Part shown: positions 1-64,000 of the stretch, piece after piece
Layout: each line of letters begins with the position of its first letter
How positions within the stretch are numbered: the first letter of the stretch is position 1
DNA from: a virus
Taxonomy: Duplodnaviria; Heunggongvirae; Uroviricota; Caudoviricetes
IMG/VR virus record: IMGVR_UViG_3300021255_000031
Direction: 5' to 3' (one strand)
Length of the DNA stretch: 64,000 bases
Made by a program: the position numbers and the translations under genes
The notes under the pieces: generated by a model
The model's database searches: none
The model's input: only the letters and a program-made list of their open reading frames with translations
What the model was told of the DNA's origin: nothing

Positions 1-363
1 AAGATAAAATGCCATATCTTTTTCAAAATTTTTTTCAAAGTCAGCAAGTGCATTGAAATTACATTGATGCGGTGCATTATTATATCGAAAAGCTAAACGA
101 TGCCGCCATGCTTCTTTATCGTGCGCGGGTACGAATACTTCAAAAGGGATATGTAAATCTCTTAACGCATTGATAACACATTGATGCGCCGAAATAAATA
201 CGGCTTTATTTGTGGTTAGCTCTAACTTGTGCGCGACTGCTATATAATTATATTCCCATCTATCAACTTTGGGAAAGTTAGAACTATCTAAATCAATAGT
301 TGTGTCGGGATGCGCTTTGCAATAAGTGGATTTTCCGCAACCTTGATAACCGCAATAAATCAT
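1..363 (-). CDS. P-loop NTPase/kinase-like protein (C-terminal part runs off window start)
   Basis: Translation from ATG at 363 gives MIYCGYQGCGKST... (Walker A GxxGxGKST); AAAGGAG SD 7 nt upstream; consensus promoter 392-419. Confidence 0.6.
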   Translation of the reverse strand, partial: MIYCGYQGCGKSTYCKAHPDTTIDLDSSNFPKVDRWEYNYIAVAHKLELTTNKAVFISAHQCVINALRDLHIPFEVFVPAHDKEAWRHRLAFRYNNAPHQCNFNALADFEKNFEKDMAFYL

Positions 364-391
364 TTGTGTTTCTCCTTTATTTGATATACTT

Positions 392-460
392 ATTATATCA
401 CAATAATTGCGATTGTCAAGTTAAAAGTGAGTTAAGACTAAACTGGATGTTAAACATCCA
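392..460 (-). promoter_or_regulatory. promoter (-10 392-397 ext TGTGATATAAT; -35 TTGACA 414-419) + palindrome core TGGATGTTAAACATCCA 444-460
   Basis: read on minus strand; drives P-loop gene. Confidence 0.7.
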
Positions 461-473
461 ATTTCCTTTTAAG

Positions 474-496
474 AAAAAGCCCGCCGTGTGGCGGGC
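474..496 (-). terminator. intrinsic terminator (GCCCGCC-ACAC-GGCGGGC + U5 on minus strand)
   Basis: directly after stop of 503..907. Confidence 0.7.
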
Positions 497-502
497 TTGG
501 GA

Positions 503-907
503 TTACTTCAAGCGATACACATTTGCCTTGCCCTTGGCTTCGGTCTTAACAAGCCCGGTTGCCATTTCACGAAGCAAGATGTTCTGAACCTTCTGCCAAT
601 TAAAGTCGGCGGGCAGTTCGGCTTTCGCGGCGTCATACAAGTCCTTGGCGGTGATGTCGGAAGCAAGATACTTGCGGAGGACAGGAGCAACCTTGGCAAC
701 GAGGTCGGCACGTGCCGCCGCGGTGGCTGCCTTGCGCTTTTCCTTGGCTTCGGGAGAGGAAGCGCGGGTAGCGGAGAGCTGGTCGATCATACCGCCGACA
801 ACATCAAGCGCGTCCTTAATCGCGTTCTGCTGGTCATCGGTGAAGCTGGAGAGGTCACAAGCGTTGATGGTCTGGGTAACGATAGTCAGGGCGTTCTTCT
901 TAGTCAT
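503..907 (-). CDS. hypothetical early protein, family A (paralog of 5937..6269)
   Basis: 134-aa ORF with own promoter (961-989), AGAAAGG SD, terminator 474-496; shares N-terminal MTKN..L..VT and LPADF motif with 5937..6269. Confidence 0.7.
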   Translation of the reverse strand: MTKKNALTIVTQTINACDLSSFTDDQQNAIKDALDVVGGMIDQLSATRASSPEAKEKRKAATAAARADLVAKVAPVLRKYLASDITAKDLYDAAKAELPADFNWQKVQNILLREMATGLVKTEAKGKANVYRLK

Positions 908-960
908 ACTTTTCTACCTTTCTGGTTTGTAAGGGTTTTCCTTCCCTTGATTACGCTATA

Positions 961-989
961 ATTATATCACAGATTTGTGAGTTTGTCAA
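961..989 (-). promoter_or_regulatory. promoter for 503..907 (TATAAT 961-966 with TGTGA ext; TTGACA 984-989; 17-nt spacer)
   Basis: innermost of three stacked promoters. Confidence 0.7.
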
Positions 990-1007
990 GTTAAGAATTT
1001 GTTAATT

Positions 1008-1094
1008 GATGGTGGGTTATCCCTTTTCGTTCCCCTACCATCATTGCCTACGGCAATTGTGGTGCTTATTGGGAATAGGCTTCTTGCTTTCAAC
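1008..1094 (-). ncRNA. candidate about 85-nt transcript from orphan promoter
   Basis: contains perfect hairpin AUUGCC-GUA-GGCAAU (1043-1057); no ORF. Confidence 0.25.
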
Positions 1095-1100
1095 GTAATT

Positions 1101-1129
1101 ATTATATCACGGATTTGGGATTTTGTCAA
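1101..1129 (-). promoter_or_regulatory. orphan consensus promoter (TATAAT 1101-1106; TTGACA 1124-1129), no ORF before next promoter
   Basis: TTGACA-N17-TGATATAAT on minus strand. Confidence 0.6.
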
Positions 1130-1130
1130 G

Positions 1131-1297
1131 TGTTTTCTTCGTTAAGTTCTTGAGAGAGTTTTGACGCTATGCGCAACTTGCATCTTAATTCCTCGTGCGT
1201 TCCGCTCTTACGAGTGCCGAAGCAGTACCGTCTATTGCTACTTCCAACCGTAGCCCCACACGCGACCAGTGGCTCAGAGGTTTTCTCCCTCAAGAAC
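1131..1297 (-). ncRNA. candidate about 165-nt structured transcript from orphan promoter (no ORF)
   Basis: 5-prime GUUCUUGAGGGAG pairs with 3-prime CUCUCUCAAGAAC; internal UUCG tetraloop hairpin; bounded by promoters at 1304-1332 and 1101-1129. Confidence 0.3.
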
Positions 1298-1303
1298 AAT
1301 ATC

Positions 1304-1383
1304 ATTATACCATCATACCCATAATATGTCAAGTTAAGAATTTGTTAAGCTGGACTGGGAAACTTGGATGTTTAACATCCAAA
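1304..1383 (-). promoter_or_regulatory. orphan promoter (TGGTATAAT 1304-1309; TTGACA 1327-1332) + palindrome 1365-1383
   Basis: no ORF in the about 170 nt downstream. Confidence 0.6.
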
Positions 1384-1398
1384 TTCCCGTAGGGGAAG

Positions 1399-1419
1399 GC
1401 GGGACGCTGGGCGTCCCGC
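1399..1419 (-). terminator. GC hairpin GCGGGACGC-CCA-GCGUCCCGC after 1426..2967 (no clean U-run)
   Basis: perfect 9-bp stem. Confidence 0.45.
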
Positions 1420-1425
1420 TTCGGT

Positions 1426-2967
1426 TTAGGAGAACATGATATGGAAAGCTTTTGTGATATTTTCAATTAACTTTTCGGTGTATTGACTGGTTACGATAAC
1501 CTTTGCTTTAGTGAATTGATAATCATTACGCATATACTGTTTATTATCGACATCGGTAATAAGGCAAGTATGGGGCTGGTCTATCTGTTTGAATAGCTCA
1601 CTGCAAGTTTCTACACTGCCGGAATTATCACTTAAAGCGTCACCATCAAACAGGAAGATATTATAATTATAACTGTCCTTTTTTTGAAGATTGTTGAAAA
1701 TCTCGGTTAGGTTTTTTGGCAAGTCGTTTCCACCAGTACAATGCATTTGTCGCTCTTTAACACTTTGGCAAGTTACAAAATCATAATTGATAAATGAAAC
1801 ACTCAAAGAGAAATTGGGATTTTTTCTCTCGACTTCGGACAAGAAAGCCAGTAAAGCATTTACAATACCTTCATTATTCCTAAAGCTGCCCGAACGGTCA
1901 AGGAACAAATTCAAACGGCAAGTTCCATATTTTGTGTTACCATTTGTCACGGCTGAACGCTCAAAGTATTTATAATCATCACGCACCACGGCGCGGGGAT
2001 TAAATACGCCGCTATAAGCATTAAAGCCAGAGCCGTTTGAGTTCTTTTTATTGAAATTAGAAATAAGTCGTTCAATAATATTTTCCGCGCCCGCCAACTG
2101 TTGCTTAGCGTTATCGTTAAGCATTTTATCAGCAGAAAGGGCTTGCTTTGCTATTTCGCGGACAATTGCGCGACCAAGGGCTTCACAAGTTGTATTTTCT
2201 TCACCACTTTCGACTTCTTCGGCTTCGCCTTCACTGGCTTCGGCTTCTTCTGTCTTTTCGGCTTCATCATTCTTTATAACATCATCAAAGCCTGTCGTAG
2301 CGGTTTTTTTATCGGCCTTGTCGCCTTTTTCGCCTTCGCCGCTTTTACTCTGCGGTGGGGTTTCTACCTTGCAAGCGTCGGGGTCACCCGCGATTTTCTT
2401 AAATAAAGTCCTTATATCGCTGACATAATTCCAAATTTTTTCATAATCAGTTAAGGCGCTAATATTATTATATTTGTTAATTATTCTTTTTACTTCTTCA
2501 ATATATCCTGCTTTACCATAGCGAAAACGCACAATATTGAAAAAGCGTTGAATGGGGTCAGTCGCGGCGGGGTCAAGCTGGCAAATATTACGGAGCTGCT
2601 GTTTGAAGTCAGTATCAAGGTAATAATCGCTAAGAAGGGTTTCAATGCGCTCATCTTCAAAGATATTGAAAGCAGTGCGCTGTTGCTCATTGTGTGCCAT
2701 TCTAAGTAAATCATTGGGGGTCAAAATAACGTGGCTGATTTCGTGATAGAGCATAGAACGAACAGCCGTTTCCGTATAGCTTTCATCCATTACCGCTTCC
2801 AGCCCTTTGGCAATAATAGGGTAGGAAATAACAATCTTGTTTTCCATAGGCGAATAATAGCTGGTGGGCGCTTCCGTATCAAGAGAAACAGGAACTTGCT
2901 TCCCGCAGTAGTAGCCGATGGGTAGGGTTTTCAAGATTGCGTCAATGGTGTTGATACTTACGAACAT
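1426..2967 (-). CDS. VWA-domain protein with HExxH metallopeptidase-like N-terminal domain (DUF2201-like), partner of MoxR ATPase
   Basis: HEISH motif; C-terminal MIDAS-like DRSGS..GGND..FDGDA; GAAGGGAGAA SD; promoter 2998-3026. Confidence 0.7.
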   Translation of the reverse strand: MFVSINTIDAILKTLPIGYYCGKQVPVSLDTEAPTSYYSPMENKIVISYPIIAKGLEAVMDESYTETAVRSMLYHEISHVILTPNDLLRMAHNEQQRTAFNIFEDERIETLLSDYYLDTDFKQQLRNICQLDPAATDPIQRFFNIVRFRYGKAGYIEEVKRIINKYNNISALTDYEKIWNYVSDIRTLFKKIAGDPDACKVETPPQSKSGEGEKGDKADKKTATTGFDDVIKNDEAEKTEEAEASEGEAEEVESGEENTTCEALGRAIVREIAKQALSADKMLNDNAKQQLAGAENIIERLISNFNKKNSNGSGFNAYSGVFNPRAVVRDDYKYFERSAVTNGNTKYGTCRLNLFLDRSGSFRNNEGIVNALLAFLSEVERKNPNFSLSVSFINYDFVTCQSVKERQMHCTGGNDLPKNLTEIFNNLQKKDSYNYNIFLFDGDALSDNSGSVETCSELFKQIDQPHTCLITDVDNKQYMRNDYQFTKAKVIVTSQYTEKLIENITKAFHIMFS

Positions 2968-2997
2968 TATTTTGTTCTCCCTTCATTTGATGATATA

Positions 2998-3078
2998 ATT
3001 ATAGCACCATACCCCTATATTGTCAAGTTAAGATTGTGTAAAGTTCGGCAGACGGGTATTTGGATGTTTAACATCCAA
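2998..3078 (-). promoter_or_regulatory. promoter (TATAAT 2998-3003; TTGACA 3021-3026) + palindrome 3060-3078
   Basis: drives VWA gene. Confidence 0.7.
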
Positions 3079-3090
3079 ATTCCATTTGTT

Positions 3091-3118
3091 AAAAAAATGT
3101 TGCGGGTTTAACCCGCAA
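3091..3118 (-). terminator. intrinsic terminator GUUGCGGGUUAAACCCGCAAC + U7
   Basis: overlaps stop of MoxR gene; palindrome starts 12 nt later. Confidence 0.75.
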
Positions 3119-4106
3119 CAAATTCACCAGTGATTGCGCCCGCAAGCTGTTCTGCGCTAAGCACAAACTCACGAATATCTTCGCACCTATCGACAAGCGG
3201 CTCGGGCAAGCCATAAGTTACACCGCCGAGGGTCAAGTTCATAGTACCGATGATTTCAAAACCATCATTGATATGGACTTCACGGTTTTTGTAGAAGAAG
3301 GACTTTTTGCCATCTACAATGCCCTGCAAGAAACGGAGACTATCAAAGGGAAGAAGGTTGATTTCATCAAGCACAATGGGCTTTCCCTGTTCCATACATT
3401 CCCAAAGCATAGAGGGGTTGAAGTCGGGCTTGCCGTCCTTGAAAATGAAGTTTTCCATCAAGTCGGCGGGAAGCATAGAAGAATTACATACGATACAGCG
3501 GTTATCCGTTTCGGACTGCGCGAGAGTGGTCTTGCCAGTGCCAGCAGAGCCATAATAAACCTTGAAGCGGTTATTGATTACCTGCGAAGGCGCGCCGTAT
3601 TCCTTAATCTTTTTGAGAAGTTCGGAAAATTCCTTACTACGAATTTTCTGCTCTACATCATTAGCAAAGGAAGAACCCGTCAGCGCGAAGTAATGGTTGA
3701 TATAGTTCTTTGCTTCGGTTTGGCTTTTTACTGCCTTTTGCGCGAGGGTGTTAGTGAAACGGAAGGAGGGCACGAAGTCAAACTCTGTAAAGAATTTCAG
3801 CAGTTCGCCCAGCCCTTCCAGCAGCTGCGCCTTTTTATCTACAGGAAGTTCTGCGGCGGCTTCCACTACATCGGCTACAGCTTCGACCTGTTCAGCAGTC
3901 AGCCAGCTCGGAAAGGTAATACGGCCATCAGCAATAGCATCTACTCTATTAAGAGTAGGGATGCAACGGCAAGTATTATACAGATTGACAGCTTCGTTAT
4001 ACTCGGGCGCGTAGGATGGAACGACAGTAACTTTGCCCTTATACTGAATAACGATAGGAGAACCCTTGCAAGAGCGAGAAATTGACAGGTCAGAAGATAC
4101 GAACAT
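3108..4106 (-). CDS. MoxR-like AAA+ ATPase
   Basis: Walker A GSAGTGKTT, Walker B IVLDEIN; 332 aa; promoter 4156-4184; terminator 3091-3118. Confidence 0.75.
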   Translation of the reverse strand: MFVSSDLSISRSCKGSPIVIQYKGKVTVVPSYAPEYNEAVNLYNTCRCIPTLNRVDAIADGRITFPSWLTAEQVEAVADVVEAAAELPVDKKAQLLEGLGELLKFFTEFDFVPSFRFTNTLAQKAVKSQTEAKNYINHYFALTGSSFANDVEQKIRSKEFSELLKKIKEYGAPSQVINNRFKVYYGSAGTGKTTLAQSETDNRCIVCNSSMLPADLMENFIFKDGKPDFNPSMLWECMEQGKPIVLDEINLLPFDSLRFLQGIVDGKKSFFYKNREVHINDGFEIIGTMNLTLGGVTYGLPEPLVDRCEDIREFVLSAEQLAGAITGEFVAG

Positions 4107-4155
4107 AGCGTTGCCTTTCTGGTTTGTTGTTGTTTTCCTTCAACTTTGTGATTAG

Positions 4156-4184
4156 ATTATATCATAAGGTGGGAAGTTTGTCAA
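4156..4184 (-). promoter_or_regulatory. promoter for MoxR gene (TGATATAAT 4156-4161; TTGACA 4179-4184)
   Basis: 17-nt spacer. Confidence 0.7.
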
Positions 4185-4242
4185 GTTAAGATTTTGTTAT
4201 CTTGGTTTCTTTCCTTGCTTCCGTCCCTCAATCAACAATAAC

Positions 4243-4322
4243 ATTATACCATGTAGGGGCATATATGTCAAGTTAAGATTGCGTTAAGTGGCGGAGAAGG
4301 AAGTTGGATGTTTAACATCCAA
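4243..4322 (-). promoter_or_regulatory. orphan promoter (TGGTATAAT 4243-4248; TTGACA 4266-4271) + palindrome 4304-4322
   Basis: about 50-nt transcribed spacer before next promoter. Confidence 0.6.
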
Positions 4323-4340
4323 ACTATGAAAAGGGGAGGA

Positions 4341-4673
4341 TTACTCCTCCTCCTCCTCTGCTTCGGCGATTGCTGCAATGCTGTTGAATAGGTCAAAGAT
4401 GTCATAGGTCTGCTGGTGTTCTGTTCTCTCACCCAACAGATAGTCTATCATCTCTTCGGGCGGAAGCGCCGTTACATCACCTTCATCCCATTCAAAGCCA
4501 TAGCTCTCTACATAGCCTTCGTTATTGTGATAGCTGCCGCTATGACAGATAATATCCCCAAGAGGAAAGGCAGGGAAGCGCCACTGATAGCCGTCGAAGC
4601 AAGGGGCTACGGTGTATTTGATGCCTGCTTCGTCAAGGAGATGATTAAAGTAATCACGAGTATCTTCAAACAT
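4341..4673 (-). CDS. hypothetical acidic protein (C-terminal EAEEEEE)
   Basis: 110-aa ORF, promoter 4725-4753, hairpin 4334-4350 at 3-prime end. Confidence 0.6.
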   Translation of the reverse strand: MFEDTRDYFNHLLDEAGIKYTVAPCFDGYQWRFPAFPLGDIICHSGSYHNNEGYVESYGFEWDEGDVTALPPEEMIDYLLGERTEHQQTYDIFDLFNSIAAIAEAEEEEE

Positions 4674-4724
4674 TTTTTTTGTTCCTCTCTGGTTTGTTTG
4701 TGTTTTCCTTCACTTGATGGTATA

Positions 4725-4753
4725 ATTATAACACATAAGTGGCTGTGTGTCAA
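4725..4753 (-). promoter_or_regulatory. promoter for 4341..4673 (TGTTATAAT 4725-4730; TTGACA 4748-4753), no palindrome
   Basis: 17-nt spacer. Confidence 0.65.
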
Positions 4754-4754
4754 G

Positions 4755-5033
4755 TTAAAACTGTGTAAAACCCAATTCGTAGAAAAAGTCTTGATCTACT
4801 CCATCGGGAATGCTACAATATAATTCATAAAATTCTTTATACTTCTTTTTAGTTTCTTCTTCATTTCGAGATTCAAAGTATAATTCTAAACCGAAATCAT
4901 CATAACCCCAAGCACTTAGACGAGTATAATATAAACCATTATAAAAGTTTAGATTTAATATAAGTTTAATTTGATGATTTGGATAACAGGGACACCAATT
5001 ATCTGTAACCTTTATCATTCGTTCAATAGTCAT
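4755..5033 (-). CDS. hypothetical protein
   Basis: 92 aa; SD AAAGGAGAA; promoter+palindrome 5064-5134. Confidence 0.6.
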   Translation of the reverse strand: MTIERMIKVTDNWCPCYPNHQIKLILNLNFYNGLYYTRLSAWGYDDFGLELYFESRNEEETKKKYKEFYELYCSIPDGVDQDFFYELGFTQF

Positions 5034-5063
5034 AATGTTAGTTCTCCTTTACTTTGTATATGT

Positions 5064-5134
5064 ATTATAACATCTTATACCATAAATGTCAAGTTAAGAT
5101 TTGATGAAGTGGTTATTGGATGTTAAACATCCAA
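5064..5134 (-). promoter_or_regulatory. promoter (TATAAT 5064-5069; TTGACA 5087-5092) + palindrome variant TTGGATGTTAAACATCCAA 5116-5134
   Basis: drives 4755..5033. Confidence 0.7.
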
Positions 5135-5140
5135 ATTTCT

Positions 5141-5160
5141 AAAAGGGCGATTACTCGCCC
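5141..5160 (-). terminator. terminator hairpin GGGCGA-GUAA-UCGCCC + U-run
   Basis: after 5151..5567. Confidence 0.6.
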
Positions 5161-5567
5161 TCCTGTTCGTGTATCATTCTGTCAAGTCCCTTTTTGTTAA
5201 GTTCCTTGATAGTTTTCTTCGCTTCGCGCTTGGCTTCACGCGCCTTGGCTGCTGCTTCCTTTTTCGCGGCGCTGGCTTCTTTCTTTGCTTGGGTTCTTTC
5301 GCAATCAAGTTTGTAATCTTCCGCGGCGGCGTAACCGTCATAATCGTCATAGCCGCCTTTGCCGTTACGAGTGCCACGAGGAATAGTAACTTTGATTAAC
5401 ACAAATTTATCATTCCCATCGGCATCTACTACAGGGATAGCAATTTCGCTGGCGCTTACTACGCAAATTTGCTTGTCAATGTCAAGGTCGTAATGTGCGG
5501 AGAGGGCTTCTTTAACGACTTGAAGTGCTTCAACGCGGAGGGCATTTTCCAAACTGGCTTTACTCAT
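5151..5567 (-). CDS. hypothetical protein with Lys/Ala/Glu-rich C-terminal tail
   Basis: 138 aa; promoter 5598-5625; terminator 5145-5160. Confidence 0.6.
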   Translation of the reverse strand: MSKASLENALRVEALQVVKEALSAHYDLDIDKQICVVSASEIAIPVVDADGNDKFVLIKVTIPRGTRNGKGGYDDYDGYAAAEDYKLDCERTQAKKEASAAKKEAAAKAREAKREAKKTIKELNKKGLDRMIHEQEGE

Positions 5568-5597
5568 ATCTTTGACTTCCTTTCTTTTGATAGTTCT

Positions 5598-5625
5598 ATT
5601 ATATCACAAATTTGAAAAATGTCAA
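5598..5625 (-). promoter_or_regulatory. promoter for 5151..5567 (TGTGATATAAT 5598-5603; TTGACA 5620-5625; 16-nt spacer)
   Basis: no palindrome. Confidence 0.6.
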
Positions 5626-5789
5626 GACTTTTTTATCTTTTCCTTTGTTAAAATTCCGTAAATTTGGAGGGCGAATGTTATAAGAAATATTACCTTAAAT
5701 TTTGTTTCTTCTGTAAAAGCCCAAAGTAAAAATGAAATAAAGCATACCAAAGCAAGCGCATGAAAAATCCCCCAAAGTATTTTTGCCAT
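5622..5789 (-). CDS. small membrane protein (2 predicted TM helices)
   Basis: Start moved to MAKILWG after AAAGGGGAAAAG SD; hydrophobic segments; promoter+palindrome 5822-5897. Confidence 0.55.
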   Translation of the reverse strand: MAKILWGIFHALALVCFISFLLWAFTEETKFKVIFLITFALQIYGILTKEKIKKS

Positions 5790-5821
5790 AACCGACTTTT
5801 CCCCTTTCATTTGATGTATAA

Positions 5822-5897
5822 ATTATACCAAAGTCGGTTTGTTTTGTCAAGTTAAGTTTCTGTTAAGTGAGATGGAATTTGGATGTTTAACATCCAA
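5822..5897 (-). promoter_or_regulatory. promoter (TGGTATAAT 5822-5827; TTGACA 5845-5850) + palindrome 5879-5897
   Basis: drives small membrane protein gene. Confidence 0.7.
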
Positions 5898-5905
5898 TTT
5901 TTGAT

Positions 5906-5931
5906 AAAAGGAAAGGGGACTTGCGTCCCCT
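5906..5931 (-). terminator. terminator hairpin AGGGGAC-GCAA-GUCCCCU + U-rich
   Basis: after 5937..6269. Confidence 0.6.
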
Positions 5932-5936
5932 TGTGC

Positions 5937-6269
5937 TTACGCCTTGGTGTACTGGTTCGGGCCCTTGGCGTTTTCAATCTTATTGACTTCGGAAGCCCAC
6001 ATTGCGCGGAGGGCGTACTGAAGCTTGGACTTGGTGAAGTCGGCGGGCAGACCCGTGCAAGCATCGAAAATCTCGGCAACGGTGCGCGGCGTGTCGTCAA
6101 TGACTGCCATTACAATGTCATGCGACTTGTCGTACAGCTCGCGGTTAGCGTTAGCCTTTTCTACATTCTTAGCCTGCTCCGCCACAAGCTCGGCGGTCGC
6201 ATCAGCCAGTTCGGGAATGTCGTGCGCGGTCAGGTAGGTTACAAGGGCGTTCAGAGTGTTCTTAGTCAT
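5937..6269 (-). CDS. hypothetical early protein, family A (paralog of 503..907)
   Basis: 110 aa; AGAAAGG leader; promoter 6320-6348; terminator 5914-5931. Confidence 0.65.
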   Translation of the reverse strand: MTKNTLNALVTYLTAHDIPELADATAELVAEQAKNVEKANANRELYDKSHDIVMAVIDDTPRTVAEIFDACTGLPADFTKSKLQYALRAMWASEVNKIENAKGPNQYTKA

Positions 6270-6319
6270 ATCAGTTGCCTTTCTGGTGTTAGGGATTTTC
6301 CTTTCCCTTTTGTGATTAT

Positions 6320-6348
6320 ATTATAGCACAGTTTGTGCGCTATGTCAA
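6320..6348 (-). promoter_or_regulatory. promoter for 5937..6269 (TGCTATAAT 6320-6325; TTGACA 6343-6348)
   Basis: 17-nt spacer. Confidence 0.65.
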
Positions 6349-6431
6349 GTTAAGAGTTTGTTATGTTGAGAGAGAATCATAAGAAATGTACGGCCGATTC
6401 TCATTTCACCCTATCCCCTCTCAACAATAAT

Positions 6432-6521
6432 AGTATATCATAGATTCGGGATTTTGTCAATAGTTTAGAGTGTTAAGATTCGGTTAAGTGCGCAGAATGA
6501 AATTGGATGTTTAACATCCAA
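6432..6521 (-). promoter_or_regulatory. orphan promoter (TGATATACT 6432-6437; TTGACA 6455-6460) + palindrome 6503-6521
   Basis: transcript 6361-6430 has self-complementary ends. Confidence 0.6.
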
Positions 6522-6550
6522 ACTTTTTTACGGAGACTGTTAAGTCTCCG
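6520..6550 (-). terminator. terminator hairpin CGGAGACU-UAAC-AGUCUCCG + U-run
   Basis: after 6540..7292. Confidence 0.65.
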
Positions 6551-7292
6551 TAAAGCGGTAGTTATCTTTATATATCGTTTTCTTTACATATTCTCCCTCA
6601 TGTATTACAATTCCATTAATACTTATCTGATAGGGGTGGGCGACAGGACGCGGAAGTATCTTAACAACTTTGTAATCTTTGCCCCATTCAAGTCCCATTT
6701 TGACACATTCTTGTAATATATGCGCTTCAATGTCTGCATCAAATACACCCATGTGCTGTTCCACAAAAGCAGGAGACTTAGTTAAAAATTGATAAACAGT
6801 CTCGGCATTACCACTATAATTGCCACTTTCAGTAAAGCGCATATTTGCTTCACAGAAGTCTTGATAGTCTTTTTGGCAAGTGATAACCTCGGACGCATAG
6901 CCCCATATATCATGTATTGCTACTGTATCAAAGGGGTTTTGTGTTTTGAACCAATCGCAATTATAGGCAAAAACTTTTTCGTCAAAGTCACTATTATAAG
7001 CATAAGCGTCAGTAATTTCATACCGTTTAATATCGCGTATCATTTCTTGCATAACATAGCCCCACTTTTCAAGTATTGCTTTGCGTGAGCGCATAAGCGG
7101 GATATAAAGCGGGCGCTTATCAACATAATATGCTGTTTGAAATAGGGGTAGGTTATGCCAAACTTGCTCGATGATAAAATGCTTTCGTTCTATTACTATT
7201 CCGCTATCATTTTCAAAAATAAGATAGCCAACATCATAGCAAAAGCACTTGGAGAGGTCGGTCGTTTCAGTATCAAATACCAACGAATACAT
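6540..7292 (-). CDS. DEDD-family 3-prime-5-prime exonuclease (DnaQ-like)
   Basis: FDTETTD Exo I motif near N-terminus, later H..D motifs; co-transcribed with 7345..7593 from promoter 7625-7653. Confidence 0.65.
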   Translation of the reverse strand: MYSLVFDTETTDLSKCFCYDVGYLIFENDSGIVIERKHFIIEQVWHNLPLFQTAYYVDKRPLYIPLMRSRKAILEKWGYVMQEMIRDIKRYEITDAYAYNSDFDEKVFAYNCDWFKTQNPFDTVAIHDIWGYASEVITCQKDYQDFCEANMRFTESGNYSGNAETVYQFLTKSPAFVEQHMGVFDADIEAHILQECVKMGLEWGKDYKVVKILPRPVAHPYQISINGIVIHEGEYVKKTIYKDNYRFTET

Positions 7293-7344
7293 AATAGTCC
7301 TTTCTGGTTTTAGAAGTTGTCCTTCTTCTTTAGTATGATTTTAT

Positions 7345-7593
7345 TTATTCATCATCAATTATTATATCTTTTTGCGGCAAAAGATAAAATTTTGGCATTT
7401 CTTCCTTGCTGTTTGCGGTGGTTTGATTTTTATCATAACCACGATAAATTATATTTTTATGCGCTTCTATCCAAGCTTCTGCCTTTTCTTTAGTAGTAAA
7501 GTACTTAAACATAGATATAAATCCACTTCCATTATAATCATACCAATAGTCATATAATTCTACCTGAAGAACATATACCGTTATTTTCATCAT
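7345..7593 (-). CDS. hypothetical protein
   Basis: 82 aa; first gene of a 2-gene unit; promoter+palindrome 7625-7705. Confidence 0.55.
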   Translation of the reverse strand: MMKITVYVLQVELYDYWYDYNGSGFISMFKYFTTKEKAEAWIEAHKNIIYRGYDKNQTTANSKEEMPKFYLLPQKDIIIDDE

Positions 7594-7624
7594 TATTTTA
7601 TTCTCCTTTGCTTTTGGTAATTTT

Positions 7625-7705
7625 ATTATATCATTAGTGGGGTACTATGTCAAGTTAAGATTGTATAAAGTACAGAAGAATGTGATTTGGATGTTTAACA
7701 TCCAA
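7625..7705 (-). promoter_or_regulatory. promoter (TGATATAAT 7625-7630; TTGACA 7648-7653) + palindrome 7687-7705
   Basis: drives 7345..7593 and 6540..7292. Confidence 0.7.
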
Positions 7706-7721
7706 AATATATATGGACGCT

Positions 7722-8450
7722 TTAAGCGTCCACCAGTTTGAAATCATAGCCGCCGAGAGCAAAGAAGGAGTTCCAACCTGCGTCTGTAGAACACAAATTA
7801 CACAAATCAAAATAGGTTTTTTCATCTACATAGAACCATTCTTTTGCTCTTTGTGCCCTTGAACAAGCGAGGGAAGCAAGGATATTATGCGCGATTGTTT
7901 CACATTCTGCTACACTATAAGTGCCAGTGTTATCGCCCGGACAGACACATTTAGAACAGAATAGCATAGGATTGTAAGAAGCATATTGATTTACTCGCCG
8001 CTCACAATCTTCGGAAGCGCCAATCTTTACGAGATAGTAGGTTTGTTTCGTAAGGGGGTTAATACCTACCATTCCGATAAAATATAATCCTACATTATCG
8101 GTTATTTCTTTATAACTGGAATTGTTTTCAAATGTAGCGCAAGGCATTTCAAGCACAGGTAGGGTATCAATAAGTGATGGTGTATAATAATCATCATCAC
8201 CGTGAATAATGAGGTGTTCATCTATTGTACAATGATTAGCATACCACTGCTGGCGCAGATAAGGAGTAAGGAGCGGGAATAAGGTGTGAAGGCGAAAATC
8301 TTCTAACGAAAGTGACATTAATGAAAGCTTTGGATTACCATCGCACCATTCTTCATCCGACTTTACGAGTTCTGCCATCTCTTTTTCAAGTGCTGGGCGG
8401 TTGTTATCAATGATTTTCATAATAGTTTGGCGATACTTCTTCATATTCAA
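7722..8450 (-). CDS. T5orf172/GIY-YIG-superfamily domain protein
   Basis: GLYFIGMVGINP...YLVKIGASEDCERRVNQY matches T5orf172-type pattern (Y..KIG.S.d..R..qy); AGAAAGG leader; promoter+palindrome 8493-8571. Confidence 0.55.
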   Translation of the reverse strand: MNMKKYRQTIMKIIDNNRPALEKEMAELVKSDEEWCDGNPKLSLMSLSLEDFRLHTLFPLLTPYLRQQWYANHCTIDEHLIIHGDDDYYTPSLIDTLPVLEMPCATFENNSSYKEITDNVGLYFIGMVGINPLTKQTYYLVKIGASEDCERRVNQYASYNPMLFCSKCVCPGDNTGTYSVAECETIAHNILASLACSRAQRAKEWFYVDEKTYFDLCNLCSTDAGWNSFFALGGYDFKLVDA

Positions 8451-8492
8451 AGCCTTTCTGGTTTATAGGGTTTCCTTCCCTTTGATGTTTTT

Positions 8493-8571
8493 ATTATACT
8501 ATAAAGGGGGTAAATTGTCAAGTTAAAATAGTGTAAAATGATATATAATAAATTGGATGTTTAACATCTAA
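8493..8571 (-). promoter_or_regulatory. promoter (TATAAT 8493-8498; TTGACA 8516-8521) + palindrome variant TTGGATGTTTAACATCTAA 8553-8571
   Basis: drives T5orf172 gene. Confidence 0.7.
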
Positions 8572-8596
8572 AATATCAAAGTGCCCTTACGGGCAC
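8571..8596 (-). terminator. terminator hairpin GUGCCC-GUAA-GGGCAC + UUUGAUAUUUU
   Basis: after HAD gene. Confidence 0.65.
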
Positions 8597-9033
8597 AAGT
8601 CCTTCAAAACTTGAAGAATTTTTTCGGGTTTGTAGGAAGTTCCCAACCAATTAATTCTGTTCTTTTGTTCATCATCAAACAGTATATCATCGGGAGAAGT
8701 CATAAACGATTCCTTTGGCGTACCGTGCGCGACAATGTAAATATCATCCCATACTACACTTGAAAGGTGGCGTTGAAGCCAGCTTATTTTGGCGCGGGTA
8801 ACAGCTCTGTCGTAGTCCTCGCGCGGCTCTTTGCTTAGCCAGCTTATCACGGCAATGCGCCAGCCGCCAGCTTGCACCTTATTAAGATAGCGTGCCAGCA
8901 GGCTCATATTTATCATCGTGCGCGCTTCGATATAGGGGGATGGGTCAAAAGCACGCAACTTGGCGAGCCAGTCGGGAACGCTATACAAATCCGCTATTGT
9001 ACCGTCAAGGTCAAAGAAGATTGTCTTACTCAT
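8587..9033 (-). CDS. HAD-superfamily hydrolase, 5-prime(3-prime)-deoxyribonucleotidase-like
   Basis: FFDLDGTIADL motif I; start at MSKT after GAAGGGAGAA SD; terminator 8581-8596. Confidence 0.6.
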   Translation of the reverse strand: MSKTIFFDLDGTIADLYSVPDWLAKLRAFDPSPYIEARTMINMSLLARYLNKVQAGGWRIAVISWLSKEPREDYDRAVTRAKISWLQRHLSSVVWDDIYIVAHGTPKESFMTSPDDILFDDEQKNRINWLGTSYKPEKILQVLKDLCP

Positions 9034-9062
9034 ATTATGTTCTCCCTTCATTTGATACTGTA

Positions 9063-9141
9063 ATTATATCATAGAGGGGTTGAATTGTCAAGTTAAATTT
9101 ATGTTAAGAGGAAAATAGAAAATTGGATGTTTAACATCCAA
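9063..9141 (-). promoter_or_regulatory. promoter (TGATATAAT 9063-9068; TTGACA 9086-9091) + palindrome 9123-9141
   Basis: drives HAD gene. Confidence 0.7.
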
Positions 9142-9150
9142 ATTCTCCAT

Positions 9151-9180
9151 AAAAAAGAAGAGGGGTTACTTCCCCTCTTC
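9151..9180 (-). terminator. terminator hairpin GAAGAGGGG-AGUAA-CCCCUCUUC + U6
   Basis: after SPFH gene. Confidence 0.65.
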
Positions 9181-10143
9181 TCCCAACAGACTACCTACAT
9201 CCATCAGCGACATTGTTTCACTACCATATACCACTGGCATCTTGCCATCCCACTGAAGGATACGGTAATAATCAAGGAGGTCAGCAGACAGCCATTCCGC
9301 AATAGCCTTATTCTTGGCGGCTTCCTTCAAGCCTGCATACTCGGCGGCGTCCGCCTGAATTTTCGTAACTTCAAGGTCTGCTTCGGCGGCAATCTTTGCC
9401 TTCTCTGCTTCGGCATTAGCGTTAATTACATCACGCTTTGCCTTAGCTTCGGCTTCCATAGTTAGACGCTCCTGTTCGGTCTGTGCTCTCAACTTCTCCT
9501 GCGTTGCTACCTGCTTTGCTTCTACTGCTTGTGTAAATGCGTCGGTAAAATCAATATCTTCAATAGAGATAGAGATTACATTGATACCAGATTTAGACAG
9601 GTCAGCGCGCAGTACGGCACCGATATTTTCTGACAGAGCAGAACGATTTTCAATCAGTCCTTCGGCGGTATAGTCTCCAAATGTGCTCTTAACTGCTTCC
9701 TGCGTGCGGGGCACAATAAGGATAGTTTCATAATTAACGCCTACTGTTTTATATAGATTCATAGCCTTAGCGCTATCAATACAGTAATTTACGCTACCCT
9801 TGACCTGTACTTCCTGCAAATCAGCACTAAAAGCAAGCAATTCAAAGTGATAACGCTGTTCGCGGTTATCCATTTCTACTACATTGATAAACGGCGAGTG
9901 CCAGTTAAGGCCGCTTTCCATAGTGTAGTCCTGCACCTGCCCGAACTTTACAGGAATACCAGTATGCCCTGTTCTTACCTGTGTGCCGCACGCGAGCAGG
10001 ATGAAAATGGTGGCGAGAATGACAGCTCCAATACGCAAGCCAATTCGTGCGCCCTTGATGGGCTTGCTATCATAATCCCTGATAAAGCCCGTTCCAACGA
10101 AGCCAATGAGAAGTACAACGATTGCGCCAATTACTCCAAACAT
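9166..10143 (-). CDS. SPFH/band-7 (prohibitin/stomatin-like) membrane protein
   Basis: N-terminal TM helix, SPFH-like core, C-terminal Ala/Glu/Lys coiled coil; true start MFGV after GAAAAGGAGAAAG (listed ORF N-extension translates the -10 box). Confidence 0.7.
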   Translation of the reverse strand: MFGVIGAIVVLLIGFVGTGFIRDYDSKPIKGARIGLRIGAVILATIFILLACGTQVRTGHTGIPVKFGQVQDYTMESGLNWHSPFINVVEMDNREQRYHFELLAFSADLQEVQVKGSVNYCIDSAKAMNLYKTVGVNYETILIVPRTQEAVKSTFGDYTAEGLIENRSALSENIGAVLRADLSKSGINVISISIEDIDFTDAFTQAVEAKQVATQEKLRAQTEQERLTMEAEAKAKRDVINANAEAEKAKIAAEADLEVTKIQADAAEYAGLKEAAKNKAIAEWLSADLLDYYRILQWDGKMPVVYGSETMSLMDVGSLLGEEGK

Positions 10144-10189
10144 TTTTCTTTCTCCTTTTCTATGAGGTTTTCCCTCACTTGATGTATAA

Positions 10190-10268
10190 ATTATATCACA
10201 CGGGGTATGATATGTCAAGTTAAGAATGCGTTAAGTGCAATGGATATATTTGGATGTTTAACATCCAA
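10190..10268 (-). promoter_or_regulatory. promoter (TGTGATATAAT 10190-10195; TTGACA 10213-10218) + palindrome 10250-10268
   Basis: drives SPFH gene. Confidence 0.7.
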
Positions 10269-10269
10269 A

Positions 10270-10296
10270 TTTATAAAGGGGCGGTTAGTCCGCCCA
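10270..10296 (-). terminator. terminator hairpin GGGCGG-ACUAA-CCGCCC + CUUUAUAAAUUU
   Basis: after 10285..10653; abuts palindrome. Confidence 0.6.
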
Positions 10297-10653
10297 ATCA
10301 AATTCAATCCTGATGTATTTACTGTTGTGGCCTAAACTAAATGTTACTTTGTATCCTGCGGCAGAAAATAAGTTCGTAATTAACTGCCGTCCTTCATTTT
10401 TTATCCAAGCCCAACCATATTTTTCTCTGATATTGCAAGCATTATTTTCGTCATAACCAATATTTATATGACATTTAGTTTCTCCACGTCCAGCTGCTAC
10501 TTTAATGCATTCCCATGGAATAGTTTTAATACATTCAAGAATTGCATCTACATCTTTTTTCATCTCAGTCTCTTCGTGCGCTCTAACCATTTCTTTTGCT
10601 TCGGCTGCGGTGATGGCATCGGGAATGTGGATAACATTGATTTCAAAGTTCAT
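10285..10653 (-). CDS. hypothetical protein
   Basis: start MNFEIN after AGAAAGG SD; promoter+palindrome 10700-10771; terminator 10278-10296. Confidence 0.6.
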   Translation of the reverse strand: MNFEINVIHIPDAITAAEAKEMVRAHEETEMKKDVDAILECIKTIPWECIKVAAGRGETKCHINIGYDENNACNIREKYGWAWIKNEGRQLITNLFSAAGYKVTFSLGHNSKYIRIEFDWAD

Positions 10654-10699
10654 TTCTATGTCCTTTCTGGTTTGGTGTTTCCCTTCACTTGATGTATAA

Positions 10700-10771
10700 A
10701 TTATATCATACAGAGGGTGGATTGTCAAGTTAATTTTTTGTTATGTGAAAATTTGGATGTTTAACATCCAA
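10700..10771 (-). promoter_or_regulatory. promoter (TGATATAAT 10700-10705; TTGACA 10723-10728) + palindrome 10753-10771
   Basis: drives 10285..10653. Confidence 0.7.
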
Positions 10772-10779
10772 ATTATGAA

Positions 10780-10798
10780 TTGGCGCGATTAGCGCCAA
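10780..10798 (-). terminator. hairpin UUGGCGC-UAAUC-GCGCCAA
   Basis: after 10789..11142. Confidence 0.5.
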
Positions 10799-11142
10799 AT
10801 TGTCTTTCCAGCTTTGATAAACTTAATTTGATTTCTATCTACTTTCTTCCGTAAGTAACTTGGAATACGATTTACTCCCTTGTAACATTGTACCAGCTCA
10901 CGGAAGGTTGTAACATACATAGTAATTATCTTTTGTTTCAGCTCGTCCTTGATGATGGTGATGCCAGTATCTGTAATACAGATATATACACCAGCTTGCC
11001 CCGCAAGTGCTTTTTCGTGTCCGCGGCGATAAACTTCCTTAACGACCTGCCCTAAGCCAATATCGTTAATAATGTGTTGAACGCGGTCGGCGCGATAGAC
11101 CTCAACATGGTGGGTTAATTCAGCGTTAAGTAGTTGCTTCAT
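10789..11142 (-). CDS. hypothetical protein
   Basis: 117 aa; promoter+palindrome 11175-11255; terminator 10780-10798. Confidence 0.6.
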   Translation of the reverse strand: MKQLLNAELTHHVEVYRADRVQHIINDIGLGQVVKEVYRRGHEKALAGQAGVYICITDTGITIIKDELKQKIITMYVTTFRELVQCYKGVNRIPSYLRKKVDRNQIKFIKAGKTIWR

Positions 11143-11174
11143 TGTTTTTTCTCTCCTTTCTTTTTTACAATTAA

Positions 11175-11255
11175 ATTATAGCATAAGAGGGGACAAAAGT
11201 CAAGTTAATTGTTTGTTAAGTTGGAGAGAGGAAAGTTTGGATGTTTAACATCCAA
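11175..11255 (-). promoter_or_regulatory. promoter (TGCTATAAT 11175-11180; TTGACT 11198-11203) + palindrome 11237-11255
   Basis: drives 10789..11142. Confidence 0.65.
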
Positions 11256-11262
11256 ATCATAT

Positions 11263-11282
11263 AAGGACGATCATTCGTCCTT
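11263..11282 (-). terminator. hairpin AAGGACGA-AUGA-UCGUCCUU overlapping stop of 51-aa ORF
   Basis: perfect 8-bp stem. Confidence 0.5.
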
Positions 11283-11426
11283 AACCTCGATAAATCTTTC
11301 ATCATCTTCAATTTCTATGATTTTACGATATAGTGATTCGGCGAGGTTTGTATCTGTAATTATTTCGTTAATTTTTTCATGAATGACTTTACGGAGTTCA
11401 AGTAAAGTGATTTGCAATGTCATCAT
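11271..11426 (-). CDS. small hypothetical protein (51 aa)
   Basis: Not in ORF table (<60 aa); own promoter+palindrome 11453-11543, GGGAGAG SD, terminator hairpin 11263-11282. Confidence 0.5.
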   Translation of the reverse strand: MMTLQITLLELRKVIHEKINEIITDTNLAESLYRKIIEIEDDERFIEVKDE

Positions 11427-11452
11427 TTTTCTCTCCCTTCTTTGATAATGCC

Positions 11453-11543
11453 ATTATATCATAGTTTCGGGAGTTTGTCAATATATTTTTATGTTAAATA
11501 AAAGTTAAATCATTTAAAATGAAATTGGATGTTTAACATCCAA
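11453..11543 (-). promoter_or_regulatory. promoter (TGATATAAT 11453-11458; TTGACA 11476-11481) + palindrome 11525-11543
   Basis: drives 51-aa ORF. Confidence 0.65.
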
Positions 11544-11552
11544 ATTCCTAAA

Positions 11553-11572
11553 ACGACTGCGTTAGCAGTCGT
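11553..11572 (-). terminator. hairpin ACGACUGC-UAAC-GCAGUCGU + U-rich
   Basis: after 11562..11819. Confidence 0.55.
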
Positions 11573-11819
11573 AGTCATAGCCGCCCTCGTATGGATTGAA
11601 GCCCGTTTCATCAACATCATCTTCAATGTCGTAGCTACAGCTGTTCTCATATTCTTCCCAGCTCTCATAGTAGGCACCAAAGTCAGAGCACTCTTCCAGC
11701 GGGTCGCTGATGTGGCACAGCCCATCCTTATCACAGTAGGGGCAGGTCATGTCAGCAATAGGGCAGAACACGTTCAGGCCGTTGCGAGTGCCATCGGTTT
11801 CAAAATCTTTCTTACTCAT
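11562..11819 (-). CDS. small Cys-rich acidic protein
   Basis: start MSKKDF after AAAGGAAG SD; 8+ Cys incl CPYCDKDGLCH; promoter+palindrome 11850-11931. Confidence 0.6.
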   Translation of the reverse strand: MSKKDFETDGTRNGLNVFCPIADMTCPYCDKDGLCHISDPLEECSDFGAYYESWEEYENSCSYDIEDDVDETGFNPYEGGYDYDC

Positions 11820-11849
11820 AATGATTACTTCCTTTCTTTTGATGGTATA

Positions 11850-11931
11850 ATTATAACACGAAACGCTCATAAAGTCAAGTTAAGTTTATGTTAAAAGCGC
11901 CAGAAGTAGAAGTTGGATGTCTAACATCCAA
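11850..11931 (-). promoter_or_regulatory. promoter (TGTTATAAT 11850-11855; TTGACT 11873-11878) + palindrome variant TTGGATGTCTAACATCCAA 11913-11931
   Basis: drives Cys-rich gene. Confidence 0.65.
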
Positions 11932-11958
11932 AATATATAAGCTGGTTTACGCCAGCTT
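11931..11958 (-). terminator. hairpin AAGCUGG-CGUAAA-CCAGCUU + AUAUAUUUU
   Basis: after 11947..12216. Confidence 0.55.
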
Positions 11959-12216
11959 GCGAATTTCTCCGGTTTTGATGTTCATTTGCGTGCGGTTAAT
12001 GTAGCACTGCTTTGCGTCATAGTAGCTTAGCCCCAGCTCACGCATGAACCAGCTGATATGTTTAATGGTCGTGCGGCTATACAGACCATAGCAGGTTAGC
12101 CAGCCTTTACTATCGATGCTAATTACTTTGGTGTGGTAGCTAATCAATTTGGTGATGCTGCTGTCGGTGATGATGCACGCCTGCGCGTATTTGTGGCCGT
12201 TCAATTTCCTTATCAT
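11947..12216 (-). CDS. hypothetical protein, family B (paralog of 13601..13918)
   Basis: start MIRKLNG after GGAGGG SD; shared LISYxT..I.ID..G.LTC.G.YS.TT.KHI...Q.NI.TGE core. Confidence 0.65.
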   Translation of the reverse strand: MIRKLNGHKYAQACIITDSSITKLISYHTKVISIDSKGWLTCYGLYSRTTIKHISWFMRELGLSYYDAKQCYINRTQMNIKTGEIRKLA

Positions 12217-12265
12217 TGTTATGCCCTCCAAAATTGTTTTATTTCGTTCCCTCAAGAACAATTAT

Positions 12266-12356
12266 ATTATACTACATATAGGGCAATATGTCAATAGTTT
12301 TTTGTGTTAAGAGTGCATTAAATCGGCCGAGTGATTTTTGGATGTTTAACATCCAA
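12266..12356 (-). promoter_or_regulatory. promoter (TATAAT 12266-12271; TTGACA 12289-12294) + palindrome 12338-12356
   Basis: leader begins GUUCUUGAGGGAAC (same motif as orphan RNA at 1285-1297). Confidence 0.65.
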
Positions 12357-12375
12357 CTTTTTTTAAAGGACGGTG

Positions 12376-12612
12376 TTAATCGTCCAAAAGAGTCGGCTCA
12401 ATTATCCAACGGCCTTTGTTAGTGATATAGACATGCAAGCCGTTATCCTGTTCTATATAATCCAGCTTGGTTTCTTCATAATCCTCTATCCAGCATTCAA
12501 TTTGATTACGAGCTTTATCGAAGCTGGTAAAAGCACCCCAAACGCCGCCGTAAAGGTTGGTAGCTTGGGGAGTGAGCCCCTTGAAGGTAACGATGTAAAT
12601 TAGCTGTGTCAT
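12376..12612 (-). CDS. hypothetical protein
   Basis: 78 aa; promoter+palindrome 12644-12715. Confidence 0.6.
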   Translation of the reverse strand: MTQLIYIVTFKGLTPQATNLYGGVWGAFTSFDKARNQIECWIEDYEETKLDYIEQDNGLHVYITNKGRWIIEPTLLDD

Positions 12613-12643
12613 GTTTTTTTACTTCCTTTCCTTTGATGTTTGT

Positions 12644-12715
12644 ATTATAACATAGAGCACGCAAAATGTCAAGTTAAGTTTGCGTAAATATAAAAGTTGG
12701 ATGTTTAACATCCAA
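12644..12715 (-). promoter_or_regulatory. promoter (TGTTATAAT 12644-12649; TTGACA 12667-12672) + palindrome 12697-12715
   Basis: drives 12376..12612. Confidence 0.7.
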
Positions 12716-12732
12716 TAAAAGGTAGAGGAGGT

Positions 12733-12930
12733 TTATTCCTCCTCCTCATCATCTATAAACAGTGTCGGATAAAGCGTAATTTCTTTAATCCAGCGCTTGG
12801 TGGTGGGCGTGTCGCTGATTTCCAACATCTCATTCAGGCGCGTAGCTTTTTTCAGGGACGGGACGGCGCAGAGAACATGAATGTCACCATCTTCGTGGTA
12901 GCGGGCGCATAGCAGGTAAATCTTATCCAT
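12733..12930 (-). CDS. small acidic protein (C-terminal DDEEEE)
   Basis: start MDKIYLL after AAAGGAGATAA SD; promoter+palindrome 12963-13042. Confidence 0.55.
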   Translation of the reverse strand: MDKIYLLCARYHEDGDIHVLCAVPSLKKATRLNEMLEISDTPTTKRWIKEITLYPTLFIDDEEEE

Positions 12931-12962
12931 ATTTGTTATCTCCTTTCCTTGATTACATATAT

Positions 12963-13042
12963 AGTATATCATAGATAGACACAAGTGTCAAGTTAAGTGT
13001 TTGTTAAGCCGTGCAAATATAATTTGGATGTTTAACATCCAA
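12963..13042 (-). promoter_or_regulatory. promoter (TGATATACT 12963-12968; TTGACA 12986-12991) + palindrome 13024-13042
   Basis: drives 12733..12930. Confidence 0.65.
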
Positions 13043-13051
13043 CTTTTTTAT

Positions 13052-13071
13052 AAACGGCATCACTGCCGTTT
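13052..13071 (-). terminator. hairpin AAACGGCA-GUGA-UGCCGUUU + AUAAAAAAGUU
   Basis: after 13060..13146. Confidence 0.55.
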
Positions 13072-13146
13072 ACTTGCTATTAACACGAAGTTAATGAAAG
13101 CGCTTATGATAATTAACATTGCTATAACAAACATTATTGTTCTCAT
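13060..13146 (-). CDS. 28-aa hydrophobic peptide (MRTIMFVIAMLIIISAFINFVLIASKRQ)
   Basis: AAAGGAGG SD 6 nt before ATG, overlaps stop of upstream gene; single TM-like segment. Confidence 0.4.
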   Translation of the reverse strand: MRTIMFVIAMLIIISAFINFVLIASKRQ

Positions 13147-13147
13147 T

Positions 13148-13459
13148 TTACGCCTCCTTTACATAAACTAAACTCATGTTAGACCATTTAAGCACACTGA
13201 TTTGGTTATGTTCTTTACCTATTCTTAACGCTTCCTTTTTCGTGCTGACACGGAAGGAATGGTCGATATAATAGACGCCTTCACTATACCAGATGCCGCA
13301 GCTTCCCTGCATCTTTTCCACAGCTCGCACAGCAGCTTTCAGCGTCTTGCGCTCAACACCATAATCCGCGACTTGATAGCCAGATTTGTAGGTTATGGCT
13401 TTACCTGCTTTTAACGTGAGTCCATCGTTGTTTTTGAGAGCTTTCAGAAGTTCGTACAT
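13148..13459 (-). CDS. hypothetical protein
   Basis: 103 aa; promoter+palindrome 13491-13582. Confidence 0.6.
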   Translation of the reverse strand: MYELLKALKNNDGLTLKAGKAITYKSGYQVADYGVERKTLKAAVRAVEKMQGSCGIWYSEGVYYIDHSFRVSTKKEALRIGKEHNQISVLKWSNMSLVYVKEA

Positions 13460-13490
13460 GAGTTTTAATCCCCTTTCATTTGATGATTAT

Positions 13491-13582
13491 ATTATAGCAC
13501 TGCGCGCCCATTATGTCAATACCTTTTTGTGTTAAGTTATTGTAAATCGCCATAAAAAATAATTTGGATGTTTAACATCCAA
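13491..13582 (-). promoter_or_regulatory. promoter (TGCTATAAT 13491-13496; TTGACA 13514-13519) + palindrome 13564-13582
   Basis: drives 13148..13459 + 28-aa peptide ORF. Confidence 0.7.
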
Positions 13583-13612
13583 AAAAGTTGAACGGGATTT
13601 TTAATCCCGTTC
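13582..13612 (-). terminator. terminator GAACGGGAU-UAAAAA-AUCCCGUUC + U-run
   Basis: after 13601..13918. Confidence 0.65.
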
Positions 13613-13918
13613 GCCCGTCCGAATGTTAATTTTTTGATTCGTGCATGCAATACTCTTAATATCGGCGTAACAGAGAGACGGCGCGTATTCTTTCAGAAAA
13701 GCTCTAATGTGCTTGCGCGTAGTGGGGCTGTATGTGCCCGTGCAAGTCAAGTATCCCGCCTTGTCAATCTCAATGATACGCGTGGTGTAGCTTATTAGCG
13801 CTATTGTACCGTCGTGGTAAATATCCACGCCTGCGCTACCGTAGGGACAATATTTAAGATTGCGGTCGTAGTTAACAGTGATGTAGCGGTATCCATCAAG
13901 AATCTTTTTGCTGTACAT
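13601..13918 (-). CDS. hypothetical protein, family B (paralog of 11947..12216)
   Basis: start MYSKKIL after GGAGG SD; promoter+palindrome 13968-14059; terminator 13590-13612. Confidence 0.65.
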   Translation of the reverse strand: MYSKKILDGYRYITVNYDRNLKYCPYGSAGVDIYHDGTIALISYTTRIIEIDKAGYLTCTGTYSPTTRKHIRAFLKEYAPSLCYADIKSIACTNQKINIRTGERD

Positions 13919-13967
13919 TGTAGCAGCCTCCGTATTTTTATTTGTTCCTTTCCTTTGGAACAATTAT

Positions 13968-14059
13968 ATTATATCATAGGGGGCCTGTTTTGTCAATAGT
14001 TTTTTATGTTAAGTTGCGGTAAATTCGCGCGGGAAATAAATTGGATGTGTAACATCCAA
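13968..14059 (-). promoter_or_regulatory. promoter (TGATATAAT 13968-13973; TTGACA 13991-13996) + palindrome variant TTGGATGTGTAACATCCAA 14041-14059
   Basis: drives 13601..13918. Confidence 0.7.
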
Positions 14060-14066
14060 CTTTTTT

Positions 14067-14090
14067 CATTCGAGGATTATTCCTCGAATG
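14067..14090 (-). terminator. hairpin CAUUCGAGGA-AUAA-UCCUCGAAUG + AAAAAAG
   Basis: after 14077..14253. Confidence 0.5.
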
Positions 14091-14253
14091 GGTCGTTACA
14101 CGACCATATAAGATGATGGTCGTCATAGACGAAAATCGCGGCAGTCGCATCTTTATTTTGGATAGTAGAAACGGCTTCCCAAGCTTTTTGCGCGGAGGTA
14201 AAGGAGTAGCGGGCGCTGATGAGGCTGGAATATACAACGATGATATCAAACAT
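14077..14253 (-). CDS. small hypothetical protein
   Basis: start MFDIIVV after AAGGGAGA SD; promoter+palindrome 14285-14366. Confidence 0.55.
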   Translation of the reverse strand: MFDIIVVYSSLISARYSFTSAQKAWEAVSTIQNKDATAAIFVYDDHHLIWSCNDPFEE

Positions 14254-14284
14254 GGTTTTTTGTCTCCCTTCACTTGATGATATA

Positions 14285-14366
14285 AGTATATCACACAAGG
14301 GGTAAGAAGTCAAGTTAAGTTTCGGTTAATGCCTGGCGCAGTAAAAGTTGGATGTTTAACATCCAA
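14285..14366 (-). promoter_or_regulatory. promoter (TGTGATATACT 14285-14290; TTGACT 14308-14313) + palindrome 14348-14366
   Basis: drives 14077..14253. Confidence 0.65.
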
Positions 14367-14395
14367 ATTTCTCGGAGGCGCTTAACGCGCCTCCC
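14366..14395 (-). terminator. terminator GGAGGCGC-GUUAA-GCGCCUCC + GAGAAAUUU
   Basis: after 14382..14609. Confidence 0.6.
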
Positions 14396-14609
14396 ATTCT
14401 TCTTCTGTTATGTCTATTATGTTAAGAATGTCCTCTATATAATAGGCAAAGATATCATTGAGTTCTGTGCGGTCAATGCCGGAGGGATACATCTCTTCCA
14501 TACATGCGTCAATGATGTCCCACTCTTCTTCGGTGATTTTGCTTGCGTTTGTTTCGGCGTTGCCCCAAAATTCAAAGTCGCGGATGCTGATTTCTTGCTT
14601 GATAGTCAT
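14382..14609 (-). CDS. small highly acidic protein (DNA-mimic-like composition)
   Basis: 75 aa, about one third Asp/Glu; promoter+palindrome 14640-14729; terminator 14375-14395. Confidence 0.6.
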   Translation of the reverse strand: MTIKQEISIRDFEFWGNAETNASKITEEEWDIIDACMEEMYPSGIDRTELNDIFAYYIEDILNIIDITEEEWEAR

Positions 14610-14639
14610 TGTTTTTTTCTCCTCTCTTTTGATGATATA

Positions 14640-14729
14640 ATTATAACATAGTTTCGGGATAGTGTCAATAGTTTTTTGTGTTAATTATAGATTAAGTCGA
14701 AAAAATGAAATTGGATGTTTAACATCCAA
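14640..14729 (-). promoter_or_regulatory. promoter (TGTTATAAT 14640-14645; TTGACA 14663-14668) + palindrome 14711-14729
   Basis: drives acidic 75-aa gene. Confidence 0.7.
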
Positions 14730-14737
14730 ATCTCGCA

Positions 14738-14755
14738 AGGGGATTTATTTCCCCT
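14738..14755 (-). terminator. hairpin AGGGGA-AAUAAA-UCCCCU
   Basis: after 14745..15005. Confidence 0.5.
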
Positions 14756-15005
14756 GCGGCGCGCACCCTGGACTCCACGCAAGTAGTTGCCCGTGACGCA
14801 TAATGTATGCGACAAAATTGTCTGGCGTTAATTCGCACATTTCCTGCGTCCATGCCCGCATGCAATATACGCGTCCTGGCCTATGCCCGAGGAAATTTGT
14901 TGCCATTTCGCGCAATTTTTTCATAGACTTAACATCGCTGGGCAACTTCCATTCACCATCACTACCCATAGGGATATAGTTTCCGTATTCGTAGAACAAC
15001 CACAT
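14745..15005 (-). CDS. hypothetical protein
   Basis: start MWLFYEY after AAAGGAGAAAA SD; promoter 15038-15066. Confidence 0.6.
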   Translation of the reverse strand: MWLFYEYGNYIPMGSDGEWKLPSDVKSMKKLREMATNFLGHRPGRVYCMRAWTQEMCELTPDNFVAYIMRHGQLLAWSPGCAPQGK

Positions 15006-15037
15006 AATTTTGTTTTCTCCTTTCATTTGATATTGAA

Positions 15038-15153
15038 ATTATATCATATAGGGTTAGTTTTGTCAATAGAAAATCAAATTAAAATTTGTTAATTTTATAT
15101 TAAAAACAAAAATGAAATTGCAAGAGTTGATAAGTTGGATGTTTAACATCCAA
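15038..15153 (-). promoter_or_regulatory. promoter (TGATATAAT 15038-15043; TTGACA 15061-15066) + palindrome 15135-15153 (unusually 68 nt beyond -35, AT-rich spacer)
   Basis: drives 14745..15005. Confidence 0.65.
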
Positions 15154-15169
15154 AACAATAAGAGTGGTA

Positions 15170-15463
15170 TTACCACCCTAATGTTATGCGTGTTGATTGA
15201 TATTGCATAGTATAGCCTGCGTTTCGTACAATCTTTGTGAGTTCGTCTATAAAGCATCTGGAAGCAAATTGCCCTAAGTCTGTGTTATCAAATGGCGGTA
15301 AATTGCGCCCTATGGACTGACGGCCTTTTTTACTTGCTTCTTCTATTGCTTTATTAAGTTCGGCAATGTAGTTTGGAATCTCTGTATGTAAAATACATTT
15401 GCGGACGTTGTTATAAAGTTCCGAGACATTCGCGCGGGCAACTTCGGCGTTCATAAGTTCCAT
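15170..15463 (-). CDS. hypothetical protein
   Basis: 97 aa; promoter+palindrome 15494-15573. Confidence 0.6.
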   Translation of the reverse strand: MELMNAEVARANVSELYNNVRKCILHTEIPNYIAELNKAIEEASKKGRQSIGRNLPPFDNTDLGQFASRCFIDELTKIVRNAGYTMQYQSTRITLGW

Positions 15464-15493
15464 AAGTTTTCCTCTCTTTCATTTGATGATATA

Positions 15494-15573
15494 ATTATAT
15501 CATATAGGATATAATAAGTCAAGTTAAGATTATGTTAAACAGTCATGCGCTATATTGGATGTTTAACATCCAA
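15494..15573 (-). promoter_or_regulatory. promoter (TGATATAAT 15494-15499; TTGACT 15517-15522) + palindrome 15555-15573
   Basis: drives 15170..15463. Confidence 0.65.
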
Positions 15574-15588
15574 CTCTTATCGCCCCAG

Positions 15589-15840
15589 TTATACTGGGAC
15601 GACGATGCGCGGAATTTTTCCGCGAAAGTCGCGTTCTTCCTGCAAGCGCTGTATTGCAACTTTGTAAAATTCATTGAATTTTTTCATTGTTGCGGGATAC
15701 TCTACAACGCGCCCGCCGTTGTGCGTATATATTTTTAATGGGCGCACATTGAAAACTAACATGCAAACAGTTTCAAAGGTGCTGATTGCAATAGCAAGGT
15801 CGCGCGTGTTGCCGTAGAACTTGATGTAGTAGTTTTTCAT
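15589..15840 (-). CDS. hypothetical protein
   Basis: 83 aa; GGAGGGG SD; promoter+palindrome 15871-15958. Confidence 0.55.
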   Translation of the reverse strand: MKNYYIKFYGNTRDLAIAISTFETVCMLVFNVRPLKIYTHNGGRVVEYPATMKKFNEFYKVAIQRLQEERDFRGKIPRIVVPV

Positions 15841-15870
15841 GGGATAACCCCTCCTTCATTTGATGATATA

Positions 15871-15958
15871 ATTATATCATAGTGTCGGAATAAAAGCAAG
15901 AGTTTTTTATGTTAAGTTTTGAAGAAAAGGCACAAAAAGTTGGATGTTTAACATCCAA
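15871..15958 (-). promoter_or_regulatory. promoter (TGATATAAT 15871-15876; weak -35 TTGCTT 15894-15899) + palindrome 15940-15958
   Basis: drives 15589..15840. Confidence 0.55.
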
Positions 15959-15972
15959 AATATAAGTAAAAA

Positions 15973-15986
15973 GGCGCGTATGCGCC
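15973..15986 (-). terminator. hairpin GGCGC-AUAC-GCGCC + U-run
   Basis: after 15993..16217. Confidence 0.5.
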
Positions 15987-15992
15987 ACTCTG

Positions 15993-16217
15993 TTAAGTTT
16001 CAATGTAGTATGCGGGATAACGCCCAGTCTCATTACTACAATTGTAGTATTGAAATGCATTTACAATTTTATCAAAGTCGTGTTCTAAATCTGCATAACA
16101 TTCACTATTCAAACGAATGCCAGTTTCGGGACGCATGTTACATGCTGTTATCCAAACGGGTTGATTAGCATTGAATGCCTTGCGTGCGCGAGACTTATTA
16201 ACTTTTTGAAGCGTCAT
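15993..16217 (-). CDS. hypothetical protein
   Basis: start MTLQKV after AAAGGAGAA SD; promoter+palindrome 16249-16330. Confidence 0.6.
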   Translation of the reverse strand: MTLQKVNKSRARKAFNANQPVWITACNMRPETGIRLNSECYADLEHDFDKIVNAFQYYNCSNETGRYPAYYIET

Positions 16218-16248
16218 GATTTTGTTCTCCTTTGCTTTTGATAGTCCT

Positions 16249-16330
16249 ATTATATCATATACATATATATTTGTCAAGTGCATTAACGCATATTTAACAT
16301 AGCAATATAAGTTGGATGTTTAACATCCAA
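16249..16330 (-). promoter_or_regulatory. promoter (TGATATAAT 16249-16254; TTGACA 16272-16277) + palindrome 16312-16330
   Basis: drives 15993..16217. Confidence 0.7.
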
Positions 16331-16356
16331 AAAAGTTTAGGACGTTTTCACGTCCT
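16331..16356 (-). terminator. terminator AGGACG-UGAAAA-CGUCCU + AAACUUUUUU
   Basis: after 16348..16617. Confidence 0.6.
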
Positions 16357-16617
16357 ATAGATTTTGCCATCTACTACATAGCACACCGACTCGCAACCAT
16401 CATAATCAATAATAATGTGGTCTGTTGCTTCGTCTGGTATTTCTACCACTGCCAGCTTCGCAGCCCAGCCACTTGTTTCGTATGCGTTATCTTCTACCAT
16501 GTGAATCAAGCGCTCGTCGTATCTGTCTGCGCCGTATATGCTATCCAGTCCTAATGCTTCGCAAGCTTCATCGCTCACGCTGAACCCACCAAAGCACCTA
16601 TTTACTACAATCTTCAT
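16348..16617 (-). CDS. hypothetical protein
   Basis: 89 aa; GAGAGGAGATAA SD; promoter 16649-16677; terminator 16339-16356. Confidence 0.6.
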   Translation of the reverse strand: MKIVVNRCFGGFSVSDEACEALGLDSIYGADRYDERLIHMVEDNAYETSGWAAKLAVVEIPDEATDHIIIDYDGCESVCYVVDGKIYRT

Positions 16618-16648
16618 AGCTGTTTATCTCCTCTCTTTTGATGGTATC

Positions 16649-16677
16649 ATTATATCACTATCTATATAAATAGTCAA
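16649..16677 (-). promoter_or_regulatory. promoter for 16348..16617 (TGATATAAT 16649-16654; TTGACT 16672-16677)
   Basis: 17-nt spacer. Confidence 0.65.
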
Positions 16678-16772
16678 GTTAATTGTTGGTTAAGTTAGAT
16701 ATTAAGTATTCAAAAAATCAACAATGAGGTTTATTCCTTATTGTGCGCTTGCGCTTGCGACTTTTACCTATT

Positions 16773-16861
16773 ATTATATACCCATTAAGTTGTAAAGTCA
16801 ATAGAATTTACAAAGATTTAACATTGCTTCTGCGTTAGAAAATTGGATGTGTAACATCCAA
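16773..16861 (-). promoter_or_regulatory. orphan promoter (TATAAT 16773-16778; TTGACT 16796-16801) + palindrome variant TTGGATGTGTAACATCCAA 16843-16861
   Basis: about 80-nt transcribed spacer with AU-rich hairpin + U-run (16726-16760) before next promoter. Confidence 0.55.
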
Positions 16862-16868
16862 ATCCTAA

Positions 16869-16888
16869 AAGGACGCTTGCGCGTCCTT
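16869..16888 (-). terminator. hairpin AAGGACGC-GCAA-GCGUCCUU + UUAGGAUUU
   Basis: overlaps stop of 16883..17039. Confidence 0.55.
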
Positions 16889-17039
16889 AACCGTAAATTT
16901 TGTTAAGCGCGCCGCCTTGGCGCTTAATGTAATTGCGTGCCGCTGTTTCTGATTTGAAACTTGCTTTTTTCTCGCTGCCGCCGCACCCGTCTTGCTTCCA
17001 GACCTCAAAAACTTTGCCAATGTGGAAAATGTCGTACAT
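16883..17039 (-). CDS. small basic protein (50 aa, MYDIFHIGKVFEVWKQDGCGG...)
   Basis: ATG with AGGAGG SD 10 nt upstream; replaces table ORF 16865..17047, which starts at a TTG touching the SD in another frame; promoter 17072-17100. Confidence 0.5.
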
Positions 17040-17071
17040 AGTAGCAACCTCCTTGCTTTTTATGGTTATAT

Positions 17072-17100
17072 TATACTCGTTCCAGCTTGCAAATGCAAGT
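17072..17100 (-). promoter_or_regulatory. promoter for 16883..17039 (TATAAT 17072-17077; -35 TTGCAT 17095-17100)
   Basis: 17-nt spacer; last (most upstream) promoter of the leftward array. Confidence 0.55.
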
Positions 17101-17121
17101 TAATTTTGTGTTAATTTCTCC

Positions 17122-17162
17122 AGCTTCCAGCTTGCTTCCAGCTTCCAGCTTCCAGCTTGCTA
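17122..17162. repeat. tandem heptamer repeat (CCAGCTT)x5 with GCTT/GC punctuation
   Basis: tccagcttccagcttgcttccagcttccagcttccagcttgc; just upstream of last leftward promoter. Confidence 0.8.
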
Positions 17163-17199
17163 CATATATATAGTGCCCTAATGAGCGTGTTGGTTGCTG

Positions 17200-17440
17200 C
17201 GCGTAGTCTGCCCTGGCGGATAATTTTGACCACCGCCTGGCGTTAAGATTTTCGGTAGTTTTCGTTAAGATTGCGTTAATTAAGATTTCGCTCGCTTTTC
17301 GTAAAGTTCTGGTTAAGCCGAGAATTGTAAAGTTTTCGCGATTTTTTCGTAAAGTCGGCCTTAACCAAAATTTTACCAAACTTGCGCTAAACTGTAAAGT
17401 GTTAAATTTATGCGTCATTTTTTTACAGTTCCCCTTTCCT
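17200..17440. repeat. AT-rich iteron-like region: CGTTAAGATT x3, CGTAAAGT x3, TGTAAAGT x2, CCTGGCG x2
   Basis: non-coding; resembles degenerate -35 contexts (CTTAAC) and/or origin iterons. Confidence 0.5.
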
Positions 17441-17521
17441 GTTAGCACTCGTCAAATAAGAGTGCTAAACACTCAAACAATAAAAGCATAGCATATTTTA
17501 CTATTGTTTGCAATAGGTGAA

Positions 17522-17530
17522 GTTGGATGT
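17522..17530. promoter_or_regulatory. isolated half-site TTGGATGTA of the 19-bp palindrome
   Basis: only one arm present, in the non-coding divergent region. Confidence 0.3.
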
Positions 17531-17607
17531 AATAATTAGATTGTACTATTCATTATTTGATATTTATAATATACAATAAAAAAATATAGTATATTCTAAA
17601 AAAACTA

Positions 17608-17636
17608 TTGCATTTATAACTCTTAAGTAGTATTAT
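17608..17636 (+). promoter_or_regulatory. candidate promoter for 17707..18489 (TTGCAT 17608-17613; N17; TATTAT 17631-17636)
   Basis: sigma70-like spacing; leader contains perfect palindrome GTACTTTTAGAAAGTAC 17673-17689. Confidence 0.4.
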
Positions 17637-17706
17637 ATTAGTGGGCGCTGAAAAGGTGCTACAATAAAAATTGTACTTTTAGAAAGTACAGGAAAGCAGG
17701 TAGAAT

Positions 17707-18489
17707 ATGACACACAATAAGAGCTTGACCGCAACACAGCACAGAACGATCGACGCACACCTCCGTTTAATCGATCCGAAAATGATTGACAGTGCAAAGT
17801 CTGTCAATTGCTTTGCTAATGTAGCAATTACAAGTTTAATTGCAACATATCCCACGTTATTCAATGAACATGATAGACCGCTTTATCTTGCTTATACTGA
17901 GTCGCAATTGTTGCAAATTGCTTTTAAGGCAGGATATATCAATCTATATGATTATATTCAACTTTACGCACAGCATAAGCAAGCGCAATATAATGAACGG
18001 AACGACTTTGGCGCCTTTGGCGATTTGTTAGAAGTGCTCGCACGTATTGCTATAATCGGCAATTTGAATCTAATCAAAGCGCAACACTTGAATGTAAAAG
18101 CACTATTTAAGAATGATATTATAAGCAAGCGCTATGGAATTATAGAAGTTGCGCACAATGGCAAGACATGGAATTCTGGCACGGCCTTAAATCCTATTGA
18201 AGGCGATTATACAAGCGTTATTTATGGAGTATTTGACGCATACACACAAAATCAAGTGTTTAACGCTTGCATTAATCGCAATATCAAGCAAGCAATTGCG
18301 ATTGTTCGCGCTTATTGCGTTTACTGGCACGATAAAAAAGACTTTTTGAATGATATGGAAAGCTTAACCCGAGGAAAGTTTTTTACTATCAAAAGTTGCA
18401 AAGTTATGAACCAGTACAATCAATCAAAGCATAATGCTTTTATAAGAGCGATTGAAAACGGAACGTTTGCAACACTTGAAACAAAATAA
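17707..18489 (+). CDS. hypothetical protein (first gene of rightward block)
   Basis: 260-aa ORF; candidate promoter 17608-17636; terminator 18505-18532. Confidence 0.55.
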   Translation: MTHNKSLTATQHRTIDAHLRLIDPKMIDSAKSVNCFANVAITSLIATYPTLFNEHDRPLYLAYTESQLLQIAFKAGYINLYDYIQLYAQHKQAQYNERNDFGAFGDLLEVLARIAIIGNLNLIKAQHLNVKALFKNDIISKRYGIIEVAHNGKTWNSGTALNPIEGDYTSVIYGVFDAYTQNQVFNACINRNIKQAIAIVRAYCVYWHDKKDFLNDMESLTRGKFFTIKSCKVMNQYNQSKHNAFIRAIENGTFATLETK

Positions 18490-18504
18490 AATTCACAACA
18501 TAAA

Positions 18505-18532
18505 GCGCTTGCAAATTGCAAGCGCCTTTTTT
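18505..18532 (+). terminator. intrinsic terminator GCGCUUGCAA-A-UUGCAAGCGC + U6
   Basis: after 17707..18489. Confidence 0.75.
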
Positions 18533-18555
18533 CATGAAAGCACTTTAACGCTTTA

Positions 18556-18636
18556 CCGTGTGAAAGCGGGGCCGTAGTTTGAGGCGCAGACGACAGTTGT
18601 CATCTGGCGCACCCCGGCCCTGCTCCTTTCCCACCA
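18556..18636 (+). other. GC-rich (about 60%) imperfect long hairpin between terminator and packaging-operon promoter
   Basis: GCGGGGCCG...GGCGCAGACGACAG-UUGUCAUCUGGCGC...CCGGCCCUGC; flanks are below 35% GC. Confidence 0.4.
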
Positions 18637-18661
18637 ACTTTTTTTATTTTAACCCAAACAC

Positions 18662-18690
18662 TTGACTTTTTTCAATTTATATGTTATAAT
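18662..18690 (+). promoter_or_regulatory. sigma70 consensus promoter for packaging/structural operon (TTGACT 18662-18667; N17; TGTTATAAT 18682-18690)
   Basis: sits about 55 nt upstream of GGAGG SD of 18747 gene. Confidence 0.65.
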
Positions 18691-18746
18691 ATAATCGGTC
18701 AGAGTATGAAAATACTCACTCCAAAATCACTATGGAGGTTTCCAAA

Positions 18747-20036
18747 ATGAAAAAACCCTATACACTTGACTACTCAATTGAACGAGATACTGACCGCCTC
18801 AAGGCAGTCGAAGATATATTAGATAAACTAGATAAAAATCCCTCCCCCGCCGAATTAGAACAAATGGGTTCTTATATACTATATGGCAAAGACGAAAATG
18901 GCAAAAACGCCTACCAACGCGGAGAAATGATAAGAGATGCCCGCTATAATTCTTATAAAACCAAAGAAGATAAAAATGTATCACTTGATGCAATTTTAGA
19001 AAATCCACTATCTGACCAGCAGCAATTTCGTGAGATGGGCACAAGAGACCCATACCTACTTCCACGTCGTGTCCCGCGCCGCCCCAAATACGATAAAAAA
19101 ACAAATACAATAATTGATGACGGGGACGGTGATATTCCAGGAATGCAAGAATTATGGGAGTGCATTGACCGTAACGAGCACTGGATAGCCGTTCTTGAAG
19201 GCAAGATACCGGCGCAGCCCGAAGACACACTATTTGATAATCCCTATCGTCTATATAAACTAAAACATTCACTAATTGATTTGCGGCGGCACCAATATTA
19301 TTTATTAGATGCCTACAAACCTTGTATCCACTTCCTCGCGGCCGACCACCCCAAACGCCAATACATAGATTGGAACAGCGACTCCTTCTACTGGATTTCG
19401 CGTGAAGAGTGGGAAAGGCGCGTTAATAGCACTTTTTTCCCTGTTTCAAAAAATATTGAAGATTATGAAGTGAGAAATGAAGGAAAAGAAGTAAAGTGGG
19501 TGGTGCGCCAGCACACCTTCAATTGGGAAGACCCAAATCATATTTATGCATTAATTTGTAACTATCAAAGTTTATATAATCTTTTATGGGACAAATTAGG
19601 CACGGACGGTCATACTTTACTTATGGATTTTCAACGCTACCGCCAATTAACAAATTTTTCTGAATTACGCAACTTTATCTTACAAATGAAATTGGAACAA
19701 TATTCACAAGCTGAGATTAAATTTGCCGTTCAAAAAAAATATGGATTAAAATTTGGCATTAGTCATTTATATACTGTTATAAGTAAAGAAATCCCAGAGG
19801 CCATCGCGCAAACGGTAATTAAAGATAGAATGTTGAGGCAGACCCCCAAAACCCAATGTCAAAAATGCCGTGATTGCGGCCGTTGGCTTCCAAAAAATAA
19901 TTACTTTTATGTCACTAATAATAATCGCGCAAGTGGATTTTCCGCTCGTTGTAAAGAATGCGAGCGACAGGCGCGTATTGCAAAAGGAGAACAAGGGCAA
20001 TATGACAGAAGAAAAAAAGAAACGCACGTGCATTAG
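18747..20036 (+). CDS. hypothetical protein with C-terminal CxxC...CxxC zinc ribbon
   Basis: start MKKPYT after GGAGG SD; consensus promoter 18662-18690 upstream. Confidence 0.6.
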   Translation: MKKPYTLDYSIERDTDRLKAVEDILDKLDKNPSPAELEQMGSYILYGKDENGKNAYQRGEMIRDARYNSYKTKEDKNVSLDAILENPLSDQQQFREMGTRDPYLLPRRVPRRPKYDKKTNTIIDDGDGDIPGMQELWECIDRNEHWIAVLEGKIPAQPEDTLFDNPYRLYKLKHSLIDLRRHQYYLLDAYKPCIHFLAADHPKRQYIDWNSDSFYWISREEWERRVNSTFFPVSKNIEDYEVRNEGKEVKWVVRQHTFNWEDPNHIYALICNYQSLYNLLWDKLGTDGHTLLMDFQRYRQLTNFSELRNFILQMKLEQYSQAEIKFAVQKKYGLKFGISHLYTVISKEIPEAIAQTVIKDRMLRQTPKTQCQKCRDCGRWLPKNNYFYVTNNNRASGFSARCKECERQARIAKGEQGQYDRRKKETHVH

Positions 20037-20934
20037 GTGCAAAAAGGAAAAAACGGAAGATAATTTCCAATATACGCCTTCACAATTTTTCCCATCGCAT
20101 CGTTGTTACATCTGCACCTCATGCTTGGAAATAATGGTGCCACAAGACAATTTAGGCGAGGTTGATAGATTGTGCCGTTGGCTCGACGTGCCTTTTGATT
20201 TAAATAAATGGACGCAACTTTATGCTATACATAAAGACCATACTTTAACCGCATATTTTAATACATTATTAGACGAACATTATCAATCACTTCAATGGGC
20301 TGACGAAAATGAAAGATGGCGTCTCGCGCGCGATGAAGGAACCATTGATGAAGAAATTGATACATTAAATAGCGCGAAATTGCGTCGATTAAAAAAAGAA
20401 TGGTCGCCAGTTTATACGACCGAAGAATTACTTTTTCTCGATGATTATTATAATCAAATTTTGGCTACTCAAAATGTTTCTACGCCCATACTCAAGTCGC
20501 GGGCGCGCGACCTATGCGAACTTACCTTGCGCGCGAAAAAAGGCATACGCGACGGTTTGGATGTAAAAAAAGATATGGACGCGATAGAGAATATTATCAA
20601 GACCTGTAACTTCAATGCCTCTAATGCTAAAAACGCAGCAGACTTTGAGTCCGTTGGAGAATTAATGGTTTATTATGGTAAGAAGGGATGGCATCCAAAA
20701 TGGCATAATGAACCGCAAGATTCAATTGATTTTATGATGGAAAATATTCAGAACTATCTTAAACGAATGGTAATAAATGAAGGCAACTTTGCAGAACAGG
20801 TAGAAGATGCGCGGCAACGCTATAATATGACAGAACGACTAGAGGAAATAGAAAATGAAGCAGTTGAATTTGACGATACAGCTGGAATAGAATATGAAGG
20901 TGAAAAAGAATTAGAGGAGGATTTAAATGAATGA
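20002..20934 (+). CDS. putative terminase small subunit / DNA-binding protein with N-terminal zinc ribbon
   Basis: Sits directly upstream of and overlaps terL ATPase ORF; assignment by synteny only. Confidence 0.4.
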   Translation: MTEEKKKRTCIRCKKEKTEDNFQYTPSQFFPSHRCYICTSCLEIMVPQDNLGEVDRLCRWLDVPFDLNKWTQLYAIHKDHTLTAYFNTLLDEHYQSLQWADENERWRLARDEGTIDEEIDTLNSAKLRRLKKEWSPVYTTEELLFLDDYYNQILATQNVSTPILKSRARDLCELTLRAKKGIRDGLDVKKDMDAIENIIKTCNFNASNAKNAADFESVGELMVYYGKKGWHPKWHNEPQDSIDFMMENIQNYLKRMVINEGNFAEQVEDARQRYNMTERLEEIENEAVEFDDTAGIEYEGEKELEEDLNE

Positions 20935-21844
20935 AGAAAGAGCGATGGTTTTAAGAGACGGCATTCCTATTGAAAAGGGTGTAGTCTTAACTAAAGAATT
21001 TTTAGATTCTAATCAAGAGCTATTTACTAGTTATTTAAATTATTGGATATTAAATCCAGACCTATTCTTAGACGAAATTCAAGATTCAATTGACGCGAAA
21101 AATTTTCATTTACTTCCATTTCAACGCATAATGTTACGCGCTTGCATGCGCTATCGTTATATCTATCTCACTGCTACGCGTGCAACCTCAAAATCTTTTA
21201 CTGCCTATTTAGCGGCAGCAGTGCGCGCGGTTCTAATACCTAATTCTACTATAATGATTGTATCAGACCAAAAAGGCACAGTTATTAAAATCGCGCAAGC
21301 AAAGTTTGAAGAAATATTCCAGCATTGGCCTTTACTACGAAAAGAACTCGCTACCAGGGAAGATGATGGCAAAACTGGTTTAAAAAGTAGTAACAATTAT
21401 TATGATTTATATTTTAAAAATGGCAGTCACATTTCTGTTATCTCAAAAGATACCAGCCGTGGTTTGCGCGCGAACTATGCAATTTTAGAAGAGTGCGCCC
21501 TCATTGATGAAACGCCTTTCAATGAAGTAATTTGGCCGCAAATGAACGTTAAGCGGCGCGAAGTAGATGGGTCATTAAATCCAGATGAGCCCTCTAGTCC
21601 TCAAATTTTCATTACAACCGCGGCGGAACGCACCGTATTTATGTACTCTAAATTAATTGAGTGCGCGATAAATGCTGTTTTGCGCCCACGGGAAGCTTTT
21701 GTCTGGGGTATGTCTTATGAAGTGCCACTACATTACGGCCTTATTGATAAAGCAACTATATTAGACCAAAGATATTCCAATACTGTTAGCGAAGACTCAT
21801 TTGCACGTAGATTTTTGCGTGAATACATAGGGATATGTATTTAA
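20927..21844 (+). CDS. terminase large subunit, ATPase domain (separate ORF or exon 1)
   Basis: Deviant Walker A LTATRATSKSF, Walker B ILEECALIDE, terminase-like order; ends before HEG-like insertion. Confidence 0.7.
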   Translation: MNEERAMVLRDGIPIEKGVVLTKEFLDSNQELFTSYLNYWILNPDLFLDEIQDSIDAKNFHLLPFQRIMLRACMRYRYIYLTATRATSKSFTAYLAAAVRAVLIPNSTIMIVSDQKGTVIKIAQAKFEEIFQHWPLLRKELATREDDGKTGLKSSNNYYDLYFKNGSHISVISKDTSRGLRANYAILEECALIDETPFNEVIWPQMNVKRREVDGSLNPDEPSSPQIFITTAAERTVFMYSKLIECAINAVLRPREAFVWGMSYEVPLHYGLIDKATILDQRYSNTVSEDSFARRFLREYIGICI

Positions 21845-22008
21845 GTAGATATTTAAAAGCTGGAAACTCCTAAAGCCAAAATACTACAACTTATTACTCC
21901 AATATAAGTGAATGTGCGAAAGCGGAAAAAAGTTTTTGGATGATTGCATGGCGAGAGCCTAAACAATTACAAATGGACAATCAGCGACCAATTATGGAGG
22001 AATTAATT

Positions 22009-23019
22009 ATGGGAAGAAAATTGTTATATACAAAAGAAACCTATTATACTCATTTAATGGAATTATTACCTGATTCTAATTTTACTTTAGATGTTTATAC
22101 TGCTACTGAGAAACCTTGCGAAATTACTTGTAATATTTGTGGAAGTCATTATGTATTTACTCGTGCAGATAGAATTGCTCGTAGGGCGAAGCGAGGAAAT
22201 ACAAATGTATGCAAAAAATGCGAAAATAATTCATTTACAGAAAAACAACATGAAGCTCAAAAGAAAGCTGAATATATCTTACAAAAAAAAGAAACTATTC
22301 AATTAGTAGATGGATTAAAATCATGGGCTTCACAAGATGAAGCACGATGGAAATGCATTAAATGTAATCATACTTTTTTAAGAGCTCCAGTTGTGATGTT
22401 TGCATTAGGAATTACTAATTGTCCTTGGTGTGAATCTCGACCTGGTACTTATACAGAAGAAATGATTAAAGAACAAATTTACCGTTTATGGGGCGATGAA
22501 TATACTTTATTACAATCGGAAAATTTAAAAAAGAATAAAAATGGTTCTCGTAGAATTTTAGTTCAACATAATGCTTGTGGATTTAAATATGAAACTAGTC
22601 AATATAATTTTTGTCATGGACAAGGCTGCCCCAGATGTAAAAAAAGCCATGGCGAAAGAAAAATAATGAATTATTTGCAACAACATAATTTTGCATTTCA
22701 GCAGCAATACACAATTAATACCGGTAAGCATTTATTAAAATTAGATTTTTATTTAGAGGAGCAAGGAAAAAAATATGCCATAGAATATAATGGTATTCAA
22801 CATTATCAACCTATAGAATGGTTTGGTGGAAATGCTGGCTTTCAAGCTCAACAAGAACGAGATTTAGATAAAATAGAATATTGTAAAAATAATGATATAA
22901 ATTTAATTATAATTCCATATAATGATGAAAGTTTAATTAATTCAGAACAATTGGCTCAACGACTAAGTGGTCAAGTGACCGAAGAATATCCATCTAGAAC
23001 AGATGAAAATATAGTCTAA
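22009..23019 (+). CDS. homing-endonuclease-like protein: three CxxC..CxxC zinc fingers + C-terminal Vsr/DUF559-like restriction-endonuclease-fold domain
   Basis: start MGRKLL after GGAGG SD; CNICGSH..CKKCEN, CIKCNH..CPWCES, CHGQGCPRCKK; LDFYLEEQGKKYAIEYNGIQHY resembles DUF559/Vsr motif; lies between the two TerL domains. Confidence 0.6.
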   Translation: MGRKLLYTKETYYTHLMELLPDSNFTLDVYTATEKPCEITCNICGSHYVFTRADRIARRAKRGNTNVCKKCENNSFTEKQHEAQKKAEYILQKKETIQLVDGLKSWASQDEARWKCIKCNHTFLRAPVVMFALGITNCPWCESRPGTYTEEMIKEQIYRLWGDEYTLLQSENLKKNKNGSRRILVQHNACGFKYETSQYNFCHGQGCPRCKKSHGERKIMNYLQQHNFAFQQQYTINTGKHLLKLDFYLEEQGKKYAIEYNGIQHYQPIEWFGGNAGFQAQQERDLDKIEYCKNNDINLIIIPYNDESLINSEQLAQRLSGQVTEEYPSRTDENIV

Positions 23020-23079
23020 TCTTATATGAAAATATAAGCCATATGGTATAAAATTTCACGAATTTTATATAAATAAATT

Positions 23080-23988
23080 TTGGAAAGTCTCAGTATCTGG
23101 TCAGGCAACAATAAAGAAGCTTGGCTAGACTCGCGTCGTTTAAATAAATGCAGAAAATTATTAAAATGTGAAAGGAAGGCACAAGAAAATTTAGTTAATC
23201 AAAATACCTACTATATAATGAGCTGTGATATTGGTCGTTATAATGCCAATACTGCAATTATGGTTGCTAAAGTAATTCCTCAAGCCGACCGTCATCATAA
23301 AAATATAATTTATACAGAAGTTATTCATGGCGCAAACTATATCGTCGAACAGGCTCCACGAATAAAGAAATTAATACAGTTGTATAAACCACGCGAGGTG
23401 GTTATTGACGGAAACGGCCCCGGCATTGGACTTTTAGATGCTATGGTATTACCTTCTGTTGATCCAAAGACAGGAGAACAATTCCCGGCTTATTATGTAT
23501 TTAATAATGACCATCATTTACCGCCGCAATTAAAAAAAGAGACAACCGAGCCCAAGCCAGCTTTTAACGCCATTATTTATGATATTAAAGCGGGCGCAAA
23601 TAATGATGATGAAATTCATTCTAGCTTCTTTTCTCAAATAAATAACGGCTCCGTATCTTTTTTGGCAAATGAACGAATAGTAAAAGATAAACTATTATCT
23701 ACGAAAAAGGGACAAAGAATGACAAACTATGATCGTAGGGTATATTTAATGCCATATGAGATGACATCTCGACTTATGGATGAATTAAATAACCTGCGCC
23801 TGAAACCAACTGGCGTACAAAATCAATTTAAAGTTGAGAGAATTTCTCGTTCCTATGAGAAAGATAGATTTTCAGCGTTAGAGTATCTACTTTATCGAAC
23901 AAAATATTATGAAGATAAGGATATACAGGCACATAAAAAACGGAACCTAAAAAATTATGGTTTTTTTAGCCCAAAGAAAAGGGGGTGA
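23080..23988 (+). CDS. terminase large subunit, nuclease domain (separate ORF or exon 2)
   Basis: RNase H-like motifs YYIMSCDIGR and VVIDGNGPGIG typical of TerL nuclease domain. Confidence 0.7.
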   Translation: MESLSIWSGNNKEAWLDSRRLNKCRKLLKCERKAQENLVNQNTYYIMSCDIGRYNANTAIMVAKVIPQADRHHKNIIYTEVIHGANYIVEQAPRIKKLIQLYKPREVVIDGNGPGIGLLDAMVLPSVDPKTGEQFPAYYVFNNDHHLPPQLKKETTEPKPAFNAIIYDIKAGANNDDEIHSSFFSQINNGSVSFLANERIVKDKLLSTKKGQRMTNYDRRVYLMPYEMTSRLMDELNNLRLKPTGVQNQFKVERISRSYEKDRFSALEYLLYRTKYYEDKDIQAHKKRNLKNYGFFSPKKRG

Positions 23989-25526
23989 GTTATTTGTCAC
24001 AAAAACATGATTTTAATTCATTTAAAATAAAATTGAAAGAGCGGGCGCCGCTTAATACGCGTGCATATTATGATCGATGGAATTATCGTTCTAATGAGCG
24101 CGTAAAAGATGATTTTAGTTTAGAAGAAATTTTAAATATAATCCGACAAGGCGATTTGGAGTCTATACGGCAATTATCAAGATATTATTATAGAACTAAT
24201 AGTAGTTATAAAAATAATATAGATTTTTTGGCGCATCTACCATTGTATGATACTGTAATAATTCCCGTCTTTGAAGAAGGAAAAGGTAGCGAGTCTAAAA
24301 TTATTAAAGCCTTCTATACAGCATGTAAATTTGTAGATATGTTAGATTGTCCAAATGTATTGGCGCATATAACAACTGAATGGCTATTAGTGGGTGTTTA
24401 TAACGGAATCCTGCGTGAAACCGATAATAAAATTGTTATACAAGATTTGCCTTTGGAATATTGCCGTTCTCGTTTTAAGGATTTTAATAATTTAAATATT
24501 TTAGAGTTTGATTTACATTATTTTGAACATTTTAAAGATGAACAACTAAGAAAAGAAGTTTTATCAACCTTTCCTAAGGTCGTACAACAAGGCTGGCGCG
24601 AATGGAAAAATGAAACTAATAAAGATTGTTGGGTTATTATAAGTCCGGAGGACGGGGGCATTAGTTTTAGTTTTGCGACGGACCAAATGCCATTATTAAT
24701 TGCTAGTATTCCTGAATTAAAGAAATTAGATGATGCCACTAAACGGGAAGAAACTCGTGATGAAAATGAATTATATAAGTTATTAATTCAAAAAATGCCA
24801 ATAGACAGCAATGGAGAATTAGTTTTCCAATTAGAAGAAGTAGCCGATATACATGAATCTGTGGCAGAAATGCTTAAAGATGAAGATACTGTTGAAGTTT
24901 TAACTACTTTTGGCGATACAACACTTGAAAATTTACAAGATTCTTCCGCCGCATCACAATCCACTGATAGATTAGAAAAATATCGTAAAAATGTTTGGGA
25001 CGCCCTTGGCAGAGGGGAGGTATTATTTAACGCAACTAATAGCTCTTCACTTGCCTATAGTATCAAAAAAGATGAAACGCTGATGCTAAGTTATTTAAAT
25101 GTTTATGAAACATGGATTAAGTTTTTATTAAACAAACGCTTTGCAAAAAAGACTTTAACTTTTGATTTTGAAATTTTATCAACCACAGTCTTTAATAGAA
25201 CAGATATGCAACAAGCATATTTTAGAGGAGCCCAATATGGATACTCAAAAATGTTTGCGGGCGTAGCTATGGGTATTAAACAAATGAGTCAGTTGAGTCT
25301 TATGAATTTTGAAAATAATTTCTTAAAAATGGCAGAAAATATGATACCATTGCAATCTTCTTATACTACTTCTGGAAAAACTGTAACAGAAGAATCGAAA
25401 AAAACTGGAGAAAATACCACAACTTCTCAGACTACAACGGACATTACTAATGAAGGCGGGAGACCTGCACTTCCAGATGAGCAAAAATCTGAAAAAACTC
25501 AATCAAATATAGATTCTCAAGGATAA
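23985..25526 (+). CDS. putative portal protein
   Basis: 513 aa, immediately after terminase; acidic/Thr-rich C-terminus; synteny-based call. Confidence 0.5.
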   Translation: MSYLSQKHDFNSFKIKLKERAPLNTRAYYDRWNYRSNERVKDDFSLEEILNIIRQGDLESIRQLSRYYYRTNSSYKNNIDFLAHLPLYDTVIIPVFEEGKGSESKIIKAFYTACKFVDMLDCPNVLAHITTEWLLVGVYNGILRETDNKIVIQDLPLEYCRSRFKDFNNLNILEFDLHYFEHFKDEQLRKEVLSTFPKVVQQGWREWKNETNKDCWVIISPEDGGISFSFATDQMPLLIASIPELKKLDDATKREETRDENELYKLLIQKMPIDSNGELVFQLEEVADIHESVAEMLKDEDTVEVLTTFGDTTLENLQDSSAASQSTDRLEKYRKNVWDALGRGEVLFNATNSSSLAYSIKKDETLMLSYLNVYETWIKFLLNKRFAKKTLTFDFEILSTTVFNRTDMQQAYFRGAQYGYSKMFAGVAMGIKQMSQLSLMNFENNFLKMAENMIPLQSSYTTSGKTVTEESKKTGENTTTSQTTTDITNEGGRPALPDEQKSEKTQSNIDSQG

Positions 25527-25540
25527 GGAGCAGATATACT

Positions 25541-26737
25541 ATGGAAAAGAAAATTCCAATTTATTTTGATAATGTTATTATTGCTTCTCCGCTAGAGTCT
25601 GTCTCTGAATCTACTCCTAATATTGGAAAGGTCCAGGTGGGCGTATTTACTAAATATGGGAATCGTAATGGTTCTTATATTACAGACCAAGTTGCGGAAA
25701 TGCTAATTAATAGCGCAATAGAAGGTAATACTCCTGTAGTTGGCTTTTTTGACCCAGAAACTAAAACATGGGCCGGGCATACTGGGCCTTCTTTAGCTAA
25801 TGGATATGGATATGTCAAATCTTTTGAAGGGTGGCGGCCACTCACAGACACCGATGGAATAGAACGGGATTATGCTATTTTTACAGTAATATTATTTACT
25901 AAATATTTTGAAGCAGCTAATCTTATTGTTGGACAAAATCAATCAATGGAACTGGATATTAATTCTATTGATGGAACGTGGGCAACGATTGAAGACAATG
26001 AGTATTTTGTTTATACCAAAGCCGCGATACAGGGGCTTTGTGTAATAGGTTCTCATGAGCCTTGTTTCTCCGTTTCTTCTTTCTTCGCCCTAAAAGATGA
26101 GACTTATGAGTCACAAAGTCAAAAATTTGCTTCTTTACTTGCAGAAGCAAAGGCGCAAGTAGAAAAAATAGAAAATGGAGGAACTTCTTCTATGGATGAG
26201 CTAGAAAATAAAGAAGTTACGGTTGAGGAAAATGAAAATATTGAATCTTCTGTAACTGAAAATTTTGAAGAAAAGTCAGAGGAGAATGTAGAACAAGCTG
26301 AGACTGAGACTGAGCCTGAGTCTAATGATAGCATCTCTGAGTTTGAAGAACTTCAAAATAAATTTAATGAATTACAAACAAAATATGAAGAGGCTGTTGA
26401 GCAGCTTCGCCAATTTCAAGCAGAAAATGAAGAGCTACGCGATACTAACACGCAACTACAAGCTACTGTACATAATTATGAAGTAGCCGCAGCACAAGCC
26501 ATGCTTGAAAAGAAAAATCTCTTGGTTGAAAAATATGAAAAAATTCTTAACGATTCTGAAGAGATTGCCGCTATTAAAGGAAAGATAAGTGACTTTTCTT
26601 ACGAAGCATTAGAAGGCAAATTGGCTGTTCTTTATGCAAATAAACAATTTGCTCGCGGGGAAGAAAGTGACAAAGTACCTCTACCAGAACCGCAAGAATC
26701 ACCATTCGCTTTGCTTATGAAAAAGTATAAAAAATAA
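25541..26737 (+). CDS. putative scaffolding protein (possibly fused to a prohead protease-like N-domain)
   Basis: C-terminal 200 aa acidic coiled coil (ELQNKFNELQTKYEEAVEQLRQ...); between portal and capsid genes. Confidence 0.45.
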   Translation: MEKKIPIYFDNVIIASPLESVSESTPNIGKVQVGVFTKYGNRNGSYITDQVAEMLINSAIEGNTPVVGFFDPETKTWAGHTGPSLANGYGYVKSFEGWRPLTDTDGIERDYAIFTVILFTKYFEAANLIVGQNQSMELDINSIDGTWATIEDNEYFVYTKAAIQGLCVIGSHEPCFSVSSFFALKDETYESQSQKFASLLAEAKAQVEKIENGGTSSMDELENKEVTVEENENIESSVTENFEEKSEENVEQAETETEPESNDSISEFEELQNKFNELQTKYEEAVEQLRQFQAENEELRDTNTQLQATVHNYEVAAAQAMLEKKNLLVEKYEKILNDSEEIAAIKGKISDFSYEALEGKLAVLYANKQFARGEESDKVPLPEPQESPFALLMKKYKK

Positions 26738-26752
26738 TGGAGGAATAATAAT

Positions 26753-27313
26753 ATGACTCGATTTCCTGTTGAAAAATACGCCAGTCTAGAGCTAAATCAA
26801 GTAGCTTTCCCTAAGACTGGTATGGTCGTGTCACAGACTCCCCTAGGTAGTGATTTTAATAACATTCCTTGCGAGAATGGCATGTGGGTAGTTGCTGACA
26901 AGTCCGCCGGTGCGCTAAATGCACCTTCTGCTAACAAGCATTCTCCTATTGGTATTGTATATACCACCGAGAAAGAGTATGATTCTTATAACGTTGGCCT
27001 AAAGAATTATAGTATGAGTAATTATAAGGGCACTTATCCTCGTGTAGGCATCTTTGGTCTTGGCGATACCGTTACCACAAATTGCTTACAATATGATGAG
27101 ACTACTTATGCCACCTTCGCTGCCCTAGAAACCGTTTTGAAGGCTGCGAATACAACTCCTGTATATGTTGTTCCAGTACAGGGCTCCCCTGTGCCACAGC
27201 TAACTGCTACTAAGCCAAATGCTGGTACGTTCTACGGCGTTGTTACTAAATATTATACTGTACCTAACGGCGAGAAAGGCGTTAAGTATCAGATTGTTTC
27301 TCTAGGAAATTAA
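26753..27313 (+). CDS. putative abundant head protein (decoration-like)
   Basis: 186 aa, Gly/Thr/Val/Tyr-rich; same high-expression codon bias (gct/ggt/cgt/act) as the MCP. Confidence 0.4.
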   Translation: MTRFPVEKYASLELNQVAFPKTGMVVSQTPLGSDFNNIPCENGMWVVADKSAGALNAPSANKHSPIGIVYTTEKEYDSYNVGLKNYSMSNYKGTYPRVGIFGLGDTVTTNCLQYDETTYATFAALETVLKAANTTPVYVVPVQGSPVPQLTATKPNAGTFYGVVTKYYTVPNGEKGVKYQIVSLGN

Positions 27314-27328
27314 TAGGAGGTGCGAACT

Positions 27329-28399
27329 ATGAATAATCTACAAATTCTAATGAATGGCGTATTCGGTCGTAAAGTTCCTGCTGAGTTCGCAGCCGCCGAT
27401 TACGATTATGAAGCTGCTCTCCATGATGAGCTAGTTAAGCTTCTTTGCGACGATAAGGGCAAGTTAAGTCGTTCTAAGTATCGTCGTAATAAGGTTGATC
27501 TTTTTGAAGTTCTTGAGCAAAATCTTGATGAAGTTTTACCACGTAGCGTTGGTGCCGCTCTTGACTTCTTTACTGAAATTGTACGCGTACCACAGGGTGA
27601 CCATCCTGGATTCCGTGTAACTCGCGGCAAGCAGCGCGGTCGCCAGTTTGTAACTCGTGCTACACCTTCTGGTAATTATGAGACTTTCCGTCTTGATCGT
27701 GACCGTTTTGATGTTTATATTCAGGCCATTGGTGGCGCTGGCTATGTAGATTTTGAGCGCTATCTTGATGGTATTGAAAATATTACTGATATTTATGAAG
27801 TAATTACTGAGGGCATGACCGAGCGTATTTTTGAAATGGTGCAGGAAGCACTACTTTCTACTTGGAATGCGACTGGCCGTCCAGCCCGCAATAAGGTTGT
27901 AACCAATACTTTTGATGCGGCTGCTATGCGTAAGCTTTGTTCTACTGTAGCTGCTTATGGCACTCCTGCTATTTATTGCTCTCCTGAGTTCGCTGCAGAA
28001 ATGACTAATGCTATTGTATATCAGACTGCCATTAAGATTTCTGACCAGGATATGGCAGAAGTACGCAATCGTGGTTATATTGGCGTATTCTATGGCACTC
28101 CAGTTATTGTTTTGCCGCAGTCCTTTACTGATGAAACAAATAGCAAGTTGGCCATGAATCCTTCCTTTGCGTATGTAATTCCTACTGGCAAAGAAAAGCT
28201 CATTAAATTGGTATTTGAGGGCGGTTCTTATTTCCGTGAGTGGGATGATCACGAGGGCGACAATTCTATTGCATTGCAGGCATATACTAAAGTAGGTCTA
28301 GCAATTGTATCCACTCCTAACTATTGGGGTATTTATTATAATAAAGCTCTTGACGTTGATAGCGGTTGGGCGGCTTATAATAGTGCGCTAAATGCGTAA
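27329..28399 (+). CDS. major capsid protein (HK97-fold candidate)
   Basis: ATG 8 nt after GGAGG (table start 27320 is a GTG on the SD); 357 aa; strong expression-type codon bias; stem-loop 28413-28435 just downstream. Confidence 0.6.
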   Translation: MNNLQILMNGVFGRKVPAEFAAADYDYEAALHDELVKLLCDDKGKLSRSKYRRNKVDLFEVLEQNLDEVLPRSVGAALDFFTEIVRVPQGDHPGFRVTRGKQRGRQFVTRATPSGNYETFRLDRDRFDVYIQAIGGAGYVDFERYLDGIENITDIYEVITEGMTERIFEMVQEALLSTWNATGRPARNKVVTNTFDAAAMRKLCSTVAAYGTPAIYCSPEFAAEMTNAIVYQTAIKISDQDMAEVRNRGYIGVFYGTPVIVLPQSFTDETNSKLAMNPSFAYVIPTGKEKLIKLVFEGGSYFREWDDHEGDNSIALQAYTKVGLAIVSTPNYWGIYYNKALDVDSGWAAYNSALNA

Positions 28400-28412
28400 T
28401 TTGTAATATAAT

Positions 28413-28435
28413 GTGGGGCTGCGTTGCAGCCCCAC
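28413..28435 (+). terminator. stem-loop GUGGGGCUGC-GUU-GCAGCCCCAC after MCP gene (attenuator/mRNA stabiliser; no U-run)
   Basis: perfect 10-bp GC stem. Confidence 0.5.
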
Positions 28436-28457
28436 GATGGAGATAAAGGAGGATTTT

Positions 28458-28889
28458 ATGGAAAAGATTGTAATTAAGAATATTGGTACTGCAAATATTA
28501 TTCTATCATTTGAAGATTTAAAGTTCAGGCGCGAACTTGTTCCGGGACGCTCCTTGACGGTTGATAAGGAAATGTATGAAGAAATGGCCTTTGATCCCGG
28601 TTTCTTAAGTATGATAAATGAGCATTATTTGCAAGTTACTGGGCCTGATGATAATGAATGTAATACCAAGTTTTTTGATAGTTCGGCAATAGCAAAAATG
28701 CTTGATAATCAAGATATTACTGCTTTTGCTAAATTTATTCCTACAGCCGCTCCTGGGGAGAAAGATACGGTTGTGCAATTAGCGGTGCAAAAAAAGGTCA
28801 CCAATAATGCAATCGTTTCTTTAATTAAAAAATATTGCGATTTTGATGTGATGGAAGCAATTCACGCGCAATATCAGGCAGAGGAATAA
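28458..28889 (+). CDS. head-tail connector/adaptor candidate
   Basis: start MEKIVIK after AAAGGAGG SD; position after MCP. Confidence 0.4.
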   Translation: MEKIVIKNIGTANIILSFEDLKFRRELVPGRSLTVDKEMYEEMAFDPGFLSMINEHYLQVTGPDDNECNTKFFDSSAIAKMLDNQDITAFAKFIPTAAPGEKDTVVQLAVQKKVTNNAIVSLIKKYCDFDVMEAIHAQYQAEE

Positions 28890-29335
28890 TGGCTACTCCA
28901 TTTTTACAGGTTTATGATGCCTTTTTGGCGCGTATAACCGCAGACGAATGGACATTAGAAGAAGAACTTGCCATAGTGGAGCGGGACTGGAGAGAACTAC
29001 TAAAAATGGCCATTTTCAGATTTAAATATCCACGAGTTAAATTAGAGATGAATGAAGAAACTTCTCAATTTAATGATGATTTAACGAATGATGAAATTCA
29101 ATTGTTAGCTTTATATATGAAGCATGAATGGATTAAACGCTGTATTGCAAGTTGGGAGCATATAAGACCATTATACGCCGATAAAGATTTTAGTGAAGCA
29201 AACCATTTAAGTAAATTAAATGAACTTCAGTCTGCGGTGGAATTAGAAGTTCATCGTGCTGAAGGAATTTATGATAAATCTAGAGGAAAGCGTCCTTCGG
29301 ATTTATTTAAAAAATTGGCAGGTAAAAATGTTTAA
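28889..29335 (+). CDS. head-tail connector candidate
   Basis: 148 aa, translationally coupled. Confidence 0.4.
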   Translation: MATPFLQVYDAFLARITADEWTLEEELAIVERDWRELLKMAIFRFKYPRVKLEMNEETSQFNDDLTNDEIQLLALYMKHEWIKRCIASWEHIRPLYADKDFSEANHLSKLNELQSAVELEVHRAEGIYDKSRGKRPSDLFKKLAGKNV

Positions 29336-29603
29336 CGAACCAGTTTTTGAAGGTTATAAAAATAAATTAAAGGGTCGCTTATATGGTTTGCTATGCGAAA
29401 AAGAAAAAAATGGCGAATGGGAAAAATTTTTAGATTCGCTCTTAATTGAGATGTATGGATTAAAGGCTAATTCAATTAATTGGTATTCTTTAATTGGAAA
29501 ATTATCTGAGATAAGATTTTTATCTTATGATTATTTTAGAAAAACCATTTTTGAATGTATGCACTTAATAGATAATTTAGAGGCTCCTTATGAATTATCG
29601 TGA
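29328..29603 (+). CDS. small structural-module protein
   Basis: ATG overlapping upstream stop; table ORF 29256 N-extension unsupported. Confidence 0.35.
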   Translation: MFNEPVFEGYKNKLKGRLYGLLCEKEKNGEWEKFLDSLLIEMYGLKANSINWYSLIGKLSEIRFLSYDYFRKTIFECMHLIDNLEAPYELS

Positions 29604-30792
29604 TGTTTTTTATTCTCGCATTAATCATTTGGGGAATACGACCGCAGAGCGAATCCGACAAGGCGGAATCCGTTCTTTTGAGAAATGGCTTGCTGAATCT
29701 CCTCATACAGTGAGACGTTTATATGCTGATAGACAGATTTATTTTGATGCTATTATTTTAACTAATAAAGATAAAGAATATCAAAAAATCATGTTTTTAA
29801 ATGTTGCTAATACTATTCCGCTAGTTATTGGAGATATTATTAATTGGCGCCAAGATAATGGTAATATAGAAAAATGGATTATTTTTCAAGAAACGCATAA
29901 GGTAAATGGCACATATCGAACTTTTTGGATTGTTAAATGTAATTATTTGCTAAAATGGATAGATAAGCTTGGACATTTACAACAAAGCTGGGCTTATGTA
30001 GTAAGTTCCACCGATGATAAAATTAAAGGTAATTTTAGAACTTGGAATTCATTGATAACTCCACAGCCAAATAAGTATGCAGAAATTTTAATGCCACGTT
30101 ATCCTATAGAGCGTTCTACTAATTTTATTATAGAGCAAGAGTCTTGGTCTGTAGTAGAATATGACCATACTAGCGTTCCTGGTATTATATATCTTTCACT
30201 AACAGAGAATAAAGTTAATTTAATTTATGATGATTTAGAGAAAGATATAGCCGATACTGATAAAATGGCACAATATGAATTGGTGGTCCCCGAAGAAAAA
30301 CAGGTATTTAAAGTGGGGGACACTATTACGCCAGCCTTTAATTTAACCAAGAATGGCATACCTATTAGTCTAGACGTTAAATTGTTATCAACTGATAGAA
30401 GTATAGTAACAGAAGTTAATAATAGGCTTACGGCAGTTCATGCTGGAGAAGTTAAAATAATAGTGCAATCAATACAATTTCCTCAAATTCAAAAAGATTT
30501 ATTTATAGTAGTAAAAGATGAGGAAGATACAGCTTTTTCGGCTTATCTATCAGGTGCGGCCACAATTAGGCTAGATAGAATAGAGAAATACGAATTAGTT
30601 GGAACTACAGACTTGAATGAAGAGGAAGTTATATTTACGATTGATAGTAATTTGGCTTCAATCGTAAGTATTAGTAATAATAAATGTGAAATTCATGCAA
30701 ATGATTTAAATCGGCTTGGTTCTTTTACATTATTAGCCACTTATAAAAATGTTACATATACAAAAAATATTCAAGTAATTCCATTATGGTGA
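29590..30792 (+). CDS. structural protein with C-terminal bacterial Ig-like (Big_2-like) domains
   Basis: VFKVGDTITPAFNLTKNGIPI...TAVHAGEVKIIVQS pattern typical of Ig-like surface domains. Confidence 0.45.
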   Translation: MNYRDVFYSRINHLGNTTAERIRQGGIRSFEKWLAESPHTVRRLYADRQIYFDAIILTNKDKEYQKIMFLNVANTIPLVIGDIINWRQDNGNIEKWIIFQETHKVNGTYRTFWIVKCNYLLKWIDKLGHLQQSWAYVVSSTDDKIKGNFRTWNSLITPQPNKYAEILMPRYPIERSTNFIIEQESWSVVEYDHTSVPGIIYLSLTENKVNLIYDDLEKDIADTDKMAQYELVVPEEKQVFKVGDTITPAFNLTKNGIPISLDVKLLSTDRSIVTEVNNRLTAVHAGEVKIIVQSIQFPQIQKDLFIVVKDEEDTAFSAYLSGAATIRLDRIEKYELVGTTDLNEEEVIFTIDSNLASIVSISNNKCEIHANDLNRLGSFTLLATYKNVTYTKNIQVIPLW

Positions 30793-30802
30793 GGTGAAAA
30801 GA

Positions 30803-31318
30803 ATGGCTGAGAAACCTACGCAACGTCGCTTTGCTGTAATGGGCACCAATACTTTTAAAATAGCTAATAAAATAATGCAGAATCAAACTATTTGTAGATT
30901 ATTGAAATATCAAACTAAGAATCCATTCTCACTTGAAGAAAATGGGAAATCTCAACCAGATGTAGATGGAGTAGATTTAATTAACAAACAAATTTTAATC
31001 GTGCCTAAAATTTTTGATGATTCTACCGAAAAAATGTCATACATTACTGCTATTTTTGACGATTTTGTAGTAAATCAAGTTAATCCGGAATTTAAAGTTT
31101 CAACAGTCCGTTTTGATATAGCTTGTCCCTATGATGAATGGATTTTAAACGATAAAACTTTAAGACCGTATTTAATTATGCAAGAGATTGATACAATGTT
31201 TAATGAGAGCAAAATGGCTGGTATTGGCACTTTACAATTCTGGAGAGCAGACAATCTGACTCTATCTCCATGGATTGGTGGATATTCAATGAGGTATAAA
31301 ATTAATGAATTTAACTGA
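30803..31318 (+). CDS. hypothetical tail/neck module protein
   Basis: ATG after GAGGTG; 172 aa. Confidence 0.4.
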   Translation: MAEKPTQRRFAVMGTNTFKIANKIMQNQTICRLLKYQTKNPFSLEENGKSQPDVDGVDLINKQILIVPKIFDDSTEKMSYITAIFDDFVVNQVNPEFKVSTVRFDIACPYDEWILNDKTLRPYLIMQEIDTMFNESKMAGIGTLQFWRADNLTLSPWIGGYSMRYKINEFN

Positions 31319-32084
31319 TGACGAAACGTTAAAATTTCTTCGAGGAACTCCAATTTTACTAGATGATATTTGTGCGATTTATCCTAGTAAAATGGGAGAA
31401 ATTGTTGATATTGGCTATTCTAAATTTCAACAATATTTAGAATTATTAACGCTTACTACTCCTTTAACGCAACATCTTCAAGACAAAGAATTGAATGAAA
31501 TGCTTAGTAAAATGTCTAGTTTTCAATATATACTTTTATTAGCTAGTTGTGATTCGCAAATACATATATTATTAAAAGAAGCTTTTTTGTTTTTTACACA
31601 TGAAAATGTAATTTTTTCTTTAGAACCCGCACAAATTATTATAGGTCCGTCTAGTGAAAAACACATTATGAATGAAGAAAAATTTTATGATTTCCAAAAA
31701 ATTTTACGACGTATGTGTTTTATTGAACAAGAGGGTGAAGAAATTACTATTAATCCTGATGATTCACCTACGGTAGTTGCTTTAAAGAAAAAAATGCTTT
31801 TAAACCGTGAAAAAGTAAGAAAAGCTAAAGCAAAGAAAGCCGCACAAGAAAAAAATGATTTAAAATTTTCTGACTTAATTGCAAGTATAACAATTAATAA
31901 TTGCGGTTTAAATATGGAAAACATTTGGAATATTACATATTATGCTGTACATGACCAACTAAAACGAATGGGTTGGCGTGACCAGTTTGATATAAACAAT
32001 CGCGCGGCCTTGGCTGGCGCGAAATTAAAGAAAAATCAGCTCAAGCATTGGATGCGTTCAATTGCTAGCTCTGATAAATCATGA
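31305..32084 (+). CDS. hypothetical tail/neck module protein
   Basis: 259 aa, overlaps upstream stop. Confidence 0.4.
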   Translation: MNLTDDETLKFLRGTPILLDDICAIYPSKMGEIVDIGYSKFQQYLELLTLTTPLTQHLQDKELNEMLSKMSSFQYILLLASCDSQIHILLKEAFLFFTHENVIFSLEPAQIIIGPSSEKHIMNEEKFYDFQKILRRMCFIEQEGEEITINPDDSPTVVALKKKMLLNREKVRKAKAKKAAQEKNDLKFSDLIASITINNCGLNMENIWNITYYAVHDQLKRMGWRDQFDINNRAALAGAKLKKNQLKHWMRSIASSDKS

Positions 32085-32103
32085 TTTATTCTGGAGGTAA
32101 CTT

Positions 32104-33063
32104 ATGGCTGTTAATATTTTTGATAAGTACGGCATAAAAGAAGTTGCTAATGTATATTTTGAAGCTCTTGATGACGATAGGGCTGCTGGTGTATATGCTG
32201 GCGACATCGTACTATTTTTGGATACTTTAAAGGTATCTACTATTGAGACAACCGCCGAGACCGCCGATGCTACTGGTGGTTGGGGCAACCCAAAACTAGT
32301 ATCTTGGGACTATGGTAAAGAAATTACCGTAACTCTTGAAGATGCTCTAATGAGTCTTGAGTCTCTACGTTTCATGTTAGGTGGCGCAATTAAGCGTCCT
32401 ACTACGACAGATTCTGTTGTTGTACGACACACTGAAGAAGTTGTATGTACTGCTGGCGGTGTTGTGCCAAAGCCCAAAGACCATCTAACCAATGACGTAT
32501 TGACTCCTACTGCTAAACCCGGACATCCTATTCGTCTTATTAACCTCACTACTGGCGCTCGTACCCAGTTGGTTGCGCCCGAAGGTGGCACCGTAACGAT
32601 TGACGGAACTAAAGCAATTAATTTTGTCAATCCTCACATGCTTGCTAATGAGACTAATAATACCCAGAAGACTGCTGAAAATGACCACGTGCGTATTTTC
32701 TGGGAAGAAATTGTTACAAGCGAATCAGCGGCTGAAACTGCTATTGAAGTAACTATTTCTCCTAGCACTTTCCCTGGCACTTATAAAATTGTAGGAGACA
32801 CATTCATGAGGTCTGAAAAGACTGGTAAAGATGAGCCCTTCCAGTTTATTATTGGTAAAGCTAAGGTACAGTCTGAGGTAACTATTACTTTGGAGGCCGA
32901 AGGTGACCCATCTACATTTGAAATGACTCTAAGTGTGCTACGTTCTACTAACGATGACGGCGCGAATGAAATGATGAAGCTTGTTCGTTATTCTCTTGGC
33001 GCGGATGAATCTGAAGAAACTGGTAATGACTATGGTTCTTTATCCAGTGGTTCTATAGGTTAA
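32104..33063 (+). CDS. major tail (tube) protein candidate
   Basis: 319 aa with the same expression-type codon bias as MCP; stem-loop 33074-33098 downstream; two genes before tape measure. Confidence 0.5.
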   Translation: MAVNIFDKYGIKEVANVYFEALDDDRAAGVYAGDIVLFLDTLKVSTIETTAETADATGGWGNPKLVSWDYGKEITVTLEDALMSLESLRFMLGGAIKRPTTTDSVVVRHTEEVVCTAGGVVPKPKDHLTNDVLTPTAKPGHPIRLINLTTGARTQLVAPEGGTVTIDGTKAINFVNPHMLANETNNTQKTAENDHVRIFWEEIVTSESAAETAIEVTISPSTFPGTYKIVGDTFMRSEKTGKDEPFQFIIGKAKVQSEVTITLEAEGDPSTFEMTLSVLRSTNDDGANEMMKLVRYSLGADESEETGNDYGSLSSGSIG

Positions 33064-33073
33064 TAGATATTAT

Positions 33074-33105
33074 GAGCTAGGGCTCTAAGCCCTAGCTCTT
33101 ATTAT
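33074..33105 (+). terminator. stem-loop GAGCUAGGGC-UCUA-AGCCCUAGCUC + UUAUUAU after major tail gene
   Basis: 11-bp stem. Confidence 0.5.
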
Positions 33106-33114
33106 GAGGTAAAT

Positions 33115-33981
33115 ATGAGAGACGAGTATTTTGGAGTAAAAGAATTATATGAAGTAGCATTAAGGGCTAAGGTTCCTATGAAATTCGGCTCTCGTTATAT
33201 AGAAGAACAGGAACCGGTTTTGTATTTTGAAAATGTTAGTATTTCTATGCTAACAGAACGTAATTCTCCACTTATGGCGCGAGGAGGCTGGGCTAACTTG
33301 CCTAGAGTAATTTGGGAAGACCGTTCAGAAGTGCAATTTACTTTTTCTGAAGGTATTATGTCCTCTATAAGTATGGGAATATTGTTAAGCGCAAACGTAG
33401 GAGAAAATAAAAAAGAAGCACCATTATTGGCGCCAAAAAGAGAAGGGCCATTTGAATTAAATAGTGATAATCAATTATTTTTGGAACACTGGCCCGTTGA
33501 TATTGATAAAAAGAAAACTTTTATTTTTGAGTATGACCGTAATGTAGCTCAAAAAAAAGTTTATGGAAAAAGAATACATGGGAAGATAGACCCATTTGAT
33601 ACTACGCAAGAAAGACCTTGTATAGAATTATATGAAGATAAGGATTTAACTGTTTTAGCAGATGCAACGAAGGAGTATATTGTAGATTACTATTATGAGT
33701 ATGATAATGAAGCTTTAATCTACACTATTCAAAAGGAGAGATTCAATGGATTATTTACTCTTGAGGGTAAATTTTATTCCAAGGACGAAAATGAGGGCAT
33801 AAATTATACAAATTTAATTTATATGCCTAAAGTAAGAGTTGTAAGCGATATAAGCTTACGCTTGGGAGAAAGGGCTGACCCAACTGTATCTGTATTTAAT
33901 ATTATTGGTTTGCCAGAATCTACCAATAATAATAAAAATTTAATTTTGGAAATTACGCGTTTGGGCGAAGATATAGAATAG
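33115..33981 (+). CDS. tail assembly chaperone candidate
   Basis: Immediately upstream of tape measure gene; intrinsic terminator 33981-34017 follows. Confidence 0.35.
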   Translation: MRDEYFGVKELYEVALRAKVPMKFGSRYIEEQEPVLYFENVSISMLTERNSPLMARGGWANLPRVIWEDRSEVQFTFSEGIMSSISMGILLSANVGENKKEAPLLAPKREGPFELNSDNQLFLEHWPVDIDKKKTFIFEYDRNVAQKKVYGKRIHGKIDPFDTTQERPCIELYEDKDLTVLADATKEYIVDYYYEYDNEALIYTIQKERFNGLFTLEGKFYSKDENEGINYTNLIYMPKVRVVSDISLRLGERADPTVSVFNIIGLPESTNNNKNLILEITRLGEDIE

Positions 33982-34017
33982 CCGCTGCCAAGTTTTTGGT
34001 GGCGGCTCTTTTTTTTA
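33981..34017 (+). terminator. intrinsic terminator GCCGCUGCCAA-GUUUU-UGGUGGCGGC + U8 before tape measure gene
   Basis: stem with G-U pairs then UCUUUUUUUU. Confidence 0.6.
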
Positions 34018-34047
34018 TGTGTGAAAAAAAGGAGATGAATATATGCT

Positions 34048-37000
34048 ATGGCTGAGGGTATAGTAATAGATGTTAGCGCGCGAGTTACTGGGTATGAGCA
34101 ATCATTGGCTCAATTAAAAGCAAGTTTTGACCATTTGAATCCAGGAGCAAGCATTTCAAAAAGTATCACTCGTGCATTGCAAATTGCAGAGAGCAAGGTA
34201 AAATCTTTAGGAAATAATTTAACTCCTAAGATTACAAGTAATTCACAATTAGATAGATTTACAGAAAAAATAAATAGCACAAGCGATGCAATTCAACACG
34301 TTGCCAGCTTGCTTGGACAAATTAGTTCTGATGATTTGGATTTGTCTTCTTTTTCTGGTGAATTCGATGAATTAACTCAAAAAATACGTGAATTAGAAGC
34401 GTTATTAAATAAAAATATTACAGAACAATTTAGAGAGAAAATTACGGCTGCAATAAGTGGAATTAAAATTGATGATAATGCCACACCTGCGGCTATCTTT
34501 CAACAATTAGAGGAAGCGTCTAAAAAGGCTGCAAAAGCAGTTGTTGCCGCTGAGCGTGAAATGGCTGAAGCAGAGAAACAATTAGCTACGCGGCAACGAA
34601 GACTTACAGAGCTTCAAAGTAATGCGGCAAATAATCCAACGGCATTAAATAATCAGGTGCATAAGATTGCCGATGATTATGTAGAAGCTATGAGTTCTTT
34701 GCGTGAGCAAATGACAAATGGATTAAATACATTATTAGGGCCGGATAGTGCGGACGCTTCAAAATTATTGGAGTCATTTTTTGGTGGTTTGAATCCAGAG
34801 GATGGCGCGGATGTAGCTAATCGTATTTATCAATTACGACAGTCTATTACTACCGCAATGGGTAAATCTGCGGTTAAACCAACTGAAATATATCAAGCAT
34901 TATTTGGTAAGAATTTAAGCCCACAGGCAATGAGTGAATATTTACGAGCTCACATATTGCCAAAGAATTTAGACGATGTAAAAGCTCAATTGATGGCAAC
35001 TTTGCAATCAATATCTACACATCTTACCTCTACTCAAATTGGGCAAGTTTCTGGGTTGATTTCTAGTAATGATATTGATGGTGCGCTGCAAACAACGTTA
35101 GACCTTATTACTAAAGCTTATGAAACAATACAGGCTAAAATACTAAAAAAGCGCCAAGAAGTTGCGGAAGCTTTAAATAAAAGAGACAACGCTCAGCAAG
35201 AAGTAAATAATGCTACCGCTCAATCACAACAAAGTGTTGATAATGAGCAAATAGCACGCGAACAATTAGCACAAGTAATGCAGCAGAATCAAGCATTACA
35301 AGAGCAGAATGATTTATTAAAGCAGGAATTAGCTAGACAAGTAGAAGATAAGACTGTAAATATAAAAAATAGAGCAGCAGATACAAAAGAAGAAGCCGAG
35401 AATCTTAAACTTGCAAGTGAGGAAGCGGGACAATATAATCAACAATTAGATAAAATAGATAATAGAAGGCAACTAGTTAATCATATTGAGGGCATCGCGC
35501 AGCGTTGGTTTTCTATTTATGCAGCGGTGCGAATGACAGGAAACGCGATTCGTTCAGTCGTTTCTACATTGGAAGAGCTGGATAAAACAATTACCAACAT
35601 CGCCATTGTTACTGATATGACACAAGATGATTTGTGGAGCCAGATGAGCACCTATACCGCGATGGCAAAGGAATATGCCGTTTCGATTTCTGGTGTATAT
35701 GAAGTTTCACAACTTTTCTATCAACAGGGCTTACAAACTCGTGATGTTATGACCTTAACTGGCGAGACATTAAAAATGGCTCGTATTGCAGGGTTGGATT
35801 ATGCAAAAGCTACCGACTTTATGACTAACGCTCTTCGTTCATTTAAAATGGAGAACGAGGAAGCTGGCCGAGTTACAGATGTTTATTCTTCTTTGGCAGC
35901 CAGCGCAGCAATTAGCGTTTCTGAGTTAGCAAATGCTATGAGTAAAACGGCTTCTTCTGCATACGCGGTAGGTTCTAGTATTGAAGCTACTTCTGCTATG
36001 ATTACAGTTATGGTAGAAGCTACACGTGAATCCGCTGAAAACATCGGTTCAGCTATGAAGTCTATCATTTCTCGTTACGGTGAAATGACTAGTGATCCAT
36101 TAAAGGTTGTTGATAGCGAAGGCGAAGAAATGAGCCTGAACCGTGTTGATAAAGCCTTGCAGACCGTTGGAATTACATTACAAGATGCTAATGGACAGTT
36201 CCGTAACTTCGATGAAGTAATTATGGAATTGGCTGAAAAATGGAATACTATTGATAAAAATACTCAGCGCTATATTGCCACCATCATGGCTGGTAACAGA
36301 CAACAGTCTCGTTTCTTAGCCCTAGTATCTTCTTATGACCGCTTAAGAGAATTAACAGCCACCGCAATGGAAAGTGAGGGTGCGGCTACTTCTCAGTTTG
36401 AAAAATCATTAGATGGTATTGAAGCTAAAACGCAACAGCTACAAACTAGTTTGCAAAATTTATATACTAGTGCTGGACTGCAAGACCTTTATAGCTTTAT
36501 TTTAACTATTGGCAGCAATGTATTAGATTTTTATAATGATATTGCGGCTGCTTTTGGAAGTGGATTTAAAGGGCTACTTGCTGCTCTGGTTACTTTTAGC
36601 GCACAATTTTATAATGCAGCTAGAATTGTAATGCGTGTAGTAGATTTAGTTAAGACCCACTTTATTGGTGCTAATAAACAAGCTACAGCTAGTTCTGCAG
36701 TGGAAAGTAAAAATCGTGCAAATACGGAGTTATATACTGCTGAAGAATTGAATGCAAAAATAATTGAAGTATGGCGTAAGGCGGAAGAAGAGAAAACAAA
36801 AATTACAACTGAAGAAGCTGAGCGCCGTGCGAAAATTTTATTGAATGCAGAGAAAAACAATTCGCAACAAAAAGGCAGTGGGTTGAAAAACTGGTTGAAA
36901 AAGAACGGAAGTATGATTGGTTCTACCATTGCCGCAGGCTCTAGCATCGTCGGGGGAATGCTAACCGACTCAAAATGGAGTGCTGGTGTGAGTGGAGCAG

Positions 37001-40000
37001 GAGGTCTAATTGGTGCAGTAATCCAAGGTGCATCTGGAGACATTGCAGGGGCCATAATGACTGCTATCAGTAGTATTGGGCCATTAGTAAGCTTAATAAC
37101 CCAATGGGCTACTATAACCGATGAATTAGCGGAAGCTCAAGAAAAATATAACAAATCATTAGAGGAAGCAGCTAAAAAACGGACAGAAGCAACAAAAATT
37201 AATAATGAAGCAGAAGCTTTAAAGAAATTAAGTGAAAGACTCGAAGAAGCTAAAGAAAGACAATATGATAGCGCTGAAGCAAAACAAGAATATTTGTCAG
37301 TAATGAAAGAAATAGCAGAGCAATATCCGTCTTTAGTAGCTTATTATGATAGTGAAAACAATGCAATTGTAGAAAATACGAAAGCATTAGATACTTATAT
37401 CAAAAAACGCAAGCAAGAAGCAGCGATAGCAGAAAGAGAAGCTATTATTGCTGAGGCCGGTGCAGATAGTAGATATGGTGTAACTATTACACCAGCGAAA
37501 CAGGTATACGAAGGAAAGACCAGCGGTCGTGATGTTAGCAGACTTCATAATCAAGAGAATGATATAATCCAGGGGAAATTTTCTACCGTTGGCGCTGCAA
37601 TGAATGCTGCTATTTCAGAATATTTGTATTATAATACAGGTTTTCTTGCTGATGTTGAAACATCTAATCTTTTAGGATTTGATTATAATAATGATACAAA
37701 TAAAACGCTGTTTAAAGAAAAAGCAAAAAATGCTACAAAGGAAAAAACTGACCTTAATATCAATAAAGCAGTTCAAGTTGCATTAGATGTTTTAGTAAGT
37801 AGATTAGAAGCTGCTCAGAAAGCAGGAACCTCTTTAGAGGAAGTCTATACCAAATGGGAAAAAGAGTGGTTAGCAACGATAGATGGGTATAATAGAGAAA
37901 ACAGTTTATTCTATGAGATTTTTCAATATGCCCAGCAATATATTACTCATGCAGATACTTTTAAAGCCTCTCGTGAAGATTTAGTTCATCGAGCCGCCGT
38001 TTCTTTTGTAAAATCATTAGACTTAGAAGGCTATACTGATTTACAAATACAGCATTTAGTAGGACAATTTGAAAGTAGTTTTAAAGAAACTAATCCAGAT
38101 GTGCTAAATATTTCAACTTCTCAAGAAGATTTTCAAAAACGGTTAAATACTTTTTGGGGACAACAAATTGAGTCTAGTGGAAATTACACTCTCAATGCCC
38201 TTGAATATTATGGGACAATTGATAAAAAGACAATCGCACAAATAGACAAAGTATTTAACAATCTTGCAAAATATAGTAGAAATAGTCTTGAAGCTTTGAT
38301 AGATTCTATTGGAATTACAGGGCCGGCTGCCAAAGATTTATTAAAAGAATGGGATACAGAAAATGGTCTTGCTGTAGAGAATGCTAAAAAGGCTTATAGT
38401 AATCTTCTTGGAAGTAATCAAGAATTGAGTCAAGAGCAAGCAGATTTTATAGACTCATTGGCACCTACCTATTTATCAACCTATATAGAACAATTGCGAG
38501 CCTTTTCAAGTAATGGTAGTGGTGGAACTCCTACCTCTCTTAACATATCACCTATTCAAAAGATATGGGAAAAAGCTCAAGGGAATGATGAAGCACTTCA
38601 AGTCTTACAAAAAAGCGATTTAACTACTATTACTGGTATTTATGATGCGGCGAAGGAAATGGAAAAGTTAGGCAATTCTGACTTAGCCACATCTATAACG
38701 AAACTTTCAGAATATATACAAATAAATCTTAATACAGAACTTCAAACATATGTTGATACATTACAGGGGAGTTTCTCTGATTTAGAAGCAGCATTAAAGA
38801 ATGCTTCTTCTGGTATGGATGTTGATACTATGCTTGCTATGGCGGATAGGCTTGGAAAGAGTATTAGCGATTTTTCATTTAAAGACGGAAAATATTATTT
38901 TAATGATATTAATGCTATTTATGATTCATACTCTAAAGCTTCAGACGCTCTAGAAAAACAATTAAGTGAAATACAGTTGGTTGAAGATACTGATAACTAT
39001 GAAGAATTATCAGCAGAAGCCAATGAATTAAAAAATAGAATAAAAGAATTAAGAACCTATACAGATGATTATCTTAAAAAAACCTTCTTGCTTCAAACAG
39101 GACAAATAGATAAATTTTTAGAAGAGCTCAATGTTGGAGCAGAGGTTAAGCAAGAAATAGCTCATGGCGATTATACTCATATTCCTCCTGAGTATATTTC
39201 TGCTGTGACATCCGCCGCTGGAAAAACATATAATGAAATTTATGATATTTTAATTGGTCAAATTAATGGCTCTTCTAAACAAACTACAATAAAAGCAACA
39301 GAAGTAAATTTAGATTTATTAAAGAGTTTAGGTCTAGCTGGTAATGGAGTAGTCGCAGGAGACGAACTACTTATTAATTGGGCTAATGCTACAGCAGACC
39401 AAATTAATTCTTTACGCCAAATCATTTTAGAAGATGGTGATATAGGAGACGATGAACGCAATAACTTATTGCGTTCAATTTATGACAGTAAATTTAAAAA
39501 TAATCGTACAGAAGCTTTATTGCAAGTTATTAATTCTTATACTAACTTTGACCGAAGCGTTGCGGAAGCTTTTGCACTTTCTATCGGTGAGACAGTTGAG
39601 GGGCTTGAAAAGAAAGGTATTATAGCTCTTAACCAAATTACTGGTGCCTATTCTATGACATTCGATGTCTTACAACAACAAATTGAAGAGGCTAAGGCCA
39701 ATGGAGCAAGTGATACAGAATTAGCTAAATTAAAAGATGCTATTTCTACTTTATATAGCGGCATAGCTAATAATATTGTAAAAGCACTAGAGGGCTCCTT
39801 AAGTTCTACAGACGCTCAAGAGTTATCTAAATCAATCGAAGATATTTTTGGTCTAAAACTTGATTTTTCTAGCACAGCTAAAGGTCTTGGTCTTTCTAAT
39901 GAAATTGCTGCAATATTGTATCAACGCTTAATGGCAATTGATGGGATTGCCGCACGCCTAGTTTTTGATGCTTTATACGATTCTTTGACGAAATCAGAAG

Positions 40001-43000
40001 CCACTTGTCAAAATATTTCTACTACTATGCGGCATTTGGCGGAAGTTCAAAAAGAAATTAACAACCTACAAAAACAAAATAATGATGCTGATAAAAAACG
40101 CGTACAATCTCTAAAAGACCAGTATAAGCTTTTATCTCAGATTGCTTATAAGCAATCTATGGATTCTAATTCATTTAAATTTTTAGATAGGTCATTACCA
40201 ACTGGTTATGAGAGCCCTATCAATTATTTACAATCTGCTGTTAAATCATTTGATATTATTAATCAAGCTAGTGAAGATGGCCACATTGCATTAACAGATT
40301 TCTATAACATTGTTATGGAAATGAGTAATGTTGCCGCGATTACGGGTCAGACTATTACTGTATTCGGGCAAACTATTACAGGCGATTTAGTACAAACTTC
40401 TGAACTCATTCAAAAAGGTTTTAAAGTATGGTCTGATATTGATGGCACAGCTTCTATTGGAGCAGAGGCAGCCGCGAGTATCGGATTAAACTTTGAAGCT
40501 GGTGTTGAAGAAGGACAGGGTAGTATTGAATCTGGTATTAAGGCATTTGCAAAACAGCAAATTGAAATGCTTGATGCAATGATTAATGCTTTGGAAGGAG
40601 TCGCGGCTTTAGAAGCGCTAGAGACTGGAACTGGAGATAAGAGTTTAGGCTTAGGAGAGGTTCTTGGTAATTTTTATGAGACTGATGAAAAAGGAAATTC
40701 TACAGGTAACATATCCCAGAAGGCTCAAGACTGGATAAATTCTTTTAAAACAGTTATTGATGGTAATGAAAAGTTAAAGGCATTCGTAGATAAAATTAAA
40801 GTTAGTGATGAAGATCTTATTACATATTTGCAGGATGAAAAAGTTACTGCCGAGCAAAAGAAAAATGTCCTTTCACGCTTATATGAACTAATGAAGAGCA
40901 ACGACTGGGGTGACGACCTTTCACAAGTTGCAGATAAGTGGGCAGAACAAGGATTTAATTTTGATGCTAAATCTGGATTCTTGAAATTCTCGGAGCCAAT
41001 AGAAACGGATGTTCCTCTTACATTAAAAGTTGTACTTGAGGGTATTGATGCCGAAGGATTGAAAGGTTTTAGTGATTTGTTAAAGAAATTACTACAAGTT
41101 AATCCAAATGGTGATATTGACCTTACTGGTACAATGGGTAAGAATCTTGCTTATACACTAAAACTCGCTCGTACTAAAAATGGAGATAAAGTCACTCTTA
41201 CAATTGATGGTAAGGAGCCATATGAAAGTGCGCTTTTTGATGCAACAAATAGTGGTGCATTAACAGCGCAAGTTACAGATGTTATCAATCGAGCAGCGAA
41301 AGATTTAAAGATTTTTAATATTGCTGATACTAATTTTACAGTTACTGGAGTAGGCACAAATACTTATATAGCAACTGAAGATGGCGATACGCTAGAGTAT
41401 CATAAAACTATCAATGGCAGCAATCCGCCTATTATTACTATTTCTGGCACTTCTATAAAAGGTGGATATATTTCAATTGCGTCTGCAATAGAAACTTATA
41501 AAAAAGAAAAACAAAAACAAGCTGCAATTAATCAAGACACATTAAATACTCAAACTAACGAAACCTTTACTGGCATCGAATCTGGTTCTGGTTTAGGATA
41601 TGAGATTCAATTTAAGGATAACGGCGCCACCGCTGCAATTAAAATTGGCGGTAAAGAGATTGCTACCTGGTCTGATAATGATGGTACTGGCTTAACTTTA
41701 AATAGTGCGATAGAACGTGCATTTGCTTTATATCAACAGCAATATGGCAGTAATTCTGTAGAGATGCCATCTTTACCCTCTGGTAATAAAGAAATTATTC
41801 CAGAAGATAAAGGAATTACGCTTGGATATAAAATTACTCCCAATGAGAATGGCGGCTATAGCGTAACTTTTGGCGAGGGTAGCAAGTGGGGAACCCCTGC
41901 CGCATGGAATGGCACAAAAGAAGGATTACAAAGTGTTCTGACGCAAGCGGCTATGCATTATTATACAGAGCACGGTTCCGGTTCCATTCCTGAAGGATTT
42001 GACCCGTTAGGACAATCTATAAGTGGAACAGTGGTATCTGCGGAAGATGATGGTAATACTTTACAATATTATTTAAGTTTTGATAAGAGTATTGATAGCG
42101 GACGTATTACTATCGGAAGCGGTTCTACATATGTTTCTATGGGATGGTCTGGAAATCATGCCGAAGGAATACAAACAGCTTTACGTATTTATCATAATAG
42201 AATAGCATCAGCTGCGAAAGAGCCTTCTTTTGATAGTGATAATATTGAAATATATGATAATGATAATGGTATAGTTTATTCTTTCGCGGCTAATGAAAAA
42301 GACGGTCAATTTTATCTGCCGGGTGGAACGGCTCCTGTTAGTCAAGCAGAATTTATAGCTGGAATTCAAACTTGGGTTGCTACAAATCGTGGTACAATAG
42401 TCGAAGAGCTAAAGGATACAGGTTTAACTCAGGTTGAAGTGAGTAGCGGACCAGAAGGAACCAAGGTTAATGCCGTTGGTGACTATTGGGCTGCGGATGG
42501 CACCGGTATAGGATATTATTTAAGTCTTAAGACTAAAGAAAATGGCAATGTTAATGGTTATTCGACCGGGACAATTAAAAATGCAGTTGATGCTACTAAG
42601 AACTGGTTAAAATCTCTTGAAGAAAAGTATGGTAGCGGTGAAGCTATCGCGGACGCACTTGGTGCAGGTAAATTAGTAATTAATCCAGAAACTAATCAAG
42701 TTACTATGGAAGAAATTCCAATAGCCAATGGTTATAAGCTAGATTATAATTTACAGATTACCACCACAGGTGATGCGACAGCAACTCAAGAGGCTTTAGA
42801 AGAAAAAATAGCTACGGTAAAACGATTACAGGCAGCATATAAAGATTTAGAAGCTTTAAAAGTTGAACAAAATGCTACTGGAATAGAGGGCAGTGCCATT
42901 TTTCCTTCTAAATATTTTTCCTTGGATTTGGGTCTTATCGTTAAAATCACTGATAGTGGAGTTAAGGTAAGCGGTAATGTAAGCGGTTTAGCATCTACTT

Positions 43001-46000
43001 ATGATAGTATCGATGACTTTATGAATGCCCTTATCGATTTTTACGAGCAGAAATTGGGGCAGACGGTCGATATTAATAATACTACTCAAGTTGAGAATGA
43101 TTTATCCACTGGTGGGAATGAAACGACTAATGCAACTCCTTACACGCATGGTGGAACTGCAACTAATGTTGTTTATCCTGATGACCAAAGTGATGCCTTA
43201 TATAATCAATATCCTGATAAAAATGTTGAATCTGAGTTTGAGGAAGAAATTTTAGATGAAGTAACTCAAATTGCTGAAGAAAAAACTAATCCGACTACCG
43301 AAGGCACACAAGCACCTGATACTGAAAATGCTCTTACCGATGAAGAGATTATAGCGGATTTAAATACTAAAGTGGGTGATGCTTTAAAACTTTGGGCAGA
43401 CAAGAGCGAAGAAGCTGATTTAGCTAAATCAGAGGGAAGCGATGATGCTGACCATCTTGAAGAAGAAGCACAGGCATTACACCAATTAGTATTAACTCTT
43501 ATGGATTCTCAAGACATTTTAAATGCCGGACAGTCACAAGAGCAGCAACAAACGCAAGATTTATCTCAAGACCAAATAAAATATTTATATGATAATCAAG
43601 TTTCTAACGATAGTATAGATACAATTATTGGACAATTGGAAGCTAGCAAAAGTGATGATGAAACAACAAATGCTCAAATACAACAAACTATAGACTGGTT
43701 GAGTGCGTTAAAAGAAGGCAATTCTAATCAGCTAGAAAAAATGAATCAAATCGCTGCGAAGACACGCTTGCCATATACCCCGACTGAATTAAAAGCAGGC
43801 TTAGACGGAATTAGTATTCATGGTGATTTGTTTGCAGGCGGCTGGCAGTTAGTTCGCCCTGATGGTGCAGGTGGCTATACACATGAGCCTGGTGAGGGCT
43901 CAGCAAAAGGTAATGCTCAAGCCAAAGGTACTCTCATGGGTGAGCTTGGCCCAGAGCTTTATGTTACTGGCGGGCATTATTATATTGCTGGTCAAAATGG
44001 TGCAGAGTTTGTTGATTTGCCAGATGATGCAATTGTATTCAATCATTTGCAGACTCAACGTCTAATGTCTAATGGCTCTACCGGTCGCGGACGTGCAATA
44101 ACTAGTGAGAAGAAAGCTACATCTTATGCAACCGGTAATGTGGCTATGGCTTCTGCTTCTGAAACCGTTGCTAAATTGCGTGAGCTACGAGCTCTTTGGG
44201 AATCTCTATTAAATCAAGATTTCAAGAGTCTTACTCAAGCCGCGGGTGGTGGCGGTGGCGGCGGTTCTGAAGAAGCTAAAAAGTTTTTGTATGACCTAGA
44301 CCGCTGGTATAATTTACTACGACAGATTGAAAAGGTTGAAGAACAGATTAATTACCAGCAAGCATTACGGCAAAATATGCAATCTGGCTATAAGTATGTG
44401 CGTAGCCTAGAATATGAACTTTCATTATTGGAAAAAGAAGCATCCAATTATGAGATGCTGGCTAAATTGCAAGAAAGTTATTATCAAGCTCGTAAGGCTG
44501 ACCAAGAACGGTCTATTTATAGTTATTTCTTCAATTATGATGATGAAGGCTTGATGCAGTATCGAGACGAAGGCTTCCATCTTGTCGCAGATTTAAATCG
44601 TACTGATGAAACCGGACAGGCTGTTTATACTTCTGAACAACAAATAGCTGCTATTACAAATGCATTAAAGGCTGCTGGCTATGATGCAGATTTAATCTCT
44701 AATACGCTTTACTATGATGAAGCTGGAGAAAAGCTAACAGATTCGGCAGATATAATTCAAAATTTCTATGACAAATTTGATGGCTGGATAGAAGAGATGG
44801 ATGCAGAGTACGATAGCTTTAATGAATATCGTACCAAGACTCAAGAAGCTCTTACAAAACAAAATGAAATTCTTGAAGAATATAGAGAATTGCAAATCGG
44901 TTTAGAGAAACAATTACTTGAAGCCATTGAAAATAGAGAACAAAAAATTATTGATACATTACAAGATGAAATGGATGCATTGAAAGATGCTTCTGACAAG
45001 TATCTTACTGGATTGACGGATGCCTTAAATAAAGAGCAACAAATGTATCAACAAAATGAAAAAGATACTGAGTTATTGCGTTTGCAACGTCAATTGGCTA
45101 TTCTACAAAGGTCTGGCGGTTCTGCTAGTGAAATTAAATCTTTACAAGACCAGATAAATAGTAGGATGCAAGATAGATATTTTGAAGCTCAGCAAACCGA
45201 AATTGATGCAATAAAAGAAGCTTCTGATAAGCAATTAGAAATGATGCAAAATCAAATCGATATACTTACTGAAACTTTAGAGTATCAAAAAGAAAACGGA
45301 TTGCTTTGGGCAGAAGTATCTGAAAAGATGAATACTTGGAAGCCTGAAGAACTTGCTAGTTTTGTGCAAGAAAATAGTCCAGAGTTCGCGGCCGCAAGCC
45401 TAGAAGAACAGACTAAAACAATGCAAGAATCGATTAAAGAGTTTGAAAAATGGTATGAATATATTCACAATTATCGTGCCTTTAATCAATTCTACGATCA
45501 AATTGATACCGACACTTTGAAAAATGAGTATGGTATTAATACTGATGATGAAACTATGCTAAAGCGCGCCCGAGCGACCGCAAAGACCGCATATCAAAAA
45601 GAGTATCAACGGCAAATCGATGAGGAAGGAGCAGATAGCGACACCGCACATAGATTGGCAGAAGAAGCTGCATTAAGGGCGTTAAGAGAAGATTACAGTT
45701 TGCATCCTGCTATGGGGCCCGGACGCGGTGGAATTGATACTAGTGGTGCGATTGGTAGTGGTAGTGGAACTGGTGGATTAAGTACATTTAAAGAAGTCCA
45801 AGCCAAATGGAATGAAACAAAATATAAGTTTAATAACGCAGTAAGTAATTATAGTAAGACGCCATTAGGTTTCCGGAATTGGTATGATGCTAATAATAAA
45901 TGGGGTATTACTTGGGATAATTTGCAAGAAGCGAGACATAAATCAGAGTTTGGCGCGAATGTTTATGCAACAGCATTTGGAGAGTGGCAAGCATATACAA

Positions 46001-46476
46001 ACAATTTTGAAAAAAATAGAAAGTCTCAGCAGGATAATATCACCGCTCTATACAATGAATTAAAACGCTTATTAAAGGGTTATCCTGAAGCATTGAAGGG
46101 CTATACATTGCCTGCGTTGCCGACATTCGATATTGGCGGAATCGTTGATAAAACTGGCCCGGCTTTGGTTCATGCGAAAGAGGGCGTTATAACTTCAGAA
46201 CAAGTTGATATGCTTCGTAAGCTTACTATTACTTCTGGTAAGCAGTCTCTTGCTTATCAAATGGCAGAACTTAATGAAGTATATAGTAATCTAGTAGCGC
46301 CTCTTACACATCTTGCAGACAATTCAACCAATGGTTTGGTAATTGAAAATGCAACAGTTAAGATGAATGTACAATCCATCGCAAATGATTATGATGCTCG
46401 TCGTGCTGGAGAACAGGCTCTTGATGAAATGATGCGTATAGCAAGAAAAACCGGAGCACAAAGTATAAGGAGGTAA
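34048..46476 (+). CDS. tail tape measure protein, 4142 aa
   Basis: N-terminal TP901-type TMP core (AIVTDMTQDDLWSQMSTY...VMTLTGETLKMARIAGLDYAKATDFMTNALRSF...AISVSELANAMSKTASSAY); long coiled coils; internal repeats; GGGGGGG at 44241-44265. Confidence 0.75.
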   Translation: MAEGIVIDVSARVTGYEQSLAQLKASFDHLNPGASISKSITRALQIAESKVKSLGNNLTPKITSNSQLDRFTEKINSTSDAIQHVASLLGQISSDDLDLSSFSGEFDELTQKIRELEALLNKNITEQFREKITAAISGIKIDDNATPAAIFQQLEEASKKAAKAVVAAEREMAEAEKQLATRQRRLTELQSNAANNPTALNNQVHKIADDYVEAMSSLREQMTNGLNTLLGPDSADASKLLESFFGGLNPEDGADVANRIYQLRQSITTAMGKSAVKPTEIYQALFGKNLSPQAMSEYLRAHILPKNLDDVKAQLMATLQSISTHLTSTQIGQVSGLISSNDIDGALQTTLDLITKAYETIQAKILKKRQEVAEALNKRDNAQQEVNNATAQSQQSVDNEQIAREQLAQVMQQNQALQEQNDLLKQELARQVEDKTVNIKNRAADTKEEAENLKLASEEAGQYNQQLDKIDNRRQLVNHIEGIAQRWFSIYAAVRMTGNAIRSVVSTLEELDKTITNIAIVTDMTQDDLWSQMSTYTAMAKEYAVSISGVYEVSQLFYQQGLQTRDVMTLTGETLKMARIAGLDYAKATDFMTNALRSFKMENEEAGRVTDVYSSLAASAAISVSELANAMSKTASSAYAVGSSIEATSAMITVMVEATRESAENIGSAMKSIISRYGEMTSDPLKVVDSEGEEMSLNRVDKALQTVGITLQDANGQFRNFDEVIMELAEKWNTIDKNTQRYIATIMAGNRQQSRFLALVSSYDRLRELTATAMESEGAATSQFEKSLDGIEAKTQQLQTSLQNLYTSAGLQDLYSFILTIGSNVLDFYNDIAAAFGSGFKGLLAALVTFSAQFYNAARIVMRVVDLVKTHFIGANKQATASSAVESKNRANTELYTAEELNAKIIEVWRKAEEEKTKITTEEAERRAKILLNAEKNNSQQKGSGLKNWLKKNGSMIGSTIAAGSSIVGGMLTDSKWSAGVSGAGGLIGAVIQGASGDIAGAIMTAISSIGPLVSLITQWATITDELAEAQEKYNKSLEEAAKKRTEATKINNEAEALKKLSERLEEAKERQYDSAEAKQEYLSVMKEIAEQYPSLVAYYDSENNAIVENTKALDTYIKKRKQEAAIAEREAIIAEAGADSRYGVTITPAKQVYEGKTSGRDVSRLHNQENDIIQGKFSTVGAAMNAAISEYLYYNTGFLADVETSNLLGFDYNNDTNKTLFKEKAKNATKEKTDLNINKAVQVALDVLVSRLEAAQKAGTSLEEVYTKWEKEWLATIDGYNRENSLFYEIFQYAQQYITHADTFKASREDLVHRAAVSFVKSLDLEGYTDLQIQHLVGQFESSFKETNPDVLNISTSQEDFQKRLNTFWGQQIESSGNYTLNALEYYGTIDKKTIAQIDKVFNNLAKYSRNSLEALIDSIGITGPAAKDLLKEWDTENGLAVENAKKAYSNLLGSNQELSQEQADFIDSLAPTYLSTYIEQLRAFSSNGSGGTPTSLNISPIQKIWEKAQGNDEALQVLQKSDLTTITGIYDAAKEMEKLGNSDLATSITKLSEYIQINLNTELQTYVDTLQGSFSDLEAALKNASSGMDVDTMLAMADRLGKSISDFSFKDGKYYFNDINAIYDSYSKASDALEKQLSEIQLVEDTDNYEELSAEANELKNRIKELRTYTDDYLKKTFLLQTGQIDKFLEELNVGAEVKQEIAHGDYTHIPPEYISAVTSAAGKTYNEIYDILIGQINGSSKQTTIKATEVNLDLLKSLGLAGNGVVAGDELLINWANATADQINSLRQIILEDGDIGDDERNNLLRSIYDSKFKNNRTEALLQVINSYTNFDRSVAEAFALSIGETVEGLEKKGIIALNQITGAYSMTFDVLQQQIEEAKANGASDTELAKLKDAISTLYSGIANNIVKALEGSLSSTDAQELSKSIEDIFGLKLDFSSTAKGLGLSNEIAAILYQRLMAIDGIAARLVFDALYDSLTKSEATCQNISTTMRHLAEVQKEINNLQKQNNDADKKRVQSLKDQYKLLSQIAYKQSMDSNSFKFLDRSLPTGYESPINYLQSAVKSFDIINQASEDGHIALTDFYNIVMEMSNVAAITGQTITVFGQTITGDLVQTSELIQKGFKVWSDIDGTASIGAEAAASIGLNFEAGVEEGQGSIESGIKAFAKQQIEMLDAMINALEGVAALEALETGTGDKSLGLGEVLGNFYETDEKGNSTGNISQKAQDWINSFKTVIDGNEKLKAFVDKIKVSDEDLITYLQDEKVTAEQKKNVLSRLYELMKSNDWGDDLSQVADKWAEQGFNFDAKSGFLKFSEPIETDVPLTLKVVLEGIDAEGLKGFSDLLKKLLQVNPNGDIDLTGTMGKNLAYTLKLARTKNGDKVTLTIDGKEPYESALFDATNSGALTAQVTDVINRAAKDLKIFNIADTNFTVTGVGTNTYIATEDGDTLEYHKTINGSNPPIITISGTSIKGGYISIASAIETYKKEKQKQAAINQDTLNTQTNETFTGIESGSGLGYEIQFKDNGATAAIKIGGKEIATWSDNDGTGLTLNSAIERAFALYQQQYGSNSVEMPSLPSGNKEIIPEDKGITLGYKITPNENGGYSVTFGEGSKWGTPAAWNGTKEGLQSVLTQAAMHYYTEHGSGSIPEGFDPLGQSISGTVVSAEDDGNTLQYYLSFDKSIDSGRITIGSGSTYVSMGWSGNHAEGIQTALRIYHNRIASAAKEPSFDSDNIEIYDNDNGIVYSFAANEKDGQFYLPGGTAPVSQAEFIAGIQTWVATNRGTIVEELKDTGLTQVEVSSGPEGTKVNAVGDYWAADGTGIGYYLSLKTKENGNVNGYSTGTIKNAVDATKNWLKSLEEKYGSGEAIADALGAGKLVINPETNQVTMEEIPIANGYKLDYNLQITTTGDATATQEALEEKIATVKRLQAAYKDLEALKVEQNATGIEGSAIFPSKYFSLDLGLIVKITDSGVKVSGNVSGLASTYDSIDDFMNALIDFYEQKLGQTVDINNTTQVENDLSTGGNETTNATPYTHGGTATNVVYPDDQSDALYNQYPDKNVESEFEEEILDEVTQIAEEKTNPTTEGTQAPDTENALTDEEIIADLNTKVGDALKLWADKSEEADLAKSEGSDDADHLEEEAQALHQLVLTLMDSQDILNAGQSQEQQQTQDLSQDQIKYLYDNQVSNDSIDTIIGQLEASKSDDETTNAQIQQTIDWLSALKEGNSNQLEKMNQIAAKTRLPYTPTELKAGLDGISIHGDLFAGGWQLVRPDGAGGYTHEPGEGSAKGNAQAKGTLMGELGPELYVTGGHYYIAGQNGAEFVDLPDDAIVFNHLQTQRLMSNGSTGRGRAITSEKKATSYATGNVAMASASETVAKLRELRALWESLLNQDFKSLTQAAGGGGGGGSEEAKKFLYDLDRWYNLLRQIEKVEEQINYQQALRQNMQSGYKYVRSLEYELSLLEKEASNYEMLAKLQESYYQARKADQERSIYSYFFNYDDEGLMQYRDEGFHLVADLNRTDETGQAVYTSEQQIAAITNALKAAGYDADLISNTLYYDEAGEKLTDSADIIQNFYDKFDGWIEEMDAEYDSFNEYRTKTQEALTKQNEILEEYRELQIGLEKQLLEAIENREQKIIDTLQDEMDALKDASDKYLTGLTDALNKEQQMYQQNEKDTELLRLQRQLAILQRSGGSASEIKSLQDQINSRMQDRYFEAQQTEIDAIKEASDKQLEMMQNQIDILTETLEYQKENGLLWAEVSEKMNTWKPEELASFVQENSPEFAAASLEEQTKTMQESIKEFEKWYEYIHNYRAFNQFYDQIDTDTLKNEYGINTDDETMLKRARATAKTAYQKEYQRQIDEEGADSDTAHRLAEEAALRALREDYSLHPAMGPGRGGIDTSGAIGSGSGTGGLSTFKEVQAKWNETKYKFNNAVSNYSKTPLGFRNWYDANNKWGITWDNLQEARHKSEFGANVYATAFGEWQAYTNNFEKNRKSQQDNITALYNELKRLLKGYPEALKGYTLPALPTFDIGGIVDKTGPALVHAKEGVITSEQVDMLRKLTITSGKQSLAYQMAELNEVYSNLVAPLTHLADNSTNGLVIENATVKMNVQSIANDYDARRAGEQALDEMMRIARKTGAQSIRR
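41340..42670 (+). repeat. at least 5 tandem about 55-65-aa Gly/Tyr-rich repeat modules inside tape measure protein (approximate bounds)
   Basis: recurring G..Y.h.....G.....G......A......YG pattern, e.g. GIGYYLSLKTKENGNVNGYSTGTIKNAVDATKNWLKSLEEKYGSG / QYYLSFDKSIDSGRITIGSGSTYVSMGWSGNHAEGIQTALRIYHNRI. Confidence 0.5.
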
Positions 46477-46482
46477 AGGGGT

Positions 46483-48063
46483 ATGGAAGTATTACAAGGT
46501 ATAGAAATAGAGAGAGCGGCCGCGAGCCGCTCTCAAACCTATGAAGCAACACATAACGGGGCAGGCCAGCGCCTGCCCTATATGTATAGATCTTTTATTA
46601 GTTTTTCTTATGGTGGAAAAAATATAGAGGATTTTGGTTTAATCGCGGTTACTAATGGTGACCGTTTATCTCATGCTGTTTATGCTGATTTTAATGATAA
46701 TATTACTGATTCTAATGTGTTGGACGGGCAACTCTATTGGAGCACTCATTTTAAAGCTAATGCTTGGGATTTAACCTTGGCAACAGATGGAATAACAGAA
46801 CGACAATTAGATGAATTTAAGCACTGGTTCGCGCCGGGCAAAGTAAAAGAATTAATCTTAGCAGAGCGCCCCAATCGCGGAATTATGGCACGAATATCTA
46901 AGGCTCCTTCTTATTCGATGTTACCTTTTGAGAGTGATACTACTATAACAATAAATAGCACTGAATATAAAACAAAAACTACCCTTTATAAAGGCGAGAT
47001 TACGATTAATTTTGTTATGGATGACCCATTTTGGTATTCATTAAATAATATTCTAGATTTAAAAATTAATGATATTTATACTTCTCAATGGATTGATGCA
47101 AATGGACAACAAGTTAATGTCCTTAGTAGTCCAGATGCATTAAAAATACTAGCTGAAGATGGTGTGCTTACTTCTTCTCTTTTTGATTCTAGTGCTCCAG
47201 AAATTCTTACTGGTGATGGTGAGTTATTAACAGTTGATTTGTCTATGAATTCTTATGGCTCTCGCGTGAATGGCGCTCGTGCCGATGAAGGACATATAGC
47301 TTATATCATTTCTGGTAGTGGCCACGGGATAAATATTGGAGACGAAAATAATCCGGGATATTTTTATTATGGTGGTACGGCACCATGCGCGCCGATATTA
47401 AGTTTTACTTTAATTCCACAATTAGGACAAGATGGTTATATTATTTCTCCTAACAACGATATTGGTAATGCAAATAATGAAAATTATTATAATATACTCA
47501 CCATTGAGAGTTTAGATAAAAAAGAATTTAAATTTACTACGCCAAGCATATATACCGGCTTTAATCAAGTAATTAAAATTTTTAAAGATGCTGGTGATGG
47601 AGTAGCTTGGGAAGACGTGCGCGCGCGGTTAAGAGATAATGTTAAACATTATGCACCAAGGCAGTATGGTATGGCTGTTTTAGAGAGCATGCGTTCTGGC
47701 GTCAGTACAACTACTACAATTTTAAACAACATGATAATTAAAATGTCTGATTTTATAAAAGATACAAACGGACAAATTGTGCCTGCGGCTTTTACTATCA
47801 ATAGTAAAAATGGGCAGGCGGTTGCTTATATAAAATATAGAAATACAAATTTAGATTCTCCTGCTATGATAGAATCCGAGGAAAATGTCGGAGATATGAT
47901 TCTTTCAAATTACTTGTTAATAGAAGAAAGAAATTATCCAAATGCAATAGGACAAATACAAATATGGACGGAAGAGCATCCAGAGTATAGCCATAAAGTT
48001 TATTGTGATATTGCTGGCGGGTTACAAAATTTTGATATACAATATAAATTTTTATATCTATAA
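46483..48063 (+). CDS. distal tail protein (Dit) candidate
   Basis: 526 aa directly after TMP, conserved siphovirus order. Confidence 0.5.
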   Translation: MEVLQGIEIERAAASRSQTYEATHNGAGQRLPYMYRSFISFSYGGKNIEDFGLIAVTNGDRLSHAVYADFNDNITDSNVLDGQLYWSTHFKANAWDLTLATDGITERQLDEFKHWFAPGKVKELILAERPNRGIMARISKAPSYSMLPFESDTTITINSTEYKTKTTLYKGEITINFVMDDPFWYSLNNILDLKINDIYTSQWIDANGQQVNVLSSPDALKILAEDGVLTSSLFDSSAPEILTGDGELLTVDLSMNSYGSRVNGARADEGHIAYIISGSGHGINIGDENNPGYFYYGGTAPCAPILSFTLIPQLGQDGYIISPNNDIGNANNENYYNILTIESLDKKEFKFTTPSIYTGFNQVIKIFKDAGDGVAWEDVRARLRDNVKHYAPRQYGMAVLESMRSGVSTTTTILNNMIIKMSDFIKDTNGQIVPAAFTINSKNGQAVAYIKYRNTNLDSPAMIESEENVGDMILSNYLLIEERNYPNAIGQIQIWTEEHPEYSHKVYCDIAGGLQNFDIQYKFLYL

Positions 48064-48088
48064 TGAGTAAGGGAGATGAGACTAAATA

Positions 48089-51000
48089 ATGGCAATTGTG
48101 AAAAAGCGCGATTATGAGGTCTCTATTTGGACGCTTCAGGATGAGTTTTTAACTCTCCTGAAGCCTGCCAATATAGAGAGCAAGGGGCAGCCGCGTGATG
48201 GAAATATTACATTAAAATCAGATGGCACTCAAGAGCTTCAACTGTCTATTCCTAAATTTATTTTTTCTAATGGATTGCGTATAGTTAATCCAATATGGGA
48301 AAATACAATTAATGGAGTTATTGTAAAAAATTTACGCAAAATTAAGTTAATTTTTAATAAAATGACAGAAGATGAAGCCGTTTTTGAATTTGTTATTATT
48401 GACACAGTTGAGCGGCATGAAAACGATGAAGTTTTTTGCGATATAAAATGTGAAGGATTGGCCTTTCAAGAATTAGGGAAAAAAGGCTATAAAATATCTT
48501 TAACGAGTGATAATTTTTATTTAGATGATTATAATGCTTTTATAGCTGGGGAAGAACAGCCTACAGCTACATTACAATATTGGAATAAACAATTTCTATC
48601 AGAACTGCCTCAAGATGGTATTCTAGACCCAACAATTTGGTATTTTGATATTCAAATGGATTGGAGTTCTTACGGTGGTAGTAGAGACTCAAAAAAAGTA
48701 TATGAGGAAGAATATGTTTCTTCTTGGGAAATAAATAATGGAAAATTGATTCCTAAAAGTATTGAAGCAGCTATAGAAAAGGCTCGTTTAGTAGATATTA
48801 ATGAAAGTAATATTTATAATATTACACAAACTTTAGCAGAAACTTTTGGAGTATTTTGCCGATATGAATATGGATATGATAGAAATTATCATATTATAAG
48901 TAGAAAGGTTGTTTATTATAACAATTTTAACATTGAATGCTTGGGATATTTAGATTTAACTTATCCCTATACAACCTCGAAAATTACCCGCGAATATGAT
49001 GGTAAAGATATTACAACTAAAATGTTTGTTAAACCAATTGATTCGGAAGCAACAAATTCTGGCGTTTTAACTATTCTTGATGTTCCTGCGAATAAAAGTC
49101 AGGAAGATTATATTTTAAATTTTGACTATATGTATAGCATAGGAGCTATAAATAAAGAGCAATATGATGAAATCGAGAAATATGAAACTCAGCTTGCCGA
49201 ATTAAATACAAACATTAAAAATACTGATAATCAATTAATAGTATATGAGACAGAATTGCCAGATGTTCAAGGTCATTTAACATTGGCGAATAATTCTGCG
49301 CAATTAGATAGAGAAAGAATCGCCGCCGCAGATGATTTATTAAATAAGTTAGACGCCAAAGATGGAGAATTAGATGGTTCAATTCCTATTACTGAAGGTA
49401 ATCCAGATACGGCAATAATGCTTGAAAATCATCAAGACGCTGTTAATAATTCTTATTATATTAATTTGCCAAGACAAGGAATACAGGCTGAAACAATACA
49501 TATATATAGAGATATAGATTATAGCAAAAGTGTTGGCAATGGGCGTTTAACCAACGAGATTACTTCTGGACAAATAGGATACGACGAATTTGGTATTCCA
49601 AATAGAGTCTTAAATTTATATCCTTCAGGGCAAGGTAAAAAACAAGTATATTTAATTTATAAATACACTCCGCGCCTATATACTGAAAGTGTTAAACGAA
49701 CTTGGGAGACTAGGCTAGCAAAAGATATGGCTGATATAGATTCTCTTGCTGCTAAAGAGACCTTTTTAACAAATATAATTAGTCTTTTAAATACCACAAA
49801 GGCTAATTTACTAGCCGAAAAAGAAGCTGCGATATCTGCTTTTAATAAGATGATGGGGCCCGCATTGCGAGAATCTTATTGGCAGCCAGAAAATTATAAA
49901 GATGTTGGTGACCATTTCGTTGATAATTTTATATTATCAACAGATGCAAATTCTATAGTTAAGGGCGCGTCAAATTATACAGAATTGTTTTGGGATGATG
50001 AATTGTTTGATGGAGAACAAGATATAACTTATCAATTGGGTGTAGAACAAGCAGCAATTAGTTATCCTTGTATTAGATTGGATAGTTATATGGATTATAT
50101 AAAAGCCCATGTTGATGAAGTAAGCTTTTTGTTTTACGACTATATTGAATCAAGTACAAATCCATATGAACCAAGAAATATCAAAGCTTTTGCCGTGGGT
50201 AGTGAAGCTCAATATGGCTTTATTAAAGAGAATAATACTATTATTCCGGTTTTAATATTGACTGGCGCGAGTAAGTTGTCTCAAACTTCTTTGGAAAATT
50301 TACATTCTTTAGAGCATAAACCGCAATTAGGCATTTTGACATCAACGGTAGTGACTGATGAATATAATAATCCATCCATTATTACTACAATAGAAGATTC
50401 AGAAGAACTATCTACAGATAAATTTATTTTAAATGCTACGCAAATTTTTTATCCTCGCATTAAAATAAACAGTTTAGCTTTAAAAAATAATGATGAGGAT
50501 TTAACTATTTTATATGGAAATGATTTAAATCTTTTAAAGAATTATGAAGATTATAATATATTGGCGCGCGAACAAGCATTTTATATATCAATTAAGCCAG
50601 AAGTTTTATATCGCTTTGATTTAAATAATGAAGCTATTGATTTACGTTTTGCTCTGTCTAATGCAGATACAGCAATTTATTTAGATAGTTTGCAAGTATT
50701 AAAAGAAAATTCAGTGCCTAGGGTATCATATGAACTCACTCCTAATGTGTTCGATGATAATTTTATGTTTTCCGCTTATAAGCAGTTAAATAGAATTGTA
50801 AATATTAATGATAGTGATTTGCAATTAAAGAACGCGCAAGGTTACATTTCGGAGCTTACGCTAGATTTAGATGAACCACAAAATGATAAAGTTATTATTA
50901 AAAATTATAAAAATAAATTTGAAGATTTATTTAGTTCTATAGTAGCTCAAACTGAGTCAATGAAAAGTAGTTCATATACTATTGAAAAAGCTGCTGAAGT

Positions 51001-52453
51001 AATTAATAGTGATGGCACGCTTTCTGGAGAAGTAATTCAAAATACCTTACAAAAAGTTAATTTATACTATGCGTTTAATAATGGTAAATTGACTATTAAT
51101 GAACGCGATGGTATTTGGGGCATTAGCGACGATGGCGTAGTGGCTTTTCGTGGCGGCGGCATTTTTACTGCTACAGACAAAGATAAAGCCGGTAATTGGA
51201 TTTGGAATACAGGCATCGTTCCGCAAGGCATTAATGCAAATTTAATTACGGCGGGGCAGTTAGATACGGAGAAAATTTTGATTTATGGCGGCGATAAGAT
51301 TCGTTTTCAATTAAATGGAGAAGGGCTTTTTGCTTATAAGTCTATTTTAGATGATTCAAATATTCTAGAAGCAGCAAGAAATATTGCCGCAATTAACGAG
51401 GCACTACAGCAAAGAGAAAATGATTTAGATACGGCCCAATACGTTGTACATGATAAGAATGGTTTATTTTTAGTAGCCAAGAAAGGTGCATTAATACTCA
51501 ATCAAGACCATAATGCTCTTAATGAATTAGACGAAGATATTAATAGAGTAGAAATTAGTTGGGATGGATTAATTCTACGTGATTGGGAAAATAATAGAAC
51601 TTTTTATGCGGATGCCGATACTGGTGATTTAACCCTTAAAGGAACAGTATATGCAACTGGTTTATATATTGGTAATAATGATGAGCCTATAGATACGCAT
51701 ATTAATAATACTATTAATACAACTTTAGACGATTTAGGCGTATTAGATAGCGGAAGAATATACTATCAGGCCGCTGAGCCGACAGATTATCATCAAAGAG
51801 ACCTATGGATTAATACCAACGATAATAATCAATATATCGCCATTTGTAATTATGATGATACGCCCTTGCCTGCAACACGTTGGATTTTAATTAATAAGAA
51901 AATTCAAGGTGCGCAACTTTCTGTTGATACTGAAAATGGAAAAATTTCAATTGCCGCAGGAGAAAGTATAGATATTTCTGGCGGTAATTTAAATCTGGTT
52001 GGTAATAGTGGGATTACAGTAGGTTCCGGTGGAAACATTAATGTTGCTAGCGGCGGTAAATTTACAATTACTTCTGATAATTTTAAAATTGATAATAACG
52101 GTGCCGTCGAAATAACTGGAGCATTAAGAGCCACTAGTTTAACTATTCAAGATGAAGGCTTTGAAGATTTTAATGCGCTAGTTGAAGGGACTGATGTAGG
52201 AGCATATGTACAAAGTAAAGAACAGGTTCTTAATACTATGGAATTTACCGCGTCAGAGGGATTGCGGATTCGCGCTGGTGAATCGCCATATTCAACATTA
52301 ACTACCAATAATGGATACTATGTTCAATATAATAATAATAATGTTGCATCTTTTACTGGTGATGGTATAGCAGTAGATAATCTTTCAATAGGTAATATTG
52401 TGGTTAAAAAAACCGGTCGTGGCGGTTGGCGCTGGAGTAAAAAGGAGAGATAA
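48089..52453 (+). CDS. tail-associated lysin / baseplate hub (Tal) candidate
   Basis: 1454 aa after Dit; N-terminal MAIVKKRDYEVSIWTL typical of Tal N-domains. Confidence 0.5.
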   Translation: MAIVKKRDYEVSIWTLQDEFLTLLKPANIESKGQPRDGNITLKSDGTQELQLSIPKFIFSNGLRIVNPIWENTINGVIVKNLRKIKLIFNKMTEDEAVFEFVIIDTVERHENDEVFCDIKCEGLAFQELGKKGYKISLTSDNFYLDDYNAFIAGEEQPTATLQYWNKQFLSELPQDGILDPTIWYFDIQMDWSSYGGSRDSKKVYEEEYVSSWEINNGKLIPKSIEAAIEKARLVDINESNIYNITQTLAETFGVFCRYEYGYDRNYHIISRKVVYYNNFNIECLGYLDLTYPYTTSKITREYDGKDITTKMFVKPIDSEATNSGVLTILDVPANKSQEDYILNFDYMYSIGAINKEQYDEIEKYETQLAELNTNIKNTDNQLIVYETELPDVQGHLTLANNSAQLDRERIAAADDLLNKLDAKDGELDGSIPITEGNPDTAIMLENHQDAVNNSYYINLPRQGIQAETIHIYRDIDYSKSVGNGRLTNEITSGQIGYDEFGIPNRVLNLYPSGQGKKQVYLIYKYTPRLYTESVKRTWETRLAKDMADIDSLAAKETFLTNIISLLNTTKANLLAEKEAAISAFNKMMGPALRESYWQPENYKDVGDHFVDNFILSTDANSIVKGASNYTELFWDDELFDGEQDITYQLGVEQAAISYPCIRLDSYMDYIKAHVDEVSFLFYDYIESSTNPYEPRNIKAFAVGSEAQYGFIKENNTIIPVLILTGASKLSQTSLENLHSLEHKPQLGILTSTVVTDEYNNPSIITTIEDSEELSTDKFILNATQIFYPRIKINSLALKNNDEDLTILYGNDLNLLKNYEDYNILAREQAFYISIKPEVLYRFDLNNEAIDLRFALSNADTAIYLDSLQVLKENSVPRVSYELTPNVFDDNFMFSAYKQLNRIVNINDSDLQLKNAQGYISELTLDLDEPQNDKVIIKNYKNKFEDLFSSIVAQTESMKSSSYTIEKAAEVINSDGTLSGEVIQNTLQKVNLYYAFNNGKLTINERDGIWGISDDGVVAFRGGGIFTATDKDKAGNWIWNTGIVPQGINANLITAGQLDTEKILIYGGDKIRFQLNGEGLFAYKSILDDSNILEAARNIAAINEALQQRENDLDTAQYVVHDKNGLFLVAKKGALILNQDHNALNELDEDINRVEISWDGLILRDWENNRTFYADADTGDLTLKGTVYATGLYIGNNDEPIDTHINNTINTTLDDLGVLDSGRIYYQAAEPTDYHQRDLWINTNDNNQYIAICNYDDTPLPATRWILINKKIQGAQLSVDTENGKISIAAGESIDISGGNLNLVGNSGITVGSGGNINVASGGKFTITSDNFKIDNNGAVEITGALRATSLTIQDEGFEDFNALVEGTDVGAYVQSKEQVLNTMEFTASEGLRIRAGESPYSTLTTNNGYYVQYNNNNVASFTGDGIAVDNLSIGNIVVKKTGRGGWRWSKKER

Positions 52454-52458
52454 TAATT

Positions 52459-54627
52459 ATGAGTACGGCTTTTTTAAATTTAAGCAGTAATGCTTTGACT
52501 ATTAGTGTTACAAACAATAAAGGAGTTATGGCTTATGACTCAAACTATCAATATTATAAGGTTTCTCGTGGTTATTCAACTACGGGCGGAAGCATTAGAG
52601 CCACTCTTCCTTCAAATTTACAAGGTAAAAAAATTACCAGCATTGCTTTTTCAGCAACCTTAACATCTAATAGTGGTGGCGCAGCATGGCGATATACTAC
52701 AGAAAATAGTGCGTTGGAATTATTAAATAATGGTACAACAAGTTTTGATATTAGTTTTTTATATGCGCCAAGTACCGATAATGCTACAATATCAGAATAT
52801 AATGGCGCGAAAAGTTATATAGCACGCGGGGTAAATACAAAAAGAGCGACTTGGTCTAATATTAGCGTTGAAATTCAGTATGAAGATGATATCATTATAG
52901 ATGATGCGTTTGGAGTTGGTGATTGTAACACTAATCAAACCTCTTATGCTTTAGGGGAGGATATAGAGTTATCTTTTAATTTTACGCCAACAATCGCATT
53001 AGAGGCTAATACATTAAGAGCACAATTGTTTTCTGAAGAAAATGATAATTTTGTTTTTAATTATATTTTAAATAATGATATGGCATTGGTTCCCGATACT
53101 AATTATAATTTTTCAGTTATACAAACTCTTAATTCTACTTTAGATATTGATAATTTGCTAAACGATATTAAAGTTAGAATTTGGAATTATAATAATCCTG
53201 CAAATTTTTTAGAGATACCTTTGTATATTACTATTATTGAATCTCGTATTGCCCCGACTCTCACCGCGTCTTTAAATACAACAACTTTTTTAACAAATGT
53301 TACTATACCAGTAATCACATTAAGCAATTTTTCTACAGATTCAAATACGGATGCTTATATTCAAAGTATTAAAATGCGTTTTAATAATAATGTTTTTCCA
53401 GAGCAAGAGATTGATTTTGATTCTAATACTTCTACTAATACAATTTCTTTAGTGCCATTTATGAGTACAGTAGATGTCACAAATCTTGCAACTAGTTTAA
53501 TTGTTACTGATTCATACGCACAAACATCTAGTATAATGCTCGGTGCTATCAATGTCTATGTTTATAACGCACCAACATTTAGTAATACTTTTGCTATACA
53601 GCGGTATATTGAAAATCCGCTTACTGGAAATAATGATATTACCGATGAAGGTAGTCAGCTAATAGTAAATGGAAGCGTAAATTTTTCATCTTATTCTACA
53701 ATTCATAAATTGACATTGGTTTTAAATGATATCGAATATACCTTTAGTAATAATCCAATTGTATTTAATAATGATACTAGCGTTTTTTCAACGGTTACAG
53801 TAAATGTAGATCAGTCCTATACTATACGAGCAATAGCGGAAGATGATTATACTTCTACCATTATTGATTTAGATATCCCCGCTGCATCAGGTTATTTCAA
53901 CATAGAAGAAGGTGGAGTTGCAATCGGGGGGTTCGCGCATGGCACAGAAGATGACAAACAATTTGAATGTTATTACCCAATGTATTTATATTTTAATAAT
54001 ATAAAATATCAAATTATTTTAGGAGAGAATAATACTTTAATTGCTAATCCTATTGGTGGTGATAGTGGCGGCGGAACAACTCCTGTAAGTAGTCTTATAT
54101 TATATAATAGTACTGGTAATTTAAGTTATACAGGTAGCAGACGGGAGGACTATATCTTAACTTATACAGAAGGGCAAACAGCATATAACTGGTCTGTAAT
54201 GTTAACTAATCAATACAATAGTACCACTATTTCACTAAAAAATGAAATAGTTATGACTGCGGACAGCGGAACTTCTACCACTTATAATGATAATGTAGCT
54301 ATTACAAATGGGATTATAGTTCCAAGCGGCGCGCATGAACTAAAAGTTAATTATACAATATCTCGTCCTAGTAATTCTCAATTATTTTTATACTATGGAT
54401 TTGTTGTAAGTGGTTATAATGAATTCTCTCCACAAAGTGGCATTACTCAAGGAGAGAAATGTATAAAAACAGTTACCATTTCTTCTAGCGGTGCTTTTAC
54501 CGATAGTTTTGATATATCAAATTATAGCTGGTTATTAGGAAATTCTTATGTACCAATTATTATGTTTAATGCTCGGTCTAATGCAGCATATGCAAAATTA
54601 ACTATTAATAAAGTTTGGTTTGAATAA
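52459..54627 (+). CDS. receptor-binding / tail fiber protein candidate
   Basis: 722 aa Asn/Thr/Ser-rich beta-type composition; last gene of tail module before bidirectional terminator. Confidence 0.45.
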   Translation: MSTAFLNLSSNALTISVTNNKGVMAYDSNYQYYKVSRGYSTTGGSIRATLPSNLQGKKITSIAFSATLTSNSGGAAWRYTTENSALELLNNGTTSFDISFLYAPSTDNATISEYNGAKSYIARGVNTKRATWSNISVEIQYEDDIIIDDAFGVGDCNTNQTSYALGEDIELSFNFTPTIALEANTLRAQLFSEENDNFVFNYILNNDMALVPDTNYNFSVIQTLNSTLDIDNLLNDIKVRIWNYNNPANFLEIPLYITIIESRIAPTLTASLNTTTFLTNVTIPVITLSNFSTDSNTDAYIQSIKMRFNNNVFPEQEIDFDSNTSTNTISLVPFMSTVDVTNLATSLIVTDSYAQTSSIMLGAINVYVYNAPTFSNTFAIQRYIENPLTGNNDITDEGSQLIVNGSVNFSSYSTIHKLTLVLNDIEYTFSNNPIVFNNDTSVFSTVTVNVDQSYTIRAIAEDDYTSTIIDLDIPAASGYFNIEEGGVAIGGFAHGTEDDKQFECYYPMYLYFNNIKYQIILGENNTLIANPIGGDSGGGTTPVSSLILYNSTGNLSYTGSRREDYILTYTEGQTAYNWSVMLTNQYNSTTISLKNEIVMTADSGTSTTYNDNVAITNGIIVPSGAHELKVNYTISRPSNSQLFLYYGFVVSGYNEFSPQSGITQGEKCIKTVTISSSGAFTDSFDISNYSWLLGNSYVPIIMFNARSNAAYAKLTINKVWFE

Positions 54628-54671
54628 AAAAATAGAAGGGATTCTCTTAACGAGAATCCCCTTTTTCTTTT
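54625..54671. terminator. bidirectional intrinsic terminator GGGAUUCUC-UUAAC-GAGAAUCCC flanked by A7 and U-run
   Basis: between convergent RBP gene (+) and RuvC-like gene (-). Confidence 0.75.
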
Positions 54672-55408
54672 TATATATCTTCGCCCCATTTAATGTGGCT
54701 ATTCTTCAATTTACTAGTAAAATATTTTCCAATACAGATGGCATCCGCTTCGTCCTGGGTACAAGTTTGTTCATACCATTGTTTAACTTTTTCTTGTGCG
54801 ATTTTTTTCTTGTTTTCGCGCCCCTTTTCGGTGTTAATATTACAATATTTGCGCCATTCTGTAGAAAATACTAAATCGTGGTCTATACATGCTTCAAATA
54901 AAGTATCTAAAATAACACCTTGTAATTGTGCCAATGTTTTAAATGTTACAACTTGTGCCTGATTTCCATTATAAGATTGTAATTGAATATTTTCTATTCC
55001 TACAAAATCGGGGTCCCAAGTACGAATGGCTGTTTGTAACCACTTTTTAAATTCATTAATACGTGCTTCTGTGTCACCATCGGCTGTTTTAAAAGTGCCA
55101 TAACTAACTAAATCGCCATCATCAAATACAGCATAGCCGCTGACATTCGTCGCAGCATCAAGTGCTAATATTCTCTGTGTGCCAATCTTTTTGGTTGGCA
55201 CAATATTTTTTTTAATTTTTTTTGCATTCCCACTAAAGCACATATCACAAGTAGGATGCTTTCGCCATTCACCATATGTTCTAGTTTGTAAATGCCCGTT
55301 AGGACATTTCATTTCTAACTCTGTGTTTAAATTTTTATAACTGTCGCTAATAAGGAACCACCCTTCCGAGCTTAGATGATTAGCAACAGTATGAATATTA
55401 ATTGGCAT
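54671..55408 (-). CDS. RuvC-like Holliday junction resolvase with N-terminal zinc finger
   Basis: ILALDAATNVSGYAVFDDGDL (RuvC motif I) and DEADAICIG acidic catalytic cluster; CPNGH..CDMC. Confidence 0.6.
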   Translation of the reverse strand: MPINIHTVANHLSSEGWFLISDSYKNLNTELEMKCPNGHLQTRTYGEWRKHPTCDMCFSGNAKKIKKNIVPTKKIGTQRILALDAATNVSGYAVFDDGDLVSYGTFKTADGDTEARINEFKKWLQTAIRTWDPDFVGIENIQLQSYNGNQAQVVTFKTLAQLQGVILDTLFEACIDHDLVFSTEWRKYCNINTEKGRENKKKIAQEKVKQWYEQTCTQDEADAICIGKYFTSKLKNSHIKWGEDI

Positions 55409-56211
55409 TAAACACCAGTACTACCAAAGCCACCAGCACCGCGTTCAGTTTCGTCGAGCTTTTCTACTACTACAGCCTTAAACTGATGAATAGGTTCTAC
55501 CCAACATTGCGCAATACGGTCGCCAGCTTTAATTTCATAGTCAGAATCAGAAATGTTATCATATAGGATGCCAATTTCACCGCGATAATCAGCATCAATA
55601 ACTCCTATAGAATTAGATAACCGCAAGCCTGTTTTTGAACCAATACTTGAACGTGGTGCTATTTTCATTACCCATCCTTTAGGCAAGGCAATGCGTAAGC
55701 CGGTACGAACCTTATTACTAATGGAGTGCGCGGGAAGAATCATATCTTCTAGAGCATAAATATCGGCACAGGCGTCTGTATCATGGGCGTAAGTTGGCGC
55801 TTTTGCTCCTTCTTCTAGGGTGACAGGAAGTTCGATATCATAAAAAGAATATCTATTTTTAGCTTCTTCAAACATTTCTACAAAGATATCAAAAATAAAA
55901 TTTAATAATTCTGCTTTCGCCGCAGAAGGATGTAGTTCATCAATCAGTTCTGTAATACTTAAATTAAAATCATTAATACCCTGTTGAATTTCTGAAGCTG
56001 TTTTATTCTCTTTTTTGTAACTGGTAAGTATTTGTTGAATAGTTTGTTCGCGGACTTCTGGAGTAAAAGCTCCACTAAACATACCCTTTATCATATTTAA
56101 TGAAGCACTATTCAATGCATCATCAGAAATTGACATGATAGATTCTATCATTTTAGTAAGCTCATCTAATTCAGAGCGATTACTATTAAAAATATTTATC
56201 TTGTTTTCCAT
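55408..56211 (-). CDS. dut: dUTP diphosphatase with about 125-aa N-terminal extension
   Basis: C-terminal PRSSIGSKTGLRLSNSIGVIDADYRGEIGI...GDRIAQC...TERGAGGFGSTG = dUTPase motifs 2-5. Confidence 0.8.
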   Translation of the reverse strand: MENKINIFNSNRSELDELTKMIESIMSISDDALNSASLNMIKGMFSGAFTPEVREQTIQQILTSYKKENKTASEIQQGINDFNLSITELIDELHPSAAKAELLNFIFDIFVEMFEEAKNRYSFYDIELPVTLEEGAKAPTYAHDTDACADIYALEDMILPAHSISNKVRTGLRIALPKGWVMKIAPRSSIGSKTGLRLSNSIGVIDADYRGEIGILYDNISDSDYEIKAGDRIAQCWVEPIHQFKAVVVEKLDETERGAGGFGSTGV

Positions 56212-56213
56212 AA

Positions 56214-56450
56214 TTATACCTCATATGCAATGGTAATTTCTGTAAGCCAATTCTCACTGATAATCTCACCGGTTTTTCTATCCTTTTTAGATTTATAATC
56301 TACCTTGGATTTGGTAACCATATAGCCCTTTTCTAACTGTTCATTTTTATATTTTTCAATTAGACTAGTTGATTCCTGCTCGCTATCGGCATTATAAACA
56401 TAAGTTGTTTTAATTAGTTGAGTCATTTTCTTCAATCTCCTTTTTTTCAT
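56214..56450 (-). CDS. hypothetical protein
   Basis: 78 aa, operonic overlap. Confidence 0.45.
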   Translation of the reverse strand: MKKRRLKKMTQLIKTTYVYNADSEQESTSLIEKYKNEQLEKGYMVTKSKVDYKSKKDRKTGEIISENWLTEITIAYEV

Positions 56451-56745
56451 TTAATTTTCTTAATTCTTGTATTAAATTTATATAATTTAATTTAGTGGCT
56501 GTTTCAACAATTGTATTCGCGGCGGAAGCATTACGCATCTCTGGATTATGGGTTTTTTTTGCTAAGGCTCTACGTTGTGCTCGATTTAGTTTAATGTTTG
56601 AATTTTGGCTAATAATTTCTGTAGTGAATTTTTGAATATTTTCAAGGATTTTTTCATCTGTTTCTCCGCCAATTTGCTTTTCTGCTTCTTCATAACTTAT
56701 ACCTTGAACTTCAGCGAAGCGTTTAATAAGTTTATTTTGTTCCAT
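56410..56745 (-). CDS. hypothetical protein
   Basis: 111 aa. Confidence 0.45.
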   Translation of the reverse strand: MEQNKLIKRFAEVQGISYEEAEKQIGGETDEKILENIQKFTTEIISQNSNIKLNRAQRRALAKKTHNPEMRNASAANTIVETATKLNYINLIQELRKLNEKKEIEENDSTN

Positions 56746-56749
56746 TATT

Positions 56750-57685
56750 TTACACCAACTCTATATTATTCAAATTTTGTCCAATAGGATAATTGTCTGA
56801 AGTATAACGCCAAATAAAATTATATGCTGTTTTCCATTTTCCTCTACATACTTCAGCAATGTGCCCATGCGTCTTTCCTAAAAATCTTCCTGCTTCTGTG
56901 GCAGATGAAAATGTCTGTAGATATTTTCCATTTAAATCATATTGATTTACTTGTTTAGAACATCTTTTTAAAACTGCTTTAGATACATGTTCTAATCTTT
57001 TCTGAATATTTTCTTTTCTATTACTAGCTACTTGTTTCATATCAGTTGTATCTTCAGAAAATTTCCATAAAAAATTATAAGAAGTAGTGTGATCATTACA
57101 AGCGCATAAAATATTATTTCGTCCAGTAATAAAATTTTGAATTTTTAATTTACGGGATGCATCTCCTGCAGAATAATATTCATTGAGATAATTTCCATTT
57201 AGATCATATTGTTGAACACTTTTTGGCTGCTGTAATTTGTCTTTTTCTTCTTGTGTCATATATCCTAAATTATACTGATGTAAAACATTTTTAATGGTAA
57301 TTAAAGACGCATTGAAATAGTCACTTAATTCTTCTATAGTATATCCATTATTAAATAAAGTAATTGCTAATTGATGATTAACTTTTGGACTACCATCTCC
57401 GCCTGGAGTTTGATTATATCCTTGTGGGCCAAAAGCTTTATAATAACTAATCCAATAAATTTCTTTTTCAATTAAATCATCTGGTAGACATTCTTCTACG
57501 ACAGAAAAATTAAAATTTTCTATACCATATTTTCGTATAGCTCTATACAAAGGATATTCATATGACGAAGCATCTTTGTAATAAGCAAGTCGTTTATGAT
57601 CTCCAAATCTTTTGTTAATATTTAATGCTTTTCCGATATAAATTTTATGATTGATATTATTTTCAATTTTATAAATACCAGTCAT
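56750..57685 (-). CDS. GIY-YIG homing endonuclease with repeated C-terminal DNA-binding modules
   Basis: GIYKIENNINHKIYIGKALNINKRFGDH (GIY..YIG..R); two repeats QYDLNG.YL...S...A.R.L......N/I.....K.....F.W. Confidence 0.75.
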   Translation of the reverse strand: MTGIYKIENNINHKIYIGKALNINKRFGDHKRLAYYKDASSYEYPLYRAIRKYGIENFNFSVVEECLPDDLIEKEIYWISYYKAFGPQGYNQTPGGDGSPKVNHQLAITLFNNGYTIEELSDYFNASLITIKNVLHQYNLGYMTQEEKDKLQQPKSVQQYDLNGNYLNEYYSAGDASRKLKIQNFITGRNNILCACNDHTTSYNFLWKFSEDTTDMKQVASNRKENIQKRLEHVSKAVLKRCSKQVNQYDLNGKYLQTFSSATEAGRFLGKTHGHIAEVCRGKWKTAYNFIWRYTSDNYPIGQNLNNIELV

Positions 57686-57687
57686 CC

Positions 57688-58674
57688 TTAACCACCCTGT
57701 TTTTTATTATACCCAAATTCTTGGGATTTAAAGAAATCAATATAATATTTTTCCAATTCACTTAATTTTTCTTTTTCACAATAGGTTATGACTTCTATAG
57801 TCCAATTCCAAATTCCTTCTTTTAGAATTGCGTTATGAATTACTTGCGAAGCTATGGCTTCTATGCCAACGCTTGACTTGAAGTGGTCTTGAAGCCGCTT
57901 CTTTACATTAGTGCTTTTACCAATATAACATTTACCAGTTTCAATATTAGTGATTTTATAAATACCTGGTTCATCTTTAATACCAATACGTTTAATTGTT
58001 TCATCCATATAAGGCTTAACATATTCTGCCCAAACAAGCTTACTTATAATGTCTGGATGATTTACTTTTTGACTAACTACATTTAATAAGTAATCAATAT
58101 CATTATGATATTCTTCTGGAACTTGTATTGTATAATATAATCTTTCTTGTTGTGCTTTTTCATATTGATGAAGTGGCGCGAGCAAATTATTAAATCGTTC
58201 TTGTTGAAACTCTGTATCTTTTACAATTTGCTTAGAACGCGTATTATATTCTTCAACCACTGATTGATATGCCTGTTCTAGTAACGAAGTTTGCCTCTGA
58301 TATTTATCAGTCTCAATTTCTAAATTTTTCTGAAGAAGTTTCTTCGAGGAAACTTCTTGCTGTATAATTTCATTTTCAAGTTGTTCTAATCGCCGTGCTT
58401 TTGCTTTATCATAAAATTCATCAACTTCTTGAGCTTTTTGTGCGAGAATTTTGTTATCTTCATCAACAATCGATTTAAATCTTTGTTGTTCTTTTTCAAC
58501 TTGTTTTTGACAAAAGTTTAAATCTTCTTGTAAAGTAGATTTATTATGCTTTAAAAGTTGAACATCCTGTTCTAACTTATTTCTTTCTCTTATATCTAAA
58601 ACTTGCTTTTGGCGTAGTTTTATTATACATATTGCCGCAATCGCAAGTCCTATCACTCCGACTATCCAGCCCAC
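57688..58674 (-). CDS. membrane-anchored coiled-coil protein with C-terminal GIY-YIG/T5orf172-like nuclease domain
   Basis: N-terminal TM MGWIVGVIGLAIAAICIIKL; about 170 aa heptad-rich; C-terminal GIYKITNIETGKCYIGKSTNVKKRLQDH. Confidence 0.65.
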   Translation of the reverse strand: MGWIVGVIGLAIAAICIIKLRQKQVLDIRERNKLEQDVQLLKHNKSTLQEDLNFCQKQVEKEQQRFKSIVDEDNKILAQKAQEVDEFYDKAKARRLEQLENEIIQQEVSSKKLLQKNLEIETDKYQRQTSLLEQAYQSVVEEYNTRSKQIVKDTEFQQERFNNLLAPLHQYEKAQQERLYYTIQVPEEYHNDIDYLLNVVSQKVNHPDIISKLVWAEYVKPYMDETIKRIGIKDEPGIYKITNIETGKCYIGKSTNVKKRLQDHFKSSVGIEAIASQVIHNAILKEGIWNWTIEVITYCEKEKLSELEKYYIDFFKSQEFGYNKKQGG

Positions 58675-58750
58675 TTACATCACCTTTCACTCCTTTCTTT
58701 GATAATTAATTATATCATAAAATTCATGAAAAGTCAAATAATAAAATAGG

Positions 58751-58774
58751 TGGGGCAATATTAAAATTGCCCCA
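58751..58774 (-). terminator. hairpin UGGGGCAAU-UUUAAU-AUUGCCCCA containing stop of small membrane ORF
   Basis: 9-bp stem followed by U-rich tract on minus strand. Confidence 0.45.
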
Positions 58775-58928
58775 ATAAATCAATAAAGTTTTTTACAGTA
58801 AGAACTACCCAATAGGCGACGATAAAAGCCCATGTAAGTGCTTGATCGCGGTTGCCATATTTATATTGTCTATAACTAACAATTCCCGCTATCAGCATTA
58901 GTAGTATTACAATAATTGTTATTACCAT
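58761..58928 (-). CDS. small membrane protein (55 aa)
   Basis: AAAGGAG SD 7 nt before ATG; two hydrophobic segments; overlaps 3-prime end of nrdG ORF in another frame; stop inside hairpin 58751-58774. Confidence 0.45.
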   Translation of the reverse strand: MVITIIVILLMLIAGIVSYRQYKYGNRDQALTWAFIVAYWVVLTVKNFIDLLGQF

Positions 58929-59421
58929 CTCTTAACTCCTTTAAGTTAATAATTCGTTGATTTGAAGAACCACGCAAAGGTAATGTAGTATCGCGCTTAT
59001 CAATTTCAAAGCGTCCGTCAATAAGAACATCAATACTTGTATCGAGCAAATGCTTTACAAGTTCATCTTCTTTACTTCTCTCCAATAGTTCTTCATAAGT
59101 ATAGCCAGTCCATACATAAATAAGAGTATTAGGATAACGGCACTTTACCGCTTCAATTAAGGTTGTTACTGCTGCAATATTACCATCGCATAACGGCTCG
59201 CCGCCAAGAATTGAAAGACGACGCTCAACGCCATTTTTCTGTAATTTCTCTACAATTTCATTCAATAATGCAGGAGTGAAATCTTCACCATAATTGAAAT
59301 CCCATGTTTCTGGATTATGGCAACCGGGGCAATGGAAGTGACATCCAGAAAAATAAACTGAGAGGGAGATACCGGGCGCGGCCGCGGTATCATCCCAATA
59401 AATTCCAGCGATTTTACTCAT
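58876..59421 (-). CDS. nrdG: anaerobic ribonucleotide reductase activating protein (radical SAM)
   Basis: CHFHCPGCHN radical-SAM cluster motif; directly downstream of nrdD; start MSKIAG. Confidence 0.8.
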   Translation of the reverse strand: MSKIAGIYWDDTAAAPGISLSVYFSGCHFHCPGCHNPETWDFNYGEDFTPALLNEIVEKLQKNGVERRLSILGGEPLCDGNIAAVTTLIEAVKCRYPNTLIYVWTGYTYEELLERSKEDELVKHLLDTSIDVLIDGRFEIDKRDTTLPLRGSSNQRIINLKELRDGNNNYCNTTNADSGNC

Positions 59422-59575
59422 TTTTATAAACCTCTGATGATAGATCACTTAATATATCTAATAAGTGACGAAAAGTTCCATCTACATTAATAATTGGTAT
59501 ATTATATTTTTCACATAGTTCAAATATAATTTTTCCTTCACCCTGTTCTACAATTTCTGGAACATCTATCATCAT
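59414..59575 (-). CDS. small protein (53 aa) between nrdD and nrdG
   Basis: GGAGG SD then ATGATG; stop overlaps nrdG start; not in table (<60 aa). Confidence 0.4.
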   Translation of the reverse strand: MMIDVPEIVEQGEGKIIFELCEKYNIPIINVDGTFRHLLDILSDLSSEVYKNE

Positions 59576-59586
59576 ATTTTCCTCCG

Positions 59587-61821
59587 TTAATGAATATGCT
59601 TTACTCTGTCTTCAGTTTCTTTTTGTTTGCCCCAGTTGAACGCATCTTTATACGAACCTGTAAGATAACCTGTGACACGACGTAAGCGAGAAATATGCGT
59701 GCTGCCACACTTAGGACACTTTTCACCAATTTCGTCCTGATAGCCACAATCTTGGCACATATCTAAGGGGATGTTTAATGCGAAATATGGTACATCGTGA
59801 TCCATAGCATAATTTACAATTGTTTCAAGAGCGTCAATATTATTTTTAACGCCACTTGGCACTTCGACATAAGTGATACAGCCGGCATTGGAATATCCCG
59901 TAAGCTGACTTTCAATATCTATCTTATCAAAGATTGAAATGTCTTTCCATACTGGAACATGAATACTATTTGTAAAATATTCACGGTCGGACACATTAGG
60001 AATCTTACCATACTTTTGCTGAAATTTCTTCATCGCTGTGTGACAAAGATTCTCGGCAGGAGTATAATATACGCCAAAGTTTAGATGCTCTTCTTGCTTA
60101 AATTGCGCACATCTGTCTTTAAATAATTGTTCAATACGCTTTGCTAGTTCCATTCCACGAGGGTCAGTATGGTCGCAGCCGATAAGGATTTGAAGTGTTT
60201 CTGCAAGCCCTAATTGACCGATAACGAGAGTACCGTGTTTTAGTGCGGAGCGAATACCCTCTTCTGGTTTATAACCAAGCATTGTACCATTTTCATACAT
60301 AAATTTAGCAGATGCTGGTGATTGAGAGCAAATCCACTCAAAGCGTTCAAGGAGCATATCTTTGGCTTCGTGAATTTTTTGGTCTAAAAGCGACATAAAC
60401 GCTTCTACATAATCATTTGCATCTGGATAAGCGGCATCCACTGCTTCTTTTGCCATCATAGCGAGTGTTGGCATGATAATTGTTACAGGACAAATATTTC
60501 CGCGCCCATCCTTTGTCTGAGGATTAACACCAGGCTCTGCATTGATGTCGGCGCCATTTACTGTTCTACAACCCATGGTACTAAAATAAGTTTTAGGGTC
60601 GTTCTTATCATAACCCGCATTACCGCTCCAATCAACATTGGCATAGTTAGGATAAATTCTGCGTGCAGTAGATTCAAGCGCGAGTCTAAACAGATCATAG
60701 TTTGGATCGCCTGGCTTCCTATTAACACCACTCATACATTGAAAGATACCACATGGGAAGATAGGGGTCTTATGATATTTACCAACACCTTTAATAGAGC
60801 CTTCAAGTAATGCCTTTGTTACAATACGACCTTCTGGCAGGGTGCAAGTTCCATAGTTAATGGATGTGAAAGGTAGCTGATTCCCGCTTCTAGATTGAAG
60901 TGTATTGAGGTTATGATACATGCCCTCAACTGCCTGTTGAAGCTCTCGCTCGGTCATATCCATAGCATACTTATATGATTTAGGAAAGGTAGTATAAAAA
61001 TAATCTTCTATTGAGGTATTATTATCATACATTCCTTCATATTTAGACATATTTATATCTTCATAAAAATATTTTATTCCATCACACCAATGTTTATAGA
61101 AGCTCTTCCTCACATAAGGCACCATAGTCCAATCTAAATGGGTGGCTGAAACGCCACCAAATTGCATAAGCGATTGAAGCTGAAAAATAACTGCTACGAG
61201 TTGAAATGCAGTATTAATACTATTGGCTGGGCGTACATCAGTCTGTCGAGTATTGAAACCTTCTGCCAATAGTTTATCAAAAGGCACTGATAAGCAATTG
61301 TGGTCGCCAAGAGCATAGTGGTCTAAATCATGAATGTAAATCATATTGCCCAAATGATTTTCTTTAGCCATAGGTGAAAGCATAAAGTCAAGTGCGTATT
61401 GTTTAGTAAGAACGCCAGATGCTTCACCTAAACGGCCACCAAATGAGTGTTCATCTACATTTGCATTTTGATTTACAACATTAGAAGCATTTAGTTTTTC
61501 GCTAATCGCACGAATAAACTGCGTTGAACAAGAACGCATAATTCCTCGTTTATATCTATATTTAATGTATGCTTTAGATATAAGAGGGTCATATTCAAAC
61601 AAATTATCTTCTACTAAATCCTGAATCTCTTCTACTGTAAGTGGACGGTCAATTTCAGGGTCATGGGCTATTTCTAATATAGTATCAGCAATAGTTTCGG
61701 CAAAATGAGGTGTCGGAGACATTGCTCCATAGACTTCTTTATTGGCTTTATCAATAGCATTTATTATTTTATTTTTATCAAAACTAACCAAATTGCCGTT
61801 TCTTTTTCTTATCTGAACCAT
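59587..61821 (-). CDS. nrdD: anaerobic ribonucleoside-triphosphate reductase
   Basis: N-terminal ATP-cone, C-terminal CxxC..CPKCG zinc site and glycyl-radical motif RVTGYL. Confidence 0.85.
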   Translation of the reverse strand: MVQIRKRNGNLVSFDKNKIINAIDKANKEVYGAMSPTPHFAETIADTILEIAHDPEIDRPLTVEEIQDLVEDNLFEYDPLISKAYIKYRYKRGIMRSCSTQFIRAISEKLNASNVVNQNANVDEHSFGGRLGEASGVLTKQYALDFMLSPMAKENHLGNMIYIHDLDHYALGDHNCLSVPFDKLLAEGFNTRQTDVRPANSINTAFQLVAVIFQLQSLMQFGGVSATHLDWTMVPYVRKSFYKHWCDGIKYFYEDINMSKYEGMYDNNTSIEDYFYTTFPKSYKYAMDMTERELQQAVEGMYHNLNTLQSRSGNQLPFTSINYGTCTLPEGRIVTKALLEGSIKGVGKYHKTPIFPCGIFQCMSGVNRKPGDPNYDLFRLALESTARRIYPNYANVDWSGNAGYDKNDPKTYFSTMGCRTVNGADINAEPGVNPQTKDGRGNICPVTIIMPTLAMMAKEAVDAAYPDANDYVEAFMSLLDQKIHEAKDMLLERFEWICSQSPASAKFMYENGTMLGYKPEEGIRSALKHGTLVIGQLGLAETLQILIGCDHTDPRGMELAKRIEQLFKDRCAQFKQEEHLNFGVYYTPAENLCHTAMKKFQQKYGKIPNVSDREYFTNSIHVPVWKDISIFDKIDIESQLTGYSNAGCITYVEVPSGVKNNIDALETIVNYAMDHDVPYFALNIPLDMCQDCGYQDEIGEKCPKCGSTHISRLRRVTGYLTGSYKDAFNWGKQKETEDRVKHIH

Positions 61822-61829
61822 TTATTTCT

Positions 61830-62048
61830 TCACTCCCTGTTTATCTTTTTACCACAAATGGGACAAACTTGTCTATCGCTATAATTTAATGTCCCTTCTG
61901 AATGTGGGCAAGTTGATTGTAATTGTTTTAACTTTTCATATGCATTGCGCAATGCAGTATTTAGTTCCATAGTTGCCGATGCGTGCTGAATTTGAATTTC
62001 TAAATCGCTTCTAGCCGCTTTAATTTCATCAATCGTCATACTCTCCAT
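61830..62048 (-). CDS. small zinc-ribbon protein
   Basis: CPHSEG...CPICGKK; 72 aa. Confidence 0.45.
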   Translation of the reverse strand: MESMTIDEIKAARSDLEIQIQHASATMELNTALRNAYEKLKQLQSTCPHSEGTLNYSDRQVCPICGKKINRE

Positions 62049-63115
62049 ATCCTCCTTTTAGATAAATCTTCATACGTTTGTTCAAACAAATCTTTTATCT
62101 TTGGATAAAATTTTAGTATCATTAATTCTTCTAAATATTCTTCTGTGGGCGTTTTTATTGTTTTTTTAATAATCTTATTATTAATTGTCCAATCTTTCTT
62201 ATGGCTACGACTCCATTCTTCTATTGCTATTAATAAATTAGAAATCGCGCAGTGCGTTCCTAAATTGGGAGGTATATATTTAATTTTCATTGGAATGCCT
62301 TGTGCCCAAAAAGAATATAATAAATTTAATTTATAAATTAAATCCTGAAAATATAAAAAACTTGTAGCTTTTGTTCCGCCGACTGGTAAATATACTTCAG
62401 AACTATTTACAATATCTTCTAAAAAGAAATTTTTATATTCTTTAAAAAAATAATTAATTTCATTTAATGGTATGTGAATATTAAATAAAACTGCATTATT
62501 GCGTGAAATTTTAGGAATTTTTCTAATAGCTAAATATTCTGACATTTTGGTACAATTTATAGGATGGATTGTATAAATACCACTAGTTTTTCGCTCGATA
62601 GCTTCTTGCACCCAATCTTGCCAATTATCTTGAAATAATTCTCTATCAAAAAACCATAAACGCTTTTTAGGCAAGATAGAAGGCAAAGGTAATTTTTTAT
62701 CTCCCGCCTTATATCTATAATAACTATCATCTAAAATATGCCCTATAATATTTGCTTTTATACCATCTTGATATTTTTCTTTTAAAAATTCTTTATATAT
62801 TGTAGGACGAGGTAATGTAAAATCAATGATTTCATTTTCAAAAGGTATATACTGCCCGTTTGTTAATCCGGTCCCACCTAATATTATATTTGGTGCATAT
62901 AAAAAATTGGTTGGAATTTCAGAAAGATTATGCTTTTCTGAAAATATATAAATTTTATTATAACTTGTTAATTCAGTCTCATTTAAATTAATAAGTCTGC
63001 AAAATTTTTGTTCTTCTATTTTGTAATAAGTCGCCAATTTCATAATTTCAAGATTGGGAGGATGAAGTCTTATACTAGTGGCTAATTGTAAATCCAAATC
63101 AATAAGTCCAATCAT
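62036..63115 (-). CDS. hypothetical protein (359 aa)
   Basis: long ORF, operonic. Confidence 0.5.
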   Translation of the reverse strand: MIGLIDLDLQLATSIRLHPPNLEIMKLATYYKIEEQKFCRLINLNETELTSYNKIYIFSEKHNLSEIPTNFLYAPNIILGGTGLTNGQYIPFENEIIDFTLPRPTIYKEFLKEKYQDGIKANIIGHILDDSYYRYKAGDKKLPLPSILPKKRLWFFDRELFQDNWQDWVQEAIERKTSGIYTIHPINCTKMSEYLAIRKIPKISRNNAVLFNIHIPLNEINYFFKEYKNFFLEDIVNSSEVYLPVGGTKATSFLYFQDLIYKLNLLYSFWAQGIPMKIKYIPPNLGTHCAISNLLIAIEEWSRSHKKDWTINNKIIKKTIKTPTEEYLEELMILKFYPKIKDLFEQTYEDLSKRRIWRV

Positions 63116-63993
63116 TATTCTTCAACCTCCACCCTGTCATATTGAAATGATAATAAACCATCATCATTAATATGTGTTATTTTTGAAATTATGGGATAAA
63201 TCGAACTTTTTGTTTTCTTTGGTATGAAGTCATTTCCTCGACGAATACCCTGAATCATTAATAGCGTTCCGCGCGCGAACCAACTTTTTTCTTGAATATG
63301 TTTTTTACCGTCATCGCCAGTGGCAGAAATTTGCTTATCATAAATAGAATATTGATTCTTATAAATTTTTACTGTAACGACTCCAGTTGGAGTTAATAAT
63401 GTAACAGTATTCTTTAATTTATTTTTTCCAATTACAGTTCCAATGATGCGATGTAATTTATAAACATTTATCGTTTGCCCGTGGGTCTGGAATGTATAAT
63501 CTATTTCTGGTTCTTCATCTAAAGCAAAGAAATCATCATAATTCTTTTGCGCACAAGCAAGCTCGTGTTCGTGAGAATAATAATTAACTGATTCCATTTC
63601 CCAACGACTAATATTACCTTTGCCATATTTATTTACTACTTCATCATACAAATTACCATTTAACTTTAATAATAAATCTGTTTGATGTTCTTTTAAATAA
63701 ACTCGCATTGGCTCCATACCTTTACTATAAATCTTATCCCATACCCTTTGAAGAACCATATGACCATTATCAATAATGTTCGCATCAAAATTATTTGTAA
63801 TAAATTCAATAGCATCATCATTTAAATCATAATATTCTTCTGCCTTACATGTTTTAAGAAACTTATTAAATAAAAACAGCTTCGCATAAAATGCCATTTC
63901 ATCTGGAATAAGTTCTTTTGTAATCAACATCTGCATATTCTGTAGAGTTAAACGCGCCTTTTTATCCGCAATGGTATCGATATATTGCCACAT
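63115..63993 (-). CDS. hypothetical protein (292 aa)
   Basis: long ORF; start 7 nt from window end. Confidence 0.5.
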   Translation of the reverse strand: MWQYIDTIADKKARLTLQNMQMLITKELIPDEMAFYAKLFLFNKFLKTCKAEEYYDLNDDAIEFITNNFDANIIDNGHMVLQRVWDKIYSKGMEPMRVYLKEHQTDLLLKLNGNLYDEVVNKYGKGNISRWEMESVNYYSHEHELACAQKNYDDFFALDEEPEIDYTFQTHGQTINVYKLHRIIGTVIGKNKLKNTVTLLTPTGVVTVKIYKNQYSIYDKQISATGDDGKKHIQEKSWFARGTLLMIQGIRRGNDFIPKKTKSSIYPIISKITHINDDGLLSFQYDRVEVEE

Positions 63994-64000
63994 AATTTCT

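Follow-up and report, generated by a model that had tools for sequence, protein, structure and literature searches.

What is recognised at a 19-bp palindrome that recurs beside the promoters of a phage's early region: an operator in duplex DNA, a hairpin in RNA, a recombination site or a nuclease target? The window analysed here, a stretch of 64,000 nt from a Caudoviricetes genome (IMG/VR record IMGVR_UViG_3300021255_000031), opens with an array of early-gene cassettes, each comprising a promoter, a conserved leader with ribosome-binding site, a gene and a terminator. All genes of the first 17.5 kb lie on the minus strand, and the locus of a close relative (L007) shows that the array extends to the left of the window start. 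The same phage encodes a tape measure protein of 4,142 aa and a portal protein distantly related to the portals of SPbeta-like phages.

The palindrome has the form TTGGATGTT(A/T)AACATCCAA in this phage. Allowing up to three mismatches from the 19-mer, we found 27 physical sites, all within 443–16861, and none in the remaining 47 kb of the window, which confirms a preliminary description made from the sequence alone. That description had proposed an enrichment test against shuffled sequence, and 100 dinucleotide shuffles returned a chance count of 0.04 (maximum 1), compared with the 27 observed. A perfect 9-1-9 palindrome is present in 22 of the 27 sites, 21 with a central T on the plus strand and one (5116) with a central A, while the other five are the arm and centre variants already listed: 443 (CTGG...), 8553 (...CATCTAA), 11913 (GTCTAAC), and 14041 and 16843 (both GTGTAAC). 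Conservation per position is 26–27 of 27 except at two central positions (24–25 of 27) and drops to background level at the edges. Solitary half-sites occur at 17523 and 20557.

All 27 copies are intergenic and each is followed by a promoter on the minus strand (Table 1). Read on that strand, the junction order is gene, terminator hairpin, palindrome, 23–44 nt and promoter (with one outlier at 68 nt), such that every palindrome has a GC-rich terminator hairpin on one side and a promoter on the other. These promoters are near-consensus (TTGACA-17-TGnTATAAT); scored against TTGACA-17-TATAAT, 25 of them reach 11–12 of 12 and the remaining two 9–10. The distance from palindrome end to -35 box falls into classes of 23–24 nt (n=4), 28 nt (n=1), 31–34 nt (n=13), 40–44 nt (n=8) and 68 nt (n=1), which corresponds to palindrome centres between about -69 and -90 (near -80 in the main class). 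No palindrome accompanies seven strong promoters of the minus strand (16677, 6348, 5625, 4753, 4184, 1129 and 989), all of them internal or tandem with no terminator preceding, and the first promoter of the array (~17100) has none either; control by a palindrome-binding factor would therefore be incomplete.

Table 1. Early-region features of the window. Gap, distance from palindrome end to -35 box.
Feature	Position	Strand	Description	Promoter	Gap (nt)
Early-gene cassette array	1–17110	-	~34 small genes
Palindrome	443–461		minus-strand read TTGGATGTTTAACATCCAG	419–392
Early winged-helix protein type B	503–907	-	134 aa; type A paralogue; weak candidate binder
Palindrome	1364–1382		perfect	1332–1304	31
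Palindrome	3060–3078		perfect	3026–2998	33
Palindrome	4304–4322		perfect	4271–4243	32
Palindrome	5116–5134		perfect, central base inverted	5092–5064	23
Palindrome	5879–5897		perfect	5850–5822	28
Early winged-helix protein type A	5937–6269	-	110 aa; weak candidate binder
Palindrome	6503–6521		perfect	6460–6432	42
Palindrome	7687–7705		perfect	7653–7625	33
Palindrome	8553–8571		variant, minus-strand read TTAGATG...CATCCAA	8521–8493	31
Palindrome	9123–9141		perfect	9091–9063	31
Palindrome	10250–10268		perfect	10218–10190	31
Palindrome	10753–10771		perfect	10728–10700	24
Palindrome	11237–11255		perfect	11203–11175	33
Palindrome	11525–11543		perfect	11481–11453	43
Palindrome	11913–11931		centre variant TTAGA	11878–11850	34
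Palindrome	12338–12356		perfect	12294–12266	43
Palindrome	12697–12715		perfect	12672–12644	24
Palindrome	13024–13042		perfect	12991–12963	32
Palindrome	13564–13582		perfect	13519–13491	44
Palindrome	14041–14059		centre variant TTACA	13996–13968	44
Palindrome	14348–14366		perfect	14313–14285 (TTGACT/TATACT)	34
Palindrome	14711–14729		perfect	14668–14640	42
Palindrome	15135–15153		perfect	15066–15038	68 (outlier)
Palindrome	15555–15573		perfect	15522–15494	32
Palindrome	15940–15958		perfect	15899–15871 (weaker, TTGCTT/TATAAT)	40
Palindrome	16312–16330		perfect	16277–16249	34
Palindrome	16843–16861		centre variant TTACA; first copy in transcription order	16801–16773	41

Looking for the element in other phage genomes and metagenomes, as had been suggested, yielded ~800 palindrome sites across more than 150 related loci, mostly reading TTAGATGTTAAACATCTAA, with a family consensus of TTRGATGTTWAACATCYAA. 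The group that carries it consists of widespread, uncultured large phages of gut and rumen Clostridia with genomes of ~130–190 kb. The 17.5-kb region had no megablast match among GenBank phages, and blastn with the palindrome-promoter unit gave chance single matches only, the array being found in no isolated or annotated phage. When 185,579 species genomes were scanned for exact matches, arrays turned up solely on short, phage-like contigs that binning had placed in metagenome-assembled genomes of Acutalibacteraceae, Oscillospiraceae and Bacillota; outside these contigs, only single matches at roughly chance level were seen.

The relatives indicate to which neighbour the palindrome belongs. 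Of the 589 non-redundant sites that have a good promoter, 427 (72%) are positioned 8–10 nt, mostly exactly 9 nt, upstream of the -35 box, with the centre typically near -55, and the gaps of the remaining sites cluster at 17–20, 28–34 and 39–44 nt; these statistics are inflated, as the sites of related phages are not independent. The gaps show an 11-bp periodicity (R = 0.49, phase 8.9, matching the 9-nt class), which could reflect 11-bp TTAAC-box modules instead of helical phasing. The distance to the upstream terminator varies broadly (1–20 nt), and the combination of a fixed gap to the -35 box with a broad gap to the terminator assigns the palindrome to the promoter. In the related lineage L155, which has no palindrome, direct (A)TGTTAA repeats and GGCCGGCC occupy the equivalent position, so the upstream module is replaceable.

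The pattern of variation points to recognition of the duplex. The palindrome is near-invariant beside terminator hairpins that all differ in sequence, indicating a constraint on sequence and not merely on pairing. Variation in the arms is symmetric: at positions 3/17, 495 sites carry A/T and 89 carry G/C, and there are eight G/C doubles at positions 5/15 and six A/T doubles at 2/18. Positions 9 and 11 would fall in the loop of a hairpin and be unable to pair there, yet 84% of sites keep them complementary. Relative to the promoter, 393 sites have A and 181 have T at the centre, so the site works in either orientation. Single-arm hybrids at 3/17, read in the sense orientation, are A..C in 19 sites and G..T in five, the opposite of the preference expected from a sense-strand RNA hairpin.

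Taken together, we consider it probable, at somewhat better than even confidence, that the palindrome serves as an operator, recognised as duplex DNA by a dimeric, two-fold symmetric regulator of the early promoters, and most likely one regulator docking there controls all early genes together. This was also the core proposal of the preliminary description, whose interpretation as a whole is supported in part: a dedicated operator remains the best explanation, and the relatives strengthen it, since diverged genomes conserve the element in hundreds of copies, most of them at a set 9 nt from the -35 box. Under this model, the palindrome would adjoin each early sigma-A-type promoter on its upstream side, in most relatives at about -46 to -64, the docking zone of the RNA polymerase alpha C-terminal domains; in the window phage it would have been displaced upstream in ~11-bp steps, with TTAAC boxes filling the gap. 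A single protein at ~30 sites could then switch the entire array of host-takeover-type cassettes together. Repression appears more likely than activation, since core promoters so close to consensus should need no activator. It might serve as an early shut-off in the lytic cycle, by blocking or trapping RNA polymerase via helix-face-dependent contacts, and the bound protein might also shield each promoter against read-through. A centre at -55 to -90 lies outside the core promoter, which makes repression by simple steric hindrance less than obvious. A search for an autoregulated repressor gene among 198 weak-promoter sites found a single, uninformative case of a palindrome overlapping a core promoter. 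An unlikely alternative is class-I-type activation from these sites by a protein that enters the cell with the virion DNA.

The preliminary description had recognised no binding protein in the window, and this essentially still holds. Pfam and PHROG scans of ~60 window proteins returned no helix-turn-helix protein or other DNA-binding regulator, and the same scans of ten proteins beyond the array end in relative L005 gave no clear regulator; the sole hints were weak HU-like and linker-histone-like matches. Two early winged-helix paralogues (Table 1) were considered. Type A belongs to the most widespread early family in the arrays, and its AF2 model (pLDDT 93.8) comprises a winged helix and a long helical hairpin. 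Both types also occur in the palindrome-free lineage L155, and position 3/17 of the palindrome merely tolerates either R/Y combination, which leaves no covariation between protein and site to be read; we keep the family as a weak candidate only. A 260-aa protein encoded divergently from the array (17707–18489) was dropped as a regulator because its conserved D..E.K pattern resembles a PD-(D/E)xK nuclease.

With no phage-encoded binder found in these scans, the palindrome may instead be the operator of a host protein, which would tie early expression to host state; we regard this as possible but rather unlikely. The phage does use host regulator sites, as shown by a perfect host-type CIRCE (HrcA) operator, TTAGCACTC-N9-GAGTGCTAA, at 17442–17468, and early promoters have to be active at a time when no phage protein has yet been made. 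Phage phi29 ties early expression to host state through Spo0A. Against a host operator, the arrays were seen only on phage-like contigs among the 185,579 species genomes, although exact matching is insensitive to degenerate host sites; to our knowledge, the palindrome matches no regulator consensus. In a variant of this explanation, the ~30 sites per genome would soak up the host regulator. That the array is at once sensor and sink for a dimeric host regulator, with a high-affinity site for it at every early promoter and early expression following host physiology, seems improbable to us; were it so, at least 30 sites per genome multiplied by replication would drain the factor from its host regulon.

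The remaining explanations dispense with a regulator. If transcribed, the palindrome is predicted to form a stable hairpin of 8–10 bp closed by a loop of 3 nt (-10 to -13 kcal/mol, z = -4.6 to -6.9), and its position directly downstream of each terminator, together with the joint change of both arms in relatives, would suit an RNA or single-strand hairpin acting as a backup terminator, 3'-end stabiliser or processing site. However, such a position implies little transcription of the palindrome, the adjacent true terminators keep structure and not sequence, and the symmetry through the would-be loop, the excess of A..C over G..U hybrids and the spacing set by the -35 box (9 nt) instead of the terminator all speak against a hairpin. 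Unlike an intrinsic terminator, in which a GC-rich stem precedes a U-tract and structure is kept more than sequence, the element has only three G-C pairs, a separate true terminator before each copy and no consistent U-tract (the relatives are A-rich downstream), and an Rfam gathering scan of 1–19000 returned no match. The backup-terminator idea of the preliminary description is thus not supported, and we give a hairpin function little credence. As to its suggestion of a recombination site, junctions of cassette gain and loss between 95%-identical relatives do fall in the repeated module. A 95%-identical relative differs from the window by whole cassettes, the window cassette 12716–13042 is missing from L001, and L006 carries an additional cassette at the 9123–9141 site and lacks window 6522–8549; in two junctions (window 9142 and 6522), homology starts within 1 nt of the palindrome 5' edge. 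Yet the homology spans the whole 80–113-nt palindrome-promoter module, as homologous recombination of the ordinary kind would have it, Pfam/PHROG scans of the array recognised no recombinase, and recombination needs neither the strict 9-nt link to the -35 box nor sequence invariance. The palindrome also departs from integron attC sites, imperfect palindromes that keep structure and sit at the 3' end of cassettes lacking promoters, beside an integrase, in its invariant sequence and in the promoter carried by each cassette, with no integrase recognised in the array. A recombination or cassette-boundary site, whether served by a dedicated recombinase or by shared homology, is hence unlikely, and cassette exchange is probably a by-product of the repeats, with selection acting on another function. 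Finally, the window version carries GGATG/CATCC, the FokI/StsI site, in both arms, which had raised the idea of a nuclease target or decoy. We reject this as extremely improbable: ~80% of family sites read AGATG/CATCT and have no such site, and GGATG/CATCC outside the palindromes is neither avoided nor enriched in the window (65 against ~79 expected).

If the operator explanation is right, one protein-DNA interaction would switch the whole host-takeover programme of an uncultured phage clade. The palindrome is a simple sequence marker for early regions in metagenomes (more than 120 loci in one scan), and each genome is divided by it into ~30 self-contained cassettes of promoter, leader, gene and terminator. 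From these, candidate genes for host takeover or anti-defence can be drawn, as can strong, portable promoters for use in Clostridia. The binder, once found, would yield a compact orthogonal operator-regulator pair.

Control of the type proposed is already known in phages; the group carrying the palindrome is new. The preliminary description likened the geometry to that of phi29 p4, which binds sigma-A promoters with its site centred near -82 when it activates and near -71 when it represses, and which acts via contacts with the RNA polymerase alpha C-terminal domain, including repression of a strong promoter by blocking escape. A dimer predicted to bind upstream of strong sigma-A promoters would resemble p4, which sits at about -70 to -82 of such promoters, early or late. 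The window centres lie at about -69 to -90, with the main class near -80; the analogy is only loose, as the family norm is near -55 and the -80 geometry is specific to the window phage. The p4 sites are split inverted repeats (CTTTTT-N15-AAAATG), few per genome, whereas here a contiguous 9-1-9 palindrome that does not match this form stands at ~30 promoters, and no p4 homologue was found among the ~60 window proteins (Pfam/PHROG). The CIRs of phiC31 are closer in form, being palindromes of ~17–19 bp in many intergenic copies of the early region, adjoining highly similar early promoters and bound by one phage repressor. They share with the present element a repeated palindrome of that length beside early promoters and differ in sequence, in their actinomycete host, in early promoters that are not sigma-70-like and in having a known repressor gene. 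The stoperators of L5 and Bxb1 likewise place dozens of one protein's sites in short intergenic gaps, but they are asymmetric 13–14-bp, monomer-bound, orientation-dependent sites inside transcription units, where they stop elongation (PMC9283540, PMC6550527). The present sites are perfect palindromes with either central base (A 393, T 181), lying between terminator and promoter and at a fixed distance from the -35 box; they too might act as a roadblock or insulator. A precedent is the SPBRE of SPbeta, a 15-bp motif at ~10 promoter regions, where MrpR/YopR, as master repressor, occupies every copy and represses all jointly (PMC10516654). The present palindrome, 19 bp long and perfect, has no apparent relation to it in sequence and stands at no fewer than 27 sites; SPbeta is temperate, whereas the data seen for the window phage hold no sign of lysogeny, and tblastn with YopR, a repressor of tyrosine-recombinase fold, against the window and loci L001–L159 (>700 kb; ~100 kb of the phage genome lies outside the window) returned nothing better than E = 3, hence no MrpR homologue. 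What the two have in common is a short conserved element in many early or lytic promoter regions of a large Firmicute siphovirus, repeated here at 27 sites in the window and ~800 in its relatives.

A conserved, symmetric and promoter-locked site marks each junction between cassettes of the early array and occurs nowhere else in the 64 kb of the window. A search of the window for the 19-bp palindrome TTGGATGTTTAACATCCAA, allowing up to three mismatches, returned 27 physical sites, 22 of them perfect 9-1-9 palindromes and the other five variants, against an average of 0.04 and a maximum of one in dinucleotide shuffles; the array is real, and its copy number greatly exceeds chance. The copy number and five variants of the preliminary description were thus recovered and the enrichment over a shuffled genome that it proposed to check was confirmed, as was the absence from the right-hand 47 kb: beyond 16861 there is no site within three mismatches, only two lone half-sites. 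According to an ORF listing and simple gene calling, the minus strand encodes the ~34 genes of 1–17.4 kb, and at all 27 sites the order on that strand is a gene end, a GC-rich hairpin, a few bases, the palindrome, a spacer (23–44 nt, once 68), the promoter, a leader and the next gene. The promoter module reads cTTAAC-TTGACA, 17 nt, TGnTATAAT, followed by a conserved leader with a ribosome-binding site, and 25 of the 27 palindrome-linked promoters match the consensus at 11–12 of 12 positions. Seven equally strong promoters without a palindrome are the second or third of their cassette, with no terminator ahead, and the first promoter of the array likewise lacks one. With these exceptions the palindrome does precede almost every early promoter, as had been claimed, and one palindrome per terminator–promoter junction is the rule; given the uniform junction order and the near-consensus promoters, the initial account of the array is correct.

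Coordinates of features in the window, or in the related 131.8-kb contig L155 where named
Feature	Coordinates	Remark
Palindrome sites	443–16861	27 sites
Lone palindrome half-sites	17523; 20557	
Promoters without a palindrome	16677; 6348; 5625; 4753; 4184; 1129; 989	minus strand
First early promoter	near 17100	TTGCAT-17-TATAAT
CTTAAC/CTTTAC motifs	~17100–17400	~8, minus strand, just upstream of the first early promoter
Tandem AAGCTGG repeat	~17115–17160	~6 copies
ORF overlapping the motif cluster	17071–17418	may not be a real gene
CIRCE consensus	17442–17468	TTAGCACTC-N9-GAGTGCTAA
TTAAC boxes (examples)	1332–1350; 3026–3046; 4271–4290	
Tandem near-perfect promoters (2–3)	6460–6320; 1332–961; 4271–4156; L155: 8462–8640, 9686–9920	repeated leaders
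Early winged-helix paralogues	5937–6269; 503–907	from ORF clustering
Direct-repeat sites of L155 (examples)	6139; 8143; 9153; 10382; 13779; 14449	
Putative nuclease	17707–18489	260 aa, divergent from the array
Terminase large subunit	20927–21844; 23080–23988	apparently two ORFs
HNH homing-endonuclease gene	21940–23019	between the terminase ORFs
Tape measure protein	34048–46476	4,142 aa
GIY-YIG endonuclease genes	within 56750–58674	two

The window is part of a large Firmicute siphovirus. It encodes Dit-like and portal proteins as well as NrdD, a dUTPase and GIY-YIG endonucleases, and the length of its tape measure protein implies an exceptionally long tail. The portal is ~23–30 % identical to those of Enterococcus EF1-type phages, Lactococcus WRP3 (a 949-type phage), Brevibacillus Sundance and SPbeta-like phages. 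One window protein has an identical copy on a 167,282-bp metagenomic contig, and its sources include the Logan assembly of run SRR873598, JGI sample 3300002641 and AUXO assembly GCA_001684375.1. The putative nuclease beside the array has no match in Pfam or PHROG; its residues D137, E147 and K153 are invariant in 28 homologues, a pattern like that of PD-(D/E)xK nucleases.

Phages in GenBank gave no nucleotide match to the array region, and the same palindrome–promoter unit was found in metagenomic relatives. An exact-match scan recovered the palindrome in an IMG/VR contig ~95 % identical to the window (L001, L003–L007) and in a 189-kb contig ~71 % identical (L008, with L059 on the same contig); further palindrome-positive lineages include 70–73-kb contigs (L047, L048). 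A metagenome scan returned at least 120 loci. Among species genomes, short contigs binned into Acutalibacteraceae, Oscillospiraceae and Bacillota MAGs were the sole carriers of arrays; all other matches were single and at roughly chance level. Acutalibacteraceae and Oscillospiraceae are candidate host families. In total, 154 loci and the window (~700 kb) contain 832 sites, with at least two in 117 of these 155 sources and at least ten in 27. The commonest form in the family is TTAGATGTTAAACATCTAA, which departs from the window form in both arms. G/C, A/T and hybrid A/C sites are mixed within some phages (A..C in 8 of 10 sites of L137), and position 3/17 is therefore simply purine/pyrimidine tolerant.

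Of 589 non-redundant sites accompanied by a good promoter, 427 have the palindrome 8–10 nt upstream of the -35 hexamer (352 at exactly 9 nt), and the remaining spacings cluster at 17–20, 28–34 and 39–44 nt, that is, 9 plus multiples of ~11 (R = 0.49 at period 11, phase 8.9). The distance to the upstream terminator hairpin is broad (1–20 nt); the palindrome belongs to the promoter. If transcription starts 7 nt beyond the -10 box, the prevalence of the 8–10-nt spacing would put the canonical position at about -46 to -64, with its centre near -55. The window phage shows a derived arrangement, with palindrome and -35 separated by one or two 11-bp TTAAC boxes or else by a longer spacer, and the centre near -80 noted previously is correct for its main spacing class. 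Its spacings of 31–34 and 40–44 nt roughly keep the helical face of the 9-nt class, and the four sites at 23–24 nt are off that face. The early promoters of the window have one TTAAC box directly adjoining the -35 hexamer (CTTAACTTGACA) and another 11–12 nt upstream; ~7 promoters have CTTAAC, an A-rich spacer of ~12 nt (typically ACAAAAAACTA) and then TTGACA. The boxes, which are absent from relatives with 9-nt spacing and present in the L155 lineage, may be a second cis-element.

In the window, information content is maximal over the 19 positions and at background at the edges, save for a weak symmetric AA/TT flank. Across the family, substitutions hit both arms together: pair 3/17 is A/T in 495 sites and G/C in 89, and there are eight G/C doubles at pair 5/15 and six A/T doubles at pair 2/18. 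At the central position, read relative to the promoter, 393 sites have A and 181 have T. The adjoining terminators, which keep a hairpin and have no common sequence, are an internal control for a purely structural constraint. An RNA hairpin made from the palindrome would be stable (-10 to -13 kcal/mol), but the palindrome follows a terminator, where little transcription is expected; moreover, 84 % of sites preserve complementarity between positions 9 and 11, which a 3-nt loop would keep from pairing, and one-arm hybrids at 3/17 are A..C in 19 sites against G..T in five, which would be the opposite of the preference of a sense-strand RNA hairpin. A function as RNA is thus unlikely, and the sequence and symmetry data, with the position after the terminator, favour a symmetric dimer that recognises duplex DNA.

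The terminators show a further regularity. In 20 of the 25 assessable cassettes (443–16861, minus strand), the stop codon, nearly always TAA, falls in the hairpin loop, so that the stem takes its 5′ arm from the final codons of the gene; by eye, the distant relatives L082, L050 and L089 have the same layout. As a terminating ribosome would cover that arm, translation and termination may be coupled.

From the promoter-locked spacing and the two-fold-symmetric variation, an operator for an early-gene regulator, as originally proposed, is the best-supported interpretation, and a moderately probable one. A single protein would bind all copies and regulate the early promoters jointly. Since the core promoters are near consensus and have an extended -10, activation seems unneeded and repression would be likelier, possibly as early shut-off; the lack of an array-bearing prophage in any long bacterial contig of 185,579 species genomes is weak evidence for a lytic lifestyle and shut-off, rather than lysogeny maintenance. 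Because the site can stand at -55, -66, -77 or -88, each 11 bp from the next, a helical-face-dependent contact with RNA polymerase would be likelier than simple steric occlusion. Such contact might involve the alpha C-terminal domain, which phi29 p4 contacts at promoter A2c, or higher-order assembly might produce the effect. An operator would be compatible with a second role, as a roadblock or insulator that keeps out read-through.

Recombination sites that shuffle cassettes were also suggested at the outset. Whole cassettes do distinguish the ~95 % relative from the window, the junctions fall within the repeated palindrome–promoter module, and in two of them homology begins at the 5′ edge of the palindrome. 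Such junctions are, however, expected from homologous exchange between repeats of ~100 bp, which is probably how the array shuffles and not why the palindrome is kept. A FokI/StsI target or decoy is refuted: GGATG is missing from most relatives and, in the rest of the window, is an unremarkable word. Binding by a host regulator is a real rival to a phage-encoded one, as the phage also carries a perfect CIRCE element. This HrcA operator, of which none is expected by chance, lies on the minus strand between a weak promoter-like site and the doubtful ORF near the first early promoter, and suggests that a phage gene may be under the control of the host heat-shock repressor and that the host has HrcA.

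The earlier statement that no binding protein is identifiable was upheld: Pfam and PHROG revealed no recognisable HTH or other regulator among the ~60 window proteins and 10 proteins of L005 beyond the array end. Clustering all ORFs of the loci gave, as the most widespread early family, proteins of 107–135 aa in two paralogue types, with weak matches to DUF6958 and stray winged-helix Pfam matches. A confident AlphaFold model (pLDDT 93.8) places a winged helix after a long helical hairpin, and the folds nearest to the model, all with weak E-values, are Zur/PerR, ArsR/SmtB, TubR, CodY and O-methyltransferase dimerisation domains. Two or three tandem strong promoters precede the winged-helix genes of the window; tandem promoters also precede an AAA ATPase gene, and an unusual long leader ending in ACCAGAAAGG is common to several genes. 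The family is, however, a weak candidate for the binding protein, as both winged-helix types are also encoded by L155 (ERZ27297789 k141_36517), 20 kb of which contain no palindrome. Several L155 promoters have, at the corresponding place upstream, direct repeats, (A)TGTTAA-N4-ATGTTAAA, then GGCCGGCC, then TTAAC boxes and the promoter. (A)TGTTAA corresponds to the inner portion of the palindrome arm, and it is conceivable, as speculation, that one protein reads this half-site in either arrangement.

Multi-copy operators through which one protein controls many phage promoters are well known, among them the conserved inverted repeats of phiC31 and the P1 C1 operators. Others are the SPbeta repeated element SPBRE with its master repressor MrpR (PMC10516654) and the L5/Bxb1 stoperators, multi-copy sites of one phage protein (PMC9283540). 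The palindrome would work like these but differs in sequence and shows the defining molecular feature of none: a tblastn search of the window and loci L001–L159 (>700 kb) found no MrpR/YopR homologue and, unlike stoperators, the palindrome is neither asymmetric nor inside operons. It is a member of the general kind and of no named family. Specialists would expect such an element in a large phage; what is unusual is its scale (each genome has ~30 such promoters, and the uncultured clade as a whole contains hundreds of copies), together with its strict 9-nt coupling to the -35 box and the very regular cassette design.

What the first reader, a model, noticed from the sequence alone, without database searches (positions are those of the whole stretch)
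392..17100. Early region is an array of self-contained cassettes, each with its own consensus promoter, SD and terminator
There are about 32 small ORFs with about 35 promoters. Nearly all promoters match TTGAC(A/T)-N17-TGnTATAAT and carry the same extended upstream context TTAAC-N5-CTTAACTTGACA. Each ORF is followed by a GC hairpin terminator. This resembles the SPO1 host-takeover module and T4 PeSL-flanked cassettes. The conserved about 60-bp promoter module at every gene boundary is an obvious substrate for homologous recombination and cassette gain or loss. Promoters stacked two or three deep with no ORF between them (961-1332, 4156-4271, 6320-6460, 16649-16801) look like footprints of lost cassettes.
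Basis: partly seen in the sequence, partly recalled or inferred. Interest (0 to 1): 0.7.

Follow-up and report, generated by a model that had tools for sequence, protein, structure and literature searches.

The report
Phage early-gene cassette array with palindrome
This is the fast-evolving early-gene region of a large uncultured phage of gut or rumen Clostridia: almost every small gene has its own terminator, a conserved 19-bp palindrome and a consensus host promoter, and these repeated boundary modules are where related phages have gained, lost and swapped genes.

Summary
There are 35 minus-strand promoters (33 fit TTGAC[A/T]-N16-17-TAnA[A/C]T), 31-32 small ORFs, and GC hairpins after 26 of 30 genes. 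Only two comparable promoters occur in the other 47 kb.

About 25 or more related IMG/VR contigs (complete ones roughly 160-190 kb) carry the same arrays. There the palindrome ends exactly 9 nt before the -35 in 355 of 471 cases. The exceptions cluster near 19 and 29 nt. That helical phasing points to a protein-binding operator, not an RNA hairpin.

A ~94-95% identical relative differs from the window by nine cassette-level events in 17 kb, against none in 11.5 kb of structural genes. Three deletion junctions map inside the module, two in the palindrome and one at CTTAACTTGACA.

The idea that stacked promoters are footprints of lost cassettes is not supported. Real deletions leave one chimeric module, and the ORF-less spacers are structured RNAs in a family-wide tandem-promoter layout; one has 79-81% identical homologues.

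Closest known: T4-type PeSL cassettes and the SPO1 host-takeover module. Verdict: a new variant of a known kind.

The parts
1..17098 (-). Whole early-gene array as far as the window shows it. It is cut by the window edge at position 1. All genes and promoters are on the minus strand.
   Evidence: the continuation beyond position 1 is seen in the relative
16887..17098 (-). Cassette g01. First (weaker) promoter 17098-17070 (TTGCAT-N17-TATAAT, no palindrome). Gene 17039-16887 (50 aa). Terminator AAGGACGCGCAAGCGTCCTT.
16348..16861 (-). Cassette g02. Palindrome 16843-16861. Stacked promoters 16801-16773 and 16677-16649. Gene 16617-16348 (89 aa).
16684..16772 (-). ORF-less unit between promoters 16801 and 16677. 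It contains a hairpin plus T-run (CAATAAGGAATAAACCTCATTG TTGATTTTTT). Candidate small RNA; 98.9% conserved in the relative.
15993..16330 (-). Cassette g03. Palindrome 16312-16330, promoter 16277-16249, gene 16217-15993 (74 aa).
15589..15958 (-). Cassette g04. Palindrome 15940-15958, weak -35 promoter 15899-15871 (TTGCTT-N17-TGaTATAAT), gene 15840-15589 (83 aa).
15170..15573 (-). Cassette g05. Palindrome 15555-15573, promoter 15522-15494, gene 15463-15170 (97 aa).
14745..15153 (-). Cassette g06. Palindrome 15135-15153 (unusual 68-nt gap to the -35), promoter 15066-15038, gene 15005-14745 (86 aa).
14382..14729 (-). Cassette g07. Palindrome 14711-14729, promoter 14668-14640, gene 14609-14382 (75 aa). 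Only 81% nt identity to the relative, against 95-99% for its neighbours.
14077..14366 (-). Cassette g08. Palindrome 14348-14366, promoter 14313-14285, gene 14253-14077 (58 aa).
13601..14059 (-). Cassette g09. Palindrome 14041-14059, promoter 13996-13968, 5' hairpin leader (ATTGTTCCAAAGGAAAGGAACAA), gene 13918-13601 (105 aa). Paralogue of g13.
13060..13582 (-). Cassette g10. Palindrome 13564-13582, promoter 13519-13491, gene 13459-13148 (103 aa; conserved across the family), then a 28-aa hydrophobic mini-ORF 13146-13060 with its own SD, then the terminator.
12733..13042 (-). Cassette g11. Palindrome 13024-13042, promoter 12991-12963, gene 12930-12733 (65 aa). Absent from the relative; the crossover maps to CTTAACTTGACA.
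12376..12715 (-). Cassette g12. Palindrome 12697-12715, promoter 12672-12644, gene 12612-12376 (78 aa).
11947..12356 (-). Cassette g13. Palindrome 12338-12356, promoter 12294-12266, 5' hairpin leader, gene 12216-11947 (89 aa). Paralogue of g09.
11562..11931 (-). Cassette g14. Palindrome 11913-11931, promoter 11878-11850, gene 11819-11562 (85 aa). Its homologue sits at different array positions in other family members.
11271..11543 (-). Cassette g15. Palindrome 11525-11543, promoter 11481-11453, gene 11426-11271 (51 aa). In the relative, an unrelated ORF of the same size fills this slot.
10789..11255 (-). Cassette g16. Palindrome 11237-11255, promoter 11203-11175, gene 11142-10789 (117 aa; conserved across the family).
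10285..10771 (-). Cassette g17. Palindrome 10753-10771, promoter 10728-10700, gene 10653-10285 (122 aa). Absent from the relative; the crossover maps inside the palindrome.
9166..10268 (-). Cassette g18. Palindrome 10250-10268, promoter 10218-10190, gene 10143-9166 (325 aa, SPFH/Band 7).
8587..9141 (-). Cassette g19. Palindrome 9123-9141, promoter 9091-9063, gene 9033-8587 (148 aa, NT5C-like 5'-nucleotidase). In the relative, a GIY-YIG homing-endonuclease cassette lies between this promoter and this gene.
7722..8571 (-). Cassette g20. Palindrome 8553-8571 (variant TTAGATG...), promoter 8521-8493, gene 8444-7722 (240 aa, T5orf172 domain). Absent from the relative.
6540..7705 (-). Two-gene cassette g21-g22. 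Palindrome 7687-7705, promoter 7653-7625, genes 7593-7345 (82 aa) and 7292-6540 (250 aa, phrog_20187; conserved across the family). Absent from the relative; the junction is at the palindrome.
5937..6521 (-). Cassette g23. Palindrome 6503-6521, tandem promoters 6460-6432 and 6348-6320, gene 6269-5937 (110 aa). Predicted long helix plus C-terminal winged helix. The family has two or more copies per array in most family contigs.
6355..6425 (-). ORF-less unit between promoters 6460 and 6348. Hairpin with a 13-bp closing stem, dG -23.3 kcal/mol, z = -3.9. 100% conserved in the relative, which has one extra such unit upstream.
5622..5897 (-). Cassette g24. Palindrome 5879-5897, promoter 5850-5822, gene 5789-5622 (55 aa, hydrophobic). 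No terminator.
5151..5625 (-). Cassette g25. Promoter 5625-5598 (16-nt spacer; no palindrome and no upstream terminator), gene 5567-5151 (138 aa; conserved across the family).
4755..5134 (-). Cassette g26. Palindrome 5116-5134 (central triplet inverted), promoter 5092-5064, gene 5033-4755 (92 aa). No terminator.
4341..4753 (-). Cassette g27. Promoter 4753-4725 (no palindrome), gene 4673-4341 (110 aa).
3108..4322 (-). Cassette g28. Palindrome 4304-4322, tandem promoters 4271-4243 and 4184-4156, gene 4106-3108 (332 aa, AAA_5 ATPase).
4190..4242 (-). ORF-less 5'-hairpin unit between promoters 4271 and 4184 (GTTATTGTTGATTGAGGGA...CAAGATAAC). Conserved in the relative.
1426..3078 (-). Cassette g29. 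Palindrome 3060-3078, promoter 3026-2998, gene 2967-1426 (513 aa, no family assignment).
503..1382 (-). Cassette g30. Palindrome 1364-1382, three promoters 1332-1304, 1129-1101 and 989-961, gene 907-503 (134 aa). Its C-terminal domain is related to g23.
1135..1297 (-). ORF-less unit after promoter 1332: a structured RNA with a 13-bp closing stem. Homologues that are 79-81% identical occur in L069, L097 and L100, with compensatory pair changes. No Rfam match.
996..1094 (-). ORF-less unit after promoter 1129 (99 nt, z = -2.1). No homologue found. In the relative, the whole 1004-1324 interval is replaced by a 38-aa hydrophobic ORF cassette.
1..461 (-). Cassette g31, cut by the window edge. Palindrome 443-461 (CTGGATG variant, inverted triplet), promoter 419-392 (16-nt spacer), gene 363-1 (truncated; weak AAA_33 match).

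Best explanation
The region is the hyperplastic early (host-takeover-type) gene array of a large (~165 kb) tailed phage that infects an anaerobic Bacillota host, probably Oscillospirales. Nearly every gene is its own transcription unit, assembled from one reusable ~110-130 bp boundary module. In order, the module holds:
- a sequence-variable GC terminator hairpin;
- an invariant 19-bp palindrome;
- an A-rich TTAAC-containing, UP-like stretch;
- a consensus sigma-A promoter with extended -10 (TTGACA-N17-TGnTATAAT);
- a short conserved leader with a strong SD.

Inferred mechanism, step 1. Host sigma-A RNA polymerase fires all ~35 promoters immediately after infection. The terminators keep the units separate.

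Inferred mechanism, step 2. The palindrome is the operator of a dimeric DNA-binding protein. It sits on a fixed helical face just upstream of the -35, in the alpha-CTD/UP-element zone. This lets one factor control the whole array together, most plausibly as early shut-off. The family-conserved, multi-copy winged-helix early protein g23/g30 is a candidate for that factor.

Step 3, shown comparatively. The repeated modules provide portable homology. Crossovers in the longest identical stretches (the palindrome and CTTAACTTGACA) delete, insert, replace, duplicate and relocate cassettes without disturbing expression signals. This is analogous to T4-type PeSL shuffling.

Stacked promoters are tandem promoters. 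The upstream one adds a structured 5' RNA domain. They are not deletion scars.
For: Promoters, SD sequences, terminators and their restriction to the array.

Palindrome.
- 27 copies against 0 expected, all inside the array.
- It is a family hallmark, found in about 25 or more viral contigs with 10-40 copies each in unidirectional arrays.
- The gap to the -35 is 9 nt in 355 of 471 unique cases and 8-10 nt in 426.
- 28 of the 33 larger gaps fall within +/-1 of 9+10n.
- Window gaps cluster at 23-24, 31-34 and 41-44 nt.
- The distance from the upstream hairpin is much looser, 0-24 nt.
- Orientation of the central triplet is mixed, 206:95.
- Half-site mismatches are A.C rather than G.U in the sense strand (5 against 1).
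- As RNA the hairpin is weak: -7.8 kcal/mol for the window form and -5.8 for the family form.
- Terminator hairpins next to it vary freely in sequence, while the palindrome does not.

Recombination.
- Nine cassette-level differences from a ~94-95% identical relative in 17 kb.
- One collinear 11.5-kb HSP at 98.06% in the structural genes.
- Chimeric single modules locate crossovers at CTTAACTTGACA and in the palindrome.
- Reordering and duplication always keep orientation.
- g09 and g13 are paralogues that share the same leader class.

g23: AF2 model with pLDDT 93.8. Its top fold matches are winged-helix domains (Zur/PerR, ArsR/SmtB, CodY, TubR, Cdt1), all with weak E-values.

Host: the portal is ~30% identical to those of large Firmicute siphoviruses. 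NrdD/NrdG are present. Palindrome arrays occur on short contigs binned with Acutalibacteraceae, Oscillospiraceae and Clostridium MAGs.

A sigma-like gene lies next to the array.
Against: - No transcript or binding data exist. 'Early', 'promoter', 'terminator' and 'operator' are all sequence inferences.
- In the window, the palindrome is present only where a terminator precedes the promoter. It is absent from the 8 promoters with no upstream terminator. That fits a terminator-associated role as well as an operator role.
- The window lineage has gaps (about 23, 33 and 43 nt) that are out of register with the family's 9, 19 and 29 nt.
- Phasing classes could partly reflect spread of a few ancestral module types by duplication rather than selection.
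- Consensus promoters need no activator, and a site centred near -54 does not overlap the core promoter, so the mode of repression is unclear.
- The link between g23/g30 and the palindrome is circumstantial, and no Foldseek hit reached E <= 0.001.
- At least one gain, and possibly two, involve homing-endonuclease-type genes. So module homology is not the only driver of turnover.
- Only three crossovers were mapped.
Confidence: 0.65

Rival explanations
1. The palindrome acts as RNA, not DNA. It would be a second hairpin of a bipartite terminator, or a processing or 3'-stabilising site, transcribed at the end of each cassette mRNA.
For: In the window it always follows a GC hairpin, with a modal gap of 7 nt. 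Many of those GC hairpins lack a good U-run, while the palindrome is often followed by T-rich sequence. It is absent from promoters that have no upstream terminator. The scan scores many copies as terminator-like.
Against: Across the family it is locked to the -35 (9 nt in 75% of cases; the rest in 10-bp steps), but only loosely to the upstream hairpin. The central triplet occurs in both orientations relative to transcription (206:95). Variants give A.C mismatches in the sense RNA five times and G.U once. The stem is weak (-5.8 kcal/mol for the family consensus). Invariance of a 19-mer across diverged genomes, next to freely varying terminator stems, indicates sequence-specific recognition.
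Confidence: 0.2
2. Cassette turnover is driven mainly by selfish mobile genes (free-standing homing endonucleases) and illegitimate recombination. The conserved modules exist only because of selection for expression and are incidental to the rearrangements.
For: The relative's only extra cassette is a GIY-YIG homing endonuclease. The window-specific block g20-g22 begins with a T5orf172 (GIY-YIG-related) protein. The genome carries several other HEG-like ORFs.
Against: Three deletions or insertions have junctions exactly within shared module sequence and leave clean chimeric modules. g11, g15 and g17 are not nucleases. All reordered or duplicated cassettes keep orientation, as expected for recombination between direct repeats.
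Confidence: 0.2
3. One reading: promoters stacked with no ORF between them are scars left when cassettes were deleted.
For: At the 1004-1324 locus the relative carries a tiny 38-aa ORF cassette where the window has two ORF-less units. The number of ORF-less units differs between the two phages. The 996-1094 unit has no detectable homologue.
Against: The mapped deletions leave one module, not two promoters. The spacers fold into closed stems with z-scores of -2.1 to -3.9. The 1135-1297 unit is conserved at 79-81% in distant relatives, with compensatory changes. The P1-RNA-P2 layout, with conserved 5' (TTGTTCCAAGGGAG) and 3' (CTCCCTTGTAACAA) arms, recurs family-wide.
Confidence: 0.1
4. The array is an integron-like platform. 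The palindrome would be a site for a dedicated site-specific recombinase or nuclease that excises and inserts cassettes.
For: The array is unidirectional, with small cassettes each bounded by a palindrome. Two of the three mapped crossovers lie in the palindrome. Order is shuffled with orientation preserved.
Against: No integrase or recombinase was found among the window ORFs scanned. The cassettes have their own promoters. One crossover is at the -35, not the palindrome. The palindrome is one of the two longest identical stretches, so homologous recombination predicts the same junctions. Its phasing with the -35 points to a transcriptional role.
Confidence: 0.07

Closest known systems
PeSL (promoter-early stem-loop) regulatory cassettes of T4-type phages (Arbiol et al. 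2010, PMC2839356; Comeau et al. 2014, PMC4122927)
   Same: Both are ~100-bp composite terminator/promoter motifs with consensus host-sigma early promoters, an AT-rich upstream part and an SD. Both are concentrated in hyperplastic regions upstream of ORFans. In both, indels and replacements between ~95% identical phages are bounded by the motifs, and the inferred mechanism is homologous recombination between motifs.
   Different: The phage lineage and host phylum are unrelated: a siphovirus-like phage of Bacillota with a Gram-positive-type extended -10. Here there is one contiguous unidirectional array with a module at almost every gene. In PeSLs the stem-loop is the GC-rich terminator, placed variably within or around the promoter. 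Here a separate, sequence-invariant 19-bp palindrome is phased to the -35 in addition to the terminator. Mini-circles were not tested.
SPO1 host-takeover module (Stewart et al. 1998, cited via PMC6873191)
   Same: Both are clusters of roughly 25-30 small early genes of a large Bacillota phage, with promoters and ribosome-binding sites typical of highly expressed genes. In both, a phage sigma-type cascade is available to switch transcription away from host sigma-A (the sigma-like gene is).
   Different: SPO1 genes are grouped in operons within the terminal redundancy; here the units are mostly monocistronic and the position relative to the genome ends is unknown. No detectable protein homology was found. 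No palindromic upstream element is described for SPO1 (own knowledge). Cassette shuffling has not been described for SPO1.
Global palindromic operators of plasmid RK2/RP4 (KorA OA, KorB OB; PMC11790492, PMC2665229)
   Same: Here too, one short palindrome is repeated at many strong promoters of a mobile element, which allows a single dimeric repressor to control a whole regulon together.
   Different: This is a functional analogy only. The sequences are unrelated, no ParB or KorA homologue has been identified, and the copy number here (27-40 per genome) and the fixed 9-nt offset are far more regular.
Integron gene-cassette arrays
   Same: Both are unidirectional arrays of small, mostly orphan ORFs separated by palindromic elements, with presence/absence and order polymorphism between relatives.
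   Different: Here the cassettes carry their own promoters and terminators. The palindrome is perfect and invariant, unlike attC sites. No integrase, attI or Pc was found. One junction lies at the -35.

Membership tests
T4-type PeSL regulatory cassettes | Strong sigma-70-consensus early promoter with an AT-rich upstream region and a downstream SD | tested here: met
   33 promoters TTGAC[AT]-N16-17-TAnA[AC]T, 25 of them perfect 12/12. A-rich TTAAC stretch upstream and AAAGGAG SD downstream. Sequence level only.
T4-type PeSL regulatory cassettes | Stem-loop in or next to the motif that acts as a terminator or attenuator | tested here: met
   26 of 30 genes are followed by a GC hairpin (dG -6 to -19 kcal/mol) just upstream of the next promoter. 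Termination activity was not tested.
T4-type PeSL regulatory cassettes | Concentrated in hyperplastic regions, upstream of ORFans | tested here: met
   All motifs lie in 1-17098. 21 of the 30 proteins have no Pfam family with E <= 0.001. The array is 93-95% identical to the relative with nine structural differences, against 98% and no large indel in the structural genes.
T4-type PeSL regulatory cassettes | Indels and replacements between close relatives bounded by the motifs | tested here: met
   g11, g17 and g20-22 are absent from the relative, with chimeric single modules at the junctions. The g15 slot is replaced. A HEG cassette is inserted.
T4-type PeSL regulatory cassettes | Belongs to T4-like myoviruses, or shares motif ancestry with them | tested here: not met
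   The best portal matches (~30%) are large Firmicute siphoviruses such as Enterococcus EF1/VRE9 and phAss-1, with weaker (~25%) matches to the Lactococcus 949 group. The motif has a TGn extended -10 and a separate invariant palindrome.
T4-type PeSL regulatory cassettes | Formation of excised cassette mini-circles | not testable with these tools
   This needs outward-facing PCR or read-level data from phage DNA.
SPO1-type host-takeover module | Cluster of small early genes with sigma-A consensus promoters and strong RBS | tested here: met
SPO1-type host-takeover module | Located in the terminal redundancy of the genome | not testable with these tools
   Genome termini are unknown. Some related contigs have arrays that span the contig ends, which is uninformative.
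SPO1-type host-takeover module | Homology to SPO1 gp37-gp60 | tested here: inconclusive
   No direct comparison with SPO1 proteins was run. Pfam (all array proteins) and PHROGs (ten of the larger ones) gave no host-takeover family beyond a generic 'moron/host takeover' PHROG category hit for the AAA ATPase g28.
Integron | Adjacent IntI-type tyrosine recombinase with attI and a common promoter Pc | tested here: not met
   No recombinase was found among the window ORFs scanned. Only part of the ~165-kb genome is in the window.
Integron | Promoterless cassettes that end in imperfect attC palindromes of variable sequence | tested here: not met
   Each cassette has its own promoter. The palindrome is perfect and invariant.
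Multi-operator global repressor regulon (KorA/KorB-like logic) | The same palindromic operator at a fixed position relative to many promoters | tested here: met
   27 copies in the window. Family-wide, the gap to the -35 is 9 nt in 355 of 471 cases, with the remainder in 10-bp steps.
Multi-operator global repressor regulon (KorA/KorB-like logic) | An element-encoded dimeric DNA-binding protein that recognises the operator | tested here: inconclusive
   The g23/g30 family is predicted to have a long helix plus a winged helix (pLDDT 93.8), and its top fold matches are wHTH regulators with E-values of 0.01-0.2. There is no evidence that it binds the palindrome.

The most novel reading that the evidence does not exclude
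The boundary module would be a self-contained 'plug-and-play' unit with two jobs. First, its invariant palindrome would be the operator of a phage-encoded winged-helix factor (the g23/g30 family) that switches 30-40 monocistronic sigma-A promoters together. Second, it would be the preferred crossover point that lets any incoming gene acquire full early regulation on insertion. In addition, the ORF-less units behind tandem promoters would be a new family of phage structured RNAs built on a shared closing stem.
Probability: 0.3. Interest if true: 0.75.

Novelty: new variant of a known kind. Interest (0 to 1): 0.6.

Why it matters
Regulatory cassettes that mediate gene shuffling (PeSLs) have so far been described in T4-like phages of Gram-negative hosts. 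This window shows the same evolutionary logic arising independently in a family of large uncultured phages of gut or rumen Clostridia. The form here is more regular: one module per gene.

There is also an extra, sequence-invariant palindrome phased to the -35. That element offers a concrete handle on how a phage could control dozens of consensus-strength host promoters at once.

The arrays are natural libraries of small host-takeover ORFans and tiny membrane peptides. Each comes with a ready-made strong Gram-positive promoter, RBS and terminator, which could be useful parts for synthetic biology in Bacillota.

The conserved structured RNAs behind the tandem promoters are unannotated phage non-coding RNAs.

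Tried and rejected
- Megablast of 1-20000 against INPHARED phages found no match.
- Rfam at gathering threshold found nothing on the whole window. Rfam at E <= 1 found nothing on 900-1420. On 115 kb of related arrays it found only one tRNA.
- ARAGORN found no tRNA in the window.
- Pfam on all array proteins: only g18, g19, g20 and g28 pass a family's curated cut-off, and the rest have at best sub-threshold matches. PHROGs on ten of the larger ones added only g22 and g28.
- A PDB sequence search with g23 and g30 gave nothing meaningful.
- I looked for an obvious HTH regulator among the other window ORFs and found none; they are nucleotide-metabolism genes and homing endonucleases.
- I considered that the palindrome (8-bp stem, 3-nt loop) could be an N4-type hairpin promoter for a virion RNA polymerase encoded by the 4142-aa ORF. 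I rejected this for three reasons. That ORF sits in the tape-measure position, directly upstream of Dit. The palindrome lies upstream of a complete sigma-A promoter rather than at a transcription start. Its triplet orientation is not strand-specific.
- I considered a host transcription-factor operator. A scan of 185,579 species genomes found multi-copy hits only on short phage-like contigs binned into Clostridia MAGs, and single hits at roughly chance level. Exact-match scanning is insensitive to degenerate host sites, so this is weak evidence.
- My first reading that the relative had an 'empty' promoter where the window has g20-g22 was wrong. The junction is at the palindrome, and the extra promoter belongs to an additional ORF-less RNA unit.
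- Searches for more homologues of the 1135-1297 RNA found three full-length hits: L069 and L096, which are one contig held in two collections, L097 and L100. These are close to one another, so covariation rests on effectively two lineages.
- The first version of the hairpin-distance script timed out and was replaced.

Full report
**1. What is in the sequence**

All coding capacity of window 1-17098 is on the minus strand.

Promoters:
- The consensus scan found 25 perfect TTGACA-N16/17-TATAAT sites and 7 sites with 11 of 12 matches. All are on the minus strand between 392 and 16801.
- A regex for TTGAC[AT]-N16-18-TA[N]A[AC]T finds 33 sites there and only two in the remaining 47 kb: 18662 on the + strand and 58737 on the - strand.
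- About 28 of the 33 carry the TG of an extended -10.
- Two weaker sites (15899-15871 and 17098-17070) bring the total to 35.

Genes and terminators:
- I called 30 genes between 503 and 17039, a 28-aa mini-ORF (13146-13060) and a truncated gene at 363-1. Each has an AGGAG-type SD.
- 26 of the 30 are followed by a GC hairpin of -6 to -19 kcal/mol.

The 'TTAAC-N5-CTTAACTTGACA' context is real but less uniform than stated. TTAAC abuts the -35 in 22 of 33 promoters. Eight have AAACTA-TTGACA instead.

**2.

A perfect 19-bp palindrome, TTGGATGT-TAA-ACATCCAA in the minus-strand reading, occurs 27 times at up to 2 mismatches. All copies lie between 443 and 16861, and none is expected by chance.

The full boundary module on the transcribed strand reads:
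1. stop codon;
2. GC hairpin (every one different);
3. a gap of 0-19 nt, modal 7;
4. the palindrome;
5. 23-44 nt containing TTAAC;
6. the -35, a 17-nt spacer and TGnTATAAT;
7. a conserved leader (…ATCAAATGAAAGGAGA…);
8. the ATG.

Promoters that are not preceded by a terminator lack the palindrome. These are 17098, 16677, 6348, 5625, 4753, 4184, 1129 and 989.

**3. What kind of genome this is**

There is no near match in INPHARED. The rest of the window encodes:
- a sigma-factor-like protein, 18732-20036, phrog_5767;
- a large terminase split by an HNH endonuclease ORF;
- a portal;
- a 4142-aa ORF in the tape-measure position, followed by a Dit-like protein;
- NrdD and NrdG, dUTPase, a RuvC-like protein and GIY-YIG endonucleases.

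The portal is ~30% identical to those of large siphoviruses of Firmicutes (Enterococcus EF1/VRE9, gut phage phAss-1), with weaker ~25% matches to Brevibacillus Sundance and the Lactococcus 949 group.

Palindrome arrays also occur on short contigs binned with Acutalibacteraceae, Oscillospiraceae, Clostridium and Bacillota MAGs.

The host is therefore most likely an anaerobic member of the Clostridia. That fits the Gram-positive-type extended -10 promoters. This is an inference.

Array proteins:
- Most are ORFans.
- The assignable ones are an AAA_5 ATPase (g28), a T5orf172 protein (g20), an NT5C nucleotidase (g19) and an SPFH protein (g18).

**4. Relatives and the palindrome's position**

Scanning IMG/VR for the exact palindrome found one close relative, UViG_3300031994_000013 (167,250 bp). 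A slightly degenerate pattern found 79 stretches from about 25 or more contigs; the largest, apparently complete ones are roughly 160-190 kb. Each contig carries a unidirectional array of 10-40 palindromes over 10-20 kb.

The usual family form is TTAGATG-N5-CATCTAA. The window lineage has changed both arms (A/T to G/C) in essentially all copies.

Gaps, for 471 unique palindrome-promoter pairs outside the window lineage:
- The palindrome ends exactly 9 nt before the -35 in 355 pairs, and 8-10 nt before it in 426.
- Of the 33 larger gaps, 28 fall within +/-1 nt of 19 or 29.
- In the 29-nt class the extra 20 bp are A-tract, UP-like sequences of diverse sequence.
- The distance from the upstream hairpin is spread over 0-24 nt.

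In the window the gaps cluster at 23-24, 31-34 and 41-44 nt. These are again steps of about 10 bp, but in a different register.

Other observations:
- The central triplet occurs in both orientations relative to transcription (206:95).
- Half-site mismatches are A.C (5) rather than G.U (1) in the sense strand.
- As RNA the stem is weak: -7.8 kcal/mol for the window form and -5.8 for the family form.

Together these results favour a DNA-level element on a fixed face of the helix at about -45 to -63, that is, a binding site for a dimeric protein that communicates with RNA polymerase. They argue against a transcribed hairpin.

The RNA reading is not excluded, because in the window the palindrome is seen only at terminator-promoter junctions.

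**5. A candidate factor**

The most widely conserved array gene is g23. Homologues are on almost every family contig, with two or more copies in most arrays. It shares its C-terminal domain with g30. Both genes sit behind the tandem promoters.

With 19 homologues from the protein database, AlphaFold2 gives a confident model with pLDDT 93.8. It has a long helical hairpin plus a beta-alpha-alpha-beta-beta winged helix.

Foldseek gives no hit with E <= 0.001. The top hits are consistently winged-helix domains: Zur/PerR, ArsR/SmtB/CzrA/HlyU, CodY, YodB, TubR, Cdt1 and Z-alpha.

This makes g23/g30 a plausible palindrome-binding protein. The link is circumstantial.

**6. Cassette gain, loss and shuffling**

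I concatenated six contiguous loci of the close relative into one sequence, REL (contig 80231-105544). It is collinear with the window array at ~93-95% identity, interrupted by the following differences:

1. g11 is window-only.
2. g17 is window-only.
3. g20-g22 are window-only. g22 is conserved across the family, so this is a deletion in the relative.
4. An 826-bp GIY-YIG homing-endonuclease cassette is REL-only. It lies between the g19 promoter and g19, with its own palindrome and promoter.
5. The g15 slot holds unrelated 51-aa ORFs in the two phages.
6. Window 1004-1324 (two ORF-less units) corresponds to a 38-aa hydrophobic ORF in REL.
7. REL has one extra ORF-less unit upstream of g23.
8. 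g07 is only 81% identical between the two phages, against 95-99% for its neighbours.
9. g13 is likewise divergent, at 88%.

Three-way alignments show that the relative's single module is a chimera of the two window modules. The switch point is inside CTTAACTTGACA for g11 and inside the palindrome for g17 and for g20-22.

As a control, window 18502-30033 (sigma-like gene to head genes) aligns to the relative as one 11.5-kb HSP at 98.06% with no large indel.

Across the family a backbone order persists: g10-(g13)-(g06-g07-g03)-g16-g19-g22-g23-g25. Against that backbone, g03, g14, g27, g28-g29 and g30 occupy different positions, g22 and g23 are multiplied, and every hit keeps the array orientation. 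g09 and g13 are paralogues that share the same unusual leader.

This is the pattern described for T4-type PeSLs: ~100-bp composite terminator/promoter motifs that bound the ORFan indels between RB49 and phi1 (PMC2839356; PMC4122927).

**7. The stacked promoters**

Recombination between two directly repeated modules leaves one hybrid module. That is what the three mapped events show, so stacked promoters are not the expected scar.

In each stack:
- The upstream promoter has the palindrome and a leader that starts ATTGTT..GAGGGA.
- The downstream promoter lacks the palindrome and has an 'AAACCAGAAAGG' leader.

The spacers fold as follows:
- 1135-1297 has a 13-bp closing stem (z = -2.2).
- 996-1094 has z = -2.1.
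- 6355-6425 has a 13-bp stem (z = -3.9).

The 1135-1297 unit is 79-81% identical to sequences in IMGVR_3300028048_000134 (L069) and in two metagenome contigs. The consensus fold has 5-6 pairs with compensatory double changes. This rests on effectively two lineages, so it is suggestive rather than conclusive.

Family-wide:
- ORF-less units begin TTGTTCCAAGGGAG and end CTCCCTTGTAACAA, with variable GC-rich interiors.
- They are followed by AAAACTTAACAAAA and a second promoter.
- The short form of the same 5' hairpin (GTTCC-AAG-GGAAC, with co-varying stems) heads many ordinary mRNAs.
- None matches Rfam.

I read these as tandem promoters whose upstream member adds a structured 5' domain. The analogy, from my own knowledge, is 5'-stabiliser elements of Bacillus mRNAs such as the SP82 and aprE leaders. 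A small-RNA role is also possible.

The 16684-16772 unit has a hairpin plus T-run and could be a free-standing small RNA.

In the window lineage it now sits between the palindrome and the -35 at most promoters.

**8. Mechanism, with status of each step**

- Shown from sequence and comparison: the modular architecture; restriction of promoters and palindromes to the array; family-wide phasing; cassette-level polymorphism with junctions in the module; conservation of at least one ORF-less RNA.
- Inferred: host sigma-A RNAP transcribes all units early; the hairpins terminate transcription; the palindrome binds a dimeric factor (candidate g23/g30) for coordinate control, most plausibly shut-off, since consensus promoters need no activation; the sigma-like protein next to the array redirects transcription later; homologous recombination at the longest identical stretches drives the shuffling, with homing endonucleases contributing some gains.

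**9. Comparison with known systems and verdict**

Functionally this is a PeSL-type system and an SPO1-type host-takeover cluster. It is not a member of the T4 PeSL set, because the phage lineage, promoter type and motif composition all differ.

The invariant, helically phased palindrome present at nearly every early promoter of a whole phage family has no counterpart in those descriptions. The nearest analogy is the palindromic operators of plasmid global repressors such as KorA and KorB (PMC11790492).

I rate it a new variant of a known kind, with moderate-to-good interest. The recombination idea is supported. The 'footprint' idea is not.

Noticed in passing
window 20927-23988: The large terminase gene is in two pieces (20927-21844 and 23080-23988), separated by an HNH/homing-endonuclease ORF (21940-23019, phrog_559). 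This may be an intron or a split gene. The arrangement is conserved in the 98%-identical relative.
   Followed up: partly
window 34048-46476: A single 4142-aa ORF lies directly upstream of a Dit-like protein (46483-48063) and a 1454-aa ORF. That is the tape-measure position and would imply an exceptionally long tail. No domain search was run on it.
   Followed up: no
window 17119-17158 (also 17080-17087): A run of AGCTGGA(A) repeats (period 7, about 6 copies) sits at the head of the array, just upstream of the first promoter. Similar AGCTGGA repeat clusters occur in several other family members (REL, 28888_000381, 31994_000440, L002). It might be a binding-site cluster, an origin or a packaging signal.
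   Followed up: partly
window 17240-17400: GCGTTAAGATT x3.6 and further GTTAAG/CGTAAAG repeats lie in the divergent intergenic region between the array and the rightward genes.
   Followed up: no
window 13060-13146 (-); REL ~13673-13789; several family loci: Tiny hydrophobic peptide genes (22-38 aa, single predicted membrane helix) with their own SD recur as cassettes or cassette passengers throughout the family's arrays.
   Followed up: partly
window 56750-58674 (-): Two adjacent GIY-YIG homing-endonuclease-like ORFs (one with NUMOD1 domains) lie next to the nrdG/nrdD genes (58876-61821). Together with the HNH ORF in terL and the T5orf172 gene in the array, the genome is rich in selfish nucleases.
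   Followed up: no
window 18662-20036 (+): The sigma-factor-like gene (phrog_5767, E 2.5e-15; its C-terminus weakly resembles endonuclease VII) has the only consensus promoter on the + strand and no palindrome. It is a candidate for the switch from early to middle transcription.
   Followed up: partly
window 17469-18502: The 260-aa ORF 17707-18489 and its flanks are replaced by ~1.5 kb of unrelated sequence in the otherwise 98%-identical relative. This is another replacement hotspot at the head of the array.
   Followed up: partly
L021 2711-2801 (-); 28888_000178 array: At least one related array carries a tRNA gene. In another, an ORF-less unit runs into tRNA-like sequence. So RNA genes can also be cassette cargo.
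   Followed up: no
L098-L116 (metagenome contigs): The 19-mer GAGCGGAACGCACGAGGAA from the 1135-1297 RNA also occurs in about 17 unrelated-looking metagenome contigs, as 19-30-nt matches only. I could not tell whether these are chance hits or a shared motif.
   Followed up: no
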